From contig JAIKWV010000035.1 in assembly GCA_024684435.1 (NCBI GenBank), forward strand, positions 4,343 through 68,342: a stretch of DNA of 64,000 bases. The letters are read 5' to 3'. This DNA is from Clostridiales bacterium. GTDB taxonomy: Bacteria; Bacillota; Clostridia; Oscillospirales; Acutalibacteraceae. Below are positions 1-64,000 of the stretch, in pieces (the first letter of the stretch is position 1; every line of letters begins with the position of its first letter). The position numbers and the translations under genes were made by a program. The notes beneath the pieces were generated by a model, which saw only the letters and a program-made list of their open reading frames with translations, had not been told where the DNA came from and did no database searches.

Positions 1-12
1 CCGCTGTTTCAA

Positions 13-603
13 TTAAAAATATCTTATCAAAGACACTACCTTGCCGAGAATTATGACCTCGTTGACTATAATAGGTTCATAGGCGTCGTTTTCCGGCTGA
101 AGCCTGAAATGCCCGTCTTCTTTATAAAATGTCTTCACCGTTGCCTCGTCCTCAATAAGGGCGACAACAATGTCCCCGTTGCGGGCGCTGGGTGTTTTTT
201 CAACAATGACAATATCCCCGTCAAGAATGCCTGCGTTGAGCATGCTCTCGCCGCGCACATGCAGAGCAAACAGGGATTTATCGTTTGCATACTTGCCGGA
301 AAACGGCAAATAGCTTTCTATCTGCTCAACGGCAAGGATGGGAGAACCGGCAGTAACAGTACCCAAAAGAGGTACGTTTGTAACGTTTTCCGCCTGACCA
401 ACAATTCTTATGGAACGCTTGAGAAGCGGGTCGCGGGAAATGTAACCCGCCTCCTCCAGCGCGTTAAGATTTGCCTGAACAGAGGATGTGGACTTAAGCC
501 CAACCGCACTGGCTATTTCCCTGACTGAAGGCGGAACGCCGTCCTGAAGCTTTTCGATAAGGTAATCGTAAATGCGACGCTGAGTTTCACTGATCGTACC
601 CAT
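13..603 (-). CDS. lexA: LexA repressor (SOS regulator, S24 self-cleaving peptidase)
   Basis: 196-aa ORF. N-terminal winged helix (PSVREIASAVGLKSTSSVQANLNALEEAGYI). Ala-Gly cleavage site in VTAGSP. Catalytic Ser in GESML and Lys in VKTF. GGAGG lies 8 nt upstream of the ATG. Confidence 0.95.
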   Translation of the reverse strand: MGTISETQRRIYDYLIEKLQDGVPPSVREIASAVGLKSTSSVQANLNALEEAGYISRDPLLKRSIRIVGQAENVTNVPLLGTVTAGSPILAVEQIESYLPFSGKYANDKSLFALHVRGESMLNAGILDGDIVIVEKTPSARNGDIVVALIEDEATVKTFYKEDGHFRLQPENDAYEPIIVNEVIILGKVVSLIRYF

Positions 604-644
604 AGTATTAACCTCCGAAAAAGTATTTTTCTATACTATAGGTT

Positions 645-673
645 ATTATATCACATTTATCCGGCAAATGCAA
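645..673 (-). promoter_or_regulatory. candidate sigma-A promoter of lexA
   Basis: Minus strand reads TTGCAT-N17-TATAAT. The -10 element ends about 42 nt upstream of the lexA ATG. Confidence 0.5.
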
Positions 674-685
674 ACATTTGTTTGC
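670..685. promoter_or_regulatory. candidate LexA operator (SOS/Cheo-box-like palindrome)
   Basis: Perfect inverted repeat GCAAAC-ATTT-GTTTGC. It resembles the Gram-positive CGAAC-N4-GTTCG box with AAAC/GTTT arms and overlaps the -35 of the lexA promoter. Confidence 0.55.
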
Positions 686-735
686 TGAAATGTAAAAATA
701 TTTTTTATTTGGAAAATCGAACGAAAACAGTATTT

Positions 736-1680
736 TCAGTTTTTGTATTGATAGCAGCGTACATAGTCCACGATCATTGATGAAGGGATGTATTGGTTGG
801 TCATAATATTGTCGTCTACGCCAACGGAGATTATAAGATACAGCGGGACCTGACAAACGCCTCCGAAACTTGTTCTTGCCGTTTCAATACCGTTGATGTA
901 GAAAATATATTCCTCACTGTTCCATTCCACACCGTAGGTGTTGAATTTATTATAGGGATCGTCCGCATAATATGAACCCTGATTTTCCGCTCTGTGGGCT
1001 TCCTCATATGAATCTATATGGATGGTATGATAAACTGAGCCGAATTCCTTGTTGTTTACATCATATTTCGTATTCGTTTCAAAGATATCCACCTCGGCGC
1101 CGCTCACACCGCCGTCAGTATCGTCCGCCCACATGCCGTCTGTAAGTAGCCAGAACGCCGGGTTAATACCCGTACCCTTTGGCAGGATGCAACGCATCTC
1201 GAAATATCCGTACAGTTGCTCGTAGCCTGTATGATCCCCGGAATAGTTCTTGTTGGGGTTGGTCTCCATACCGTAGGAATAATACCCCGGACCCGCGGGA
1301 CCGTTTTCCTTATAATCAACCGTAAGCTTGAGACAGCCGTCATCGGTAAAGCTGACCTGTCCCCTGTTCCAGTATGCTGTATCTCTTATCTGAGTATCAT
1401 CTGCGCCGTAGACGTAATGACCCTGCCAGATCTTTGTGTCGAACCCGTGGTCAAATTCATCCGACCATACCAGCTCGAATTTATCCATATCTATCTTGTC
1501 CTTGTACGGTGTTACGGGGGTATCGAAAACAAAAGCGCACATCAGCTGACCCAGTACGGTAAAAAGCGCAATGACCTTTTTTAAGTCCCCGGGATCTTTG
1601 AATATCTTGCCCAAAACAATAAATATTTCTGAAAAAGCGACAAGCTGCCTTTTGGCAAAAAACGATGAAAGACTGCGCAT
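736..1680 (-). CDS. membrane-anchored glycoside hydrolase family 16 (beta-glucanase/laminarinase-like)
   Basis: GH16 catalytic motif ExDxxE is present as EVDIFE. N-terminal hydrophobic anchor VIALFTVLGQLMCAFVF. ORF track starts at 1695; start moved to ATG 1680 (MRSLSS) because GGAGGTG sits 8 nt upstream. Confidence 0.85.
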   Translation of the reverse strand: MRSLSSFFAKRQLVAFSEIFIVLGKIFKDPGDLKKVIALFTVLGQLMCAFVFDTPVTPYKDKIDMDKFELVWSDEFDHGFDTKIWQGHYVYGADDTQIRDTAYWNRGQVSFTDDGCLKLTVDYKENGPAGPGYYSYGMETNPNKNYSGDHTGYEQLYGYFEMRCILPKGTGINPAFWLLTDGMWADDTDGGVSGAEVDIFETNTKYDVNNKEFGSVYHTIHIDSYEEAHRAENQGSYYADDPYNKFNTYGVEWNSEEYIFYINGIETARTSFGGVCQVPLYLIISVGVDDNIMTNQYIPSSMIVDYVRCYQYKN

Positions 1681-1717
1681 CCGACACACCTCCATACACT
1701 TAAAAGTTTATGTTTTT

Positions 1718-1746
1718 ATCATATGATAAAAATGGCGAACTGTCAA
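1718..1746 (-). promoter_or_regulatory. sigma-A promoter of the GH16 gene
   Basis: Minus strand reads TTGACA-N17-TATGAT. Confidence 0.6.
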
Positions 1747-1786
1747 GAGCGGATAAACCCTATTTTAACGGCATACACTTTTATTG

Positions 1787-1815
1787 TTGACAAATATACA
1801 GCTGTCGGTTATAAT
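1787..1815 (+). promoter_or_regulatory. consensus sigma-A promoter of tRNA-Leu
   Basis: TTGACA (1787-1792), 17-nt spacer, TATAAT (1810-1815), about 34 nt upstream of the tRNA 5' end. Confidence 0.75.
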
Positions 1816-1848
1816 ATAGCAGTCGATTGATTCTTATCAAGTCGATAC

Positions 1849-1935
1849 GCCGGTGTGGCGGAATAGGCAGACGCAAGGGACTTAAAATCCCTCGCTGGCA
1901 ACAGCGTACCGGTTCAAGTCCGGTCACCGGCACCA
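1849..1935 (+). tRNA. tRNA-Leu (anticodon UAA)
   Basis: 87 nt including an encoded CCA. Acceptor stem GCCGGTG/CACCGGC. Anticodon stem-loop AGGGA-CTTAAAA-TCCCT. Long variable arm CGCTGGCAACAGCG. T arm ACCGG-TTCAAGT-CCGGT. Confidence 0.95.
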
Positions 1936-1937
1936 AA

Positions 1938-1970
1938 ACAGGGCATTTTGCAAAATGCTCTGTTTTTCTT
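1938..1970 (+). terminator. intrinsic terminator after tRNA-Leu
   Basis: Hairpin ACAGGGCATTT/AAATGCTCTGT with one G-U pair, followed by TTTTCTT. Confidence 0.65.
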
Positions 1971-2048
1971 TATATTGCGCAAAACCGCTATAAATCAACG
2001 TTTCTTTGATTTATAACGCATTTTAACTATTTTCAAAATAAAAAATAC

Positions 2049-2097
2049 CGTTGCTCCCACGTTGCTCCCGGCTCATTTTTAATCGCTCGTTGCTCCC
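2049..2097 (+). repeat. three direct copies of CGTTGCTCCC
   Basis: Exact 10-mers at 2049-2058, 2060-2069 and 2088-2097, between the tRNA-Leu terminator and the AT-rich two-gene block. Confidence 0.8.
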
Positions 2098-2105
2098 ATT
2101 TTGCA

Positions 2106-2138
2106 ATAAAAAAAGCACCCTGCATACGCAAAGTGCTT
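2106..2138 (-). terminator. weak intrinsic terminator after the 80-aa ORF
   Basis: Minus strand: AAGCAC / 14-nt loop / GTGCTT, followed by TTTTT. Confidence 0.4.
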
Positions 2139-2148
2139 GAATCAAATG

Positions 2149-2391
2149 TTAAATTTGTTGATTATCTCTTTGTTTGCTAAGATACAATGATTTTATAATG
2201 ATTTGTTCAAAACTCACATTCTTTTTTGATATTATATAATCTAACAATTCTCTTTTATCATTATCGTTTTGAACATCAAGTAAAACACCAGCAACAAATT
2301 CCTCGTCATCGGATATTTTATACAACTCTTGCACAAGAGATTTACCTAAATCGTTTTTTTCTTCTCTTTGGATAATTTCTTTCAAAATCAT
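2149..2391 (-). CDS. hypothetical small acidic protein (possible partner or immunity protein of the upstream HExxH protein)
   Basis: 80-aa ORF. Its ATG overlaps the upstream stop in ATGA (4-nt overlap). Very AT-rich. No motif recognised. Confidence 0.55.
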   Translation of the reverse strand: MILKEIIQREEKNDLGKSLVQELYKISDDEEFVAGVLLDVQNDNDKRELLDYIISKKNVSFEQIIIKSLYLSKQRDNQQI

Positions 2392-3470
2392 TTGATTATC
2401 TTCTTTCCAATAATTCTATAATTGCCAAAGCCATTGTTTTCAACCGTATAAACATAATTTCCTATGCATTTTTTGAAGACGGCATGATTTGATTGCTCTA
2501 CCGTAAGATTTGTTGCAATTTCGCTCATTACATGGGCGTATTCATCTTTTGGAAGAATAATTGTTTCAAAAGATGATGTGCCGCGTTTTGCAAACTCTAA
2601 ACTCTCACCAGGTTTTAAGATTTTTGCAGACGAAACAGTTTTATTCTCAAGAAACGAAGAAAAAACTGGATCAATCAATTCTGTTTCGCCTTTTACATGA
2701 GCGACGAAACTTTCAGCAATATATTCACCATTACTTGAATTTGCATAACCGGAAATTTTAGGAGCATATGTGCTCATATTCCGACCGATAGCGTTATTTG
2801 TTGTAGCGTCAAGCGCTTCCCACTGAACATGATGTCCCATTTCGTGGGTAATATAATCACTCACGCTACCATCGCCTACCAAAGCCCTACCTGCGCGCTG
2901 ATAAGTTAAAGCTAAATCCAGCTGACTGCCAGAGAGATTGTCGATATTTTGCATGACTAATTTCCATGCTTCATCACTACGACGATTATACGCTGATAAG
3001 GTTTCGGCGTTTTTTAGTATATCCTTATTAAGAAATATACCATGTTCAACCGGATTGTATGCAGCTACGGCATCCGCACCGTCCTTGAATACTTTTTTCC
3101 CTTGTAAAGATGTTGGTGAAATAGTCCTTATACCGTTAAGTTTTGATAGATCATAATCCCTGTAAATATTGTAAAGAGCTTCATTGACCTCATTTGCGTG
3201 TTCAATCGAAATACCCTTATAAACAATTTCATTTTTGAAAGTTGGCGAATAGCCTGAGCCTACAAAACGCCTTGCGTACTCTTCGCACTCTTCAACAGTA
3301 TCAAATGGAACATACTTTACCGCTTCATTGTAACTGTTTTTGTTGAGTTTTTCAACCTCTTTCAAGGTCTTTTTCCGTTTATCTTCCCAGTATTTCAGCT
3401 TTTCCCTGTACTTTTTGACGTTCTCTGGGTCAACGGATCCGGCTTCAAGGCGCTTATACCGCTGCACCAT
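2388..3470 (-). CDS. HExxH zinc-metallopeptidase-like protein, probably the 3' remnant of a larger mobile-element (polyvalent/MuF-associated type) gene
   Basis: 360-aa ORF with ITHEMGHHVQW (HExxH). No SD before ATG 3470. The frame stays open for 34 more codons upstream (to 3572) without any start codon. More AT-rich than its neighbours. Confidence 0.6.
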   Translation of the reverse strand: MVQRYKRLEAGSVDPENVKKYREKLKYWEDKRKKTLKEVEKLNKNSYNEAVKYVPFDTVEECEEYARRFVGSGYSPTFKNEIVYKGISIEHANEVNEALYNIYRDYDLSKLNGIRTISPTSLQGKKVFKDGADAVAAYNPVEHGIFLNKDILKNAETLSAYNRRSDEAWKLVMQNIDNLSGSQLDLALTYQRAGRALVGDGSVSDYITHEMGHHVQWEALDATTNNAIGRNMSTYAPKISGYANSSNGEYIAESFVAHVKGETELIDPVFSSFLENKTVSSAKILKPGESLEFAKRGTSSFETIILPKDEYAHVMSEIATNLTVEQSNHAVFKKCIGNYVYTVENNGFGNYRIIGKKIIK

Positions 3471-3613
3471 GTTTTCAGCATGGGCGCTGTTTGCCTGATC
3501 GGAGCCGTAATCGTTGAGTTTGTTATCCTCGGTCTCGTAGTGGTTTATGTCTTCCAGCTCCGGGTATATAAGTCAAAAACACTGTTTAAAACATTTTGCA
3601 TGGGTGAAATATT

Positions 3614-4033
3614 ATGGATAATAATAAAATATCAGAATTTATCAAAAAGCAAAACGTCGCTTTTATCTGTTCTGTTGATGAAGACGGATTTCCCAATGTA
3701 AAAGCAATGCTGAAACCAAGAAAAATTGACGGATTACATCAGTTTTATTTTTCAACAAACACTTCTTCCATGAGAGTAAAACAGTATATAAACAACCCAA
3801 CCGCCTGCATTTATTTTTATCATAAGGGTTTAATTAAATATACAGGTGTTATGCTTAAGGGTAAAATGGAAGTGCTGACCGACCAGAAAACGAAAGATAT
3901 GATCTGGCGCAAAGGTGACACGATGTTTTATAAAGGCGGTGTTACCGATCCCGACTACTGTGTTTTGAGATTCACCGCCGAGAGAGGAAGATACTATTGT
4001 GATTTGAAAACAGAGGATTTTACAATTGAGTAA
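3614..4033 (+). CDS. pyridoxamine 5'-phosphate oxidase-family FMN-binding protein
   Basis: 139 aa. Sequence pattern typical of split-barrel PNPOx-like/general stress protein 26-type proteins (recollection of the family, no catalytic motif checked). SD GGGTGA upstream. Confidence 0.65.
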   Translation: MDNNKISEFIKKQNVAFICSVDEDGFPNVKAMLKPRKIDGLHQFYFSTNTSSMRVKQYINNPTACIYFYHKGLIKYTGVMLKGKMEVLTDQKTKDMIWRKGDTMFYKGGVTDPDYCVLRFTAERGRYYCDLKTEDFTIE

Positions 4034-4089
4034 TACAACATACAGCTTGTCACATAGATATGCTACTTTGCTTTTTTATAATCATAATG

Positions 4090-4124
4090 CACCCCTTTTG
4101 TCAGCAGGCAAAAGGGGTGTTTTT
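4090..4124 (+). terminator. intrinsic terminator of the PNPOx-family gene
   Basis: CACCCCTTTTG / 8-nt loop / CAAAAGGGGTG, followed by TTTTT. Confidence 0.8.
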
Positions 4125-4127
4125 CCA

Positions 4128-4163
4128 ACAGAAAACAGGGCTGTCATCTAACGTGACAGCCCC
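4128..4163 (-). terminator. intrinsic terminator of the GH31 gene
   Basis: GGGCTGTCA / 7-nt loop / TGACAGCCC. On the minus strand it is followed by TGTTTTCTG. Confidence 0.65.
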
Positions 4164-4168
4164 ATCTA

Positions 4169-6169
4169 TCAAAATTCGATTTTCCTTGTAAATTTTTCAA
4201 AATTCATTTCTCTGGTCGTACCGCCGTCGAAATATTGAATATACTCTACCCTTTCGTTTTCGTCAAATTTCAAGGGGGTCAGGGAGTCAAAGTCAACATC
4301 GTAACTGCTGCTGACGCTCCGCGCATCGGTAATTGGAAGAACGTGACCCGGTCTTACAAAGATAAGCACCTCATTAAGGGCGCATTCAATGTAATGATCG
4401 CCCTTTTCAAACACCTGTGTATCGTAATCCGTCTGGGAACGCATACGGTAAAGGCGCATTTTTTCAGGCAGATAAACATAACGACCCGTCCTGTTCTGCT
4501 CGCACACCGGAGCTATAAGTATCGAATCACCGACTATGAGTTCATCCTCCACTTCTTTTGCCCTCTTATCATCCTCATAGACAAAGGAAAGTGGCTTGAA
4601 ATACATATCGTCATTACAGGCGGTCTTCATGACCTCGCTGTAAATAAAGGGCAAAAGAGCGTAACGCAGCCTGACAAGATTCCTGAAATCATCAAGTTTT
4701 TCAAAGCGGTAAAATTCCTGATCCCTTGTGCCAAGAGCGGTATGATTTCTGAAAAGAGGCGAAAAAATACCGAAGGCAAGCCATCTCATCGCAAGGTCTT
4801 CCGTAGCATTGGAACCGAAACCGCCGATATCCGCGCCGGAATAGATGAACCCGCTCATATTCGCTTCCGCCGCCTGACGTACGTTCAGCTTAAGATGCTC
4901 CCACCATGAACGGTTATCTCCGTACCACATACCGGCATACCTGTGAAGCCCCACAAAAGTTGAGCGTGAGAATATCAACGTTCTCTCATTCGGCACAAGC
5001 CTTTCAAGCCCTTCCGCAGCCGCCTTTGACATTTTAAATCCAAATATATTGTGGAGCTTTTCGTTGCTTATAAGCTTCCCGTCTACGGTGTGATGGAAAT
5101 CCTTTGTATATTCTTCCCTCTGGCTGATTTTAGACAAAAGAGCCTGCATCTCCCAAAAAGCGCTGACGTCCAGATCTTTGTCCTTGTAATCCCCGATTTT
5201 ATCCATTACCATCTTCAGTCTGTCAAAGGAATAGAAGATCGAGGGCTCGTTCATATCGTTCCAGAAACCTCTTATGCCCATATCTGTAAGGAACTTGTAC
5301 TGATCGCCAAACCAGCGGGCGGCGTCATCATTCATAAAATCAGGAAAGACGCATTTTCCCGGCCACACCGCAAGATAGAAGGGCGTTTTGTCCGCCTTTT
5401 TACAGTAGTAGCCCTTTTCCATGCACTCCTCGAAAACAGGATCCCCCTCCTCCGCCTTTATGCCTGCGTCAATGATGGGCACAAGGTGGATGTGCTCTTT
5501 GTCCATCTCCGAGACAAACTCCGGAAATTTCGGGAATTTCTCCTCATCCACGGTAAAGTCCTTGTAATGATCCATGTAGTCGATGTCCATGGTTATCATG
5601 TCAATGGGCACATCCATCCGGCGGTAATTTTCCAGAACCGACCGAATATCCCCCTCGTTTTTATAACCCCAACGGCTCTGATTGAAGCCGAACGCCCAAA
5701 GAGGCGGAACATAGGATGAACCTGTGAGTTTACGCAGTTCCTTTACAAGACCCGTGAGAGTATCAGCCTCAAAGATGTAGGCGGTAAAGTTGCCGTCCCC
5801 CACGGTCACGGTCAGATCATCGCTCTTAGTGTAGCCTATGTCAAAGCTTGCAAAACCCGCCGTATCAATGAAAACGCCGAATTTTACCGCGCCGTCTATA
5901 AGCAGATATGTGTGTGAGCCGTAGAGCCTGCGTCTGTCCTCCACATGGAGGACTTCATCGGTGTTGAAAGCCTCATAGATCCAGCCGCGTTTGTTTATGC
6001 CGCGGACATTGGGGCCAAGGCCGTAAACCGCCGTATCATTGTCCATTTTAAAGTTCAGCACATTTCCATCTGAAACGGAAAAATAAGGAATATCCTCTGC
6101 CCTGCACTGTTCCGCCTCTGCAACTACGGCGCCTGTGGGGATCGGCGTACCGAAAACATATTTTTTCAT
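4169..6169 (-). CDS. glycoside hydrolase family 31 (alpha-glucosidase/alpha-xylosidase type)
   Basis: 666 aa. GH31 nucleophile signature GFWNDMNEPS. No signal peptide. Confidence 0.9.
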   Translation of the reverse strand: MKKYVFGTPIPTGAVVAEAEQCRAEDIPYFSVSDGNVLNFKMDNDTAVYGLGPNVRGINKRGWIYEAFNTDEVLHVEDRRRLYGSHTYLLIDGAVKFGVFIDTAGFASFDIGYTKSDDLTVTVGDGNFTAYIFEADTLTGLVKELRKLTGSSYVPPLWAFGFNQSRWGYKNEGDIRSVLENYRRMDVPIDMITMDIDYMDHYKDFTVDEEKFPKFPEFVSEMDKEHIHLVPIIDAGIKAEEGDPVFEECMEKGYYCKKADKTPFYLAVWPGKCVFPDFMNDDAARWFGDQYKFLTDMGIRGFWNDMNEPSIFYSFDRLKMVMDKIGDYKDKDLDVSAFWEMQALLSKISQREEYTKDFHHTVDGKLISNEKLHNIFGFKMSKAAAEGLERLVPNERTLIFSRSTFVGLHRYAGMWYGDNRSWWEHLKLNVRQAAEANMSGFIYSGADIGGFGSNATEDLAMRWLAFGIFSPLFRNHTALGTRDQEFYRFEKLDDFRNLVRLRYALLPFIYSEVMKTACNDDMYFKPLSFVYEDDKRAKEVEDELIVGDSILIAPVCEQNRTGRYVYLPEKMRLYRMRSQTDYDTQVFEKGDHYIECALNEVLIFVRPGHVLPITDARSVSSSYDVDFDSLTPLKFDENERVEYIQYFDGGTTREMNFEKFTRKIEF

Positions 6170-6206
6170 GTTTTTTCTCCTGAATATTAATTATTCTATA
6201 AAAACT

Positions 6207-6236
6207 AAAACCGAGTGTAAAAACATACACCCGGTT
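6207..6236 (-). terminator. intrinsic terminator of the rplU-prp-rpmA operon
   Basis: Minus strand: ACCGGGTGT / loop / ACACTCGGT (one G-U pair), followed by TTTT. Confidence 0.65.
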
Positions 6237-6251
6237 TAAATGTCTTAATAA

Positions 6252-6536
6252 TTACTGCTCAACAGCGTAAACGCTGACCTTTTTGCGATCCTTGCCAACG
6301 CGCTCAAACTTGACCTTACCGTCAATAAGAGCAAACAGGGTGTCGTCTGAACCCTTGCCTACGTTGTTGCCGGGATGGATGTGTGTACCGCGCTGTCTTA
6401 CAAGGATGTTGCCTGCAAGAACAAACTGACCGTCCGCTCTCTTAACGCCAAGTCTCTTGGACTCGGAATCACGGCCATTCTTTGTTGAACCCATTCCTTT
6501 TTTATGAGCAAAGCACTGTATATTTATTTTAAGCAT
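6252..6536 (-). CDS. rpmA: 50S ribosomal protein L27 with Firmicutes-type N-terminal propeptide
   Basis: Core [28 protein letters not shown]. 9-residue propeptide MLKINIQCF before AHKKG. Start taken at ATG 6536 rather than the ORF-track start 6551. Confidence 0.95.
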
Positions 6537-6852
6537 TTTTTGACCCTCCATATATTACTTTTATGTTCTTCGGAAACTGCCCGGAAAGCTCTCTGATGTG
6601 AAGCTCAAAGCCTTTCAGCAAGTTTTGCAGCTCATCGCTGTCCTCCTGCAAAAGGAGCTTCATGTGCCCATCATCATCTGAAATCTCTGCCGGAGCCTTA
6701 TAAATCTCCGAAACGGTGTTAGCTGTCATATAAGCAGCGGATGAAACTGCGGCGCAGACAATATCTCTGCCCTTCTCAGCCGACCCGGAATGACCTGTGA
6801 TCTCAAAGCCTTTGTACCGACCGTCGCTGAGATAAAATCTAACCTTGATCAT
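6529..6852 (-). CDS. prp: ribosomal-processing cysteine protease Prp
   Basis: 107 aa, located between rplU and rpmA. His/Cys context GHSG...DIVCAAVS. Confidence 0.9.
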
Positions 6853-7163
6853 TATGCGTTGATCGCGGAAATTTCAACCTTTGTATAGGGCTGTCTGTGA
6901 CCCAGCTTACGCTTTTCGTTCTTCTTGGGCTTGTAAGTCATAACAACGATCTTCTTAGCCTTGCCTGTCTTAACAGCCTTAGCTGCTACTGTAGCACCCT
7001 CAACATAAGGAGCGCCAACTGTGATACCGTCGTCTCCGCCGATCGCGATGACCTTATCAAATGTCACCTCTGCGCCGTCTTCAACGGCAAGCTTCTCAAC
7101 GAATACTGTGTCCCCGACCTGGACCTTATACTGTTTTCCACCGGTCTCGATAACTGCGTACAT
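6852..7163 (-). CDS. rplU: 50S ribosomal protein L21
   Basis: [25 protein letters not shown]. The ORF-track first codon (7166) is TTG, so ATG 7163 is used. Confidence 0.95.
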
Positions 7164-7260
7164 CAATAATTTACCTACCTTATTTTAGACTCGCTACTCC
7201 AAGGGCGGACAAAAAAGTCGCTTGAGGCATGGCAAAACCACACCGCCCTCCGTATGCGGC
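7164..7260 (-). promoter_or_regulatory. candidate L21 ribosomal-protein leader
   Basis: About 97-nt 5' leader between the promoter and rplU, with stem AGGGCGG...CCGCCCT enclosing about 40 nt. Its position matches the Firmicutes L21 leader. Not tested with a covariance model. Confidence 0.35.
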
Positions 7261-7266
7261 GAAGCT

Positions 7267-7295
7267 ATTATATCACGCCGATATCACGCTGTCAA
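7267..7295 (-). promoter_or_regulatory. consensus sigma-A promoter of the rplU operon
   Basis: Minus strand reads TTGACA-N17-TATAAT exactly. Confidence 0.75.
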
Positions 7296-7347
7296 CTGTT
7301 TTTTTGCTTAAATTCAAATTTAAATTTGATATTATTTAATAAAACAC

Positions 7348-7376
7348 TTGCAAATGCAAATGAGAACCATTATAAT
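7348..7376 (+). promoter_or_regulatory. sigma-A promoter of yajC
   Basis: TTGCAA (7348-7353), 17-nt spacer, TATAAT (7371-7376). Confidence 0.7.
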
Positions 7377-7413
7377 GTTAATGTTATATTTTAAACTTAG
7401 TTGGAGGTCAATT

Positions 7414-7854
7414 ATGAATTTACTCTCATTTATGCTTTTAGACCAGACTGCTCAGCAGACTCAGAGCCCTATCACAATGTTTGTACTCATCGGCGCTTTG
7501 CTTGCAATGATGTACTTTATGACCATCCGTCCTCAGAAGAAGAAGCAAAAAGAAGAACAGGCAATGCGCGACAATCTCCAGATAGGAGATGAAGTAACAA
7601 CAATAGGCGGCATCGTGGGCAAGATCGTCACCACAAAAGAGGACGTTCTGATCATCGAAACCGGCGCTGACAGGAACAAGATCAAGATCACCCGCTGGGC
7701 AATAAGTACCAACAACACCGCAAATGAAAGAGCTGAGGCAGAAAAAGAAGCTGCAAAGAAAGCTCAGGAGGAAGCCCGCCAGGCAAGGCTTGAAGAAGAA
7801 GGCAGCAAATCCACAAGAAAAAAGAGCAAGAAGAACAAAACAGAAGAAGAATAA
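7414..7854 (+). CDS. yajC: preprotein translocase subunit YajC with a long Lys/Glu-rich C-terminal tail
   Basis: YajC core FVLIGALLAMMYFMTIRPQKKKQKEEQAMRDNLQIGDEVTTIGGIVGKI. GGAGG 6 nt upstream of ATG 7414. The ORF-track start 7348 lies inside the promoter. Confidence 0.9.
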   Translation: MNLLSFMLLDQTAQQTQSPITMFVLIGALLAMMYFMTIRPQKKKQKEEQAMRDNLQIGDEVTTIGGIVGKIVTTKEDVLIIETGADRNKIKITRWAISTNNTANERAEAEKEAAKKAQEEARQARLEEEGSKSTRKKSKKNKTEEE

Positions 7855-7864
7855 AATTCAAAAG

Positions 7865-7906
7865 CCCCTCATATTATTTACAAATATAATATGAGGGGTA
7901 TTTTTA
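7865..7906 (+). terminator. intrinsic terminator of yajC whose 3' arm contains the SD of the next gene
   Basis: Perfect 13-bp stem CCCCTCATATTAT (7865-7877) / ATAATATGAGGGG (7886-7898), 8-nt loop, then TATTTTTA. Confidence 0.8.
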
Positions 7907-8307
7907 TGTCCAAACACGATAACGCATCAAAAAACAGCACAAAATATATTCTTATCAGAGCCGCAATACGCGCATCGGTCTGTTCGGTCATTTACTTTGT
8001 TCTGACGGCTGTCTTTGTCGCCGTAAGTCTTAAGCTCGATCTGCCCCGGGAAAATGATCTTATATTTGTCCTTATCAGCGCCGCGGTAACAGCAGCCATC
8101 GCGGGTTATGCCTCCGTCAGACCTGTGCGGAAAAACGGTCTGGCTCTGGGCGCATTTGCCTGCCTCCCCTGCTTTCTTATAATAATGCTTGTTTCGGCGT
8201 TTACGGCGTCAAAGCTGCCCGGGGTCAAGGCATTGATATTTGCCGCCGTGATGTTGTTATTCGGCTCTCTTGGAGGAATACTGGCGGCAAATCAGAAGAG
8301 AAAATAA
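7906..8307 (+). CDS. small polytopic membrane protein (YrzE/TIGR04086-like)
   Basis: 133 aa with four hydrophobic segments. Its position after yajC matches B. subtilis yrzE (recollection). Start ATG 7906 follows GAGGGG. Confidence 0.65.
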   Translation: MSKHDNASKNSTKYILIRAAIRASVCSVIYFVLTAVFVAVSLKLDLPRENDLIFVLISAAVTAAIAGYASVRPVRKNGLALGAFACLPCFLIIMLVSAFTASKLPGVKALIFAAVMLLFGSLGGILAANQKRK

Positions 8308-8313
8308 GTTTTT

Positions 8314-8365
8314 ACTCCTTCCGTCATCGCTTACGCGGCGACACCTTTCTCTGGGAGGAAGGCTG
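8314..8365 (+). repeat. intergenic repeat, module A (ACTCCYTC..GTCA..hairpin)
   Basis: ACTCCTTCCGTCATCGCTTACGCGGCGACACCTTTCTCTGGGAGGAAGG aligns position by position with 40347-40405 (ACTCCCTCAGTCACTCACTTTGTTCGTGACAGCTCCCTCAACGAGGGAA). Confidence 0.7.
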
Positions 8366-8424
8366 TTTTCGGCACGCATGTATGCGTGCCCTACGGTGGA
8401 AGGGCGTGGAAGCCCTCCCCTACG
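8366..8424 (+). repeat. intergenic repeat, module B copy 1 (two hairpins, NNGGAA loop, CCTAC tail)
   Basis: 59-nt unit TTTTCGGCACGCATGTATGCGTGCCCTACGGTGGAAGGGCGTGGAAGCCCTCCCCTACG, identical to 8508-8566. Confidence 0.9.
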
Positions 8425-8507
8425 ATATTGGTACGAACATTTTGTATTTAGGGCGGTCATGCCCGCAAAACGTAGGGCAAGGATACATCCTTGCCGCCGC
8501 ATGACTT

Positions 8508-8566
8508 TTTTCGGCACGCATGTATGCGTGCCCTACGGTGGAAGGGCGTGGAAGCCCTCCCCTACG
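8508..8566 (+). repeat. intergenic repeat, module B copy 2
   Basis: Exact 59-nt direct repeat of 8366-8424, offset by 142 nt. Confidence 0.9.
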
Positions 8567-8597
8567 TTGTGCAAATGATTCAATATAAAATTTTTTC

Positions 8598-8631
8598 AGG
8601 CGGTACCTTTGATCTCTCAAAGGTACCGCCT
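8598..8631. terminator. perfect 15-bp hairpin between convergent genes (possible bidirectional terminator)
   Basis: AGGCGGTACCTTTGA / TCTC / TCAAAGGTACCGCCT. It is flanked by an A/T run on the left and TTGCCTGTTTT on the right. Confidence 0.5.
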
Positions 8632-8648
8632 TTGCCTGTTTTGGTCTA

Positions 8649-8682
8649 TTGCAAGGTAAGTCCGGGTGGACCTACCCTGCAA
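8649..8682 (-). other. strand-specific 3' stem-loop immediately after the stop of the giant gene
   Basis: On the minus-strand RNA this is a 15-bp stem with two G-U pairs and an ACCC loop. On the plus strand the same positions are A-C mismatches. No U-run follows. Confidence 0.45.
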
Positions 8683-8696
8683 TATTCAGTTGTCAA

Positions 8697-11600
8697 TTAA
8701 CCGTTCTCGGTTTCGTCCTTCTCAAGCTCCAACTGTTTGATCGTAATCGTGGGAGTGGAATCTGTTGCCTTGACCCAATCCTCGCCGGACTTAACGTTGA
8801 TCTTGTAAGTGCCGGGAACGATAAGTGATGTGATAGTCCAGGTTTTGTCGGAAACGCTTACAGCACTGTTGCCCTTTGCAAAGGTGTAAGTACCCTTAGC
8901 GTTCTCAAGCTGGATCTTGCTGACGTCGCCTTTAACAACGATCGTGATGGAACCGTCATCATTCTGAACAGCTGATACGACGCCTGTCTCAAGAGTAAGT
9001 ACCTGTGACTTGTCATTATCTGTCCACTCGCTGACATCGTTGCCGCTGACCTGCTTGACAACATACTTTGCGCGTGCATTGTATGTGCCGTCCTTAAGAG
9101 TTACTCCGGTGATTGTCCAGATCTCTTTGGTTGCGTCGTTTTCATCAGCCGTAACGGTAACATTTTCGCTGTTCTTCGCGAAAACCCACTCCTGATACTC
9201 AGAACCTTCCGTTGCATCCTGATCGATACGAACCTTTACAGCGCCTGCTTCAGCCTTGATAACGACTGTGCCGTTATCATAGCTTGCTGCATAGACAGCG
9301 CCGTTGCTCTCGACAACTACTACGACGGGATCATCGATAACCTCAGCAGCTTCTACTGTGAATGTTGCTGAATCTTCTTCCGCTGTGTACTCGCCGTTGA
9401 ATCTTGCATATACGGTGTAAGTTGCAGGATCAAGTTCATGGTTACCAACGGTCATGTCGATCGTCCAAACCTCGTTGTTGGCATCATTAGTTGCGATAGT
9501 AACTACGTTATCGCTTCTGAGATAAGTCCACTTGCCGGTTACTTTTGTGCCGTCCTTGTACTCGACTTCGCCTTCGAACTTGATTCTCTCAGCGTCCGCG
9601 GTTACTTCGATAACAAGGATGCCGTCGGTGTAGGTTGCGGAGTAGACCTTTGCGTTCTGCGGTACATTCTCTACTACAAGAGTAGCTGAATTATTGCCTT
9701 CTGTCCACTCGCCTATGCCGTTAACAAGGAACTTGCCGTTTACGACATATTCGCCGTCTCCGTAGTATGTCTCGGAAATTGTCCAGGTTTCTTTACCGTC
9801 CACAGGATCGGAGATATTAACAAGAGCATTGTTCCTTGCATAAGTTATTGTCTTGATCTCGTCGCCGACAACAACGTTTACAAACTGGATCTTCTGAGCG
9901 CCTGCGCCTGCTACGACGGTTACGCTCTTGTCAAGTCTGTTGAATGTTGCGGAGAAGATCTTTGCAGTGTCGGATGCGTTGCTTACTGTAAGTTCAACTG
10001 ATTCGGGATCCTCTGTCCACTCACCGTTGTACTTAGCCTTTACCATGTAGACGCCGTCTTCAGCATAGTCGTTGATGGTCCATGTCTCGGTACCGTCGTC
10101 GTTCAGAACAATGGAAACTTTAGCATCATTTCTCAGATATGAGAGTACATAAGGCTCGCCGTCCTTGGTCTTGTTGAGAGAGACCTTGGTAGCGCCTGCG
10201 AATGCTACGATCGTAATAACTTCAGGTGTGTACTCTGCAGATATAACTTTCGCTGCCTGCGGCATATTTGTTACGGTAAGTGTCGCTGAATGATCAGCGT
10301 CTGTCCACTCGCTGATAGAGTTCTGCTCATCGATCACTACAACAACATACTTAGCGCAAACTGTGTATACGCCGTCCTCAACAGCAGAGGTAATTGTCCA
10401 AACTTCCTTGCCTGCTTCTGTTGCGGATTCTGCAACGGTTACATCCTCATCGTTTCTTGCAAATGTGAGCATGTACTGTGCATTATCCTTGGTCTTGTTG
10501 AGAGAAACCTTTTCAGCGCCTGCGTCTGCTACGATAACAAGAGTCTTGGTATCGGGATCGTAGGTTGCTGAGTAGACTGCCTTATCAAGCTCAGGTGTTT
10601 CCTCAGATACAACGAGTGTTACTGAGTTTTCATCATCTGTAAACTTGCCTGCGTACTTGCCGCGTACTGTGTAAGTAGCGGGATCAAGGAGCTTGTTGAT
10701 GGTCCATGTGTCCTTCTTGGTCAACGGATCGGTCTCAACCGAAGCGTTATCCTTATCGACGGTCCATACGAAGTCAGCAGTCTGGATCTGATGGTTATCA
10801 TCCTGATATGTGATCGTGCCTTCAACGAGGATCTTGTCTGCGCCTGAATCAACGACAACAACAAGTACGCCGTTGTCATAGGTCGCGGAGTAGACCTTCG
10901 GGATCTCGGTCGGGTTCACTACTGTGAATGCTGCGGAATGATCGTCATCCGTCCACTCATCAGTATCGAACTCTGCGAACTTAGCGCGTGCGACATAATC
11001 GCCGTTTGCAAGGTAAAGGTCAATAGTCCAGATCTCTCTGTCGTTTGTTGCATTGGGCTCAACCGATACAACGCCATCAGAGGTCTTCGTGTAAGTCCAT
11101 GTCATAAGCTCGCCGTCAACCGTCAGGCAGATCGCGATCTTAAGAGCGTCTTTGTCTGCCTCAACAGTGATGATGTGATCCTCATAGCTTGCAGCATAGA
11201 CAGCCTTGGACTCAACAGGAGCGTAGGAAGCTGTTGCAACGATGTTGTATGCGGGCATGGTTGCGGGAGTGGCGATCGGTGTATTGTTATCGTCATTCTT
11301 TGTCCATAACCACATACCGCCCTCGGGAGCAGCTACGTTGATAGCAGCGCCATAGATGAAGGTCTGCTCTGTGGTGTTTTCACCGTCTACGAATGTGATG
11401 GTGAAGCTGTTCCTTGTGTAGTCAGCGTAAAGTACAAGAGAATTGTCACCAAGTACTGTGCCACTTACTGCAGCGGGAGTTACAAATCCTGCATCAGCAG
11501 ATGCATCCGCGGTGTAGGTTACTGTATCGCCTACAAGAGCATCAGCCACGGGGATAGTTGCGATTGTTTCGAATGTCTGACCGTCAACGTTCTGCTGACG

Positions 11601-14600
11601 AACAACAACTGTGTAGCTTGCGCGTGCAAATGTAGCTGTTGCTGTGACATTCTCTGCGGGCATTGTCGCGGGCTTGGTGCCTGTTGACCATGTCCATGTG
11701 CCGGGGATATTCTCAACACCCTCGCCATCAATGGTGGGAGCGTCGGGATCAGCAACTGCAGCGCCGTAGATGTACGGAACCTCTGTGCTGTCATTGCCGT
11801 TAATGTAAGTTACCGTGTAGGTATTTCTCAGATATTTTACCTCGATAACAAGGCCGGATTCAACTGTCTTGGTTATAGCTTCGGGAGTTGCGATACCGGT
11901 GTCAGTATAGCCAAGATCGGTGAGCTGATCGGGAGTGTAGGTTACTGAAGAACCGACAAGAGCGTCTTCAACTGTTGTTGTCTTAACGGTTGTGAAGGTC
12001 TCACCGTCAGTGTTCTGCAGCTTGATAACTACCGTGTAGTCAGCCTTTGCGAATGTTGCTGTTGCTGTGAGGTTGTATGCAGGCATCGTGTTGGGAACCT
12101 GTGCGGGAACCTCTTCGCTTTCAACGGTCTTGGTCCATACCCATGAACCTGTTACGTTGTCAATTACAGGATTGCTGCGTACGTCAACATCAGCACCGTA
12201 GAGATAAGAATCTGTTGTGCTGTCGTTGCCGTTTACATAAGTGATCGTGTAGGTATTTCTCAGATATTTTACCTCGATCTCAAGGCCGGTCGCAACTGTC
12301 TCAGTTATCGGAGCGGGAGTTGCGAAGCCTTCCTTGGCTGCGGGAGTATAAGTTACTGTGTCGCCGATAAGAGCATTTTCCACTGTGATCGTATCAATGG
12401 TGGTGAATGTCTGACCGTTAGTATCCTGATCCTTGATAACGATCGTGTAGGAAGTGTAACCGAATGTAGCTGTTGCTACAAGGTTGACAGCGGGCATCTC
12501 GTTGTTCTCGGGAGCGGTTGCGGGTTCATTATCCGCAGTCTTCCAAGTCCACTGACCTGTTACCGTAGCGCCGTCTGTGCCTGCCTTGGTGGGATCGTTG
12601 CGTACAACAACAGTTGCACCGTAGAGGTAAGACTCTGTTTCGCTGCCGGTCTCGGTCACGTAAGTGATGGTGTAGGTATTTCTCTTGTAGTAAACTGCAA
12701 GAGTTGCATTGCCATCCGCGTTGATTGTGGTCTCTGTCACAGTAATATCCTCGTCAATGCTGAAGCCCATCTCGGGTCCTGCAGGCTCGAAGGATACCTG
12801 GCCGCCGATGATGCCGTAAACCGGATCAAGAGCTGTGCCGTTGTCATAGTTGCCGGAAACATCCATTACATACTTAACGGGAGTAATAGTGATAAGCTCG
12901 GGATACTGAGCAACAACTGTTACGTCCTCTGTGGGCATTGTGAATACATTGTCCGCAGTGGGCCATACCCAGATACCGTCGTTGCCGTTTCCATCCTTAG
13001 GAATAGCGGGTGCATCGTACTCGTCGATAACAATAGCAGCGCCGAAGATAACATCTTTGCTCTCTACTGTTACGCCGTCGATCACGAAGTTGAGCTTAAA
13101 GGTATTTCTTGCGAACTTAACATTAAGTACAAGAGCCTCTTCGCCAACTGCCGGGATCTTGCCGGTGACATTGCTGTCATCGCTAAGGGTGTAGTTTGCG
13201 GGAACTTCGTAATCCGCTGTCACGTCTGCGTCAACAGCACCGTTGAGTGTCTGTGAAGACGTAAGCTCGTATGTGCCGGAAGCGTTCATGGTCCAGTACT
13301 TGACCGTGTAGGTGTTGATGCTGCCTGTGAAGTCAGCAGTTGCTGTAAGGTCAGCCGCGGGCATCTTGGCGGGTTCCACAGTAGCCATATTGTCAGCTGT
13401 GGTCTTCCAGTTCCAAACGCCTGTTGCGCCTGTTGCTGCATCAACAGGAGCCTGTACATCGACAGGAGCGTCATAGAGGTACTCGACCTCTGTGCTGTCA
13501 TTGCCGTTTACATAAGTGATCTTATAAGTATTTCTTACAAGATAGATGCTAAGAGTAATGCCCTCTGTGGTCTCGACCTTGCCTGTAGTTGTGCTGCTTG
13601 CGGCAAGTGTGTAACCGTTGATAGCTGAAGCGCTGGGAGTTACATCAACTTCTGTGCCGAGAACAACCTGTACAGGATCTGAGATCTCAGGATCGCCGTA
13701 TTCGCCGTCAAAGCCCTGTCTGTAGGTGTAGACGGTGTATGTACCGTAAGCACTGCTGTAATCAGCTGTTGCTGTAAGGTCATAAGCGGGCATCGTTGTG
13801 GGTGCCTGAACAGATTCGCCGCCAACGGTCTTTGTCCATACCCAAACGCCTATTGCGCCGTCAGCTTTCACAAGCGCGGGGATTTCGACTGTCTCGCCGA
13901 AACGGTAGCCGGCTACTTCGTTATCCTTGCCTTCTTCAACAAAGGTAATAGTATACTGGTTAGCCTCGTATGTAGCGGTGATTTCGGTGTCTCTGCCGGG
14001 CATAGTCGGGGGTACCTGACCCCAAGAGCCTGTGTAGCCCTCTGCGTGTGTTCCGCGGTAGACCATTTCGGGAAGAGTGATGTTGGAAAGGTCTGCGCCG
14101 TACTCATAAGAAGCCTCGGAAACAACGTAACCGTCTGCTACGAATGAAAGCTTGAATGTACCGTTAGAGTATACTGCGTGGTATACAAGGTTCTCAGCGA
14201 TCATTGATCCGGGGATAGCCGCAACATTTTCATCTTTGTCGTACCATACGCCGTTTCTGCCTTCAAGAGAAGGAACATCGGGGATGCTGACGTTCTGCTC
14301 GTATACGTATGTATCGACCTGGTAGGTAGTACCATCTTCCTTGAGGTAAGTGATGGTGTAGGAATTTCTTGCGTAGTAGAGTACGATGGGTTTATCTGTG
14401 CCGCCCTGCTCATCAGTGATGGTGGCTTCGAGATTTGAAGTGTACTCTGCGTCAGGATCAGTTACAAGTGTGAAACCTGTGAATGTAGGAGCGGTCTCAA
14501 CCTTAACTGTATCGCCGACATTACCGTAGAGAGCAATGTCTGTGCCTTCGGGAGCAACGTATGAACCGTCAAGCTGTGCCTTGTAGATGGTGGGAACGAC

Positions 14601-17600
14601 CTTTACGGGATACTTTGCAACCGCGAAGAGTGTCTCGTTTGCTTCAAGAGCGGGCATCTTTGCGGGCTGGCTGCCGTCCTCGGTGTTCCATACCCAGATA
14701 CCGTCGTTCTCGTTTTCATCCTTGGGAACATCAACAGGAACGATCGGCTGCTCATAGTAGTATTCCTGAGAAGCATAAGCATCTTCGCCTGCTGCTTTGT
14801 AGTAGGAAACTATGTACTTATCTCTTGCGATGAATACCTTAAGTACAAGTGAGCCGTCCTCTGCTACCATGCCTTCTGTTACACTGCCTTCACCAAGCTT
14901 GTAACCTGTTGCGATAGAAGGATCAGCATAGACTGTAGTACCGATGGTGCCGGTCTTGGTAGTGGTGATCTTGTCACCCCATGAGCCATCAGCATTCTGA
15001 TACTGAGTCTCGATGGTGTATGCTGCAAAGCTTGAGCTGTAGTTAGCTGTAGCTGTAAGAGCATAGGAAACGGTCTCGGGAGCCTCAAGAAGCTTGGAGC
15101 CGTCCTCGGTCTTTGTCCATTCCCAAACGCCTCTCGGATGTTCTGTATCTGTAGGAACGTCCACGGTGGGAACGGGTGCGCCGAAGTATACATTCTCGGT
15201 GTAGATCACGCCGGAAAGTGAGCCGTTAGGTGTTGTGATCTGGTCTGCTTCGTTGATAACGAACTTGACCTCATACTGTGCTCTTGCAAGGTAAACAACA
15301 AGGTTTACATTGTTGTCTCTTTCAACTGTACCGGTAAGTACGTTACCCTGAGCATTCTCGTCAAAGTAGAAGTTATCAAACGTCTCCATATCATTCTCTG
15401 TGAGAGTGATAACTGTGCCATAGGTAGCTTTATTATCGTTTACGACCTTGAATGCCTCGGTGGGATATTGACCGTCAATACCCATTCTGATGTAAGAAAT
15501 AGTATAATTATACTCATTCTCAGTCCAGATAGCGTAAAGGGTTACATCCTTTGTGATGGTGTACTCGTCGTCGAGTACTGTGGTGGCATTGGCAGATTCT
15601 GCCCAGCCTGCGAATGTATAGCCCTGTCTGCTTACGCCGGGATCAGGAAGAGTGATCGTGGTGTTTTCTGTGCCTGACATGGACTGGGGAGCTGTGCCTT
15701 CTGCGCCGTTAAGATCGAAATCAACGGTGAAGGTCTCGGGCTCTGCCTGCCAGGTGACCTCTGTAGTGAGGTTAGCCATGGGAGCTTCGCTGCGCTCTCC
15801 GCCGGAAAGCTCGGAGTTCTTGGACTTGGTAACTGTGTAGAGTGTTCTTGAAAGGCCTTCTTCGCCGGGCTTCTGGTTGCCGATGAAGTAATCGCCTACC
15901 ATGAACGCTGTGCTCTTGTCTAATGTAGCGCCTGCCTTAAGCTTGATGGCGAATGTAGCGATGGTAACATCGTCAAAGCTCTGAGCAAAGGGAGCGCTGC
16001 TTGAATACTTGGTGGCGCCCCAAAGGAGAAGGTCAAGACCATACTGGTTTCTGAATTCGAGATCATCGAATGCGCTCCAGCCGGGTCCCTCGGGATATAC
16101 GCCGGGACAAATCCTTGCCTTGTTGCTGTTGGTGGTCAGATCGTGTTCACGGAACAGCGTGGTCACGCCGTCTTCAGCATAGCCATAGAACTTGTTAAAT
16201 CCGTTATCTCCGGTGAAGTACTCTGTCTTCGGAGTTGTGTAGCCAAGTGTGGTGCCTTCAAGTGTGCCCTTTTCAAACATATCGGAATTGATAAGGATCG
16301 GGATACCGAAGGTAGCTACGGGGAAGTTGGAGGAGAACTTAACATCAAAGATGTAAGTGCCGTCGTCCTTAACCTCTGTGTTCTCGATTGTGAACTTAGC
16401 GTTGTAGTTTTCTGCGTAGTACTCCCAGGTGTACTGGTTGCGGTAACCGAACTCGGTGCCAACAGTGCCGTCGGGAGCTGTGACTGAGTATTCATACTCT
16501 TCGTACGCAGGTCCAAGAGGATCGATGTACTGTTTGTATATACTCTTGAGGGTGGTGAGATATCCGTCAACTACAGACTGTTCAGCCTCTGTGCAATCTG
16601 TTCTGAAGGAAAGAGCATTTGCAATAGCCGACTTGGCGGGCTCTTTGTAGTGCTCAAGCTCTTCAGCCGCGCGCTCAAGGTATGTACGCTCGGTTCTGGT
16701 CTTGGGAAGAAGCGGGAAGTATGACTGGAATCCAAGTAAATCCTTTGTGGTTCTATCACGTACAACGGAGTCGCTCTCAAGGTAATTGTAAAGAGCTGTG
16801 TAATCAGCATACTTAACAGTGCCGTCGTCGATATCAGCGACAAGGGTTATTGTTGCTGAATCGTAAGCACCGACATACTGGGGAGCGCTGAATGCCGCGC
16901 CGTTAAGGAGCCAGCCTTTGAAGCTCTTGGGAGATTCAGGCTGAGGAGCCTCCGGTAAAGCAAATACTGCGCCGTAGTAGTAAGTCTGGCTTGCGTAAGG
17001 AGCCTCTTCAACAACATAGTTGAAGGTGTACTGATTTCTTGAATAGTAAACTTTAAGTGTAAGGGTGTTATCAACTGTGCCTACATTACCGGAAAGATTA
17101 CTGCTGTCTGCATCAAATGTGAATCCGGTTGCTGCCGCCGCAGGTGTGAAAGAAACATCTGAATTGGCTGATGCGGTCTTAGATGTGGTATCTGTCAGCT
17201 GATATTTGCCTGTTGTATCCATCTCATAGGTCTCGACCTTGTAGGATACAGCGATGTCTTCGTAATGAAGAGTAGCAATGAGGTTGTATGCGGGCATTGT
17301 TGTGGGAGCAGAAACAGTATTGTTGTTGCTGTCCGTCCATACCCATGAACCGTCCTTGCCGGGGATCTGATCGATACCCTTAATAGTTACTACTGTGCCG
17401 TAGGTAACTTCAACTGTTTCGATCACGCTGCCGTTTTCATTCTCATAAGTGATGGTGTAAATGTTGGGTGTGTAGACCGCCTTGATCTCAAGATTCTGAG
17501 CGGGCATTGTTGCGGGAGTCTCAGCGTTCCATGATCCTGTGTTTCCTTCGGGAACATTGGGAACTGCGGGAGCAGCAGATGTGTTCTGACCAAACTTGTA

Positions 17601-19595
17601 AGTCTTTACAAGATATGTGGTGCCGTCTGCATACTGATAAGTAATGGTGTAATCCTTAGCTGCCCAGATAGCGTACAGTGTGCTGCCGCCTTCGGGGATC
17701 GCGTAGGATGTAAGAGCTGTAGTCGCTGTTTTGGTTGTGGCCCAACCGATGAACTCGCAGCCTTCCTTGGAAGCGTTGACTGAATCGGGAAGATCAACAG
17801 CTGTCTGTGCCGCGCCTGTCACTGATGCAGGAGCTGTACCTGTACCGCCGTTAAGATCAAAGTCAACGGTGTACTGAGCAGTCTTCTCTGTTGCAAGAGC
17901 GTAAATGCTGAAATGTGTTGCTTCAAAGACTATGAATCCGTTTTCATAATTGGACGGAATGAGAGTCATATCATTACCGTTTATATAGTATACGGAGGTC
18001 TTTGTTGAGTCAAATCCCTCGGGAAGAGGAATGCTGACTGTTACACTGCCGTTGGGCTGTGTCGCAACGCCGTTAAGCTTAGCTGTAATGTCATATACCA
18101 GACACTGATCGCTGTTTGCAGCAACCAGAGCAAATGCTGAACCGGAAGAAAGCTTCTCAACGTTCAGCTCGATCTCACCGTCGTATTCATCCTCTGTGTA
18201 AGTGAGGGTAATACTGTTCTCGTCATTTGTAACATTATAAACCTCGATCGCTCTCCATACAGCGTAAAGAGTAGCGTTGCCGGAAATTGAATAGGAAGAA
18301 AGAGCTGTGGTTGCTTCGTTGGACTCTGCCCAACCGACGAACTTGTAACCTTCCTTTGTAGCATTGACCGTTGCGGGAAGTGAAACCGCTGTGCCGGCAA
18401 CGTTTGTTACAGAAGCGGGAGCAGTACCTGTTCCGCCGTTAAGGTCGAAGTTAACTGTGTAGGTGGGGATAGCTTCCCAAACAGCGTAAAGGGTTGCGCC
18501 GTCCTTGGGAATAGAATAGGATGTGAGAGCTGTTGTAGCATTACTTGATGTGTTCCAGCCCTTGAAGTTAAAGCCTGACTTTGTGGCATTAACTGTTGCG
18601 GGAAGAGTGACCGGTGTGCCCTCAACGTCTGTTACTGACGCGGGAGCTGTACCTGTACCGCCGTTAAGATCAAAGTCAACTGTGTACTTCTCTGCTACTG
18701 CGCCGGTTGAGATAGTGTACTTCGTCTCGTCAGGAGTAAGAACTGTGCAGGTCGCTCTGCTGAGGGTGACCTGTTCGCCTGTGGAGAGATCCTCTGAAGA
18801 TGTATAAGTACAGTAAGTTTTGCCCTGACCGTAGTTCTTCTCTGCTGTGATCTTGGTATCACCCTTGACAGAACCCTGGTTCATGAACAAGCCTGCGCTG
18901 CCGTTAAGGGTAGCTGTATCCTTGACCTTGAGGTAGAAGTAGAAATACTCCTGATACTCGTCAATGATGAAGCTTTCGCCTGTACCCTGTGTAGCTGAAG
19001 TAGATACTGAGGACTGAACAAAATTGTAGCTTGCATACTCAGACTTAAGTACGTTATTGTACTTGCCGGTGGCTTCATTGTAAGTACGCATCTCCGGGGG
19101 GAAGTTCTGAGCGATGAGCGCGGCTGTTATGGTGTTATTGATCTGGCCGGACATAATATTTCCGACGTTTTCATAGATAACGCCCGCTGCCGGGACATCC
19201 TTGCCTTCCGCCGCATAGTCAGCGCTTGTAATGGGGTGGAAAACACCCTGTGAAGCGGTAACTATAGTGCTGCTCTTGTAATTTCCTGTCTGCTCGACAA
19301 ATGTGTTTCCGCTGGGATAGCAGGTCACAAAGTAATTGGTGTCGTAGTAGACAATGTTCGAGATAGTACGCCAGTTGTAGTTGGTCTGCCAACCGACATA
19401 ACATCTCACAACATCACCGGGCGCAAGCGTTGTTCCGTCAAGGGGTGAACCGTCAGCCTTGGTAACACGCAAGCCGGTTGATGCCACTGCTTCGGCAGTC
19501 GATGCGCTGGAGTCAGCCACAACAGCGACAGAAAACACACTGAATGCCATGCAGAATGCGAGAATTAAACTGAGGACCTTTTTTGTAATTCTCAT
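8697..19595 (-). CDS. giant secreted multi-repeat surface protein (scaffoldin/adhesin-like; Listeria-Bacteroides repeats, two cohesin-like modules, C-terminal tandem Ig-like repeats)
   Basis: Uninterrupted 10.9-kb ORF. Signal peptide MRITKKVLSLILAFCMAFSVFSVAVVA. Start taken at ATG 19595 (AAAGGAAA upstream) rather than the GTG at 19637. No LPXTG, SLH or dockerin motif seen. Confidence 0.9.
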   Translation of the reverse strand: MRITKKVLSLILAFCMAFSVFSVAVVADSSASTAEAVASTGLRVTKADGSPLDGTTLAPGDVVRCYVGWQTNYNWRTISNIVYYDTNYFVTCYPSGNTFVEQTGNYKSSTIVTASQGVFHPITSADYAAEGKDVPAAGVIYENVGNIMSGQINNTITAALIAQNFPPEMRTYNEATGKYNNVLKSEYASYNFVQSSVSTSATQGTGESFIIDEYQEYFYFYLKVKDTATLNGSAGLFMNQGSVKGDTKITAEKNYGQGKTYCTYTSSEDLSTGEQVTLSRATCTVLTPDETKYTISTGAVAEKYTVDFDLNGGTGTAPASVTDVEGTPVTLPATVNATKSGFNFKGWNTSSNATTALTSYSIPKDGATLYAVWEAIPTYTVNFDLNGGTGTAPASVTNVAGTAVSLPATVNATKEGYKFVGWAESNEATTALSSYSISGNATLYAVWRAIEVYNVTNDENSITLTYTEDEYDGEIELNVEKLSSGSAFALVAANSDQCLVYDITAKLNGVATQPNGSVTVSIPLPEGFDSTKTSVYYINGNDMTLIPSNYENGFIVFEATHFSIYALATEKTAQYTVDFDLNGGTGTAPASVTGAAQTAVDLPDSVNASKEGCEFIGWATTKTATTALTSYAIPEGGSTLYAIWAAKDYTITYQYADGTTYLVKTYKFGQNTSAAPAVPNVPEGNTGSWNAETPATMPAQNLEIKAVYTPNIYTITYENENGSVIETVEVTYGTVVTIKGIDQIPGKDGSWVWTDSNNNTVSAPTTMPAYNLIATLHYEDIAVSYKVETYEMDTTGKYQLTDTTSKTASANSDVSFTPAAAATGFTFDADSSNLSGNVGTVDNTLTLKVYYSRNQYTFNYVVEEAPYASQTYYYGAVFALPEAPQPESPKSFKGWLLNGAAFSAPQYVGAYDSATITLVADIDDGTVKYADYTALYNYLESDSVVRDRTTKDLLGFQSYFPLLPKTRTERTYLERAAEELEHYKEPAKSAIANALSFRTDCTEAEQSVVDGYLTTLKSIYKQYIDPLGPAYEEYEYSVTAPDGTVGTEFGYRNQYTWEYYAENYNAKFTIENTEVKDDGTYIFDVKFSSNFPVATFGIPILINSDMFEKGTLEGTTLGYTTPKTEYFTGDNGFNKFYGYAEDGVTTLFREHDLTTNSNKARICPGVYPEGPGWSAFDDLEFRNQYGLDLLLWGATKYSSSAPFAQSFDDVTIATFAIKLKAGATLDKSTAFMVGDYFIGNQKPGEEGLSRTLYTVTKSKNSELSGGERSEAPMANLTTEVTWQAEPETFTVDFDLNGAEGTAPQSMSGTENTTITLPDPGVSRQGYTFAGWAESANATTVLDDEYTITKDVTLYAIWTENEYNYTISYIRMGIDGQYPTEAFKVVNDNKATYGTVITLTENDMETFDNFYFDENAQGNVLTGTVERDNNVNLVVYLARAQYEVKFVINEADQITTPNGSLSGVIYTENVYFGAPVPTVDVPTDTEHPRGVWEWTKTEDGSKLLEAPETVSYALTATANYSSSFAAYTIETQYQNADGSWGDKITTTKTGTIGTTVYADPSIATGYKLGEGSVTEGMVAEDGSLVLKVFIARDKYIVSYYKAAGEDAYASQEYYYEQPIVPVDVPKDENENDGIWVWNTEDGSQPAKMPALEANETLFAVAKYPVKVVPTIYKAQLDGSYVAPEGTDIALYGNVGDTVKVETAPTFTGFTLVTDPDAEYTSNLEATITDEQGGTDKPIVLYYARNSYTITYLKEDGTTYQVDTYVYEQNVSIPDVPSLEGRNGVWYDKDENVAAIPGSMIAENLVYHAVYSNGTFKLSFVADGYVVSEASYEYGADLSNITLPEMVYRGTHAEGYTGSWGQVPPTMPGRDTEITATYEANQYTITFVEEGKDNEVAGYRFGETVEIPALVKADGAIGVWVWTKTVGGESVQAPTTMPAYDLTATADYSSAYGTYTVYTYRQGFDGEYGDPEISDPVQVVLGTEVDVTPSASAINGYTLAASSTTTGKVETTEGITLSIYLVRNTYKITYVNGNDSTEVEYLYDAPVDVQAPVDAATGATGVWNWKTTADNMATVEPAKMPAADLTATADFTGSINTYTVKYWTMNASGTYELTSSQTLNGAVDADVTADYEVPANYTLSDDSNVTGKIPAVGEEALVLNVKFARNTFKLNFVIDGVTVESKDVIFGAAIVIDEYDAPAIPKDGNGNDGIWVWPTADNVFTMPTEDVTVVAQYPELITITPVKYVMDVSGNYDNGTALDPVYGIIGGQVSFEPAGPEMGFSIDEDITVTETTINADGNATLAVYYKRNTYTITYVTETGSETESYLYGATVVVRNDPTKAGTDGATVTGQWTWKTADNEPATAPENNEMPAVNLVATATFGYTSYTIVIKDQDTNGQTFTTIDTITVENALIGDTVTYTPAAKEGFATPAPITETVATGLEIEVKYLRNTYTITYVNGNDSTTDSYLYGADVDVRSNPVIDNVTGSWVWTKTVESEEVPAQVPNTMPAYNLTATATFAKADYTVVIKLQNTDGETFTTVKTTTVEDALVGSSVTYTPDQLTDLGYTDTGIATPEAITKTVESGLVIEVKYLRNTYTVTYINGNDSTEVPYIYGAAVADPDAPTIDGEGVENIPGTWTWSTGTKPATMPAENVTATATFARASYTVVVRQQNVDGQTFETIATIPVADALVGDTVTYTADASADAGFVTPAAVSGTVLGDNSLVLYADYTRNSFTITFVDGENTTEQTFIYGAAINVAAPEGGMWLWTKNDDNNTPIATPATMPAYNIVATASYAPVESKAVYAASYEDHIITVEADKDALKIAICLTVDGELMTWTYTKTSDGVVSVEPNATNDREIWTIDLYLANGDYVARAKFAEFDTDEWTDDDHSAAFTVVNPTEIPKVYSATYDNGVLVVVVDSGADKILVEGTITYQDDNHQIQTADFVWTVDKDNASVETDPLTKKDTWTINKLLDPATYTVRGKYAGKFTDDENSVTLVVSEETPELDKAVYSATYDPDTKTLVIVADAGAEKVSLNKTKDNAQYMLTFARNDEDVTVAESATEAGKEVWTITSAVEDGVYTVCAKYVVVVIDEQNSISEWTDADHSATLTVTNMPQAAKVISAEYTPEVITIVAFAGATKVSLNKTKDGEPYVLSYLRNDAKVSIVLNDDGTETWTINDYAEDGVYMVKAKYNGEWTEDPESVELTVSNASDTAKIFSATFNRLDKSVTVVAGAGAQKIQFVNVVVGDEIKTITYARNNALVNISDPVDGKETWTISETYYGDGEYVVNGKFLVNGIGEWTEGNNSATLVVENVPQNAKVYSATYTDGILVIEVTADAERIKFEGEVEYKDGTKVTGKWTYLRSDNVVTIATNDANNEVWTIDMTVGNHELDPATYTVYARFNGEYTAEEDSATFTVEAAEVIDDPVVVVVESNGAVYAASYDNGTVVIKAEAGAVKVRIDQDATEGSEYQEWVFAKNSENVTVTADENDATKEIWTITGVTLKDGTYNARAKYVVKQVSGNDVSEWTDNDKSQVLTLETGVVSAVQNDDGSITIVVKGDVSKIQLENAKGTYTFAKGNSAVSVSDKTWTITSLIVPGTYKINVKSGEDWVKATDSTPTITIKQLELEKDETENG
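8720..11215 (-). repeat. eight tandem, divergent ~95-115-aa repeats forming the C-terminus of the giant protein
   Basis: Each unit starts K(A)VYSATY-like and contains ..E/DxWTI.., ..YxVxAKY.. and ..EWTD..SATLTV. Units counted by eye from the translation. Confidence 0.75.
11216..15519 (-). repeat. array of alternating ~75-aa Listeria-Bacteroides-like and ~85-aa beta-rich modules
   Basis: Ten recurrences of the junction motif (Y/F)xxRNxYx(I/L)x(Y/F), for example YYSRNQYTFNY, LYYARNSYTITYL and VKYLRNTYTITYV. TMPAxNLxATA also recurs. Boundaries are approximate, and some recurrences lie upstream of 15519. Confidence 0.6.
15520..15735 (-). repeat. Listeria-Bacteroides (Flg_new-type) repeat 4
   Basis: FTVDFDLNGAEGTAPQSMSGTENTTITLPDPGVSRQGYTFAGWAESANATT...LYAIW. 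Coordinates approximate. Confidence 0.75.
15840..16400 (-). other. internal cohesin-like module of the giant protein
   Basis: YIFDVKFSSNFPVATFGIPILINSDMFE ... VTIATFAIKLKAGATLDKSTAFMV, matching the cohesin-type strand pattern. Inference only; coordinates approximate. Confidence 0.4.
17660..17880 (-). repeat. Listeria-Bacteroides (Flg_new-type) repeat 3
   Basis: YTVDFDLNGGTGTAPASVTGAAQTAVDLPDSVNASKEGCEFIGWATTKTATT...LYAIW. Confidence 0.8.
18250..18469 (-). repeat. Listeria-Bacteroides (Flg_new-type) repeat 2
   Basis: YTVNFDLNGGTGTAPASVTNVAGTAVSLPATVNATKEGYKFVGWAESNEATT...LYAVW. Confidence 0.8.
18470..18690 (-). repeat. Listeria-Bacteroides (Flg_new-type) repeat 1
   Basis: YTVDFDLNGGTGTAPASVTDVEGTPVTLPATVNATKSGFNFKGWNTSSNATT...LYAVW. 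Confidence 0.8.
18870..19475 (-). other. N-terminal cohesin-like module of the giant protein
   Basis: PGDVVRCYVGWQTNYNWRTISNIVYYDTNYF ... YFYFYLKVKDTATLNGSAGL. Inference from pattern only. Confidence 0.4.
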
Positions 19596-19665
19596 ACTGA
19601 ACAATTTCCTTTCTAAAAATTTTTTATTCTTGCGCACGAAGCCGTGCGTTCAAACCAAAAATAAT

Positions 19666-20847
19666 TTAAGTAGTGGGTACTGTAAACGTACCGGAACAGT
19701 TCTGTGAATAAGTCCTGTAGCCGTAATAGAACAGCTCCAGGTTGGACACGTCAATGGCGTCCGCCGCCGTATCGGCGTCCAAATCACAGGCCTTTTTGAA
19801 CGGACTTCCTACCGTTCCGTAAATCATATCGTATTCTATATTGACCCAATCCATTATACCGTTGGATGCGGCGTCAGCAGTACTGAGATCAATATCGTCG
19901 ATACCGCAGTCACCGTTCACGTCTCCGAGGATAACTATATAATATGATTTCAGAAGCACACCTGCGTAAGTTATCTCAAGCAGTGTTCCTGTACCATATC
20001 CTCCTTCCGAAGGGGTAACAGTCATCTCAGCGCCGCCCACAGCGTCAACATAGACCCTGATATCATCCTCATCAACAAAGATGTTATAGATGACATCGTC
20101 GGGGAAGCCGTATACATACCCGTTAAATCCGAGAGCGTCAGCCGCGTCGTCGTCAAATTCCTCAATAATGACTTCGGTGGGAGCGCCTTCCACGGGAGCG
20201 ATCCCGGGATCAAGGGCGCCCAGGCTGATCTGCGTGGGAGTCAATATAAGAGTTGAGCCTACAACAAAATTCCATCTGTATATCGAATCCGGGTTTTGCG
20301 GATTTTCCATCGCCTGATTGTAGAACAAGGTAGAGTTGGGCGGGATAAGGACGTTGCCCGTACCCGATGAACCCTCTTTTACCCTGAGCTGGAATGTAAC
20401 ACAAACCATTCCGTCAGGCTCATTATAACACTTGGTGAAACCGCTTTCAGCTCCGCCTATCCAATGGAGCAGAAGCAAGCCGTATCTGTTGGGTCTGTAG
20501 CCCGAAGGATAAAGCTTGGTCTCGCCTGTCTTGTCGATGGCGGAAAAAATCGCGTGGTCAGACGCCAAAGCGCCAAATGCTCTGGCATTGCCGTTTTCAC
20601 CCACAAGCTCAAATGCGTTTAAATCAAACAACACAGGCCAACGCATATTGGTGGCATAGAAGTTATTTTTAACATTGACATAGATGGTGACTATGTCCCC
20701 GTCCCCCGCCTCAGTCACGTTGCTGCTGAGGGTAACTTCCATATGCTCGGTTCCGGTAGGAGTACCCGCCGCCTGAGTGTTGAACACAAGGGCGCTTGTA
20801 AGCATTAAAACGGCAAGCATTGCTGAAAATATTCTTTTTATTTTCAT
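19666..20847 (-). CDS. secreted cohesin-like plus dockerin-like adaptor protein
   Basis: 393 aa. Signal peptide MKIKRIFSAMLAVLMLTSALVFNTQAAG. GGAGGAAGGTG SD upstream. N-terminal cohesin-like module and C-terminal duplicated Ca-loop segment. Confidence 0.85.
   Translation of the reverse strand: MKIKRIFSAMLAVLMLTSALVFNTQAAGTPTGTEHMEVTLSSNVTEAGDGDIVTIYVNVKNNFYATNMRWPVLFDLNAFELVGENGNARAFGALASDHAIFSAIDKTGETKLYPSGYRPNRYGLLLLHWIGGAESGFTKCYNEPDGMVCVTFQLRVKEGSSGTGNVLIPPNSTLFYNQAMENPQNPDSIYRWNFVVGSTLILTPTQISLGALDPGIAPVEGAPTEVIIEEFDDDAADALGFNGYVYGFPDDVIYNIFVDEDDIRVYVDAVGGAEMTVTPSEGGYGTGTLLEITYAGVLLKSYYIVILGDVNGDCGIDDIDLSTADAASNGIMDWVNIEYDMIYGTVGSPFKKACDLDADTAADAIDVSNLELFYYGYRTYSQNCSGTFTVPTT
19720..19941 (-). 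other. dockerin-like module (two Ca-binding loops)
   Basis: GDVNGDCGIDDIDLS ... CDLDADTAADAIDVSNL, i.e. two DxNxDxxIDxxD-type loops separated by about 35 aa. Confidence 0.65.
20208..20742 (-). other. cohesin-like module
   Basis: GDIVTIYVNVKNNFYATNMRWPVLFDLNAFELV ... DGMVCVTFQLRVKEGSSGTGNVLI. Confidence 0.5.
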
Positions 20848-20892
20848 TGAACCAACACCTTCCTCCCCGCAAACGGGGTCATAAGGTATATT

Positions 20893-20918
20893 CCGGGAGG
20901 GTATTGATTCCCTCCCGG
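20893..20918 (-). terminator. 9-bp GC hairpin between the 1543-aa and 393-aa genes (partial terminator or processing site)
   Basis: CCGGGAGGG / 8-nt loop / CCCTCCCGG. Only a weak U tract follows on the minus strand. Confidence 0.35.
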
Positions 20919-20966
20919 AGAGGAAATCAATAATTAATATATTACAATATTAATTAGCCGGATTAA

Positions 20967-23900
20967 TTAGCCGGGATAATTGAAGCTCTGGTCTTCGATA
21001 GCGAACGAATAGTCATCGAATACAACTGGATCGATATCGTCAACAGCGCCGTCGAAGTTTACATCGCAGGAAAGATACCTGGGATTGTCGCCCGGTAATA
21101 CACTTCCGTCTGCCCAGTCTTTGCTGTAACCAACAGCGTCAACTATTTCGGTCTTGTCAGCGTCATCGATACCGCCGGAGCAGTCAGCGTCGCCGAAGAG
21201 GACGGTGTAATATGTCATTACAAGCTCGTCGCCGTCGTAAACCTCAACTCTTGCGCCTGTACCGAAGTTACCGTTTTCATTTTCGACAGCAACTATAGTT
21301 GCGCCGCCTGTGGGCTCTATCATACCGTCAATGGTGGGATAGTAGTAGTCGAATCCGAAGATGTAACCGAAGTCGATGGAATCGGGATCAAGAAGCATAC
21401 CGAAGTCACCGAAGAAGCTCTGTACAGCTTCAACGTCAAGGATATTAAGGGTGGTGCCCATATCCGTAGCGCCGACAATAGCCTCGATGCCTGCCTTGGC
21501 AAGGTATACGAGATTGCTGATAGCCTGGCTCAGGTTCTGAACAGCCGTGTTGATGATCTGCTGCTGTGAGGCGGCAAGATCGGGATTAACGTTGAGAGCC
21601 GCCATAAGAGCTGCCGTGAACGCCGCCCATGAATCCTCTGTGTATCTGCTGGAATCAGTGTAGGTCTGAGCCTGTGCAATGATGTTGGTAAGAGCTGTGT
21701 AAGTAGCCTTTAATGTAAGGCCTAAAACTGCATTGTTAAGGGCGGTCGCCAGTCTCTCGATGAGGTTCTGGTTGTCAACTGTCTTAGCAAGGTTGCGTGA
21801 AAGTGAATTTGCAGCGTTGAGCGCATTTTCAAATGCGGTCCATGAAGCTGTTGTGTACTTATCCTTATTGGAAAGGAGGACGGAAGCCGCGTTTGCAATA
21901 GCGTTGTTGAGTGATGTGTAATCAGCGTTTTCAACAAGCATCTTGTAAGCAAGGATGAGTTCGCCTCTTGCCTTGTTTACCTTGCTCTGACGAAGACCTG
22001 AAACATAGCCGTCTTCTGTGAGCCAGCCGTTGCCAAGGTCGTCTTCATCCAGCGGGATAGCTGCCACTGTGTTAGCAAAGTCTCTTGCTATTGTGTATCT
22101 ATCCCATGAAGTCTGGCTGTAGTTGCCCTGCTCTGTAAGTCCGCCGTATTCATCAACAGCTGCAAGGAGCGCGTCGTTATTTGCGACAACTCTGATAAGT
22201 CTGTCGGCATAGATGCCGAATCTGTAAGATACGTATGAAAGTTTGACTGCGTCGACTGTGTCCTTACTGTTGATAAGCTTTTCAGCCGCTTTCTTCTCAT
22301 TTCTGAAGCGGAGATATGTGTGGGGAACATAGTCGCACATGCTGAAGAACTCATACTCATCATCATAGAACTTATAATAAGTATATTTTTCTTCGCCTGT
22401 CTCGGGATCGATCTCGGGATCGACTGAATAGTCGATGTTGGTGGGAACTACTTCCTCGACCTTATCCTTGAGAGCGCCTGTTCCGCCTGAGCCTGTCTTT
22501 ACGCAAGCCTCAAGGGCGATGGTAGCGTTCTTAAGGTTTTCGCTGAGGGTCGTGTAATCAGTGATGTAGCTCGGGGTGTAGAACGAAGTATACCTCATGG
22601 GAGCGTATACTTTTGTGATAGCCGCCTCAAGAGCGTCTGTGTAATCTGCCCAAGCCTGAGAGCCTGTTGTGGTCATGGTCTCGGTCTCGCCGTCCTCATT
22701 TACGACCTCATAAGAGTAAACCTTGGAGCTGGTATCGTAATTAGAAGCCTGGCGGTTAGCCTTTACAGCGCTGCTGACCAGTGAGGGAAGGTTTGCGTTG
22801 TTGTAAATAACAACATAGTGATCGAAGGGGATGGTCTCTGTTGCGCCTTTGTAATATGTAGCGCCACAAAGATATGAGAAAGTTGATGCGTAAACGCCGT
22901 CCGCGGGTAATGTGGCTGTGTTGCTCACCGCATAGGGAGCTATGTTCCACTTACCGCCGTTCATGTTGGTGTTAATGGTTGTAAAGTTAGCTGCCGATAC
23001 ACCGCTGGCGGCAAGAGTAGCGTTCAGTAATACATTGCTGCGTGTGATGGTGGCGTCTTCTGAGAATGTCTCCTCGTCGGGAGATTTTCTTCTTGAAATA
23101 GAAAATTCAACGTCAAGAAGGTCTCTGATCTTCTTGTTGCGTGTAGCCGTGGGGTTCTTGTCATCTTCCGATACATAGGAATTGATGTATGTAACCTTAT
23201 AATAACTGCCCTTATGTACGTTCTTATTATCAAGCAGAACGTCATTGTTTACAATGATGTCATCGTCATCCAGAAGGTCATCGTCTGATGTTCCACCGGC
23301 AACATAGGTATAGAGCTTCTGCTCTATTGAGCTGGTGGTGATAGCGGAACCATACTCGCCGAGAATATCATACTTGATCGTGATGATAAGAAGTGAGTTC
23401 GGAGTGAATGTACCGGTGATGTCAAAGTACGCTGATTCGCCGCCGTTGATGTTGATGTTGGTAACAGCGTTGTTGTTGTACTTGACAGAAAGACCGGACT
23501 GGTTTGTGGTGATGGACTTGATCCTGTACTTATACAGCTGATCCTGATGTGTTTCAAAATCAGAGTATGTCGCAAAGGTGTTGATACCTGAAGATTCATT
23601 GTAAATATAGAATCTGGTGTTTGTGGGTTTGATGCTGTCGCCCAAGCTGATATAGGGATAAGCAAACTCCTGGGGAGAGCTGAGGTCAAGAGCGGAACAA
23701 ACAATGGGAAGAAGCGCAGGAAGGAGTGTGCCCGTGCATCTTGTATAGAGGTTATTGATAATGTTCTGAACAAGGTTCGGAAGATTATCGTTGATGCTGT
23801 TACCGCTGATCATAGCCTCAAAGTTATCGTACTGGATAGCGGTACCTGAACCGAATACCATATTAATAATGTTTTTAAACAAACTTATTAATATGTATCT

Positions 23901-25598
23901 AACAGTCTGATTAAGTTCGCCTGTGGGGTTCTTCTGGAACAGATCAAGAATGCCCTTAAGATCAAGGTTGAAGAGATTGCCGATGATGTCATCCTTGATT
24001 ATGGACTCAAGGTCATTTCTCGCACTACCGTTTGCCTTGTTGGGCAGCCAGGAAGAATTGAACACCTGGAAGAAGATGCTGTTCAGTCTCGCCCAACCGG
24101 TGCCTGATGATGAAGCAACAAGACCGCCATAATACTTTACACCCCAGTTGACAATAGCGTTGAGTGTTTCATCAAAATCAAACTCATAAATGTTATCTTC
24201 ATAGTCAAGCTCAAGGTCTATTGTCTGAGAAAGGAAGTAGATCGCAAAATCTGCGCCGATCTCAAAGGCTGTGTCAAGATCCGTGAGATCCATATCAGCG
24301 TAAACACTGTACTGAGAAGGAATGTAGTCGCCTGCCAGCTCTCTGAGAGTGTAGTTGGCAACCTCAACAAGAGTGTCCATATCATCAGGGACATTGATGT
24401 AGTCCATAAACGCATTGATGAGTGAACGCGCGACATAAGCGAGGAACTGCTCATCGCCTTCAGCAGTGTCCGGGAAAGTAGCGGGATCTATGACCTCGAT
24501 GTAATCAAGGAAGAAAGCGCCGCCTGTCTCGCCGAATACCTTCTTTGCGGCGTGAACAAGGTTGTCGAACAAACCGTCATTGCCGCGGGTGTAGTCCCAT
24601 GTAAGGCCAAGGCTCGGTTTTGCGAGAGCCATGAAGAAGTCGCCGAGAACGTCATTGAAGTGGTCAAATATCGTCTCGCCGTTGCCCCATGTGTTGAAGT
24701 CGATGGTGGGAACAACGTAATCTGTGTTGATAAGGAGACCGAGTGAGGGGTCGTCCCTTACACAGCGCTTGACCCAGGATCTGACGTTGGTGTCAAGTAA
24801 TTTGTTTACCCTGTCATTGAAGAGAAGGCGGAACGCCTTGTCAAGCAGATCGTAGAAAGTTGAGGTCTCGATATTAACGGCACCTGCAAGCTCGGGGAGG
24901 AAGCCTGTGTATTCGCCGGTATCGGGATCAAGCTCGCCTACAAGGTACTTGTCAATGATGACCTGGACCATCTGATCCATTGTCTCGTTGACTACCTTGG
25001 GAGCTTTCTGATCGTAAGCCAGCTTGTAGACTATGCCCTTGATCATGTTGGGAATGTCAAGGTCAAAGTCAACAAAGCCATCAAGAAGACCAAGGGAAAG
25101 GGCGCCGGGAGCGCCTTTCTTAACAGCAGCCTTTTTGATGATGCCGCTGTTATCTTTGAGGAACTTAACCAATGCTTTGATAACGTCAAGGTCCGTGGAA
25201 GTAGCGCCGGCTCTGCGGGGAGCGCCGTCACCGGCTACCGCGCTGACGTTGAGGTTCTGGATATCGCCCATCATGGAAACAACTGATGAAGCAACACCCC
25301 AGACTCCCTTAATGCTGTCAAAGGCCTTGTCGATAGAGCTGAAGTCCAAAGTGTAATCAATGAGACCTTCATACTTTATCGGGATGATCACGTTTTCTTT
25401 TGCAAGAATCCTGTCAACCTCATCCAAAGCCATTGATGCGTACTGCTCAGTAGTAAGGATAGGCTTGTCAACTGCGTCGTAATTAGTGACAGATCCATCC
25501 TTGTAGCCTGCGTACTTTGCATTAACGCCGACGGAAGTTATTGAAAATACCATAACTGCCGCCAAAAGGAAACTGATGATTCTTTTTGTCTTGCTCAA
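20967..25598 (-). CDS. large secreted protein with unknown N-terminal ~1000 aa, FIVAR-like helical repeats and a C-terminal dockerin-like module
   Basis: 4.6-kb ORF. ORF-track ATG 25613 is itself part of ATGGAGGTG, so TTG 25598, which lies 8 nt after GGAGG, gives MSKTKRIISFLLAAVMVFSITSVGVNA (a signal peptide). Confidence 0.88.
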   Translation of the reverse strand: MSKTKRIISFLLAAVMVFSITSVGVNAKYAGYKDGSVTNYDAVDKPILTTEQYASMALDEVDRILAKENVIIPIKYEGLIDYTLDFSSIDKAFDSIKGVWGVASSVVSMMGDIQNLNVSAVAGDGAPRRAGATSTDLDVIKALVKFLKDNSGIIKKAAVKKGAPGALSLGLLDGFVDFDLDIPNMIKGIVYKLAYDQKAPKVVNETMDQMVQVIIDKYLVGELDPDTGEYTGFLPELAGAVNIETSTFYDLLDKAFRLLFNDRVNKLLDTNVRSWVKRCVRDDPSLGLLINTDYVVPTIDFNTWGNGETIFDHFNDVLGDFFMALAKPSLGLTWDYTRGNDGLFDNLVHAAKKVFGETGGAFFLDYIEVIDPATFPDTAEGDEQFLAYVARSLINAFMDYINVPDDMDTLVEVANYTLRELAGDYIPSQYSVYADMDLTDLDTAFEIGADFAIYFLSQTIDLELDYEDNIYEFDFDETLNAIVNWGVKYYGGLVASSSGTGWARLNSIFFQVFNSSWLPNKANGSARNDLESIIKDDIIGNLFNLDLKGILDLFQKNPTGELNQTVRYILISLFKNIINMVFGSGTAIQYDNFEAMISGNSINDNLPNLVQNIINNLYTRCTGTLLPALLPIVCSALDLSSPQEFAYPYISLGDSIKPTNTRFYIYNESSGINTFATYSDFETHQDQLYKYRIKSITTNQSGLSVKYNNNAVTNININGGESAYFDITGTFTPNSLLIITIKYDILGEYGSAITTSSIEQKLYTYVAGGTSDDDLLDDDDIIVNNDVLLDNKNVHKGSYYKVTYINSYVSEDDKNPTATRNKKIRDLLDVEFSISRRKSPDEETFSEDATITRSNVLLNATLAASGVSAANFTTINTNMNGGKWNIAPYAVSNTATLPADGVYASTFSYLCGATYYKGATETIPFDHYVVIYNNANLPSLVSSAVKANRQASNYDTSSKVYSYEVVNEDGETETMTTTGSQAWADYTDALEAAITKVYAPMRYTSFYTPSYITDYTTLSENLKNATIALEACVKTGSGGTGALKDKVEEVVPTNIDYSVDPEIDPETGEEKYTYYKFYDDEYEFFSMCDYVPHTYLRFRNEKKAAEKLINSKDTVDAVKLSYVSYRFGIYADRLIRVVANNDALLAAVDEYGGLTEQGNYSQTSWDRYTIARDFANTVAAIPLDEDDLGNGWLTEDGYVSGLRQSKVNKARGELILAYKMLVENADYTSLNNAIANAASVLLSNKDKYTTASWTAFENALNAANSLSRNLAKTVDNQNLIERLATALNNAVLGLTLKATYTALTNIIAQAQTYTDSSRYTEDSWAAFTAALMAALNVNPDLAASQQQIINTAVQNLSQAISNLVYLAKAGIEAIVGATDMGTTLNILDVEAVQSFFGDFGMLLDPDSIDFGYIFGFDYYYPTIDGMIEPTGGATIVAVENENGNFGTGARVEVYDGDELVMTYYTVLFGDADCSGGIDDADKTEIVDAVGYSKDWADGSVLPGDNPRYLSCDVNFDGAVDDIDPVVFDDYSFAIEDQSFNYPG
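20990..21212 (-). other. dockerin-like module
   Basis: GDADCSGGIDDADKTEIVD ... CDVNFDGAVDDIDPVVF. Confidence 0.65.
21520..22130 (-). repeat. FIVAR-like helical repeats
   Basis: Recurring YSQTSWDRY, YTTASWTAFENALNAANSL and YTEDSWAAFTAALMAAL. Coordinates approximate. Confidence 0.6.
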
Positions 25599-25906
25599 GA
25601 TTTGCACCTCCATAAAATATTTTTGCTCTTACGAGCTAATGGTAACCAAACTAAGAACAGCATCCGCTAACACGTTTTACTATATATAATAACACTTATA
25701 AGTAAAGCATATTATCGGCGACAAAACAGATCTGCTATCACTCCCTCTTTAATCAGAATGTTTTGTTCTTGCCCAAACACTAAAACGGGTTAGAATAATC
25801 GGACTGTCAAAGTACCGGGCAATCGGGAAACGTATGCCTTCAAAATCAGAAATCGACTTCAAATGGGCATAACATCCCCCATAACACCACTCTTATGGTT
25901 AATAAT

Positions 25907-25936
25907 AATATAACTCAATGCAGGGGCTCCTGTCAA
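25907..25936 (-). promoter_or_regulatory. one candidate promoter for the surface-protein genes
   Basis: Minus strand reads TTGACA-N18-TATATT. It would give a ~300-nt leader. Other AT-rich candidates exist in the 513-bp gap. Confidence 0.3.
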
Positions 25937-26126
25937 TGGTAATTTTGGTCATTGTGAACGGTTTGTAAATAATACACATAATTGCCCCAAAATTTTCAGA
26001 CAATATTTATATTGACTTTTTTAGTAACTGACAAATAGCCTGTAGTTTTCCTGTTTTACCCCTCGGTAAAGTCTATATTCTTTACACGGTCTCTTGATTC
26101 TCGATTAGAAAATTAAAGGCAAAAAA

Positions 26127-29100
26127 TCATTCAAAAATCACCCTGTGACTGTCGTCATCAATGGGAACAAAGTCTGATTTTGCCCCGTCTACAAGCATAT
26201 TTCCGGTTTTGCCGCCATTCAAGTGTATCTTCACATCCGTTTTCCCAAGTTTAATATTGACCTCTGCTTTTCCGAAATTTTCCGGCAATTTCGGTGTGAT
26301 ATACAGCCTGTTTCCCCGCTTTTTGATCCCGAAAAGATGCTCGATGACCGCCCTGTAATACCATGCGGCGGAGCCTGTATAGAGGCTCCAGCCCCCTTTT
26401 CCGGCAATGCCGAGAGCCGCATAAACGTCCCCGGTAAAGGCAAATACTTCACAGCCGTACCTTAAAATATCCCTCGTTTTGCCCTCCGATCCGAGACGAT
26501 TCATGGGGTTCAGCATGTCAAGCAGACGCCATCCTTCGGCTGTCATTCCGTTTTCCAGCACGGCTATGCAAAGCCACACCGCGCCGTGGGTATATTGACC
26601 GCCGTTTTCCCTTATTCCCGGAGGGTACGCGGCTATATATCCCGCTTTTTTGACCTTGTCAAAGGGCGGAGAAAAGAGCTTTATGATGCCGTTTTGCTCA
26701 TCCGCCAGATGCTCCACCGCCGTTTTCAAAGCAAGGCTCCTGCGGCTCATATCCGGCATATCCGCCAATACAGCAAAGGACTGAGTGAGGCTGTCAACGG
26801 CACATTCCGTCGCCCCTCTGCACCCCATAGGCTCGCCGTCATCATAAAACGCCCTGAGATAGCGGTCCCCGTCCCATGCGTTTTCATCCACAGCCGCCAT
26901 CAAAGCCCTGCTCCGCGCCTTCAATTTCTCTGAATTTTCCCCGTCTCCCCTGATTTCGCAGACCGCGGCAAAGTTCTTGAACACAAGGCTCATGAACTGA
27001 GCCAGCCAAACGCTTTCTCCCCTGCCTTTGATGCCAACCTCATTAAACCCGTCATTCCAGTCCCCGCCCATTATCAGGGGCAAATCATGCTCTCCCAGGC
27101 GGTATGAACGCTCTATAGCCCTCATGCAGTGATCGTATACGGTGCCGATAGTATCGGATTTTTCCGGAGAAAAATAGCGCTCTGTCTCATTTTCATGCAA
27201 TTCGTCGGCTTTGATGTAGGAAATCTCTTCATTGAGCAAAGAAATGTCCCCCGTTGCCGACACGTACTCAGCGGTAACGTAGGGCAGCCACAGCATATCG
27301 TCACTGCATCTTGTTCTGACGCCGCTCACACCCCTGTTCTCGGTGGAAAAATCATGCCACCAGTGGAGCACGTCCCCCTCCTCAAACTGTACGGCGGCAC
27401 AGCGGCATATGTGCCTGCGCACAAGCTCCGGTCGGAGCATTATCATTGAGGAAACGTCCTGAAGCTGATCCCTGAACCCCCAGGCTCCTCCGCACTGACA
27501 GAATCCTGTCCTGCCGTAAAATCTTGCGTTCAGAATTTGCACATTAATCCATTTGTTTATCATTGCGTCAAGATATTTATGCTCCGTCTTTATTGTAATT
27601 GAATTGACGGTTTCAGAGCTGTTGACATTCTGATATTTTAAATTTTCAGCCGCAGTCTCCGAAGGCTCCCAGGCAAGCACAAAGTGGTGATCCATTCTTG
27701 AACCAGAGGCAATTTTATAGGTTTTGCCCACCGCCGCACAGGTGTTTTCAAACACTTCATTTTTACCGTTTTGTCCCCAGAAGTCAAATTTTGATAACCA
27801 CAAATTGTCCGCTGTATTATCTGCTGTCAGCTTAAACGTTCCGCTGTATTTGCTCAGGGGTGAGCTGACAGCAACACCGTTCTCCATAATACGATATTTA
27901 TGCAAACCCGAATTCCTGCTGTCCTGACCCAATACAGGCTCGGCGTAATATATCAGATTTACGGTCTTTTCACAGACAGCGTTATTGTATAACGATATAC
28001 TTATATCCTTTTCTGTACCCGTTTTCGGAACTCTTACTTCAACTTCAAAATCTATATCCCCGGCGGAGCCTGTCCAACGTACATTGTCTGTGGAAAAGAT
28101 GGCGGCAGATCCGGAGATCATATTGTACCGCCTGCCTTCAAGCTCCAGAAACAACTGTTCCCCGATATTGTCTGAGATCTGGTCATTTGACCATGGAGTC
28201 AGCTTGTTCTGCTGTGCGTTCATCGCCCATGTAAAGCCAAACGACTTGTCACTTATAAGCGTACCAAAATACTCGTTTGCCAGTACAGTACACCATGGTT
28301 TTACAGGATTTATATTATTGTGGTCAACAATTATATTTTCATCTGTAAAGATATTTTTCTTTACATTATTGCTCGATTTATATATTTTCTTTGGTGAATA
28401 CAAAACAGGGGCTTCTTCAAGCGTGCCGTATTCTTTCCCGTCATCAAAAAAGGAGGAAAACGCGATTACGGCATTTTTATATTCTTCATCCATTCCGAAG
28501 AAATTTATGATATGGATACCCGCATCCCTGCCGATAAGCTGCTCGCACCCCTGATTCTTTACAGCATTTCTAAGCCCGGAAAGTATGGGCGTATTGTAAT
28601 CTCCCCCCTCTTCAAACATCAATATCAGATCCACCGGTATTCCCGTTCTGTTCAATCCGCGCACTGCTTTTGCGTAAGGAATACACCTTGAAATGTCGTT
28701 TTCGCTGTTGATTTTTACGGCAATAATTGGATGGTCTCCCGATATTTTCATGCTCCAAAGCGCGTCGATACCGACGTTATTTGCCGCTGTCGCCGCCTTC
28801 TGAACCGCTGTACGGCTGTGATCGTACAGTATTTCAGGCAGTATCTGATCGGCAACGGCGCCCTCCATTCCCCCCGTTCTGAACACCTCAAGTCCGCCGT
28901 ACTTTTCTGGTATTCCACCTGTTCTCCGCAGAGCTATCAGGTTGTTCTTTGCCTCCTCCGCAGTGGATGCCGCGCAAAGATACAGGTTCTCCTCAAAACT
29001 TCCTTTTCCCTTTAGTTTTACAGGCAGAGCGAGAGCACAGCAGGAGTCGGGATTCCCCCTTAAAGGTCTGAAATCGGACTTTATTCTGACCCCGCCGTTT

Positions 29101-32100
29101 TCGGTGCAAAAGCTCAATGCTTCCTCTCTTGAGCAAGTGTGCATAAATTTCACATTTTTGTCAAATCCTACCGCCAAAGCAAGATGCTTTTCTTTGCTTC
29201 TGTTTCTCTTATCAAATGTTATGATAAGATTGTCCTCATCAAATGAGTCCGTAACAAACAGCTTATGGAACGCCGGATGCCCGCAAAAATCCCTGTGCGG
29301 TGTAAGCGTTGGCTCAAAATAGATCACCAGCTTCAGCTCCGTTTCCCCTGAACTCAGGTTTTTTATCCTGAATTTTCTCTGTTCACAGGGCAGTTTGGAA
29401 TGAACGGAGCTGGTCATAGAGGCGAATATCTTGTCCGACCTGACAGAATGGACTGTTCTGTTTTTGTAAAACGTCGCCTTTTGCCTCGCCTGAGTCTGAT
29501 AATCGGCGGCATTGGTCAGGGGTATCCTCTCCCCTTCTTTTGTTTCGATAAACGCCATTATCCCCTGAGGACTGCGGAGAATGTCCTCGCTGTGCCTTAA
29601 TATGCTCACGTTCCCATAAACAGACATGCTTGTTCCCACGTCAGATATTGCAAGGGTCCATTCGCCGTTGGTTAGCAACTTTATATGGGACGCCGACGGA
29701 GTTATATTTTCAAAGGTCTTTACCTGATTTTCCGTTCTTTCTCTGGGCTGTGGAATATCTTTTTTACGGATATTTTTGAAGATCGGCATACCGGACTGTA
29801 TTTTTTCCCTGAGCAAGCATTGTGCGCCCTGCATTTTGTCGTCGGACATAAAACGTTTTTGCAGGATACCGTCCTTCAGAACGTTCAGAGTACTCAGCAT
29901 ACTCATGGCAACGTGGTGAACCATATAGCTGCGCACAACGGCAAAATCCTGCCCGCCTGTCCTGTCACGGGTAAAATCCACGGCCTCATAGAATCCGCAT
30001 CTGCCGCTCATACCGAGATTTTCAAGATACTTAAGATTTTTCAACGCGTCTCCGGGGATCATCATCATGGCGAGAAACACGGAATACGGCGAGATCACCA
30101 ACTCGCTGTTGAGGCCCTGCTTAAGTCCCAGCTTCTGCACTCCGTGAGCTTTATATTGATAATTAAGCTGTCTGTCAAAGGAATAAAAGCCGCTTTCGGA
30201 TATGCCCCAGGGTATTCTTTTGCCGTTTATCCTGACGTTCTGTACTCTTCTTCTTTGGCATCTCAGACAAAACCGCAGCGCCTCATAGCCGAGAGTACCT
30301 GCCGGAGCCGGCAGAAACAGGTATGGCATAAAATATTCGAACATTGTGCCGGTCCAGGACACAGATCCCGTGTACCTTCCGTCCTTTGACAATGTTCTGC
30401 CCAGCATTCCCCAGTGTTTTTTCTCCGCCATGCCCCGGGCAACGGCAAAATAGCTGGTCATGCGGGCTTCGCTCATAAACAGATCATAATAGGAGAGAGA
30501 AAGCTTGCCGGTCGACACGTCAAAACCTATGTGGAACAGCTTGCGCCTTTTGTTGTACATTGGCAGAATATCGCAGTTTTCCATCAGTTTGTCGATCCTT
30601 GCTGTCAGATCCTTTATCTCAGCAACGTTTGACTTGATTTCTTTAAGCCCCTGTTTAAGTGTGGTAAGACAGCACAGGAAATTTCCGCTGTCCACGGTGG
30701 AGACATACCTTGGTTCAAGGGGTTTCAATGTCTCTGTATTGTACCAGTTAAACAAATTTCCATTCCATTTTTCAAGGCTCTCAACAACGCTTATTGTCTT
30801 GTCAAGCCTTGACAGCATCTCTTCGCTGCCGATAAAGCCGAAATCATGGGCGGCAAAAATGCACAGCAGCGTAAGTCCGATATTTGTGGGGGAAGTCCTG
30901 CGAGCCACACGGAACACCGGGGTCTCCTGTACATTATCCGGCGGCAGCCAGTTGTTTTCCTCGGTGCAATTATCAGTAAAATATCTCCACATTGCCGCTG
31001 CGTAAGATGTCAGCTTTTCCGTCATAAAATAGTCAGGTCTGCGTCTTTTAAGCTTGTTTTCTCTATCTGAAAACAGAGCAAAGGGAAGATCGAGAAGAAA
31101 TAAAATCCCCAACAGTTTATGAAACCCGCCGCCGAAAGTCATAAGAAAAACTGTGAAGATAACATTGGGCAGGCATGCGATAACATTTTTCATAATGCCT
31201 TTTGAGTTGTCGCTCTGCGCCGCAGTAGTCCATTCAAGCAGTTTTCTTTTGCTTACAAGGCTTCTCCACATCGCTCTTATAATTGCGCTGAGTGACACAT
31301 ACGCGCTGACGGGAAGCATTACGATAAGCAATATGCCCCTTATCGCCGAGTCCAGGGCTTCCGGCAGTGCGCCGGAATAATAGGTGCGGATTATCATATC
31401 CCCTCCGCCGTTGATCACCGAGCGGATAAAAGACAATATATTCCCCCCTGCCGCACTCATAACGCAAATCAAAGCGATCACGGCGGACGCGGGATAAGGA
31501 ACCGCCGCGGATATCAGTATTCCCAACATCGCGGCAAAAGGGGTCAGAGTTCGTCTCAGGTTGTCAAACAGCTTGTATCTTGACAATCCGTTCAAAGGAT
31601 TGCGGGAAAAGATAAAGCCGAAGTTTTGCCAGTCTCCCCTTGTCCAACGTTCCAGACGTGAAAAATACCCGGTCTGTCGCTTTGGAAAGCCGTCTGTGAC
31701 CTGTACATCTGACACAAAGGCGGTTCGAAGATATCCTCCCTCAAGGATATCGTGGCTCAGTATCTTTTCCTCCGGCAAAGCATCCTTCATCACGAAATAA
31801 AACGCGTCAACATCGATCAAACCCTTGCCGGCAAAAATTCCCTCCCTGAACAGATCCTGATACCTTTCCGATGCAAGGTTATCGTACAGCGTAACGCCGC
31901 CGTTTCCCGCCATGTATCTTGTAAACGCCGATACCTTGTCGCTGTACAGTTCCACCGCCGCGTTGGGCGCAAATATGCCGTAGCCCTCATTTACCCTTCC
32001 CTTACGGATCACCGGGCGGTTGGCTGGATGTATTGCCGCTGACACAAGGGGTCTGACCGTATCTATGGGCAAATCAGTGTCGCTGTCCAAAGCGAGAATA

Positions 32101-33380
32101 TATTTGACGTCGCCTATATCCGAGATATCCCCGAAAAACTCCTTGAATGTGTTTTTTTCGCCCTTTATAACAGAGATCAGCTGAGTTATGGCTCCTCGTT
32201 TCCGTTCTCTGCCGGTGAATACTCCCTGTGTCTCCGAAAACGTTCTGCCGCGTATCGCAAGAATAAAGCCGCCGTTGAACCTTTTGTTCAGCTCTTCTAT
32301 GACGCGTTTTGCTCCGTCAATGTCACCCTTATCCTCCGCTTTCTCCGGGGTCTCAGCCTCCTTCAAATCAGCAAGCAGACATATTTTGACGTTTTTATCT
32401 CCGTTGGACAGCCAAAGCTGTGCAAGATGTTCCTTCAATTCTTTAGTTTTGTCGCAGTGAGGCAGCAGCGTTGACACCGTTATCAGGGTCTTTGCGTATT
32501 CCGGCACGCCGTTTTTTAATTCAAGTCTCGGTATTACGGAGGGAGCGACTCCCCGCATAAATATCATATCGACAGGATATCTCAAGACCTCCCACAAGGG
32601 CAGAAATAAAACAAACGCCACCCATATGTTTTTCATAAGCACCGCCGAAAACACAGACAGCAATACAGGCAGAACAGCTTCGGTTATCAGCAGCAAAACT
32701 CCCCTTGTATGCTTTTGCTCCGAAAGAAGTACATTGAATATATCTGTCCCTCTTTTTGCGGCAAGTTCCTTGATGCGCACAAGCTCGTCTTTTATCTCTG
32801 ATCTTCTTTTTGCCGTGCTTTTCTTGAGCAGTCTTTTATATTCATTTCTTCCTGCTTCGTCTGTGTTCCCGTACACCCCGGCGGTCGCCGAATCAAGCAT
32901 TTTTTCCAATGGGCTCAGGTTTGTCAGTATCTCCGCGAAATCAATATCCGGCATGGCTTGTATTTGCCTTATCGCGAATTCAATATATTCGGCTCCATCT
33001 TCTCTCCCTCGCTGACAACCTTTAAAGACCAATGAGATCAAAGCGCAGTTGAGCATGACCGGCAAACAGGACAGCTCTGTATCAGTCAGATTTTTATCCT
33101 GAAAATACTCCTCTATATCCTTTTCTCTGAGCAATTTTCTTTCACGGCACATTTCAAGACAAAGCATAAAAACCAAGGGCAGACCGTCGGCGTTCTTTTT
33201 TAGACTGTCAAGACCCTTCAGATCTTTTACCGCCCTGTCGCCAACCATTGATATGAGGTAATAATTGTCGATAATCCATTCACCGAATTTGGAGACTGTA
33301 TCTGACCTGAGCGCGTTTTTATAAGTTCGTTTGATGACTTTCATTTCCCGCTTTATCTGCATTTTCAGGCTTTTTTTCAC
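26127..33380 (-). CDS. cyclic beta-1,2-glucan synthase-like multidomain membrane protein (GT84-like transferase region plus GH94-like C-terminal domain)
   Basis: 7.25-kb ORF. Several TM segments. LALDSDTDLP, SHDILEG and RWTRGDWQ lie in the N-terminal third. A GH94-type PLIMGGDWNDGFN lies near the C-terminus. Start set at GTG 33380, 8 nt after GGAGG; the ORF track gives GTG 33410. Confidence 0.8.
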   Translation of the reverse strand: MKKSLKMQIKREMKVIKRTYKNALRSDTVSKFGEWIIDNYYLISMVGDRAVKDLKGLDSLKKNADGLPLVFMLCLEMCRERKLLREKDIEEYFQDKNLTDTELSCLPVMLNCALISLVFKGCQRGREDGAEYIEFAIRQIQAMPDIDFAEILTNLSPLEKMLDSATAGVYGNTDEAGRNEYKRLLKKSTAKRRSEIKDELVRIKELAAKRGTDIFNVLLSEQKHTRGVLLLITEAVLPVLLSVFSAVLMKNIWVAFVLFLPLWEVLRYPVDMIFMRGVAPSVIPRLELKNGVPEYAKTLITVSTLLPHCDKTKELKEHLAQLWLSNGDKNVKICLLADLKEAETPEKAEDKGDIDGAKRVIEELNKRFNGGFILAIRGRTFSETQGVFTGRERKRGAITQLISVIKGEKNTFKEFFGDISDIGDVKYILALDSDTDLPIDTVRPLVSAAIHPANRPVIRKGRVNEGYGIFAPNAAVELYSDKVSAFTRYMAGNGGVTLYDNLASERYQDLFREGIFAGKGLIDVDAFYFVMKDALPEEKILSHDILEGGYLRTAFVSDVQVTDGFPKRQTGYFSRLERWTRGDWQNFGFIFSRNPLNGLSRYKLFDNLRRTLTPFAAMLGILISAAVPYPASAVIALICVMSAAGGNILSFIRSVINGGGDMIIRTYYSGALPEALDSAIRGILLIVMLPVSAYVSLSAIIRAMWRSLVSKRKLLEWTTAAQSDNSKGIMKNVIACLPNVIFTVFLMTFGGGFHKLLGILFLLDLPFALFSDRENKLKRRRPDYFMTEKLTSYAAAMWRYFTDNCTEENNWLPPDNVQETPVFRVARRTSPTNIGLTLLCIFAAHDFGFIGSEEMLSRLDKTISVVESLEKWNGNLFNWYNTETLKPLEPRYVSTVDSGNFLCCLTTLKQGLKEIKSNVAEIKDLTARIDKLMENCDILPMYNKRRKLFHIGFDVSTGKLSLSYYDLFMSEARMTSYFAVARGMAEKKHWGMLGRTLSKDGRYTGSVSWTGTMFEYFMPYLFLPAPAGTLGYEALRFCLRCQRRRVQNVRINGKRIPWGISESGFYSFDRQLNYQYKAHGVQKLGLKQGLNSELVISPYSVFLAMMMIPGDALKNLKYLENLGMSGRCGFYEAVDFTRDRTGGQDFAVVRSYMVHHVAMSMLSTLNVLKDGILQKRFMSDDKMQGAQCLLREKIQSGMPIFKNIRKKDIPQPRERTENQVKTFENITPSASHIKLLTNGEWTLAISDVGTSMSVYGNVSILRHSEDILRSPQGIMAFIETKEGERIPLTNAADYQTQARQKATFYKNRTVHSVRSDKIFASMTSSVHSKLPCEQRKFRIKNLSSGETELKLVIYFEPTLTPHRDFCGHPAFHKLFVTDSFDEDNLIITFDKRNRSKEKHLALAVGFDKNVKFMHTCSREEALSFCTENGGVRIKSDFRPLRGNPDSCCALALPVKLKGKGSFEENLYLCAASTAEEAKNNLIALRRTGGIPEKYGGLEVFRTGGMEGAVADQILPEILYDHSRTAVQKAATAANNVGIDALWSMKISGDHPIIAVKINSENDISRCIPYAKAVRGLNRTGIPVDLILMFEEGGDYNTPILSGLRNAVKNQGCEQLIGRDAGIHIINFFGMDEEYKNAVIAFSSFFDDGKEYGTLEEAPVLYSPKKIYKSSNNVKKNIFTDENIIVDHNNINPVKPWCTVLANEYFGTLISDKSFGFTWAMNAQQNKLTPWSNDQISDNIGEQLFLELEGRRYNMISGSAAIFSTDNVRWTGSAGDIDFEVEVRVPKTGTEKDISISLYNNAVCEKTVNLIYYAEPVLGQDSRNSGLHKYRIMENGVAVSSPLSKYSGTFKLTADNTADNLWLSKFDFWGQNGKNEVFENTCAAVGKTYKIASGSRMDHHFVLAWEPSETAAENLKYQNVNSSETVNSITIKTEHKYLDAMINKWINVQILNARFYGRTGFCQCGGAWGFRDQLQDVSSMIMLRPELVRRHICRCAAVQFEEGDVLHWWHDFSTENRGVSGVRTRCSDDMLWLPYVTAEYVSATGDISLLNEEISYIKADELHENETERYFSPEKSDTIGTVYDHCMRAIERSYRLGEHDLPLIMGGDWNDGFNEVGIKGRGESVWLAQFMSLVFKNFAAVCEIRGDGENSEKLKARSRALMAAVDENAWDGDRYLRAFYDDGEPMGCRGATECAVDSLTQSFAVLADMPDMSRRSLALKTAVEHLADEQNGIIKLFSPPFDKVKKAGYIAAYPPGIRENGGQYTHGAVWLCIAVLENGMTAEGWRLLDMLNPMNRLGSEGKTRDILRYGCEVFAFTGDVYAALGIAGKGGWSLYTGSAAWYYRAVIEHLFGIKKRGNRLYITPKLPENFGKAEVNIKLGKTDVKIHLNGGKTGNMLVDGAKSDFVPIDDDSHRVIFE

Positions 33381-33456
33381 ATTATTTTCCTCCGTAACGA
33401 TTGATTTCACGGAAGATATTGTTTCCCTTCTTTGCTGAAATATCCCCTCCCGTCCG

Positions 33457-33487
33457 GTATATTTCCCCGGAGTTATCTCATATGAAT
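33457..33487 (+). promoter_or_regulatory. possible sigma-E-type sporulation promoter of yabP-yabQ
   Basis: GTATATT, 15-nt spacer, CATATGAAT. This is loosely like the B. subtilis sigma-E consensus (ATATT ... CATACA-T). Confidence 0.25.
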
Positions 33488-33517
33488 TAACAAATCAAAT
33501 AAACGGAGGCAGTTTAT

Positions 33518-33799
33518 ATGACTGAAGATAAAAGCTTACCTAAGATGCCCCATAACGTTATTCTGGAGGATAGAAAAAAACTCATCCTGTCGGGAGTGTC
33601 CGATTTGGATAACTTCGATGAGAGCGCAGTGACGGTTTTTACGGACATGGGAGAATTGTTGATAAAGGGTGAAGACCTGCGGGTAAACAAGCTGTCGGTG
33701 GAGACCGGGGAGCTTTCGGTAGAGGGAAAAATATCCTCAATGACATATCTGGATGATCAGCCGAAAAGCTCCGGATTTTTCAGCAGGGTGTTCCGCTGA
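33518..33799 (+). CDS. yabP: sporulation protein YabP
   Basis: 93 aa. HNVILEDRKKLILSGVSDLDNFDESAVTVFTDMGELLIKGEDL. Conserved yabP-yabQ-divIC-yabR order. Confidence 0.9.
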   Translation: MTEDKSLPKMPHNVILEDRKKLILSGVSDLDNFDESAVTVFTDMGELLIKGEDLRVNKLSVETGELSVEGKISSMTYLDDQPKSSGFFSRVFR

Positions 33800-33801
33800 C
33801 C

Positions 33802-34263
33802 ATGATATATTTACCCACCATAGCTGACCAGACAAAGGTCTTCATGCTTTCTCTGGGCATGGGCTTTATACTGGGCATACTCTATGACATATTCCGGATA
33901 ATACGGCTTATAATCACCGATAAGCCGAAGGCGTTCATCCTTCAGGATATATTGTACTTCGTCGTCTGTACCCTTGTCAGTTTTCTGTTCCTGCTAAGCG
34001 TCAACAACGGCAAGGTGCGTTCCTTTGAGCTTGCGGGAGAGATCCTCGGCTGGCTCGTGTATTATTTTTCTTTCGGAACAGTTGCGATACGGTTCGGAAA
34101 TCTTGTGATATCTGCTGTAAAAAGGTTTTTAAAATTCGTATTCAGAATTTTTATCCGTCCTATAACAAATATTTTTTCAAAAATAACCGGATTTTTTAAA
34201 AAAATCATTAAATTTTTTATAAAAAAATTAAAATTCCTCTTGAAATTTTATACGCGAGTATAG
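33802..34263 (+). CDS. yabQ: spore cortex biosynthesis protein YabQ
   Basis: 153-aa polytopic membrane protein immediately after yabP. Confidence 0.8.
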   Translation: MIYLPTIADQTKVFMLSLGMGFILGILYDIFRIIRLIITDKPKAFILQDILYFVVCTLVSFLFLLSVNNGKVRSFELAGEILGWLVYYFSFGTVAIRFGNLVISAVKRFLKFVFRIFIRPITNIFSKITGFFKKIIKFFIKKLKFLLKFYTRV

Positions 34264-34269
34264 TATAAT
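34240..34269 (+). promoter_or_regulatory. candidate sigma-A promoter of divIC inside the 3' end of yabQ
   Basis: TTGAAA-N18-TATAAT. Confidence 0.4.
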
Positions 34270-34334
34270 AATAAAAAATTATATATACTTACCGATTTCC
34301 GTACAAAATATTCTTTAACGGAGTTAATTAACAT

Positions 34335-34640
34335 ATGGCTAAAACTGCTAAGAAATTCAGATACAGTAAGATCCTGGCCGTTGCTTTGGTAGTAGCGGTC
34401 TGTTATTGCGTTGTACAGGTGATCGTTCTGCGCAGCGATTATAAGACCAAGCTTGCCAGCTACAACAGCATTATAACTCAGTGTGAAAAGATAGAAGAAA
34501 AAAATGCCAAACTCGCTGAAATTGAAGAACTCCTTGAAAGCGGGAACAATGATGAATATATTGAGCGTATCGCCCGAGAGGAATTTGATTACGTCATGCC
34601 GGGTGAACGCGTCTATATAGATAAATCTGTGACCAAATAA
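34335..34640 (+). CDS. divIC: septum formation initiator family protein (DivIC/FtsB)
   Basis: 101 aa. One N-terminal TM segment (ILAVALVVAVCYCVVQVIVL) followed by a coiled coil. Synteny supports the call. Confidence 0.8.
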   Translation: MAKTAKKFRYSKILAVALVVAVCYCVVQVIVLRSDYKTKLASYNSIITQCEKIEEKNAKLAEIEELLESGNNDEYIERIAREEFDYVMPGERVYIDKSVTK

Positions 34641-34661
34641 TTCTGTTGGAGGATTTTAAGG

Positions 34662-35114
34662 GTGTTGGAAGTTGGAGCTATTGTTGACGGTAAGGTAACT
34701 CGTGTGGCTGATTTCGGCGCGTTTGTTGATATCGGTGACGGGAAAAGCGGTATGGTTCACATTTCCGAAGTCTCCACCGCATATGTGAACAATATTCATG
34801 ACCATGTTTCGGTGGGTCAGGAGGTCAAGGTAAAGATTCTGTCTATCGGAGACGACGGTAAAATAAGCCTTTCCATGAAAAAAGCTGTTCCTTCCGAGGA
34901 AAAAGCTTCCGCTCCGCCCAAGCCGCGTCACTCCTCCGCCCCCAATGTATGGCAGGGTGTCAAACCCTCCACCATCAATACAGGCAATTCCTTTGAGGAT
35001 ATGATGGCTCGCTTCAAACAGATCAGCGATGAAAAGATGACCGACCTAAAGCGTACATCCGAATCAAAACACGGCGGCGGGTATTCGCGCAGAGGCGGAA
35101 ATAATAACAGATGA
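34662..35114 (+). CDS. yabR: S1 RNA-binding domain protein YabR
   Basis: S1 fold pattern VGAIVDGKVTRVADFGAFVDIGDGKSGMVHISEVS. GTG start after GGAGG. Confidence 0.85.
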   Translation: MLEVGAIVDGKVTRVADFGAFVDIGDGKSGMVHISEVSTAYVNNIHDHVSVGQEVKVKILSIGDDGKISLSMKKAVPSEEKASAPPKPRHSSAPNVWQGVKPSTINTGNSFEDMMARFKQISDEKMTDLKRTSESKHGGGYSRRGGNNNR

Positions 35115-35220
35115 TCATTTATCAGGCTATATCAAGCCACGGGAAAACGGTGTTCCGGTTTTTTGGATCGGATCGTTTCCTGCTTTGATATGGGCTGATT
35201 TTTTATTGAGGTTTAATATT

Positions 35221-36063
35221 ATGAGAGACATTGATTTTAATGAGATCAAGCAGGCTGTTTGCGGTCTGTGCATAAAAGCGAACAAAGTGCTGCCAGACGA
35301 TCTTGCGGAGTGTATATGCCGCTCCGGAGATAATGAAACTGACGACCTTCCAAAGGGCATTCTTTCCGATCTTAGGGAAAACCTTAAGGCGGCAAAAGAA
35401 TTGGACATCCCCATCTGTCAGGATACCGGCATGGCGGTGGTGTTTATTGAACTGGGTCAGGATGTACATATCACCGGAGGTCTCCTTGAAGACGCGGTAA
35501 ACGCAGGCGTGAGTATGGGATATACGCAAGGCAGGCTTCGCTGCTCAGTTGTGGGCGACCCTTTAAAACGCGTAAATACCGGAGATAATACCCCCGCTGT
35601 CATCCATCTTAAAACAGTTGCCGGGGACAAAATAAAAATCACTGTCGCGCCCAAAGGCTTCGGCAGTGAAAATATGAGTCAGCTTAAAATGCTCACCCCT
35701 GCCGCCTCAAGAGAGACGGTCATAGACTATGTTCTGAAAGTTGTCCGTGACGCAGGCAGCAACCCCTGCCCTCCCATGGTTCTGGGCGTGGGAATAGGCG
35801 GAGACTTTGAATACTGCGCCTATCTTGCGAAAAAAGCTCTTTGCAGACCTGTTTCTCAGGGAAATCCCGACCCCTATTACCGCAAAATGGAAATTGAAAT
35901 ACTTGAAAAAGTAAACAAGTTAAACATCGGGCCTCAGGGTTTCGGCGGCAAGACCACGGCTCTGTCCGTCGCCATAGAAACCGCGCCCACCCACATTGCA
36001 GGGCTTCCCGTGTCGGTAAATGTGGGCTGTCATGTAACGCGGCACGCATCGGCAATTATATAA
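35221..36063 (+). CDS. Fe-S type hydro-lyase alpha subunit (class I fumarate hydratase / L(+)-tartrate dehydratase alpha)
   Basis: 280 aa. ICQDTGMAVVFIELGQD motif. Start ATG 35221 follows GAGG (ORF track gives 35185). No beta-subunit gene follows. Confidence 0.85.
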   Translation: MRDIDFNEIKQAVCGLCIKANKVLPDDLAECICRSGDNETDDLPKGILSDLRENLKAAKELDIPICQDTGMAVVFIELGQDVHITGGLLEDAVNAGVSMGYTQGRLRCSVVGDPLKRVNTGDNTPAVIHLKTVAGDKIKITVAPKGFGSENMSQLKMLTPAASRETVIDYVLKVVRDAGSNPCPPMVLGVGIGGDFEYCAYLAKKALCRPVSQGNPDPYYRKMEIEILEKVNKLNIGPQGFGGKTTALSVAIETAPTHIAGLPVSVNVGCHVTRHASAII

Positions 36064-36292
36064 CGGTACTGTAATAAACTTGTAATAAATGAATCGTTTG
36101 TAAATAAATTATAAATCTGCGGATTTACTATTTACTTTTTCTGTGCATTTGTGCTATAATACAATCAGGCAAGGAACAGTAATCAAATATGAGTTCCCTG
36201 TCGGTGAAAAAAATCGCCTTTCGGCTCAGTATTTCAGCGCTTCCCCTGCTGCGCCGGAACTTGATTTAATATATATTTTGGGAGATGGCATT

Positions 36293-36826
36293 ATGAAAAT
36301 CACAATTATCGGACGCAAGTGTACTCCTCGCGAGTCCTTCAAGGAAAGGGCTGAAAAAAAGCTTGCCAAGGTAGAGCGCTTTTTCGGTGAAGATACCGAG
36401 GCAAAGATAACCGCTACAGTAGAAAAGAGCGCTAAGATCGTTGAGATCACCGTAAACAGCGGCGGGCTTATTTTCAGAGCGCAGGAACGTTCGCAGGATC
36501 TTGATGAATCTCTCGACAAGTGCGTTGATTCTTTGATCCGTCAGATACGCAAGAATAAGACGAAGGTCGAGAAAAAATTACGCAAGGAAGTTCTTGATGA
36601 TTTCATCAATCCCAACGAACCCGATGTGGTGGAAGAAATCGATTACAATCTGGTGAGAACAAAAGAGATCCCGATGAAACCCCTGCTTGTTGACGAAGCT
36701 ATCTTACAGATGAATATGCTGGGTCACAAGTTCTTCATGTTCCAGAACGCAGACACAAATCTTATTAATGTTGTTTATGTGCGTAAGGACGGCGGATACG
36801 GTCTTCTCGTGCCGGATAAAAAATAA
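36293..36826 (+). CDS. hpf: ribosome hibernation promoting factor, long form
   Basis: 177 aa. MKITIIGRKCTPRESFKERAEKKLAKVERFF is the N-terminal domain, followed by a C-terminal dimerisation domain. ATG 36293 follows GGGAGA. The ORF-track start 36143 lies in the 5' UTR. Confidence 0.9.
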   Translation: MKITIIGRKCTPRESFKERAEKKLAKVERFFGEDTEAKITATVEKSAKIVEITVNSGGLIFRAQERSQDLDESLDKCVDSLIRQIRKNKTKVEKKLRKEVLDDFINPNEPDVVEEIDYNLVRTKEIPMKPLLVDEAILQMNMLGHKFFMFQNADTNLINVVYVRKDGGYGLLVPDKK

Positions 36827-36844
36827 AACAGCTTAAATAAACCG

Positions 36845-36879
36845 CGGGGGCAGGGCGACCTGTCCCCGTTGCATTTTTA
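36845..36879 (+). terminator. intrinsic terminator of hpf
   Basis: CGGGGGCAGG / GCGA / CCTGTCCCCG (one G-U pair), followed by a T-rich tract. Confidence 0.6.
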
Positions 36880-36936
36880 TTATATTTGTTTTATAATGAT
36901 CATATAAATGTGACCCGTGGAAGGAATGGTCTTTTA

Positions 36937-38052
36937 ATGAACATGAATTTTGCAGTCCCCTGCCTCCTTGGTATAGAAGGTCTTATCGCTGAGGAGCTGA
37001 GAAACCTTGAGGTGGAGAATGTCAGAGCCGAAAACGGAAGGGTCCTGTTCTCCGGTGATGAAACTACCCTTGCAAGGGTAAACATAAACTCCCGCTATGC
37101 TGAAAGGGTGCAGATACTTGTGGGCAGTTTCACCGCCAAAAGCTTTGAGGAGCTTTTTCAGGGCGTCAAAGCTTTGGAATGGGAGCAGTTTATCGGAGCA
37201 ACTGACGCCTTTCCCGTCAAGGGTTACTCCATAAATTCCACCCTGTTCAGCGTAAGCGACTGTCAGGCAATTATAAAAAAAGCGGTGGTTGAACGGTTAA
37301 AGTCAAAATACGGGATCGAATGGTTCGAGGAGACCGGTCCCGTGCATCAGATACAGTTTTCCATAATGAAGGACGAGGTGAGTCTGCTGCTTGACACCAC
37401 CGGCGCGGGTCTGCACAAAAGAGGCTACCGTCCGGATGCCAACTCCGCTCCCCTGAAAGAGACCATCGCCGCCTCTCTCTGCTGTATATCGCGGCTTCGT
37501 CCGTACCATACTCTGTATGATCCCCTTTGCGGTTCGGGCACAATACTCATTGAAGGGGCAATGATGGCTCAGAACATCGCTCCGGGTCTTAACCGTAACT
37601 TTTCCGCTCAACGCTGGGACATCATTCCTGAGAACGTCTGGAAAACAGAGCAGGAAAGAGCCAAAGATCTTGAAAACCGGAACGTGGATTTCTTCGCCTA
37701 CGGCTCTGACATTGACCCGAACGCCATAGAGATAGCAAAAATAAATGCCCGTCGTGCAGGCGTTGAGGATAAGATCGATTTTTCCGTCTCTGATCTGCGT
37801 GATTTTGAACCCAAAACCCAGCGAGGCACTCTTATATGCAATCCCCCTTACGGAGAAAGGCTGCTGGATATACAACAGGCAGATGAGCTTTATAGGCTGA
37901 TGGGCAAAAAATTCATACAGCACAAGGGCTGGTCATACAGTATTATAAGCCCCTCGGAGACCTTTGAACAGACCTTCGGCAGGAAAGCGGACAAACGCCG
38001 CAAACTGTACAACGGCATGATAAAATGTCAGGTATTCATGTATTTTAAATGA
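36937..38052 (+). CDS. THUMP-domain class I SAM-dependent RNA methyltransferase (RlmL/YpsC-like)
   Basis: SAM motif I DPLCGSGTILIEGA and motif IV NPPYGERL. Start ATG 36937 follows GGAAGGAATGG. Confidence 0.85.
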   Translation: MNMNFAVPCLLGIEGLIAEELRNLEVENVRAENGRVLFSGDETTLARVNINSRYAERVQILVGSFTAKSFEELFQGVKALEWEQFIGATDAFPVKGYSINSTLFSVSDCQAIIKKAVVERLKSKYGIEWFEETGPVHQIQFSIMKDEVSLLLDTTGAGLHKRGYRPDANSAPLKETIAASLCCISRLRPYHTLYDPLCGSGTILIEGAMMAQNIAPGLNRNFSAQRWDIIPENVWKTEQERAKDLENRNVDFFAYGSDIDPNAIEIAKINARRAGVEDKIDFSVSDLRDFEPKTQRGTLICNPPYGERLLDIQQADELYRLMGKKFIQHKGWSYSIISPSETFEQTFGRKADKRRKLYNGMIKCQVFMYFK

Positions 38053-38068
38053 TCTGGAGTGAAGGATA

Positions 38069-39001
38069 ATGAAGCATATTTTTGTTATAAATCCCGCGGC
38101 AGGCAAGGGCAGAGCCGCGCTGAACATTCAGGATGAAATAAAGGAATACTGTGAGAAAGAGAAGCTGGACTATGTGATCCATGTAACCCGGTCAAAAGAA
38201 GAAAGCATATCCTATATCCGCGATCTGGCAAAAACCGGAGAGCATATAAGATTCTATTCCTGCGGCGGAGACGGAACGCTGTTCTGCGCCATAAACGCCT
38301 GTTTCGGCTACAAAAACACGGAGATCGCCGTTTTGCCCCTGGGCTCAGGCAACGACTTTGTCAGGATACTTGGGAAAAAGGAAGATCTGCTGAACGTTGA
38401 AGTCCAGGTAAAAGGTACGCCCACCGAGTTTGACGTTATCAAATGCGGGGATAAAATAGCCATCAGCCAGTGCTCCATGGGACTTGACGCGGAGGTTTGC
38501 GCAAAGCAGGCCGAGTTCAAGAAGATCCCGTTCTTCTCGGGAGAATTCGCATACACCGCTTCCCTGCTCTACTGCGTTATGAAAAAGGTCAACAATGTGT
38601 TCACCGTAGCAGTTGACGACGATCCCCCTGTGACCAAAAAAGTTTTGTTCGCGCTGTGCGGAAATTCAAAATGGTACGGCGGCGGATATAAGGGAGCCCC
38701 TCTTGCAAAGCCTGACGACGGTCTGCTGGACTGTATAGTGGTGGAAAAGAACTGCGGAAGGCTGGGGCTTTTAAAGCTCATCGGTCCGTATAAAGAAGGC
38801 AAGCACCTTGAATGGAAAAACACAGTATTCAAAAGGGGCAAAAAATTTACCGTACACAGCGACAAGCCCGCGGCTGTCAATGTTGACGGCGAATGTGAGT
38901 ATGTAACGGACAGCACCTTTGAAATAGTCGAGAAGGCTGTCAATATAGTGATCCCCTCAAATTCCAGCTATTTTGAGGACAGAAGGTCCGGGAAAATATA
39001 A
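38069..39001 (+). CDS. diacylglycerol kinase-family lipid kinase (YegS/DagK type)
   Basis: MKHIFVINPAAGKG and SCGGDGT motifs. Confidence 0.85.
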   Translation: MKHIFVINPAAGKGRAALNIQDEIKEYCEKEKLDYVIHVTRSKEESISYIRDLAKTGEHIRFYSCGGDGTLFCAINACFGYKNTEIAVLPLGSGNDFVRILGKKEDLLNVEVQVKGTPTEFDVIKCGDKIAISQCSMGLDAEVCAKQAEFKKIPFFSGEFAYTASLLYCVMKKVNNVFTVAVDDDPPVTKKVLFALCGNSKWYGGGYKGAPLAKPDDGLLDCIVVEKNCGRLGLLKLIGPYKEGKHLEWKNTVFKRGKKFTVHSDKPAAVNVDGECEYVTDSTFEIVEKAVNIVIPSNSSYFEDRRSGKI

Positions 39002-39167
39002 GCTTCCGAAAAGCAATAATAAAACAGATGTTTTTCTGTCATAAGATACTGTATAAAACGTAGAAATCTAAATATTTATTTTCATTATCCGCAATTAAGT
39101 GCTATTATATGATTAGCGGTAACTAACCGATCGTTTTTATACTGATTTTTGCGGGGCGTTTTTTGTT

Positions 39168-39956
39168 ATGTTAAAGATTGTTTTGTTCTCAACCGTTGCC
39201 GGAGTTGTCGGCACGAGCATAGGCGGACTTATCGGGCTGATCTTCGGCAACAGCTCAAAAGCCACGGTAAGCTACCTGATTTCCCTTGCCTCCGGCGTTA
39301 TGATAAGCATCGTCACCTTCGACCTTATCCCCGAAACTCTTGATCTTTCATCCCTGAGGCTTACGATAATATCCATAGTATGCGGCGTTCTCACTGTTCA
39401 GATAATGAACTACATAATAGATAAAATCACGGACTCTAAGGAGACCCACGTACAGCTTGAAGAACTCAGGCACCAGAAGAACGTCATTTCCGCCAACGGT
39501 CAGTCCTCCCTGCTGCGCGCCGGCTTAGTCATGTTTGCCGCCATAGCGCTGCACAACCTGCCCGAAGGCATGGCAATAGGTTCGGGCGGCGCCCACAACA
39601 CATCAATGGGAGCGGCTCTGGCAATAGTCATAGCCCTGCACAATATCCCTGAGGGCATGAGCATAGGCGTCCCCCTTATTGAGGGCGGCATGAACAAATA
39701 TAAGGCCGTTCTCCTTACTGCTTTGTCCGGCCTTCCCACATTGTTCGGCGGCTTATTGGGCGCGGCTTTGGGCAATCTTGGAAAGACCACAATAGCCTTC
39801 TCCCTCTCCTTTGCCGGAGGAGCCATGCTTTACGTCACATTTTGCGAGATAATCCCTCAGGCTATATTGTTGGACAGGACAAGAAAACCCGCTCTTTTCA
39901 CCATTTCCGGGCTTATAATAGGTCTTTCACTGGTGGAGTTATTCGCTGAGGTCTGA
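39168..39956 (+). CDS. ZIP family metal (zinc) transporter
   Basis: Duplicated ALHNLPEGMAIG / ALHNIPEGMSIG motifs in a polytopic membrane protein. Confidence 0.9.
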   Translation: MLKIVLFSTVAGVVGTSIGGLIGLIFGNSSKATVSYLISLASGVMISIVTFDLIPETLDLSSLRLTIISIVCGVLTVQIMNYIIDKITDSKETHVQLEELRHQKNVISANGQSSLLRAGLVMFAAIALHNLPEGMAIGSGGAHNTSMGAALAIVIALHNIPEGMSIGVPLIEGGMNKYKAVLLTALSGLPTLFGGLLGAALGNLGKTTIAFSLSFAGGAMLYVTFCEIIPQAILLDRTRKPALFTISGLIIGLSLVELFAEV

Positions 39957-40244
39957 GTCGTTATATTTGAGTTTAAAACGGTGATCTCTCAGTTTGCCGG
40001 CAAAAAGCACAGCAAAGCAGTAACCATTATATACGTTGAGCGTCGTTGAAAACCCGGACTTATTACACAATTCGACCCGCAGGGCTCCCTGCGGGATATT
40101 TACTATCTCCGCCTTTATTACATTGCCGGTGGACCAGCAGTAAACGTTCACCTTGCCTCTCAGGTGCGGCGCTTTTTTAGTGGCGTTGAGCTCCACCGAA
40201 CATACAGGCTTGCTCTTTAAAAGATCTGAAATACTGTATAACAA
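39939..40244 (-). CDS. hypothetical protein, possibly a degenerate Cu/Zn-superoxide-dismutase-family remnant
   Basis: 101-aa ORF with a TTG start 8 nt after GAGGGG and no internal Met. Its ends resemble the N- and C-terminal strands of clostridial SOD-family proteins (my recollection), but the His-rich metal site is absent. It overlaps the ZIP gene's 3' end by 18 nt. Confidence 0.35.
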   Translation of the reverse strand: MLYSISDLLKSKPVCSVELNATKKAPHLRGKVNVYCWSTGNVIKAEIVNIPQGALRVELCNKSGFSTTLNVYNGYCFAVLFAGKLRDHRFKLKYNDSDLSE

Positions 40245-40346
40245 AAAATCAACCCCTCTGTATCATCATATGCCAATAGTTTTGTATTGACATTAGAACA
40301 AAAAAAGAGAAAAACATCATGCACAAGCGTGATTTATCGAATAAAA

Positions 40347-40405
40347 ACTCCCTCAGTCACTCACTTTGTTCGTGACAGCTCCCTCAACGAGGGAACCGTT
40401 GTTTG
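40347..40405 (+). repeat. intergenic repeat, module A (second locus)
   Basis: Aligns with 8314-8365. Contains hairpins GTCAC..GTGAC and CCCTC-AAC-GAGGG. Confidence 0.7.
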
Positions 40406-40428
40406 ATCATGCACATCTATACCGCCTG

Positions 40429-40456
40429 TAATGGAGGGCTTCCACGCCCTCCATTA
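40429..40456 (-). repeat. hairpin repeat with NNGGAA loop, inverted orientation
   Basis: Perfect 11-bp stem TAATGGAGGGC / TTCCAC / GCCCTCCATTA. The loop reads GTGGAA on the minus strand. Confidence 0.8.
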
Positions 40457-40474
40457 AATCCGCCGACAATTTAA

Positions 40475-40500
40475 GGGTCGGCATGGAAGCCGACCCCTAC
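40475..40500 (+). repeat. hairpin repeat with NNGGAA loop and CTAC tail
   Basis: GGGTCGGC / ATGGAA / GCCGACCC followed by CTAC. The stem differs from the 8398-8419 stem, but complementarity is kept. Confidence 0.8.
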
Positions 40501-40520
40501 AAATAATTCCTCAAAATTTT

Positions 40521-40551
40521 GGTCTGTCTTATTGTGACAGACTATTTTTTT
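40521..40551. terminator. intrinsic terminator-like hairpin downstream of the ABC operon (better formed on the plus strand)
   Basis: GGTCTGTC / TTATTGT / GACAGACT followed by ATTTTTTT on the plus strand. On the minus strand the hairpin is followed by AAAATTTT. Confidence 0.5.
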
Positions 40552-40559
40552 GCCAATCT

Positions 40560-41297
40560 TTAAACATCATCGCTGTTCATTTTCTTTTTGAAAGCAAAGA
40601 CTGCCAGAACGGTTACGATCAGGGCGTAACCTGCCACCACGGCTAGCTCCGGCAGGATCTTCCCATACTCCCCCGCTATCGCCGCCCGTCCGGCATCCAC
40701 CGCGTGTACGAATGGCATGATGTTTGAAAAAGTTTTAAATCCTTTGCCCACCAGATTCGGATCGAACCATATACCCGAAAGCCACGCCGTCAGGTTCGTA
40801 AGCAGGGCGCCGCAAACGCCGCCCACCTGCTTATCATTGAGCAGTGAGCCGCACAGAAGACCTATTGAAATGAACAGCACCGACGCCGGAATGGAGACCG
40901 CCACAGCCAAAAGCACGTTGACAGATACCTTCATGCCAAGTATGAAGGCAACTATATAGCATATCACCGTCTGCGCAACAGCCATCGGCAGCATTGGCAA
41001 TGTATAGCCCAGAATGTAATCTGTGGAAGTAAGGGGCGATGTAAACAGCCTCAATATCAGAGATTCGCTTCTGTCCTTTGAAATAAGCACAGCGGAAAAC
41101 AGGGACATAAACGACAGCCCGAAAACAGCGATACCCGGCGTCAATGTATCTATTTTGAACATATCCACCGGCAGGTGGGATTGAATGAGTGAAAGCAGCA
41201 CAAGCAGTATCACAGGAAAGCCTATGCCAAAGCAAAGGTTTATTTTATCCCTTATAATTTCCTTACCGTTTCTTGATGCAAAAGCTAAGAATTTCAT
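40560..41297 (-). CDS. ABC-2 type transporter permease
   Basis: 245 aa with six hydrophobic segments, located immediately after the ATPase gene. Confidence 0.85.
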   Translation of the reverse strand: MKFLAFASRNGKEIIRDKINLCFGIGFPVILLVLLSLIQSHLPVDMFKIDTLTPGIAVFGLSFMSLFSAVLISKDRSESLILRLFTSPLTSTDYILGYTLPMLPMAVAQTVICYIVAFILGMKVSVNVLLAVAVSIPASVLFISIGLLCGSLLNDKQVGGVCGALLTNLTAWLSGIWFDPNLVGKGFKTFSNIMPFVHAVDAGRAAIAGEYGKILPELAVVAGYALIVTVLAVFAFKKKMNSDDV

Positions 41298-41313
41298 ATT
41301 TTGTCACCCCTCC

Positions 41314-42042
41314 TCAAAACTTGCCGTCGCCGGCAAGAGCAACAAAGGCGTCTTCAAAGTTTTTCGCGCCGGTGAGTTCCATAAGCTCTGAAGCCGTTCC
41401 GACCGCCTTTAGATCGCCCTTTGACATAACGGCTATCCTGTCTGAAAGATGCTCCGCCTCTTCCAGATAGTGGGTGGTCAATATTATCGTTATCTTACCC
41501 TTGAGCTTTTCTATGATACTCCATAATTCACGCCGCGCCAGCACATCAAGCCCCAGGGTAGGTTCGTCCAGGAACAGCACCTCAGGGTCCGAAATAAGAG
41601 CCAGAGCGATACTGAGCCTTCTCTGCCAACCGCCGGAGAGGGTTTTCGCCTTGCTGTTCTCTATCTCGCGGAAATCAAATTTTTCTATCATCTCATCAGC
41701 TTTTTTCTTTGAGTCCGCTTTGCTGAAACCGTATATGGCGCAAATAAATTCCAGATTTTCTCTCACGGACAGGTTCCGCGCCACTGCGGTCTCCTGAGTT
41801 GATACGTTGATCTTCTCCTTGACCTTCAGAGGATCTTTGACAATACTGTCGCCAAGTATCACGGCGTCCCCGTCTGTGGGCTTTGTAAGACCCGACAGCA
41901 TCTTTATCGTGGTGGTCTTTCCCGCTCCGTTCACGCCCAAAAGAGCAAATAATTCGCCCTTTTCAACAGTCAGATCCAAGGAATTGACCGCAGTTTTGTC
42001 CTTATATTTCTTTGTCAGAGCTTTTGTTTCAATCGCCGTCAT
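41314..42042 (-). CDS. ABC transporter ATP-binding protein
   Basis: Walker A GVNGAGKTTT, signature LSGGWQRRLS and Walker B LFLDEPT. ATG 42042 is preferred over GTG 42051. Confidence 0.92.
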   Translation of the reverse strand: MTAIETKALTKKYKDKTAVNSLDLTVEKGELFALLGVNGAGKTTTIKMLSGLTKPTDGDAVILGDSIVKDPLKVKEKINVSTQETAVARNLSVRENLEFICAIYGFSKADSKKKADEMIEKFDFREIENSKAKTLSGGWQRRLSIALALISDPEVLFLDEPTLGLDVLARRELWSIIEKLKGKITIILTTHYLEEAEHLSDRIAVMSKGDLKAVGTASELMELTGAKNFEDAFVALAGDGKF

Positions 42043-42334
42043 TTTCTTCACCGCCTTTGATCGTTTCCGTTACTTTCCTTGCAAATTCATTAAGATTATC
42101 ATCGTCGTTTCCAAGCTCAATTATCTCCCTGCCCCTGCCGGAGAAAATAGCCTCGGACAGCTTGAGCAGCGTGGACTGGCGTTCGATGCCTATACCCTTT
42201 TGGGGATGCGCCATGATGATTAGGGAATCACCGGGGGTTATATCGAACATTTCCCGTATTTCCTTGGGAATAACGATCTGACCTTTTGCGCCTACCTTGA
42301 CCGTACCCATATAAGACGAAAATTTTTCCGCCAT
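42029..42334 (-). CDS. AbrB/MazE/SpoVT-family DNA-binding protein with an acidic C-terminal extension
   Basis: SpoVT-AbrB swapped-hairpin motif VKVGAKGQIVIPKEIREMFDITPGDSLII. The 3' end overlaps the ATPase start. Confidence 0.85.
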   Translation of the reverse strand: MAEKFSSYMGTVKVGAKGQIVIPKEIREMFDITPGDSLIIMAHPQKGIGIERQSTLLKLSEAIFSGRGREIIELGNDDDNLNEFARKVTETIKGGEENDGD

Positions 42335-42380
42335 CGCTTAAACCTCCCTAAAAGTATGAAAAGTATAACTTGTAATACAT

Positions 42381-42409
42381 ATTATACTTTACCGACTCAT
42401 TTTTGTCAA
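42381..42409 (-). promoter_or_regulatory. consensus sigma-A promoter of the AbrB-ABC operon
   Basis: Minus strand reads TTGACA-N17-TATAAT exactly. Confidence 0.75.
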
Positions 42410-42410
42410 G

Positions 42411-42448
42411 AAAAAAATACCGCCGACAGTTTTTACTGCCGACGGTAA
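42411..42448 (-). terminator. intrinsic terminator of the lipase gene
   Basis: Minus-strand RNA: ACCGUCGGCAG / loop / CUGUCGGCGGU (11 bp, two G-U pairs), followed by AUUUUUUU. Confidence 0.7.
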
Positions 42449-42464
42449 TTTTTAAAATAAAATT

Positions 42465-43970
42465 TTATGCGATCTTTTTGAAAAGCGAAGATATGAGTTT
42501 GAACAGCTCAACGACGATTTTTATTACACGTTCAATAACAGTGAGTTCCTTAGGATAGTTGTTATCCGGCAGTATCTGGTCATCAATGGCCTCATATACA
42601 AGGAATCTGGGATACTGCTCAAAGGTGTCAACCGTTGCCTGTTCCTCCTGTTCAAGGAGCATATCAATAAATTTTTCAAGGGAGTACGGCAGAGCGTCAT
42701 GCTTAAAAGCGCGTATGAACCATGTTCTGTCCGGGAACATACAGGTGGAAGCGTCCACCGTTTTATCAGGAGATATATATTCGGGAGCCACCGATTTGAT
42801 ATGATCCTCCGACAAAGTGGTCCTGTAGAGCGCGGTAGTTGCCCCGAAGGATGAAGCTCTTGTGTCTACCGTACCGTCGCTAAGCTGGGCGTATGAAGGC
42901 GTAACGGGCGCTGAGGTGTAACCGTAGCGTGAAATAACATACATATGAGCATCTTCATTGAGCTTGATGAGGGTCTCTTTTTTGTGGTCGCGTACAAGGG
43001 TATTGAACCGCTCCACCTTTGACTGGAGCGCAGTGTGCTCCTTATCCTTGAGAAGATCGTTAAAAACATAATCCATGCTCTCGTCAATGTCATCATCGGG
43101 GATCATTGCCCATATTGTCAGCCAACGGCAAAACATTGGCATCATTACTTGAGTGGACACCTGATAATTAACTTTGTCAAGCAACGCGTTCAAAGCAGCC
43201 GCAGTCAGATCAAACACACCCGCCGCGTCCGCAGCATCGATTATAGCTTTGACAAGATACTGATACTCCGTGGAATCGGCAAGATACGTCAGAAAATAGT
43301 CGAACGCCTTTCCGTTGAACTGCATTTTTCCGGACATAAGGTCTCCGGTATAGGACTCTCCGAACACTGCCGCCGCATTAAAGCATGCGCCCTGAACCTT
43401 TTCCGTACCGTAAATCGACACATAGGTCACCACGATAACACCGCCGAGGCTGTGGGCGCTGAGGTTTACCTTTTTCGCTCCCGAGCAATCAAGCACATAG
43501 TCTATAAAATCATTGAGCTGAGCCGCTATATCGATAGGATCAAGACGCCAGTCGTATTTAAATTCCAGCTTGCTGTTTTTGGTTATGGATGACGCCGCCG
43601 GGTACTCAAAATATACGCCGGAACTGTCTTTGACCTCACAGTTTTCGTCAAGGTAGACCTGGGACATGAGATCATTTGCCACATTGCAGGCCTCATCTCC
43701 GAAGCCCTCTATACCTCCATTGACATAAGCTGCCGCCAGCGCAGGCACAGAATCTTTCACTTTGCTGAAAATATCGTTCATGGAGGGCGGGAAAATATCC
43801 GGAGAGCTTTCATCCTCCTTGTCGCTGATTATGCGATGAGCCATAAAGCCGTGAACGTAGATCCTGGGACAGGCGCTGTCATTGTACGCCTCCCCCTCCG
43901 CCGCACTGATGGGAGCGCAGAATATCACAAGGGCAAGCAGGACCGAAATTATTTTGGTAAACAACTTCAT
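42465..43970 (-). CDS. secreted alpha/beta-hydrolase lipase/esterase
   Basis: Signal peptide MKLFTKIISVLLALVIFCAPISAAEG. Nucleophile elbow SAHSLGG. Confidence 0.8.
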   Translation of the reverse strand: MKLFTKIISVLLALVIFCAPISAAEGEAYNDSACPRIYVHGFMAHRIISDKEDESSPDIFPPSMNDIFSKVKDSVPALAAAYVNGGIEGFGDEACNVANDLMSQVYLDENCEVKDSSGVYFEYPAASSITKNSKLEFKYDWRLDPIDIAAQLNDFIDYVLDCSGAKKVNLSAHSLGGVIVVTYVSIYGTEKVQGACFNAAAVFGESYTGDLMSGKMQFNGKAFDYFLTYLADSTEYQYLVKAIIDAADAAGVFDLTAAALNALLDKVNYQVSTQVMMPMFCRWLTIWAMIPDDDIDESMDYVFNDLLKDKEHTALQSKVERFNTLVRDHKKETLIKLNEDAHMYVISRYGYTSAPVTPSYAQLSDGTVDTRASSFGATTALYRTTLSEDHIKSVAPEYISPDKTVDASTCMFPDRTWFIRAFKHDALPYSLEKFIDMLLEQEEQATVDTFEQYPRFLVYEAIDDQILPDNNYPKELTVIERVIKIVVELFKLISSLFKKIA

Positions 43971-43991
43971 TTTAAACTCTCCTTTTACGGT

Positions 43992-44039
43992 ATTGCCTTT
44001 TCATTGTAGCACAATATTGCCTTTTCATTGTAGCACAAT
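43992..44039. repeat. perfect 24-bp tandem duplication in the divergent promoter region
   Basis: ATTGCCTTTTCATTGTAGCACAAT appears twice, head to tail. On the minus strand each unit carries TGCTACAAT, an extended -10-like element facing the lipase gene. Confidence 0.9.
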
Positions 44040-44078
44040 ATTACAAAAATATCCATAGTTTTAATAAATTAAAAAATG

Positions 44079-44107
44079 TTGACAAAATAATATCCTGTAA
44101 ATATAAT
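44079..44107 (+). promoter_or_regulatory. consensus sigma-A promoter of the metallophosphoesterase gene
   Basis: TTGACA-N17-TATAAT exactly. Confidence 0.75.
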
Positions 44108-44134
44108 AAAATAGTGTTTAAAGGAGGACTACCC

Positions 44135-45100
44135 GTGAATATTTTAGGAAAAATATTTTCTTTATTTTTGTCTGTAATGTATTTTTTCACGCCCCTTACT
44201 CCCCCCGGCGTCAACGACCCCATCGCGGCATCCGATCAAAGCAAATTGAAATTTATAGCCTGGGCAGATCCTCAGGTATCAAATTATCTGCTGAAGCGTG
44301 AGCCCTATTTTTCCGCCGCCTGCATGGATGTTGAAAATTCAAATGAAGTCTTTGACGCCCTGCTTATCGCCGGAGATATAACGGAAAACAGTCTTGACTG
44401 CGAATGGCGGCACATGGCAGACAAGCTGCCAAAGGAAAATATAAGCAATTTTCTTATGGCGACCGGAAATCACGATATCCGTATGCAGTCATACAAGCGT
44501 TCCGTAAAAGAGTTCACGGAGTTTACAAACGGTCTTAACAAGGCGATAAACAGCGAGCTTACCGTGGACAAGCTTTACTATATGACAAAAATAAACAGCT
44601 ATACGTTCATTACCCTCGGTTCTGACAGAACAGAGTTTGAGGATGCGTATATTTCCGAAGCTCAGCTTAACTGGCTGGACAATTCCCTCAAGGAAGCCGC
44701 CGCGGACGGCAAACCGATATTTGTCACTTTACATCAGCCCTTCAAGCTTTCACACGGCTTGCCGGAAACCTGGGGCAGTCCGTTTGAATTTGCCGGAAGT
44801 GTTGGAAAACAGTCCGACGCGTTAAAAGCTGTGCTTTCAAAATATAAAAACGTTATTCTTATCAGCGGACACCTGCACACAGGCATCGGTCAGTATACAT
44901 ACGAATTGATAGACGGCATTCATTCCGTCAACCTGCCAAGCCTTACCATCGACAACAAGGACGGCCGCGTGAACGAAAATGGCATTGGCTTCTGGGTGGA
45001 GGTTTTCAGCCACCAGGTAGTTTTCCACGCCCGCAACTTTGCCCAGGGCAGAAATATCCCGGAGGAAGATATTGTTATTGAACTTAATGGGAACCTCTAA
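44135..45100 (+). CDS. secreted calcineurin-like metallophosphoesterase
   Basis: GDITEN, GNHD and GHLH motifs. Hydrophobic N-terminus. GTG 44135 lies 6 nt after AGGAGG; the ORF track gives 44114. Confidence 0.85.
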   Translation: MNILGKIFSLFLSVMYFFTPLTPPGVNDPIAASDQSKLKFIAWADPQVSNYLLKREPYFSAACMDVENSNEVFDALLIAGDITENSLDCEWRHMADKLPKENISNFLMATGNHDIRMQSYKRSVKEFTEFTNGLNKAINSELTVDKLYYMTKINSYTFITLGSDRTEFEDAYISEAQLNWLDNSLKEAAADGKPIFVTLHQPFKLSHGLPETWGSPFEFAGSVGKQSDALKAVLSKYKNVILISGHLHTGIGQYTYELIDGIHSVNLPSLTIDNKDGRVNENGIGFWVEVFSHQVVFHARNFAQGRNIPEEDIVIELNGNL

Positions 45101-45274
45101 GTATTCGATGCGTTCAGATTGCGAAGAGATTTTTTCATCAGATAAAACAAAAAGCGGAGTTAATACTTTGTGTATTGACGAGCATTTTTGTGAAATATGA
45201 TGGGAAAAGATCAAGCAAGATGAATGTATGAGAATTTTTAGAGGTGACCTAAATTAAAAGCAGGAGGTTTTATT

Positions 45275-46759
45275 ATGAACAGAATATATAAACGCACACT
45301 TTCGATCATTCTCTGCCTTTGTCTTTTATTCGGCGGCGCTTCCTTTGCGTCCTCCGCTCAGACAACAGATAATACCATTACAAGAGTAAGTTGCACCTTC
45401 AGCGCCGACTCCGGTACCTCAAGAAATTTCTGCTGGTACACTAAGACAAAAACCGGCAGCGACGTACAGATAATCAAAGCTGCCGATCTCAGGAACGGCT
45501 TTGACGGCGCCTTGAAATTCTCCGGCGATAAAGTCACCAAATTCCGCGGCGAATATTGCCACAAGGTAACGGCTGCAGGGCTTGAAGCCGGCACATATTA
45601 TGCCTACCGTGTAGGCGACGCAAAGCTTGATCTGTGGAGCGAAAACGGCACATTCATCACCGACGACGGCGACAGCAGCTTTTCCTTCCTGACCATAGCC
45701 GACGTTCAGGCAAGCAGCGATGAAAACTTTGCCCACGCCGCGGAGACGATGAAGGCCGCCATAGCCACCGACCCCAATGCGGAATTTACCGTAAATCTCG
45801 GCGACTTTGTGAACGATGACACCAACGATGAATGGGACTGGTTTTTCAAGAATTTTGCCTTTTCCAACATGAACACCACCCTTGCTCCCGTAGCGGGAAA
45901 CCATGACGGAAACATCACCAACAAGCTGAATATAAACGTGTTCAACTCCATGTTCAACCTCACCAATCCCAACACCGATTCGCTGGTCAACTGGGTAAAC
46001 GGAGTTTATTATTCCTTTGATTACGGCAACGCCCATTTTACTGTACTCAATACAAACGATATGTACCCCATGACACAGTCTCAGCGAAACTGGATCATAA
46101 ACGACGCTAAAAACTCCGACGCGGACTGGAAGATCGTGCTCATGCACCGCGCCGCATATTCCGTGGGCAAAAACATCAACAAACCCGACACCGTCATCAT
46201 GCGTGACGTGCTCCTGCCCCTGTTTGATGAAGCGGACATCGACCTTGTTTACGCCGGACATGACCACACATATTACCGTTCAAAACAGGTCAAGGGCGAC
46301 AAGCCTGTGGAAAACGTGACCTACGTCACAAAGGATTATAAGGGCGAGCAGATCGAATTTGCCGTAGATCCCGAGGGTTCCGTACACATCTGCCCCTCAA
46401 CGGCAGGCACAAAGCGTTATGTACTCTATGAAGGCATCGACCCCATCACGGAATGCGCCGCGTTTGAAGTCTCCACCCGTGATCTGGGCGGTTGCTTCAC
46501 CACAACTACCATAGACGGCAACAAGCTTATAGTAAAGTCCTATGCGGTGAACGATGAAACACAGGAAATTACGGAGATCGACCGCTACGCCATTGAAAAG
46601 GACATATCGCAAAGTCACGCTGAGGCAAGCAATTTGTCCACGTCAAACGCTGTTGACCTGCAAACCGGTATTACGAACTTCGTCAATGCGTTTATGGGTA
46701 TGTTATACAAATACCTGTTCGTACTCCTTCCCCAAGCAATACGCGCAAAAATGAAATAA
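45275..46759 (+). CDS. secreted purple-acid-phosphatase-like metallophosphoesterase
   Basis: Signal peptide. GDFVND, GNHD, VLMHRA and GHDHTYYRS motifs. An N-terminal beta domain precedes the catalytic core. Hydrophobic C-terminal segment. Confidence 0.85.
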   Translation: MNRIYKRTLSIILCLCLLFGGASFASSAQTTDNTITRVSCTFSADSGTSRNFCWYTKTKTGSDVQIIKAADLRNGFDGALKFSGDKVTKFRGEYCHKVTAAGLEAGTYYAYRVGDAKLDLWSENGTFITDDGDSSFSFLTIADVQASSDENFAHAAETMKAAIATDPNAEFTVNLGDFVNDDTNDEWDWFFKNFAFSNMNTTLAPVAGNHDGNITNKLNINVFNSMFNLTNPNTDSLVNWVNGVYYSFDYGNAHFTVLNTNDMYPMTQSQRNWIINDAKNSDADWKIVLMHRAAYSVGKNINKPDTVIMRDVLLPLFDEADIDLVYAGHDHTYYRSKQVKGDKPVENVTYVTKDYKGEQIEFAVDPEGSVHICPSTAGTKRYVLYEGIDPITECAAFEVSTRDLGGCFTTTTIDGNKLIVKSYAVNDETQEITEIDRYAIEKDISQSHAEASNLSTSNAVDLQTGITNFVNAFMGMLYKYLFVLLPQAIRAKMK

Positions 46760-46777
46760 GAATACATAAAATCAGTA

Positions 46778-46808
46778 CCGCAGGGAATTTTCTCTGCGGT
46801 ATTTTTTT
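46778..46808 (+). terminator. intrinsic terminator
   Basis: CCGCAG / loop / CTGCGG followed by TATTTTTTT. Confidence 0.75.
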
Positions 46809-46831
46809 GGCGCTTAAGCGACATAAAATGA

Positions 46832-46856
46832 GGGAGGGTGCGGAAGCCCTCCCCTG
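46832..46856. repeat. third locus of the NNGGAA-loop hairpin repeat (may also terminate the convergent minus-strand gene)
   Basis: GGGAGGGT / GCGGAA / GCCCTCCC followed by CTG. On the minus strand the hairpin is followed by TCATTTTAT. Confidence 0.7.
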
Positions 46857-46873
46857 TATACTGCGGTTATTAT

Positions 46874-48748
46874 TTACTCCTGCTCTTTTTTGCCCTCCGC
46901 CTCTGCAATTTCACGGGCGGTTATTTTTTTCTCCTCCTCCATCATTTTAAGACGGAGACCTTCATATATTTCCGGGGCAATATGGGGGTTACCCTTTGAA
47001 TAACTGGGTATAAGCTGATCCCCGGCAACTTTCGGGTCGGTACAGCGGGTATCGTTCCTCCACTTATCACGTTCCTCTTTGTTTCTGAGGTTCGGTACAT
47101 CCATGGAACTGCCGCCGTCAAGAACGGAAAAGTAGGCGAACATTCCAGGCAGGAACATATCCATCGCCTCGTAAACGTCGATAACATCGGCGTTTTTGTT
47201 GCCCCTGAGCTTCTGGACGAATTGATACATAAGGTAGAAATCAGCGCCGCCGTGACCGAATTTATCCGCCACATCATCCATTGCGCCTTCTACTGTAACT
47301 TCAACCGTTTTTATGTTATTGTCGCCCTCGTTTTCATCGCAGTTTATGAACATCTTTTTAATGTCAAAGCAGTCCCCTTCTTCGCGGATGCTTTCGATCC
47401 TGCCCTTTGAACCGTAAATGGAATACCATATAGAGTTGCGGGAGGGACCGACACCGTGGAAGCTTTTGAGCACCGCTCCGCTTTCAAGGGTTATCATCTC
47501 CACCGCCATGGGACCTGCCTTAGCGCCCATGCGCTCCATACGCTTATTAAAAGGCACCTCAAAGCCGGAAACCTTTACCGGACGCTCCCCTGAAATATGG
47601 ACAAGGGGACCTATTGAGTGGGTGCAGTAATAGAACGCGGACATAGTATTGCGCCAGTGATCGGGATTGCCTATTGTGAGAAAGAACCAATCCGGCTCAC
47701 AGTTGTGTATATACTCCCCTTCTCCGTATTCAAAGCTGCCGAGAACGCCCTCACGGTACAGCGCCCTCATTTCCCGGGGGGCCGGCATAAAGCAGTTGTT
47801 TTCCGCATAGGCGTAGATCTTTCCGCTCTCTTCTACAGCCTCCACAAGCTCCACAGCCTCTTTCATGGTCTGTACGGGTAAAACCTCGCTGAGGACATTT
47901 TTGCCCGCTTTAAGGCATCTTATGGCGTAGGGAGCGTGCTCATTTGCGTAGTTCGCAATGACCACGGCGTCCATGTCGTGCTTGATAAATTCGTCAAAAT
48001 CCGTATAGTATGTGACCGACTCTCCGAATTTGCGCCTTGCCCTGTCAAGCTGCCACTGCCACGCGTCGCACACTGCGACAAGCTCGCTGTTATTGGAGGC
48101 TCTGCAATAATCCATCATGGACTGACCTCTGCCTGCGCCGAATACGCCTATTCTGACCTTTTTGCACTTGCTTTTGCGATAAATTACCTGATAAGGAGTC
48201 AGGTCTTCATAAAGCATCTGAACGCTGTCAACGTTCAGATCTTCAAGTACTGCCTCCCACCTGTCCTGCATACCGATATCGTAATCCACAGGAAGAAAAT
48301 CCGCGGAAAGGTAGCTCTTTATCGCGCTTCTGCGGAACTCGTCGGTAGTAAGAAAGGCGTACTTCACTCCGTCGCTCTGAAGCTTTCGCTTCGCGGCGGC
48401 AAGCAGATATTTTGCAAGGCCCTTACCCCTGAATTCCGGACAAATGCCCACCATATGTACGTTTCCGGCGCCGTCGTCTCTAACAAAAGCCGTTATTGTT
48501 CCGGCGGCTTTGCCCTGATATTTAAGGAAAAACACATCGGAGTAAGGGTCGATCCTTGTTATGCTTGTGATCGCATTATCAAAGGCTTCCGTACCGATAC
48601 TTTCATCTATAAGTCTGCCGTCACTGCAGCAGTCGCACCACAGTTTTTTATCCTCTTCTCCCTTGTAATTTTCAAGGGAATATCCCGACGGCAGATCAAG
48701 TGTGACAACGTTTTCGGATACCTGCCAGCACATTTTAAGCTGTTTCAT
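46874..48748 (-). CDS. fusion protein: N-terminal GNAT acetyltransferase plus Gfo/Idh/MocA-family NAD(P) oxidoreductase
   Basis: GNAT motif A GICPEFRGKGLAKYLLAAA at about aa 95-115. Rossmann VRIGVFGAGRGQSMM at about aa 198. 624 aa in one frame. Confidence 0.8.
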   Translation of the reverse strand: MKQLKMCWQVSENVVTLDLPSGYSLENYKGEEDKKLWCDCCSDGRLIDESIGTEAFDNAITSITRIDPYSDVFFLKYQGKAAGTITAFVRDDGAGNVHMVGICPEFRGKGLAKYLLAAAKRKLQSDGVKYAFLTTDEFRRSAIKSYLSADFLPVDYDIGMQDRWEAVLEDLNVDSVQMLYEDLTPYQVIYRKSKCKKVRIGVFGAGRGQSMMDYCRASNNSELVAVCDAWQWQLDRARRKFGESVTYYTDFDEFIKHDMDAVVIANYANEHAPYAIRCLKAGKNVLSEVLPVQTMKEAVELVEAVEESGKIYAYAENNCFMPAPREMRALYREGVLGSFEYGEGEYIHNCEPDWFFLTIGNPDHWRNTMSAFYYCTHSIGPLVHISGERPVKVSGFEVPFNKRMERMGAKAGPMAVEMITLESGAVLKSFHGVGPSRNSIWYSIYGSKGRIESIREEGDCFDIKKMFINCDENEGDNNIKTVEVTVEGAMDDVADKFGHGGADFYLMYQFVQKLRGNKNADVIDVYEAMDMFLPGMFAYFSVLDGGSSMDVPNLRNKEERDKWRNDTRCTDPKVAGDQLIPSYSKGNPHIAPEIYEGLRLKMMEEEKKITAREIAEAEGKKEQE

Positions 48749-48810
48749 AAAACCACCTCATTTATTTTCTTTAACTTCAGTATAGTGACAGCGAATTGCC
48801 ATGTCAATAT

Positions 48811-49239
48811 CTATTTCAGATTTATAAACGCAAGTCCCACCATGCAGATGCCTACCCCCAGGAGTTTGTTCCATGAGAGTCTTTCCTTATAGAGCAGAGT
48901 ACCTACAAAAATAAGAACTATGCCCAGAGCGGCGCACTGCGCGATCTGCGCCGTGCTGACAGGCCAGCCTGCTTTGTAAGCGTATATCCAGCCCGCCTCA
49001 AGACCCACTACGATAAGACCCAGCGCCGCAGGCGCCCAGTTGAGCTTTTTGTACTCCTGCAGGATGTTTGCATCTTTGTTCAGAGCAAAGTACAAAACGG
49101 CGGAAATGACCGCGCCTATAAGATATGTTACCGTAAGGGACGCGAATGGGTCCATTTTTTCAGGCACTGACTTCGCGCATATCTGATAAAACGTGTTTGA
49201 TATTATTACCAGCGCCAAAGGCCAGATATAACTGAACAT
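48811..49239 (-). CDS. small EamA/DMT-like membrane protein
   Basis: 142 aa with four to five hydrophobic segments. The family call is tentative. Confidence 0.6.
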   Translation of the reverse strand: MFSYIWPLALVIISNTFYQICAKSVPEKMDPFASLTVTYLIGAVISAVLYFALNKDANILQEYKKLNWAPAALGLIVVGLEAGWIYAYKAGWPVSTAQIAQCAALGIVLIFVGTLLYKERLSWNKLLGVGICMVGLAFINLK

Positions 49240-49289
49240 TTTTGTTCCTCCTGTTTTAAATCGGAATTATTTTATCGACAAATTACGAT

Positions 49290-50054
49290 CTATCTCTTTT
49301 TGTAAATCACAAGCTCCGGATCGGCTCCTTCCGCTCCGTAAGTACATACCAGTATAAAGTCCATATTCGCAAGCACTCCGAAGCAGCGGTCTCCGCCGAA
49401 CTCCGGTTCCAGCTGATTTCCAAGATATGTGGTTTGATCATCCAGGAATTTCACCTTTGCTCCGTTGGGAAGCCTGTATTCAAGATTGACGTACTGTCCC
49501 ACAAGGGCGTTGAGTTTTTCCACTTTGGGCATACCTTCAACGTTAAGGGCGTTGATCTCCTCGATCAGCTGTTTTTTGAACGCCTCAAACTGCCCGTCGT
49601 CGCTGAGCTCTTCGTATCTCTTCCAGTAATCCAACGTGGGCAGCACCTGCTTCATGTAGGCTCTTGCCTGTTCCTCGGAAAAGTTTTCGTTTGCCATGTG
49701 CTTGACGCAGACTTCTATAAGGTCATCCATATTGCTGTATGTGTAAGTCCCGTCGGCATAGCACCACTGGCAATAATCCTCATTGAATGAGCCGTCCTTG
49801 TTTCTGCTGATGAGGCTGTCCTCAAGTGGCATACCGCAGCACTGACAGATTAGCTTTTTCGGCGACCCTAACAGCGTGTTGATGGAAACGTCGAAAAGCT
49901 CCGACAGTAATTTTAACGTATCTGTGTTGGGTACTGTTTCGCCGTTCTCCCACCGTGAAACCGCCTGACGGGTCACAAACACCTTTTTTGCCAGCTCGTC
50001 CTGAGACAAGCCCTTCTTCGTTCTGAGTTCATACAATACTTCTTTTGTGTTCAT
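49290..50054 (-). CDS. XRE-family HTH regulator fused to a zinc-ribbon and a C-terminal domain of unknown function
   Basis: HTH LSQDELAKKVFVTRQAVSRWENGETVP. Cys pairs CQCCG...CQWC. ATG 50054 follows AAGGAGG. Confidence 0.85.
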   Translation of the reverse strand: MNTKEVLYELRTKKGLSQDELAKKVFVTRQAVSRWENGETVPNTDTLKLLSELFDVSINTLLGSPKKLICQCCGMPLEDSLISRNKDGSFNEDYCQWCYADGTYTYSNMDDLIEVCVKHMANENFSEEQARAYMKQVLPTLDYWKRYEELSDDGQFEAFKKQLIEEINALNVEGMPKVEKLNALVGQYVNLEYRLPNGAKVKFLDDQTTYLGNQLEPEFGGDRCFGVLANMDFILVCTYGAEGADPELVIYKKR

Positions 50055-50128
50055 AATAATACCTCCTTGTATATTGATTCTAATACAGAGATACCTTCGA
50101 TACAAGCAACCTGCTGTTGCTATGACAT

Positions 50129-50416
50129 TTACAGCAGTCTATTCATGCCTTCCAAAAGAACCGGATGCCCGTCCACATATTTGTTTCTGAACCGTTCCGC
50201 CGTTTCTCTGTCTGCAATGATCTCTTTGGGATACTTTTTATTTATTTCATCATATTCTGCTTCGCTGATCTCGCTTGTTGTTATATAATCGTCGTTTCTG
50301 TTGGGATAGCCGTGCCATGCAAAATACTGCCTTTTTCCGTCAACGGTCCTGTATCCGCAGCCGAATCTAACCTGATTTGAGATCAATCGAAAGTTGTAGT
50401 CTTTTTTATTATTCAT
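50129..50416 (-). CDS. hypothetical protein (95 aa)
   Basis: ATG 50416 follows GGAGAAAGAG and overlaps the upstream stop by 8 nt. No motif recognised. Confidence 0.55.
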   Translation of the reverse strand: MNNKKDYNFRLISNQVRFGCGYRTVDGKRQYFAWHGYPNRNDDYITTSEISEAEYDEINKKYPKEIIADRETAERFRNKYVDGHPVLLEGMNRLL

Positions 50417-50735
50417 CTTTTCTCTTTCTCCTGAAAAAATGTTTTCTCCCATTAACCCGTTTTTTATCGAAATACCGAATCGTTTCATCGGTCATGGCAT
50501 TAATAAGCTCCTCTTCACTGCGGAACCCCTCCGGCAGTTTAAAGCCCATTGAATACCACGCCCCCGGATAATCCCATTTTTTGTAACAGTAATCATCAAT
50601 AGTAAATCTGTCTATAACAAACTTGATATCCGGATCGATCATCTGCGCCTTTTTCAGCGCGGCGGCTCTGATCTCACTGACCTTCTTTTCCTCCGCTTCG
50701 GAATCCCTCAAAATATCGTTATCATAAGAAACCAT
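50409..50735 (-). CDS. hypothetical protein (108 aa) with a basic C-terminal tail
   Basis: ATG 50735 follows GGGGTG. Ends in RVNGRKHFFRRKRKDE. No motif recognised. Confidence 0.55.
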   Translation of the reverse strand: MVSYDNDILRDSEAEEKKVSEIRAAALKKAQMIDPDIKFVIDRFTIDDYCYKKWDYPGAWYSMGFKLPEGFRSEEELINAMTDETIRYFDKKRVNGRKHFFRRKRKDE

Positions 50736-50761
50736 ATGACACCCCATAAAAAAGCTGAATT

Positions 50762-51970
50762 TTATTGATAATACGCAACTGTAGTAAACTGATCGCCGGC
50801 GTTCGCATCGAGTTCGCCTTTATAGTACTTTACTTTTTCCGGCTTCGGCGCGTCATGCACGATCTCTCCTGTTTCACCGTCCACCGCGATAAAATCAATT
50901 ATCTCTTTGGTATCATACTCAAACTTTGTAAAGGTTATCCAATCTCTTTGACTGTCATATTCTGTCTGATAAACGTAACGTTTGCCGTCTTCTATCTTTT
51001 CGTGATTGCCGACGTTGTAATCGTATTCCCATCTCATTTCACAGATCTTATTCGACACCTCTGTCTCTACATGGGATGAAAGGAAGTCTATCTTAATATC
51101 GCCGTACTCACAAACCGTCGCGTTTCTGTTGATGGAATCAAGATATTTCTGTGCCTGCCTGACCAGATTTATCCACAGTTCTTCGTTTTCTTCATCAGAC
51201 AAGCCCCGAATTATCTTTTTCGCGTATCGGCGGGGAAACAATTTCTTGATAGACGACGTATACCTATCCCCATCCTGCGCCGTTTCCCTTGAGATAAGAG
51301 TATAATCATCATCGGTTTTATTGAACTTAAGCACCGCAGGTGTGTTCCCGCCGCTGACATCTGTAAAGAATCCGTTTATGAAACCGAATTGGCGGTATTC
51401 CTCGATAATATAGACCGTAACTGTTTCATTCTTTTCTTCCGTGCCAAAAACGAAGTGGCTCTCCGCGGCACATTCTCCCATAAACGTACCAAATGGATTG
51501 CTTGCGAAAATCGCCTTAGAAACCGCCTTATCCAGTTTTTCATCCAGACTGCGGGCGACCACTTCTCCTGTTTCTCTGTCAAGGTAATACGCCTGCTCAT
51601 GGGGAACCATACACAATAGAATAACGCCTAAAATCAACGCTGAAATGACCCCCAGAACAATAAGCGCGATCTTTCTGTTTCTCCTCTTTCTTGCAAGCTC
51701 CCTGGCAAACTGACTGTTAAGAGCCGACAACTGTTCGGAAATCTGTTTTAATTCTGACCTGTCCTCTGCTTTTATTTCTGCGTCGCCCAAAAGCTCACCC
51801 ACGGAAATGTCCAGCAATTCGGCGATCTTTTCAAGCATGACAGCATCGGGAACGGAATAGCCTTTCTCCCACTTTGAAACCGTCTGGCGCACAACGTTAA
51901 GTTCCTGCGCAAAAGTCTCCTGCGTGTAGCCTTTTTGTTTGCGTAAGTCTTTGATGTTTTGATTAAGCAT
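50762..51970 (-). CDS. membrane-anchored XRE-family HTH protein with a large extracytoplasmic domain
   Basis: HTH YTQETFAQELNVVRQTVSKWEKGYSVP, then one TM segment (IALIVLGVISALILGVILLCMV), then about 280 aa of unknown domain. Confidence 0.8.
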   Translation of the reverse strand: MLNQNIKDLRKQKGYTQETFAQELNVVRQTVSKWEKGYSVPDAVMLEKIAELLDISVGELLGDAEIKAEDRSELKQISEQLSALNSQFARELARKRRNRKIALIVLGVISALILGVILLCMVPHEQAYYLDRETGEVVARSLDEKLDKAVSKAIFASNPFGTFMGECAAESHFVFGTEEKNETVTVYIIEEYRQFGFINGFFTDVSGGNTPAVLKFNKTDDDYTLISRETAQDGDRYTSSIKKLFPRRYAKKIIRGLSDEENEELWINLVRQAQKYLDSINRNATVCEYGDIKIDFLSSHVETEVSNKICEMRWEYDYNVGNHEKIEDGKRYVYQTEYDSQRDWITFTKFEYDTKEIIDFIAVDGETGEIVHDAPKPEKVKYYKGELDANAGDQFTTVAYYQ

Positions 51971-52075
51971 AAAGCGAACCTCCTTGTTTTTCAGGTGGCT
52001 TTATTGTATATCCGTACCCGTCAGATAACAAGCAACGCAATTTAACATTGCCGGAAAACCGTTATTCTGAGCGCT

Positions 52076-52702
52076 TTACTGCTTGAAATGGTCAACGATC
52101 AGACTTTCATCGTAATACACTTTATCCTCCGCGGCAAGACGCGGCACACCGTTTTCCACCGTGACGATATTCACCGAGCAGTTATACGGAGCGTGTCCGC
52201 GCCAATAGTCCGAAGGGTCGTCATACAGGAAATTCACCATTGCCCTCACCGCACAGCCGTGGGTGCCTATCAGGTAATTTTTCCCGTCGTCTTTGGCTAT
52301 AAGCTCTTTTAAAAATTCCTGCGTCCTTTCGCAGACGTCCGTTACCTTTTCACCGTTGGGAAATCCTTTGAAATGCAGAGGGTCCATGTAGAACATATAA
52401 CCTTCCGGTCCCATTTCTTCAAGTTTCTTTCCTTCTATATCGCCGAAATCTATCTCGCAGATACGGTCATCCGTGGAGATGGGGATGTTGTTCCCGCTCT
52501 CACGAAGGACTATCTTAACTGTCTCCATCGCCCTGTCAAACGGGCTGGATATACAGTAGTCAAAGCGGATATCCTTCATTGCCTGTCCCGTGAGAACGGC
52601 AAGCTCCCGCCCGCTTTGATTCAACGGTTCATCAAGTCGACCCTGCATAACGCCTTTGGCGTTAAGATCGGTCTCCCCGTGACGTATGATATAAAGATTC
52701 AT
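52076..52702 (-). CDS. histidine phosphatase (phosphoglycerate mutase-like) family protein
   Basis: LYIIRHGETDLN catalytic motif. ATG 52702 lies 7 nt after GGAGG. Confidence 0.88.
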   Translation of the reverse strand: MNLYIIRHGETDLNAKGVMQGRLDEPLNQSGRELAVLTGQAMKDIRFDYCISSPFDRAMETVKIVLRESGNNIPISTDDRICEIDFGDIEGKKLEEMGPEGYMFYMDPLHFKGFPNGEKVTDVCERTQEFLKELIAKDDGKNYLIGTHGCAVRAMVNFLYDDPSDYWRGHAPYNCSVNIVTVENGVPRLAAEDKVYYDESLIVDHFKQ

Positions 52703-52728
52703 TATGGCCTCCATATTATTATTTTTTA

Positions 52729-53964
52729 TCAAAACAGCACCTCAAGCCGCAATTCTCCCAGCTTCTCTTTAGGAACGGTGTTGCAGGAAAATATCGGTCT
52801 GATCTCCCCGTTCACACGCACGATCAGCCTGTCGTCGGAATAACGTCTGCCGTCCTTCTCCACAATGACAGGAGCAAAAGGCTCATATTTAAAGATATCT
52901 TTGTTTTCATGATAACATCTGAGTCCCTCGGCATAGCGCATGGTACAGCATTTATACGCCTCATATCCTCTGTTTTTTAAAACGGGATCTTCAGGAGTAA
53001 CGCAGACGTCCGTTCCCGCGCCTCCGTTATCCCTTTGACAAAACTGCAAACCGTTTGCCCAGATGCGTCGGGCAAGGATACGGTATCTGTCCTCGCCGGT
53101 GATACGGTAAAGCTCTGTTGCCAACAGCAGACTATCCACCACCGCGCAGGGCTCTGTCCAGGAATCCTTTCTGCCGAACCAATTAAAATTCTTATAGGTC
53201 AGGGTCATGCCGTACTGCTGATATCTGGCAAATTCGCGCATAACCTCACGCAGATATTTTTCACTTCCTGTTGTTTTATAAAACGACAGCATACCCCTCA
53301 GACAGGTCAAAGAGGTATGGGTCTGAAAGCCCCTTGCCACCATATCGGCATTGAGAAAAACGTCAATAACTTTTTCCAAAAACATATGGGCGTGGGGATC
53401 TTCGGTCACAGCATAATAATGAGCCACACCGTCAACGCACATGAACGCACAGCCCACGTCTGTAGAAAGCGCCCAGCCATGTCCGGAGCCGCAGATGTTT
53501 CCGTCAACATCTCCGCCAACAGAGCTCCGCTGCAAAGGATAGTCATCATAAAGCGGCAGCGCCGGGAGATAAAGATGTTCAAAGGTGCTTTTCAAAGCCC
53601 TGAGCGCGGTGGGATCATCAAAGGTCTTTACATAATCAGCTAAGCCCCGCAAATACCAGCTGTGTCCGGAAAGCTGCTGTTCATTTGCGGTACCCTTTTC
53701 CGGGACGTCCCCGAAAAACATATACTCATTCCCGCGCCGGGGCAGTTCATTTATCATCTGCTCCATGCAGGGTATTTTTCGACCGCTGATGTGATAATGA
53801 CATAAAAACGCCAGTAAGGCTCTGCCCTCACGGTCACCGGGCCAGCCTTCATTTCCCAGGAAAACATTTTCTATATCGTAAGGAGCTTCATTCAGTCTTG
53901 CATAATTTTTCTCAATATTTAATGCTCCGTCGGGCGTGTACCAATGTTCATCGATTCTGTCCAT
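52729..53964 (-). CDS. GH127-like (DUF1680/beta-L-arabinofuranosidase-type) catalytic-barrel-only protein
   Basis: TEPC and KCCT motifs about 70 aa apart match my recollection of the ExC ... CC zinc/nucleophile arrangement of GH127. 411 aa. ATG 53964 is preferred over TTG 53991. Confidence 0.5.
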   Translation of the reverse strand: MDRIDEHWYTPDGALNIEKNYARLNEAPYDIENVFLGNEGWPGDREGRALLAFLCHYHISGRKIPCMEQMINELPRRGNEYMFFGDVPEKGTANEQQLSGHSWYLRGLADYVKTFDDPTALRALKSTFEHLYLPALPLYDDYPLQRSSVGGDVDGNICGSGHGWALSTDVGCAFMCVDGVAHYYAVTEDPHAHMFLEKVIDVFLNADMVARGFQTHTSLTCLRGMLSFYKTTGSEKYLREVMREFARYQQYGMTLTYKNFNWFGRKDSWTEPCAVVDSLLLATELYRITGEDRYRILARRIWANGLQFCQRDNGGAGTDVCVTPEDPVLKNRGYEAYKCCTMRYAEGLRCYHENKDIFKYEPFAPVIVEKDGRRYSDDRLIVRVNGEIRPIFSCNTVPKEKLGELRLEVLF

Positions 53965-53992
53965 TATCTTCTTTCCGTTCCTTGATTTCAAA

Positions 53993-54118
53993 TCACTTTT
54001 GCATTATTCCCAGAAAATCCGGGAGACCTAAAGGACCGAAAATCTTCATCAGCAAACCGTAAGCTATTTCAAAGGGGATAAGCAACGGCATACCGAACAC
54101 TAAAAGTATTTTCCACAT
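53993..54118 (-). CDS. candidate 41-aa hydrophobic micro-protein
   Basis: ATG follows AAAGGAAG. Sequence MWKILLVFGMPLLIPFEIAYGLLMKIFGPLGLPDFLGIMQK. It is below the ORF-track cut-off and ends 28 nt before the next start. Confidence 0.35.
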   Translation of the reverse strand: MWKILLVFGMPLLIPFEIAYGLLMKIFGPLGLPDFLGIMQK

Positions 54119-54141
54119 AACAAAACTTCCTTTCATCAATG

Positions 54142-54588
54142 TTATTTATTATATTCCATCGGGGTAAATCTTAACCCGTTTACAACTTGCTCTTTATCTG
54201 TATCCGTAAAGCCCAGTTTACGGTATATCGTGATACCGTAAGGTGCCGCGTACACGGTCATTCTGTCCGATACGCACTCCGACAATACGGTTTTAAACAG
54301 CTTCTTTCCGATACCTTTTCTCTGATATTGTCCGTCAACAAAGAACAGGGCTATATGAGTGCCTTCGCTTCTTGTGGTGATCACGCCGACTAATTTTTCA
54401 TCGACGAACGCGCCGTACATACAAAGCAGTGACAAATATCTCTCATCATGTATGCTTTTATAAAATTCGTCCATACCCTCTTTTGAATAATCCGGCGCTT
54501 CATACTCCTGAAATACTTTCCATACCAATGATAAAGCGGGTTCACGTTCTTCTTTTTCCAGTTTTCTGATACAACAATTAAATTCCAT
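54142..54588 (-). CDS. GNAT family N-acetyltransferase
   Basis: 148 aa. Motif A QRKGIGKKLF. Confidence 0.85.
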   Translation of the reverse strand: MEFNCCIRKLEKEEREPALSLVWKVFQEYEAPDYSKEGMDEFYKSIHDERYLSLLCMYGAFVDEKLVGVITTRSEGTHIALFFVDGQYQRKGIGKKLFKTVLSECVSDRMTVYAAPYGITIYRKLGFTDTDKEQVVNGLRFTPMEYNK

Positions 54589-54634
54589 AACGGTTTCTCC
54601 GACATAAAATCAAAAGCATTTACGGTATATATTT

Positions 54635-55714
54635 TTATTCGTCAAAAAGTACTTCGGATATTACGCCGCCGCCTATCAGACAGTCGTTTTCGTCGTAAAA
54701 CACCGCCGACTGTCCCGGAGCGGCGGAGCGTACCGGTTCTTCAAACAGGATCCTGCACAGGTCTTCGCCGATTTTTTCCACCCGGGCGTACTGACCCGGA
54801 TGGCGGTACCTCGCCTTGACCTGGCAACGGAACCCCTCGCCCTCCTCAGGTTCGGATATGCCCATAAAATTCAGGTCTTTGCAGATGACCGTTCTGCAAT
54901 ATATATCATCCGCGGTGCTTAACACGATCTCGTTACTGTTCGCGCATATCTTTTTTATATAAGCGGGGCGTCCGAGAGCTATACCGAGTTTTTTCCGCTG
55001 TCCCACGGTATAATGTATGATGCCTTTATGTTTGCCCAGGACATTCCCCTGCTCATCCACAAAATTGCCCTCTCCGGGTAGTTCCGCGTCTGTATGATCA
55101 CGGATAAAATCGGTATAGTCGCCGTCTGTGACAAAGCATATTTCCTGGGAATCCGGCTTTGAGGCGACCTGTATCCCGGCTTTTTCGGCAATGCTTCTGA
55201 CCTCCTGCTTGGAGTACTCTCCAAGGGGCATTAGCGTATTTTTCAGCTGTTCCTGTGTCAGGCGGTATAACATATAGGTCTGATCTTTTTCGGAATGAAC
55301 AGCCTTCCTGACGGTGTATCTTCCGTTTTCGAGCCTTATCACCGAAGCATAGTGCCCCGTGGCGACATAATCTGCCTCAAGCACATTTGCATAGTATAGC
55401 AGACGCTCCCATTTTATCTCCCTGTTGCATACGACGCAGGGGTTGGGCGTAAAGCCGTGAAGATAATCGCTTATAAACGGCTTTATGACCTTATCGTCAA
55501 AATCGGAAATGCAGTTGAAAACGTGGTAAGGGATACCTATTGTCCTTGCCGTCTGCCTTGCGTCGTCTATCTCACAGCAGCGGCCTTCTTCCCCCTCCGG
55601 GCTGAGCCATGTGCGCAGAGTGACCCCTATAACGTCGTAGCCCGCCTGTTTAAGAAGATAGGCGGCAGCGGCACTGTCAACTCCCCCGGACATACCTACT
55701 ATCACTTTTGGCAT
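54635..55714 (-). CDS. mnmA: tRNA 2-thiouridine(34) synthase MnmA
   Basis: PP-loop VGMSGGVDSAAAAYLL. 359 aa. ATG 55714 follows AGGAGGTG. Confidence 0.93.
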   Translation of the reverse strand: MPKVIVGMSGGVDSAAAAYLLKQAGYDVIGVTLRTWLSPEGEEGRCCEIDDARQTARTIGIPYHVFNCISDFDDKVIKPFISDYLHGFTPNPCVVCNREIKWERLLYYANVLEADYVATGHYASVIRLENGRYTVRKAVHSEKDQTYMLYRLTQEQLKNTLMPLGEYSKQEVRSIAEKAGIQVASKPDSQEICFVTDGDYTDFIRDHTDAELPGEGNFVDEQGNVLGKHKGIIHYTVGQRKKLGIALGRPAYIKKICANSNEIVLSTADDIYCRTVICKDLNFMGISEPEEGEGFRCQVKARYRHPGQYARVEKIGEDLCRILFEEPVRSAAPGQSAVFYDENDCLIGGGVISEVLFDE

Positions 55715-55754
55715 AGGGTCACCTCCTCTGTGTTCTGTATCGCTACGGCACATT

Positions 55755-55796
55755 CCAAAAAACGCCTTTTGTCAGCAGACAAAAGGCGTTTTTTGA
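55755..55796. terminator. bidirectional-type intrinsic terminator after tRNA-Gly
   Basis: Perfect 13-bp stem AACGCCTTTTGTC / AGCA / GACAAAAGGCGTT, flanked by an A-run and a T-run. Confidence 0.8.
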
Positions 55797-55798
55797 TT

Positions 55799-55874
55799 TG
55801 GAGCGGATGACGAGGCTCGAACTCGCTACCTCCACCTTGGCAAGGTGGCGCTCTACCAGATGAGCTACATCCGC
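55799..55874 (-). tRNA. tRNA-Gly (anticodon GCC)
   Basis: 76 nt including an encoded CCA. Acceptor stem GCGGATG/CATCCGC. Anticodon stem-loop CCACC-TTGCCAA-GGTGG. T-loop TTCGAGC. Confidence 0.93.
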
Positions 55875-55886
55875 AATGCATTGAGA

Positions 55887-55915
55887 ATTATAGCAAATCA
55901 CTGATGGTTTGTCAA
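55887..55915 (-). promoter_or_regulatory. consensus sigma-A promoter of tRNA-Gly
   Basis: Minus strand reads TTGACA-N17-TATAAT exactly, 12 nt upstream of the tRNA 5' end. Confidence 0.75.
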
Positions 55916-55964
55916 TAGCAAAAAGCAAAAATTCTCAATTTCCCGTAATAATAATCATATATAA

Positions 55965-56618
55965 TCAATTATTATAATGGTGCGCCTGCTCCAGCATCAT
56001 ATCCTTGACCTTCATAAGTCGGGTCGTGGTGCTTCGCTCGCTCTCGTCCAGCTTCATGGTAATGTACTTTATGGTCTCCTCATACTGAGGGATCATAACG
56101 TGTTCCAGAGCGTTTACCCTGCGGCGTGTTTTTTCGATCTCCGCCGCCATGAGCTGACAGGATTTTTCAACCTCCGCCAGTCTTAACAGCCGGGGGAAGA
56201 TATCCGACAACGCCCCCACTGCCGCGTCAAGATCGGTCGATGTCGCCGCAAATCCATAGGAATATTTATCGTTTTCGTCCGCCGTTTTAAACTTGGTATT
56301 GAAAACGGGTATCATAACGCTCATAACGTTTTTTTCGGAAATATCCAGAGACATTTCCTGTGTGCTGAGCATGAGAGCCACGTCCAGCGCCTTATCGTTC
56401 ATCACGGAACGGGCAACGGACATATGGGCGTTTGCCTCTTTTAAATTTTGTTCAACCTGAATACGGAGGGCCTTGTTCTCCCTGACAAGATCAAGGAAAC
56501 GGCGCATAAGCTCGTCTCTTTTGTCCTTCAGGAGCTTGTGTCCCCTCCTTGCCGTTACAAGCTTGCGCTTAAGATTGGTAAGCTCCATACGGGTGGGGTT
56601 GACGTTCAATACTGCCAT
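55965..56618 (-). CDS. ntpD: V-type ATP synthase subunit D
   Basis: MAVLNVNPTRMELTNLKRKLVTARRGHKLLKDKRDEL. Last gene of the operon. Confidence 0.92.
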   Translation of the reverse strand: MAVLNVNPTRMELTNLKRKLVTARRGHKLLKDKRDELMRRFLDLVRENKALRIQVEQNLKEANAHMSVARSVMNDKALDVALMLSTQEMSLDISEKNVMSVMIPVFNTKFKTADENDKYSYGFAATSTDLDAAVGALSDIFPRLLRLAEVEKSCQLMAAEIEKTRRRVNALEHVMIPQYEETIKYITMKLDESERSTTTRLMKVKDMMLEQAHHYNN

Positions 56619-56657
56619 ACAAAACCATTCCTTTCTGTGAAATGGCGCAAAAATTTA

Positions 56658-58034
56658 TTAAGAACGTTTCTCGTAATATTTATCAAGAAGCTTGTCGCTG
56701 ATACGCTTAAGCTCACTTCTGGGAAGGATGCGCAGCAGCTCCCAGCCGATATCAAGGGTCTCCTCTATGCTTCGGTTGGTCTCATTACCCTGCGAAACAT
56801 ATACCTTTTCAAACTCATCCGCGAACTTAGCGTAGAGCTTGTCGATATCCGTCAGTGCTGCCTCTCCCAGAATGACCATGAGCTCCTTGGCATCTTTGCC
56901 TCTTGCATAGGCGGAGAAGAGCTGGTTCATTGTGTTGGAGTGATCCTCTCTTGTCTTTCCTTCGCCGATACCCTTATCCTTAAGACGGGAAAGTGAAGGC
57001 AAAACGTCAATGGGAGGAGTGATGCCTTTACGGTTGAGCTCACGGCTGAGGATTATCTGACCCTCCGTAATGTAACCCGTAAGGTCGGGAATCGGGTGGG
57101 TCTTATCGTCCTCAGGCATGGAAAGAATGGGTATCATAGTGATACTGCCGCTCTTGCCAATCTGTCTGCCGGCGCGCTCATAGATCGAAGCAAAGTCAGT
57201 GTACATATATCCGGGATAACCGCGGCGTCCGGGAACTTCCTTACGGGCCGCGGAAACTTCACGGAGAGCGTCCGCGTAATTTGTGATATCCGTAAGTATA
57301 ACAAGGACGTGCATATCCTTTTCAAAAGCAAGATACTCGGCGGCGGTCAGCGCCATTTTAGGTGTGGCAATACGCTCGATAGCCGGGTCGTTTGCAAGGT
57401 TTGAGAACATGACTGTTCTATCCAGAGCGCCGGTGCTCTTGAAGCTCTCTACGAAGTAGTTTGCCTCCTCAAAGGTTATACCCATGGCGGCAAAGACAAC
57501 GGCGAACTGTTCATTAGCGCCTCTTACCCTCGCCTGCCTTGCTATCTGCGCGGCAAGCTGTGCGTGGGGCAAGCCGGATGCGGAGAAGATAGGCAGCTTC
57601 TGTCCTCTGACCAGAGTGTTAAGTCCGTCAATGGCGGACACGCCGGTCTGAATGAACTCCTGGGGATAGCTTCTTGCCGCGGGGTTCATGGGGGTGCCGT
57701 TGACATCCAGCCTCTTTTCGGGGATTATCTCGGGGCCGCCGTCAATGGGTCTGCCAAGGCCGTCAAAGACTCTGCCCAGCATATCAACGGATACGCCAAG
57801 CTCCATCTGTCTGCCCATGAAACGCACCTTGCTGTTGGCAAGGTTTATGCCTGTCGAATTTTCAAACAGCTGTACAAGCGCGTTGGTGCCGTCCACCTCA
57901 AGCACACGGCAGCGGCGCTTTTCACCGTTGGCAAGCTCTATTTCTCCCAGCTCGTTAAACTTAATGTCCTCTACCTCTCTGACTAACATAAGAGGACCGG
58001 AAACCTCTTGAATGGTTCTGTATTCTTTTGGCAT
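56658..58034 (-). CDS. ntpB: V-type ATP synthase subunit B
   Basis: 458 aa. [16 protein letters not shown] start. The ATG overlaps the subunit A stop (TGATG). Confidence 0.95.
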
Positions 58035-59806
58035 CAGAAGTCCTCCTTAGCGGCAAGAACCTCATCTATTTCGGTATCAAGCCTTAACTCAATATTTTCA
58101 AATTCTTTTTCAATATTGCTTTCTTCAACATACTTGAAGCGTCCTATGGATTCGCGTACCGCCATTTTTACAAGCAGCTCTATATCCGCTCCCCTGCCAA
58201 GCGCGTCAAGGGATCTTTCATAGAAGCCGATAACAAGCCTCATCATGAGATACTGCTTGCGAAGGGATGTGTATGTATCCACCTCATGGAAAGCAAGCTG
58301 ATGCAGGAAGTCCTCGCGTATTGAGCGGGCGGCCTCCATTTTAAGTCTGTCAGGCGCGGAAAGGGCGTCCATACCGACAAGCTTTACTATCTCGTCAAGG
58401 GCGGCTTCATCGGAAAGCAGGCTCATTATCTTGCCTCTCAGCTCCATCCAGTCCTCTGCGACGTTTTTGTTGAACCAAACGCCCAAAGAATCGGCATAGA
58501 GGGAATAGCTGTTGAGCCAGTTTATTGCCGGAAAATGTCTCTTGTATGCAAGATTAGCGTCCAGACCCCAGAACACCTTAACTATACGAAGGGTCGCCTG
58601 AGAAACGGGCTCTGAAATATCACCGCCGGGAGGCGAGACCGCGCCGATGACCGACAGGGCTCCCTCTCTTTCGTCCGAGCCAAGAGGAATGACTCTGCCC
58701 GCGCGCTCATAGAACTGAGCCAGACGGCTGCCAAGATAAGCGGGATAGCCTTCTTCACCGGGCATTTCCTCAAGTCTTCCCGACATTTCACGCAGAGCCT
58801 CCGCCCAGCGTGAAGTGGAATCCGCCATAAGAGCCACGGAATAGCCCATATCACGGAAATATTCGGCAATGGTTATGCCTGTGTATATTGACGCCTCACG
58901 GGCGGCAACGGGCATATCCGATGTGTTTGCGATAAGCACGGTCCTCTCCATAAGAGATTTGCCGGTGTGGGGATCGATAAGCTCCGGGAACTCGTTGAGA
59001 ACGTCCGTCATCTCGTTGCCGCGCTCGCCGCAGCCGATGTAGACGACTATATCCGCTTCAGCCCATTTTGCCAGCTGATGCTGTGTAACTGTCTTTCCGC
59101 TTCCGAAGGGACCGGGAATTGCCGCGACGCCGCCTTTTGAGATCGGGAAAAGCGAATCGACAACGCGCTGACCGGTGACCAGCGGAGTGTCCGGAGAAAG
59201 CTTTTTACGGTATGGTCTGCCTTTACGAACAGGCCACCTCTGCATAAGGGTCACAGGATATTCTTTACCTTTATCGTCAACTATGACGCCTATAGTATCG
59301 GTGATCCTGTAGTCTCCCTCTTTTATGGACTTGACGGTTCCGCTAAGTGTGGGGCTGACCATGATCTTGTGCAGAACGATATCCGTTTCCTGAACGGTAC
59401 CCAGGATGTCGCCGCCAACGACCTTGTCCCCTGCCTTTGCCGTGGGCGTGAAGTGCCAGACCGAATTTCTGTCAAGGGCGGGAACTTCGATACCTCTGGT
59501 AAGGTTGTTGCCGGTAAGATCGCGTATAGCAACAAGAGGACGCTGTATACCGTCGAAAATGCTCTTGATAAGTCCGGGACCAAGCTCAACGCTCAGAGGC
59601 ATTTCGGTGGACTCCACCGGCTCCCCCGTACCAAGTCCGGAGGTCTCCTCGTAAACCTGGATAGAGGCTCTGTCCCCGTGCATCTCGATGATCTCGCCTA
59701 TAAGGCGCTCGCTGCTTACGCGGACAACGTCAAACATATTAGCGTCACGCATACCCGACGCAATAACAAGCGGACCGGAAATCTTCGTAATTTTTCCTAT
59801 ACTCAT
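58034..59806 (-). CDS. ntpA: V-type ATP synthase catalytic subunit A
   Basis: 590 aa. Walker [10 protein letters not shown]. Confidence 0.95.
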
Positions 59807-59855
59807 AAAAATTTACCTTCCAAAAATAAATTGAGAACTCACTTTAAAAATGATC

Positions 59856-60167
59856 CTAACCGACTATGTCGGAACCGACAGCCTGTTCAACGGACTTGCT
59901 GACGTTTGCCATACCCGCTCCCGTGTTTCCGGAAACTCCCGGGATAAGCACGATGGAGGGAAGGGGCTGTTCCCTGAACCTGTCGATCTCTCCGGGGATC
60001 TGGGCGGCTAATTTTTCGGTAATAAATATCACGCCGTAATCGCTTTCCGACATGTGTCTTATCTTGCGCGCCGCCTCCTGCGGATCATCCTCCGTAAAGG
60101 TGTGGATACCGAGAGCGGCAAAGCCGCAAATACTGTCCTTGTCCCCTATTGCAGCTATTCTATACAT
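59856..60167 (-). CDS. V-type ATP synthase subunit F
   Basis: 103 aa. MYRIAAIGDKDSICGFAALGI. Overlaps the stop of subunit C by 8 nt. Confidence 0.88.
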   Translation of the reverse strand: MYRIAAIGDKDSICGFAALGIHTFTEDDPQEAARKIRHMSESDYGVIFITEKLAAQIPGEIDRFREQPLPSIVLIPGVSGNTGAGMANVSKSVEQAVGSDIVG

Positions 60168-61140
60168 TGATATTCCTCACTCTCTTACGGATCTCTTCCG
60201 ATGATACGCCGTTAAGCTTTGCGGAAAGAATGATGCGTACATTCTTCACCGCCGCGAGACAGGTCAGATAATATCCGATGATAGGCTCGGGACCGAAGGC
60301 CGCAAGACGTTTGGAACCTATGCTGCCCATAACGGAATCGTCGCACCACTTTTCAAAAGCCACCGCGCTCTCCGCAAGCTTTTCACCCGCCTCGGAATAG
60401 GGCGTGAACTGGAGGTACTCGGCAATGGCTTCCCGTCCGCCATCCGCCGCAGCAAAGGCAAGACGCTTGTTGTCGACAGTATCGCAGTCCGCCATACAGC
60501 GGAGCATAAATTCGGTGTCCCTGCCTGTTTCGGCGCTCCTGAAGGCGATCTTGATATTCGCGCAGGCACAGCTTAACTCAGCAAGATCTGTAAGCGCCTG
60601 ATTGCCGCTGTTTTTCGCGCTGGCAAGGGCTGTATTCAGCGACGCCTTATCTATTATGATATCCGCCAGCCTACCGCTGCCCACTCTGACAACGGCGTCA
60701 TAGGCTTCCACCGCGGTATCTTTAAGATGCTTCGGAAGAATATCGAATTTTTTGTTTGTTACCGCCTCGGCTATCAACGCCGGATCGGTAACAAACGGTC
60801 TGATAAAGTAATCATTCGGCTCTAAATCAGAAAACACCGCCTTGATCGCAGCTTTCAGATTATAAAAGTCGTTGGGGAGGATAAGGGAATCAAATGTACT
60901 GACAACCGGAAGACATGCGCATACGAGCTGCCATGTGTCGTCCTCGAATTTTTCAAGCATTGAAGCAAATGAAGTGCTTTTCTCCGGGACTGCCCAGCCT
61001 TTATCTTCCAATATCCTCAGAGCTGACTTATAATCATTTGCGGCAATAAGACTGTCAAAATCAACCTGGGTCAAAAGATTAAGCTCATTCGCTCTGATTT
61101 TCGCAACGCCGAACGCATAATCCGTATCTTTAATTTTCAT
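60160..61140 (-). CDS. ntpC: V-type ATP synthase subunit C (d-type)
   Basis: 326 aa. Operon position between E and F. ATG 61140 follows GGAAAGGA; the ORF track gives GTG 61161. Confidence 0.85.
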   Translation of the reverse strand: MKIKDTDYAFGVAKIRANELNLLTQVDFDSLIAANDYKSALRILEDKGWAVPEKSTSFASMLEKFEDDTWQLVCACLPVVSTFDSLILPNDFYNLKAAIKAVFSDLEPNDYFIRPFVTDPALIAEAVTNKKFDILPKHLKDTAVEAYDAVVRVGSGRLADIIIDKASLNTALASAKNSGNQALTDLAELSCACANIKIAFRSAETGRDTEFMLRCMADCDTVDNKRLAFAAADGGREAIAEYLQFTPYSEAGEKLAESAVAFEKWCDDSVMGSIGSKRLAAFGPEPIIGYYLTCLAAVKNVRIILSAKLNGVSSEEIRKRVRNINV

Positions 61141-61169
61141 AAGCGTTCCTTTCCAAGGCACTGCGCCTC

Positions 61170-61754
61170 TCAGAAAATAATAGAGCAGATCTTCTCCTTG
61201 AGCTCATCGCGCTTTTCGTCAATAAGCGCGTCAACCGTGCAGTTGATCTCTATGTCTCCGTAAACAAGTATAAAGCCGTCGGAAATATCGGCGGGTTTGT
61301 CGGAGACAGAAATGTTTCTGTCGCTGAGCTTTGAGTTTATGTTCTTTTCAAATCCGTCAGGCAGGCGCTGCAGGTCGCCTTTGGACAGGCGCATAACGCC
61401 GCTGCCCGGCATGGCGTTTGATACAGCCAGAGCTGTGAGCGCGGAAAAATATTTGTCCGCAGGTAAATTTTTGATGGCAAGGCTCGCCTGAGCGAGAGCC
61501 TCGTTTATCGCCTCTATCCTGGCGGCAAGCAGGGTCTGTCGGGACTTCTGGTTAGCCGCCGATTCGGCAAGCTCCTTTGCCCGTTCACCCTCGGTCTTGA
61601 TCTCCGCAAGCACCGTCTCATTCACCTTTTCGCACTCATCCTGCGCTGCCTTAAGTATTCTCTCTGCCTTTGCGTTGGCATCGGCAATTATACTTACGCA
61701 TTTTTCGGCGGAATCGTTTCCGATCTTGCCGATAATTTTTTCGAGACCTGTCAT
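61170..61754 (-). CDS. ntpE: V-type ATP synthase subunit E
   Basis: 194 aa. Coiled-coil N-terminus. Operon position supports the call. Confidence 0.85.
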   Translation of the reverse strand: MTGLEKIIGKIGNDSAEKCVSIIADANAKAERILKAAQDECEKVNETVLAEIKTEGERAKELAESAANQKSRQTLLAARIEAINEALAQASLAIKNLPADKYFSALTALAVSNAMPGSGVMRLSKGDLQRLPDGFEKNINSKLSDRNISVSDKPADISDGFILVYGDIEINCTVDALIDEKRDELKEKICSIIF

Positions 61755-61783
61755 AGACTATTTCTCCTATGCGATTATTTCTC

Positions 61784-64000
<2,217 letters not shown>

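Follow-up and report, generated by a model that had tools for sequence, protein, structure and literature searches.

The major finding from the 64-kb window, the whole stretch of DNA that was analyzed, was a set of three adjacent minus-strand genes (P1, P2, and P3) which, judged by sequence, constitute a cohesin-dockerin cassette with non-enzymatic cargo. Cohesins and dockerins are plug-and-socket modules that normally assemble fiber-degrading enzyme complexes. The host is an uncultured gut Clostridia bacterium, and it is proposed, with a probability of roughly 0.6, that this conserved cassette encodes an extracellular cohesin-dockerin complex of structural or binding proteins and not of recognizable enzymes. 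The genes and the sites flanking them were as follows.

25907..25936, minus strand: promoter-like site TTGACA-18-TATATT (11/12), ~300 nt upstream of P1; from a consensus scan only, function not implied
20967..25598, minus strand: P1 gene, secreted FIVAR/X-dockerin protein; ATG 25613 is the longest-ORF start, and TTG 25598 has the Shine-Dalgarno sequence GGAGGTG
19666..20847, minus strand: P2 gene, predicted signal peptide-cohesin-X-dockerin adaptor (ORF, AF2, Foldseek)
8697..19595, minus strand: P3 gene, secreted repeat protein with no dockerin and no anchor motif (ORF, motif search)
8476..8495, minus strand: terminator-like hairpin, ~200 nt downstream of the P3 stop; from a consensus scan only

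The longest minus-strand ORFs spanned 20967-25613 (P1), 19666-20847 (P2), and 8697-19637 (P3), and inspection for Shine-Dalgarno sequences placed the probable starts at TTG 25598, ATG 20847, and ATG 19595, respectively. The proteins read from these starts are 1543, 393, and 3632 aa long, in agreement with the public protein records, where P1 (1543 aa) is titled "FIVAR domain-containing protein" and P2 (MCR4616244.1) "hypothetical protein". The genes are separated by gaps of 119 and 70 nt with Shine-Dalgarno sites present, and P1-P2-P3 is probably a single operon. Each protein has one hydrophobic segment, the N-terminal signal peptide, with no second segment anywhere. ORFs, starts, and hydrophobic segments agree with the preliminary description of three consecutive genes of these lengths, each encoding a signal peptide, and all of the motifs quoted there were present in the three proteins. 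No sortase signal, SLH, or other cell anchor was found in P1-P3 or in their equivalents in relatives.

The C-terminal tails of P1 and P2, previously read as dockerin-like, were resolved into the following modules.

21201..21365, minus strand: P1 X-module (aa ~1417-1471), homologous to the P2 X-module
20991..21200, minus strand: P1 dockerin (aa 1472-1541) with Ca loops DADCSGGIDDAD and DVNFDGAVDDID (family HMMs, Ca loops)
19939..20211, minus strand: P2 X-module, a beta-rich linker domain preceding the dockerin (aa 213-303; AF2 strands, pLDDT 55-76)
19708..19938, minus strand: P2 dockerin (aa 304-380) with Ca loops DVNGDCGIDDID and DLDADTAADAID (profiles, Ca loops)

The dockerin reading was borne out by Ca loops and family profiles. 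A search with the 12-residue Ca-loop pattern D.[DN].[DNS]...[DNE]..[DE] gave exactly two matches in P1 (residues 1475 and 1517) and exactly two in P2 (residues 309 and 355), the chance level in shuffled sequences being 0.16 and 0.016 matches per protein. The pattern was found neither in P3, consistent with its earlier description as lacking a dockerin, nor in the neighboring 2427-aa protein. When compared to PDB, the family profiles of both tails matched dockerins only (for P1, e.g., 2ccl_B at 2.6e-5; for P2, down to 6e-8). Pfam Dockerin_1 was passed by 8/17 members of the P1 family and 10/16 of the P2 family (best, 1.1e-10), while the tails of the window itself were sub-threshold, at E 1.4 for P1 and E 1.4e-3 for P2 (19.2 bits; cut-off, 22.9). 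The dockerin part of the P2 AF2 model had a pLDDT below 40. The two tails were also related to each other, as P1 was matched by the P2-family HMMs for the X-module (E 5.4e-10) and the dockerin (E 3.5e-6), and BLASTP aligned the tails at 32% over 71 aa (E 1e-8). The P2 X-module was kept in all relatives. These profiles identify the tails as related X-module-dockerin pairs with predicted EF-hand-type Ca loops, and the dockerins as paralogs.

The N-terminal module of P2, for which a cohesin-like strand pattern had been suggested, was assigned a cohesin fold on the basis of its model.

20212..20760, minus strand: P2 cohesin module (aa 30-212; AF2 pLDDT 70-84 over most of the module)

In a Foldseek search of PDB with the P2 model, cohesins made up nearly all of the top 45 matches (E 1e-8 to 1e-5), with target-normalized TM values of 0.5-0.6 against single-cohesin targets. 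The best matches were to CipA CohI9-X-DocII (4fl4_I and 3kcp_A) over ~380 aligned columns, and the modeled P2 resembles overall a Coh-X-Doc adaptor. The cohesin assignment was supported by HHalign, which matched the module to three Pfam-positive cohesins of a scaffoldin at related locus L008 with a probability of 87.7% (E 3.4e-6). Pfam Cohesin was sub-threshold in 3/16 P2 relatives and gave no match in P1, P2, or P3 of the window. Of the Pfam families named in the preliminary description, Flg_new and FIVAR were recovered, Cohesin was absent from all three proteins, and Dockerin_1 fell short on both tails.

The same three-gene cassette was found in at least 17 related genomes. The order P1 homolog, P2 homolog, and large secreted third gene was observed in 15/15 Acutalibacteraceae/Clostridia MAG loci and was also held in two closer contigs (L022 and L024), so the synteny looked for among relatives was present throughout. 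The P1 and P2 dockerins co-vary genome by genome according to these sequences, their identity being 46.1% within a locus versus 30.9% across loci, a within-locus value reached by 0/10,000 permutations; the partner dockerin of the same locus ranked first in 11/16 loci. Since the two dockerins are paralogous and co-vary in this way, they most likely recognize one cohesin type.

The remainder of P1 was divided into three regions.

23664..25517, minus strand: all-helical N-terminal head (aa ~33-650, ATG numbering; ~620 aa), conserved across homologs (AF2 helices, low confidence)
22764..23663, minus strand: beta-rich region (aa ~650-950; AF2 strands, pLDDT 70-83 in parts)
21384..22763, minus strand: helical repeat region including Pfam FIVAR (aa 1231-1298, positions 21720-21923)

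FIVAR, reported earlier, was matched by Pfam at E 1.2e-8 with the whole protein and 2.7e-13 with the segment alone, and it was present in 16/17 P1 family members. The modeled beta-rich region probably represents tandem Ig-like sandwiches; Foldseek returned tandem Ig-like domains of pilins and PAD N-termini, matches which were deemed weak because TM was ≤0.1.

P3 was found to consist largely of repeats, with two candidate cohesins.

18693..19475, minus strand: m1, possible cohesin with a large insertion (aa ~55-315, GTG numbering; HHalign, scan, iterated profile)
18255..18686, minus strand: Flg_new (Listeria-Bacteroides) repeats 1-2 (Pfam, repeat mapping)
17664-17873 and 15525-15731, minus strand: further Flg_new copies (Pfam, repeat mapping)
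15753..16415, minus strand: m2, probable divergent cohesin (aa ~1075-1295; HHalign, scan)
11190..15506, minus strand: array of ~20 alternating beta repeats of two types, ~80-90 aa, one type Flg_new_2-like (self-profile mapping)
8715..11204, minus strand: eight C-terminal repeats of ~100 aa each (repeat mapping)

The four Flg_new stretches (Pfam, E 7.7e-41) correspond to the Listeria-Bacteroides repeats noted before. The internal repeats previously called Ig-like received no Pfam assignment: the ~20-repeat array gave weak Flg_new/SdrD_B hints only, and the eight C-terminal repeats matched no Pfam family. The latter type occurs in three copies in the L022 ortholog and in one copy in the third genes of L009-L011 and L013-L015.

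Both P3 modules had been put forward as cohesins, and this stood for m2, as a probable divergent cohesin, and less firmly for m1, as a possible one. With HHalign, m2 matched the P2 cohesin family at 80-85% (E 6e-6 to 1.4e-5) in a collinear alignment of 159 columns covering positions 5-170 of 181, m1 matched it at just 6-12% (E 2-6e-3), and m1 matched m2 at 39-59% (E 1e-4 to 3e-4). A sliding scan of 59 windows gave scores above the background of 7-21 for m1 (27.4 and 24.2) and m2 (40.1, the highest) alone. An iterated profile search picked up m1 in its third round (full E 3.3e-5, domain E 2.5e-3), the profile being one that also recruits Pfam-positive canonical cohesins. It is conceivable, although we consider it unlikely, that m1 and m2 are non-functional spacers, beta sandwiches of remote cohesin ancestry, the true contact being that of the P1 dockerin with the P2 cohesin only; the P2 dockerin would then bind a scaffoldin encoded elsewhere, with P3 a separate surface protein, rich in repeats, that shares no more than the transcript. 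Besides the low m1 probability, this would fit the large insertions in both modules and their poor scores against canonical cohesins and third-gene N-modules. Homologs of m2 among 1.84 billion representatives were limited to itself, plus one ortholog on contig L022. Against a spacer role, the m2 alignment is near full length, and the orthologs on L022 and L024 retain both modules, with 47-61% conservation. Furthermore, the third gene of related loci begins with a cohesin-like N-module, at the position held by m1 in P3, and two of the three groups of these modules match the P2 cohesin at 90-95% by HHalign.

The earlier statement that the trio carries no glycoside hydrolase, CBM, protease, or other catalytic signature was upheld, as no catalytic family was detected in P1-P3 by Pfam, NCBIfam, or solved-structure sequences and no CBM or protease family by Pfam or NCBIfam. 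It is nevertheless worth asking if P1 is an enzyme of an undescribed family, its helical head and beta sandwiches forming a new glycan-active or other hydrolytic or lytic domain, in which case the cassette would be a cellulosome-like complex reduced to a single enzyme. Several families of polysaccharide lyases and glycoside hydrolases have beta sandwiches after an all-helical domain, which is a lead only. The head is ~30% identical among 16-17 homologs, with dozens of invariant D/N/E/R/Y/W positions, but conservation is not by itself a sign of catalysis. The head matched nothing in Pfam, NCBIfam, or PDB, even when a 16-sequence profile was used and matches up to E 10 were allowed, and AF2 gave helices but with a pLDDT of 50 and a pTM of 0.27, a low-confidence model for which Foldseek returned no enzyme fold in the helical part. 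An enzymatic P1 was deemed improbable. A more serious contender, though still a doubtful one, is that the trio belongs to a larger complex akin to a cellulosome, amylosome, or mucinolysome, the cohesins of P3 and perhaps P2 recruiting dockerin-bearing glycoside hydrolases encoded elsewhere; P1 would be an accessory binding subunit and the locus neither self-contained nor functionally enzyme-free. Ruminococcus bromii, of the same GTDB family as the host, builds an amylosome, and cellulosome scaffoldin genes typically cluster away from enzyme genes. Limousia, also of this family, builds a mucinolysome (PMC12997984). At L008, where a Pfam dockerin is encoded in the third gene, a Flg_new protein with three canonical, Pfam-positive cohesins (7e-33) comes after the cassette, and because the cassette adjoins this scaffoldin, such cassettes can become part of larger systems. 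However, no other ORF in the 64-kb window matched dockerin or cohesin profiles, and the GH31, GH16, and GH94 proteins near the trio all lack a dockerin. The co-variation of the P1 and P2 dockerins likewise fits a closed partner set, though it would also allow additional partners.

For the favored complex of structural or binding proteins, P1 would be the cargo, with a novel ~620-aa helical head, Ig-like beta domains, FIVAR helical spacers, and an X-module-dockerin end. P2 would be a small adaptor with a single cohesin, an X-module, and a dockerin, and P3 a repeat-rich scaffold with the probable cohesin m2, the possible cohesin m1, and no dockerin. Two plugs (P1 and P2) would be available for up to three sockets (P2-Coh, P3-m1, and P3-m2); in the likeliest assembly, P3 would bear P1 and/or P2, and the P2 cohesin would take another P1 or P2. 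Both this pairing of dockerins with cohesins and the functionality of m1 and m2 are presumptive. We infer that the complex may serve adhesion or matrix building; the manner of its cell-surface retention, if any, is likewise presumptive. Ruminococcus flavefaciens ScaC and the C-terminal CohI9-X-DocII fragment of CipA have the same layout as P2.

The three consecutive minus-strand genes of the cassette encode the proteins termed P1 (cargo), P2 (adaptor), and P3 (scaffold). Start codons were chosen by inspecting the start regions for Shine-Dalgarno sequences, which gave the following layout.

20967-25613, minus strand: P1 open reading frame (ORF), likely start TTG at 25598 with GGAGGTG upstream, 1543 aa
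19666-20847, minus strand: P2 ORF, start ATG at 20847, Shine-Dalgarno region GGAGGAAGG, 393 aa
8697-19637, minus strand: P3 ORF, start ATG at 19595, Shine-Dalgarno region AAAGGAAA, 3632 aa
~300 nt upstream of P1: strong promoter-like site (consensus match only)
~200 nt downstream of P3: terminator-like hairpin (consensus match only)

The protein lengths in the preliminary description agreed with these starts and with public protein records, and all of the peptide motifs that it quoted were found in P1 to P3. The signal peptides were likewise borne out, as each protein has a single hydrophobic segment, which is N-terminal and precedes a cleavage site of the Ala-X-Ala type. The genes are separated by ~119 nt (P1-P2) and ~70 nt (P2-P3). 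A near-perfect inverted repeat (TTGATTTCCTCTCCGGGAGGGAATCAA, 20903-20929, minus strand) lies between the P1 stop codon and the P2 ribosome-binding site and has no T-run after it. Such a repeat might form a hairpin for RNA processing or attenuation that sets the P1:P2 expression ratio.

The tails of P1 and P2 were deduced to be dockerins despite their low Pfam scores. This was based on the presence of two Ca loops in each tail, on profile matches to dockerins of the PDB, on Pfam-positive relatives, and on the homology of the two tails to each other. The duplicated Ca-loop segments originally described were resolved into 12-residue EF-hand-type loops (ligands 1, 3, 5, 9, and 12), exactly two in P1 (1475 and 1517) and two in P2 (309 and 355), where the chance expectations were 0.16 and 0.016, respectively. 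The pattern occurred zero times in P3 and in the neighboring 2427-aa protein. When compared to all PDB chains, a 17-sequence P1-family profile matched dockerins only (2ccl_B, 2.6e-5) and a 16-sequence P2-family profile matched dockerins down to 6e-8, in both cases followed by weak EF-hand proteins. Pfam Dockerin_1 (PF00404) gave no match on full-length P1 or P2, and the excised tails scored 19.2 bits (P2; cutoff, 22.9) and 9.6 bits (P1; E = 1.4), both under the gathering threshold. The suggested Dockerin_1 check therefore succeeded for relatives, being passed by 8 of 17 P1-family members (best E, 2.3e-9) and 10 of 16 P2-family members (best E, 1.1e-10), but not for the tails in the window. The tails of these relatives have the look of textbook dockerins, such as GDLNGDANIDSSDAG...ADLNGDGNVDSADAG in the related locus L001. 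The P1 and P2 tails were found to be homologous over X, the beta module before the dockerin, and the first of the two dockerin repeats (BLASTP, 32% over 71 aa, E = 1e-8), and P1 was matched by the P2-family hidden Markov models (HMMs) of X (E = 5.4e-10) and of the dockerin (3.5e-6). The low Pfam scores were attributed to the divergence of the window dockerins, in which a long insert separates the repeats and the loops have cysteines beside them. These cysteines are located in or beside each Ca loop at 21051-21200 (P1, GDADCSGG and SCDVNFDG) and 19765-19923 (P2, GDVNGDCG and ACDLDAD); they are partly kept in the closest homologues, P0002 to P0004, and missing from more distant canonical relatives. 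Their placement makes a disulfide clasp at the loops possible.

P2 was assigned as a Coh-X-Doc adaptor from the Foldseek matches of its predicted structure to cohesins, from HHalign comparison with Pfam-positive cohesins, and from the sub-threshold Pfam scores of its relatives. The Pfam Cohesin family (PF00963), which had been proposed as a check, matched none of P1 to P3, either as whole proteins or as excised modules. These Pfam and NCBIfam outcomes were not counted as a refutation, since tests at the levels of family and fold succeeded. The alignments used for structure prediction were shallow because word-indexed homologue searches gave only 6, 1, and 6 proteins. The AlphaFold2 model of P2, made from a six-sequence alignment, had a mean pLDDT of 56.8, with values of 70-84 over most of aa 30-170, 55-76 over X, and <40 over the dockerin, which is unreliable. 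Among the top 45 Foldseek matches of this model in the PDB, at E = 1e-8 to 1e-5, almost all were cohesins; a CLIPPER adhesin domain was the only other match in that range. Target-normalized TM scores were ~0.5-0.6 for single-cohesin targets, and the matches spanned type I, II, and III cohesins, including those of R. flavefaciens and C. perfringens. The best matches were to the CipA CohI9-X-DocII fragment (4fl4_I and 3kcp_A) over ~380 aligned columns, with an identical order of the three modules. The P2 cohesin family was also matched to three Pfam-positive cohesins of the related locus L008 (HHalign, 87.7%, E = 3.4e-6), and Pfam Cohesin scored sub-threshold in 3 of 16 P2 relatives (best, 3e-4). 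The cohesin-like N-terminal module noted earlier for P2 is predicted by the model to be a nine-stranded flattened beta jelly roll, and the two sequence comparisons agree with a cohesin identity.

The two cohesin-like modules proposed for P3, m1 (aa ~55-315) and m2 (aa ~1075-1295), both in GTG numbering, were not supported equally. In HHalign, the match of m2 to the P2 cohesin family was 80% when m2 was used alone (E = 1.4e-5) and 85% when its one orthologue was added (E = 6e-6), the alignment covering 159 columns and positions 5-170 of 181; no significant match was obtained with canonical cohesins directly. In contrast, m1, which carries a ~100-aa insertion, matched the P2 cohesin at only 6-12% (E = 2-6e-3) and m2 at 39-59% (E = 1e-4 to 3e-4), though it was above the background of a sliding control. 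For this control, 59 segments of 270 aa were taken along P3, P1, and the neighboring 2427-aa protein, and only those of m1 (27.4 and 24.2) and m2 (31.1, 40.1, and 27.7) exceeded the background of 7-21, m2 giving the top score. The highest background score was given by a beta region of P1 (aa ~917-1078; ~22380-22863), whose HHalign score against the P2 cohesin family was 20.8 (E = 0.024); this region may be a further, highly divergent cohesin-like sandwich or simply noise.

An iterated profile search of 683 ORFs, seeded with the P2 cohesin family, first recruited the N-terminal modules encoded by the third gene (the large gene after the P2 homologue in related loci) and then each of the three canonical cohesins in the L008 scaffoldin. 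m1 was recruited at iteration 3 (full-sequence E = 3.3e-5, domain E = 2.5e-3), with E values after that inflated by self-inclusion. m1 also has the same position as the third-gene N-terminal module of relatives, directly after the signal peptide; in some loci, Flg_new repeats come next. These modules fall into three groups, of which two matched the P2 cohesin family (95% and 90%), and the third (L009 to L015) was linked to it only indirectly, through a 98% match to the second group. For m2, an exhaustive HMMER search against 1.84 billion representatives returned only itself and two partial matches (covering the C-terminal edge of m2 and the Flg_new repeat next to it), and a JGI metagenome scan with the m2 alignment returned only the orthologue on contig L022. 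From these profile comparisons it was concluded that m2 is probably a cohesin, and the odds that m1 is one were considered to be about even.

From the N to the C terminus, P1 consists of the signal peptide, an all-helical region of ~620 aa (the head, aa ~33-650), two or three beta domains, FIVAR helical repeats, X, and the dockerin. The FIVAR and Listeria-Bacteroides parts named in the preliminary description were recovered by Pfam, FIVAR in P1 (E = 1.2e-8) and in 16 of 17 relatives and four Flg_new repeats in P3 (E = 7.7e-41). P3 further contains ~20-22 beta repeats of ~80-90 aa in two alternating types, a short helical segment before m2, and eight C-terminal repeats of ~100 aa. A ~120-aa beta module between the Flg_new repeats (P3 aa 465-600; 17838-18245) ends in "...THFSIYALA" and has no Pfam match. 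In the P1 head, the identity is ~30%, and dozens of polar and aromatic residues are invariant. The AlphaFold2 model of P1 residues 33-1000 was poor (pLDDT, 50; pTM, 0.27), and its Foldseek matches (axonemal proteins, pilins, and PAD N-domains; TM ≤ 0.1) concern tandem Ig-like domains only and give no reliable information on the head. A 16-sequence profile of the N-terminal 900 aa of P1 gave no matches in the PDB at E ≤ 10, and phmmer searches of P1, P2, and P3 against PDB sequences gave noise only (PQQ-propeller designs and InlB at 0.026). The reported lack of a catalytic signature was upheld, as no catalytic family was found in P1 to P3 at any threshold tried with Pfam, NCBIfam, PDB sequences, or P1-family profile searches. 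No known adhesive domain was found in P1 to P3 by Pfam. No LPXTG-like motif, C-terminal hydrophobic segment, or Pfam match to SLH or LysM was found in P1 to P3, in nine complete third-gene products, or in the L022 orthologue.

In a scan of one genome per GTDB species, full-length P2 relatives were found at 15 loci, each in a metagenome-assembled genome (MAG) of Acutalibacteraceae or unclassified Clostridia; several of these come from ruminant or other animal gut samples according to record titles. All 15 had a P1 homologue (1330-1442 aa) directly upstream of P2 and a large secreted protein directly downstream. The gene order was also kept in two closer contigs, L022, with a 2504-aa P3 orthologue of 45-48% identity in which both m1 and m2 are present, and L024, with a 1542-aa P1, a P2, and the beginning of a P3 orthologue. 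The synteny of the trio that had been proposed for checking was therefore found in every one of these loci. The third gene was variable and had a Pfam-positive dockerin at its end in L002 and L008. In L008 (8667-16300), it encodes a cohesin-like N-terminal module, 13 Flg_new repeats, and the dockerin, and a fourth gene, cut by the contig end, encodes 12 Flg_new repeats and three canonical Pfam cohesins (E = 7e-33). The C-terminal repeat type of P3 recurs in the third genes of L009 to L011 and L013 to L015, and in these loci a small secreted protein is encoded after the third gene, at the following positions.

L009: 13643-14503
L010: 14302-15138
L011: 14199-15035
L013: 14286-15122
L014: 14278-15150
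L015: 14266-15102

With 279-291 aa, a weak cohesin-like N-terminal module, and a dockerin (Pfam-positive where scanned, in L013), this protein looks like a second mini-adaptor; it is missing from the window.

The identity between the P1 and P2 dockerins averaged 46.1% within genomes versus 30.9% across genomes, and 0 of 10,000 permutations reached the observed value. In 11 of 16 cases the own-genome partner had the top rank, and in the other five it came second. The two dockerins were deduced to have changed in concert because an old duplication with simple divergence would have given equal identities within and between genomes. The simplest cause would be a shared cohesin partner; gene conversion is also a possible source of the likeness.

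A 2427-aa multi-pass membrane protein is encoded directly upstream of the cassette (26127-33410, minus strand). It has GH94 catalytic, supersandwich, and glucoamylase-like domains and a weak DUF3131 match under the cutoff, a layout that we take to resemble that of cyclic beta-1,2-glucan synthases. Its membership in the cassette was rejected since it is a multi-pass membrane protein, has no dockerin, and has no counterpart among the ORFs of 21 related loci. Horizontal transfer of the cassette was also rejected, as the GC content does not stand out and housekeeping genes make up the flanks. Otherwise, the window is typical chromosomal DNA, encoding ribosomal protein L21, Prp, YajC, GH31, GH16, the sporulation protein YabQ, fumarase, HPF, RlmL, an ABC transporter, MnmA, and a V-type ATPase operon. 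Elsewhere in the 64-kb window, neither a sortase nor any other cohesin or dockerin was found. Two minus-strand ORFs of 360 and 420 aa (2388-3470 and 52729-53991) matched no Pfam family at E ≤ 1e-5.

The analysis shows the identities of the modules, within the limits given above, as well as the synteny and the covariation of the dockerins. The best-supported reading of these data is a hierarchical noncovalent assembly, with presumed pairings, function, and location, in which P1 with its helical head and the adaptor P2 would dock on the repeat-rich P3. Two dockerins of one specificity, those of P1 and P2, would be available for up to three cohesins, namely, that of P2, m1, and m2, and the P2 cohesin would hold a further P1 or P2. 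Adhesion or matrix building was considered the most likely role because the proteins have a surface- or matrix-type make-up, with Flg_new, FIVAR, and long arrays of repeats but no enzyme; no anchor or ligand-binding domain was found. A more specific proposal is a sortase-independent modular surface fiber, in which P1, with its conserved and so far undescribed head, would be mounted noncovalently on the 3600-aa P3 stalk via P2 and the coevolving dockerins, so that cohesin-dockerin pairing would build an adhesin or matrix fiber rather than an enzyme complex. As P2 has both a dockerin and a cohesin, possibly of matching specificity, chain-like polymerization could occur in such a fiber. We regard this fiber as unlikely, at roughly one chance in five.

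The cassette is distinctive in that it recurs in at least 17 gut Acutalibacteraceae or Clostridia genomes, with both dockerins coevolving per genome, and in that its conserved cargo has no recognizable enzyme and bears a large conserved domain of unknown fold. If truly noncatalytic, it would show this mode of assembly being used for adhesion or matrix building in the gut microbiomes of herbivores and other hosts and would provide a compact three-protein system for studying dockerin specificity. Its cohesins add to those known to be missed by sequence-based annotation. Since P1 to P3 are currently annotated as hypothetical or merely as "FIVAR domain-containing," Pfam-based censuses will undercount cohesin-dockerin systems.

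Cohesin-dockerin systems have been studied almost entirely as organizers of carbohydrate-degrading enzymes, and noncellulosomal pairs have long been recognized in the review literature. The parts of the cassette are of known kinds, and a description of a conserved three-gene cassette with a nonenzymatic novel-head cargo and coevolving dockerins was not found. Like the ScaC-type adaptor scaffoldins of R. flavefaciens and R. champanellensis, P2 has one cohesin and one dockerin, and its X-dockerin pair is reminiscent of the dyads of ScaB/ScaA; the R. flavefaciens cohesin structures 4n2o, 5lxv, and 4wkz were among the top P2 Foldseek matches. As in the Ruminococcus cellulosome, the cargo, adaptor, and scaffold genes are side by side. 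The cassette differs in that its cargo has no glycoside hydrolase or carbohydrate-binding module, no sortase-anchored ScaE-like protein is present at the locus, its cohesins are unseen by Pfam, and its scaffold is mainly of Flg_new-type repeats. The best structural match to the whole of P2 was CohI9-X-DocII of Clostridium thermocellum CipA (3KCP and 4FL4; E = 1e-8), with the order Coh-X-Doc in both, a sequence identity of 13-15%, and a high rmsd because the domain orientations differ. CipA as a whole is a scaffoldin that integrates enzymes and has nine cohesins, whereas P2 stands alone as a protein of 393 aa. In P3, one cohesin is probable and another is possible, compared with the three Pfam cohesins of the L008 scaffoldin.

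In C. perfringens, FIVAR-dockerin and X82 cohesin pairs join the toxin glycosidases GH84 and GH33 (PMC12997984). This system resembles the cassette in having FIVAR before the dockerin, as in P1, and in cohesin-dockerin pairing outside plant fiber degradation, and its cohesin structures 2jh2 and 2w1n were among the P2 matches; its partners are both glycoside hydrolases, whereas a catalytic module is not detectable in the cassette. The Ruminococcus bromii amylosome and the Limousia mucinolysome belong to the same family as the cassette MAGs (Acutalibacteraceae, GTDB), use cohesin-dockerin pairing for noncellulose purposes, and include some proteins with both modules. They are defined by dockerin-bearing amylases or mucin-degrading glycoside hydrolases (PMC12997984), of which the cassette has none; no dockerin-bearing carbohydrate-active enzyme was found in P1 to P3 or in the other ORFs of the window. 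In the part of their study compared here, Minor et al. (bioRxiv 2026, 10.64898/2026.02.05.704116) report that many ruminococcal cohesins are visible only by structure prediction and draw Flg (Listeria-Bacteroides repeat) domains in scaffoldin-like proteins. The cassette cohesins are similar to these in that they escape Pfam and are recognized by fold or profile comparison. Their study deals with Ruminococcus enzyme complexes, and the passages compared do not include a cassette with a conserved helical-head cargo.

The Gram-positive fibrillar adhesins provide the last comparison. The long tandem-repeat stalk of these adhesins is present in P3 (4 Flg_new, ~20-22 beta, and 8 C-terminal repeats), and P1 has FIVAR spacers and a distinct head; an adhesive domain and a cell wall anchor were not detected. 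Unlike in the fibrillar adhesins, where head and stalk are one polypeptide, those of the cassette would be joined noncovalently by cohesin-dockerin pairing.
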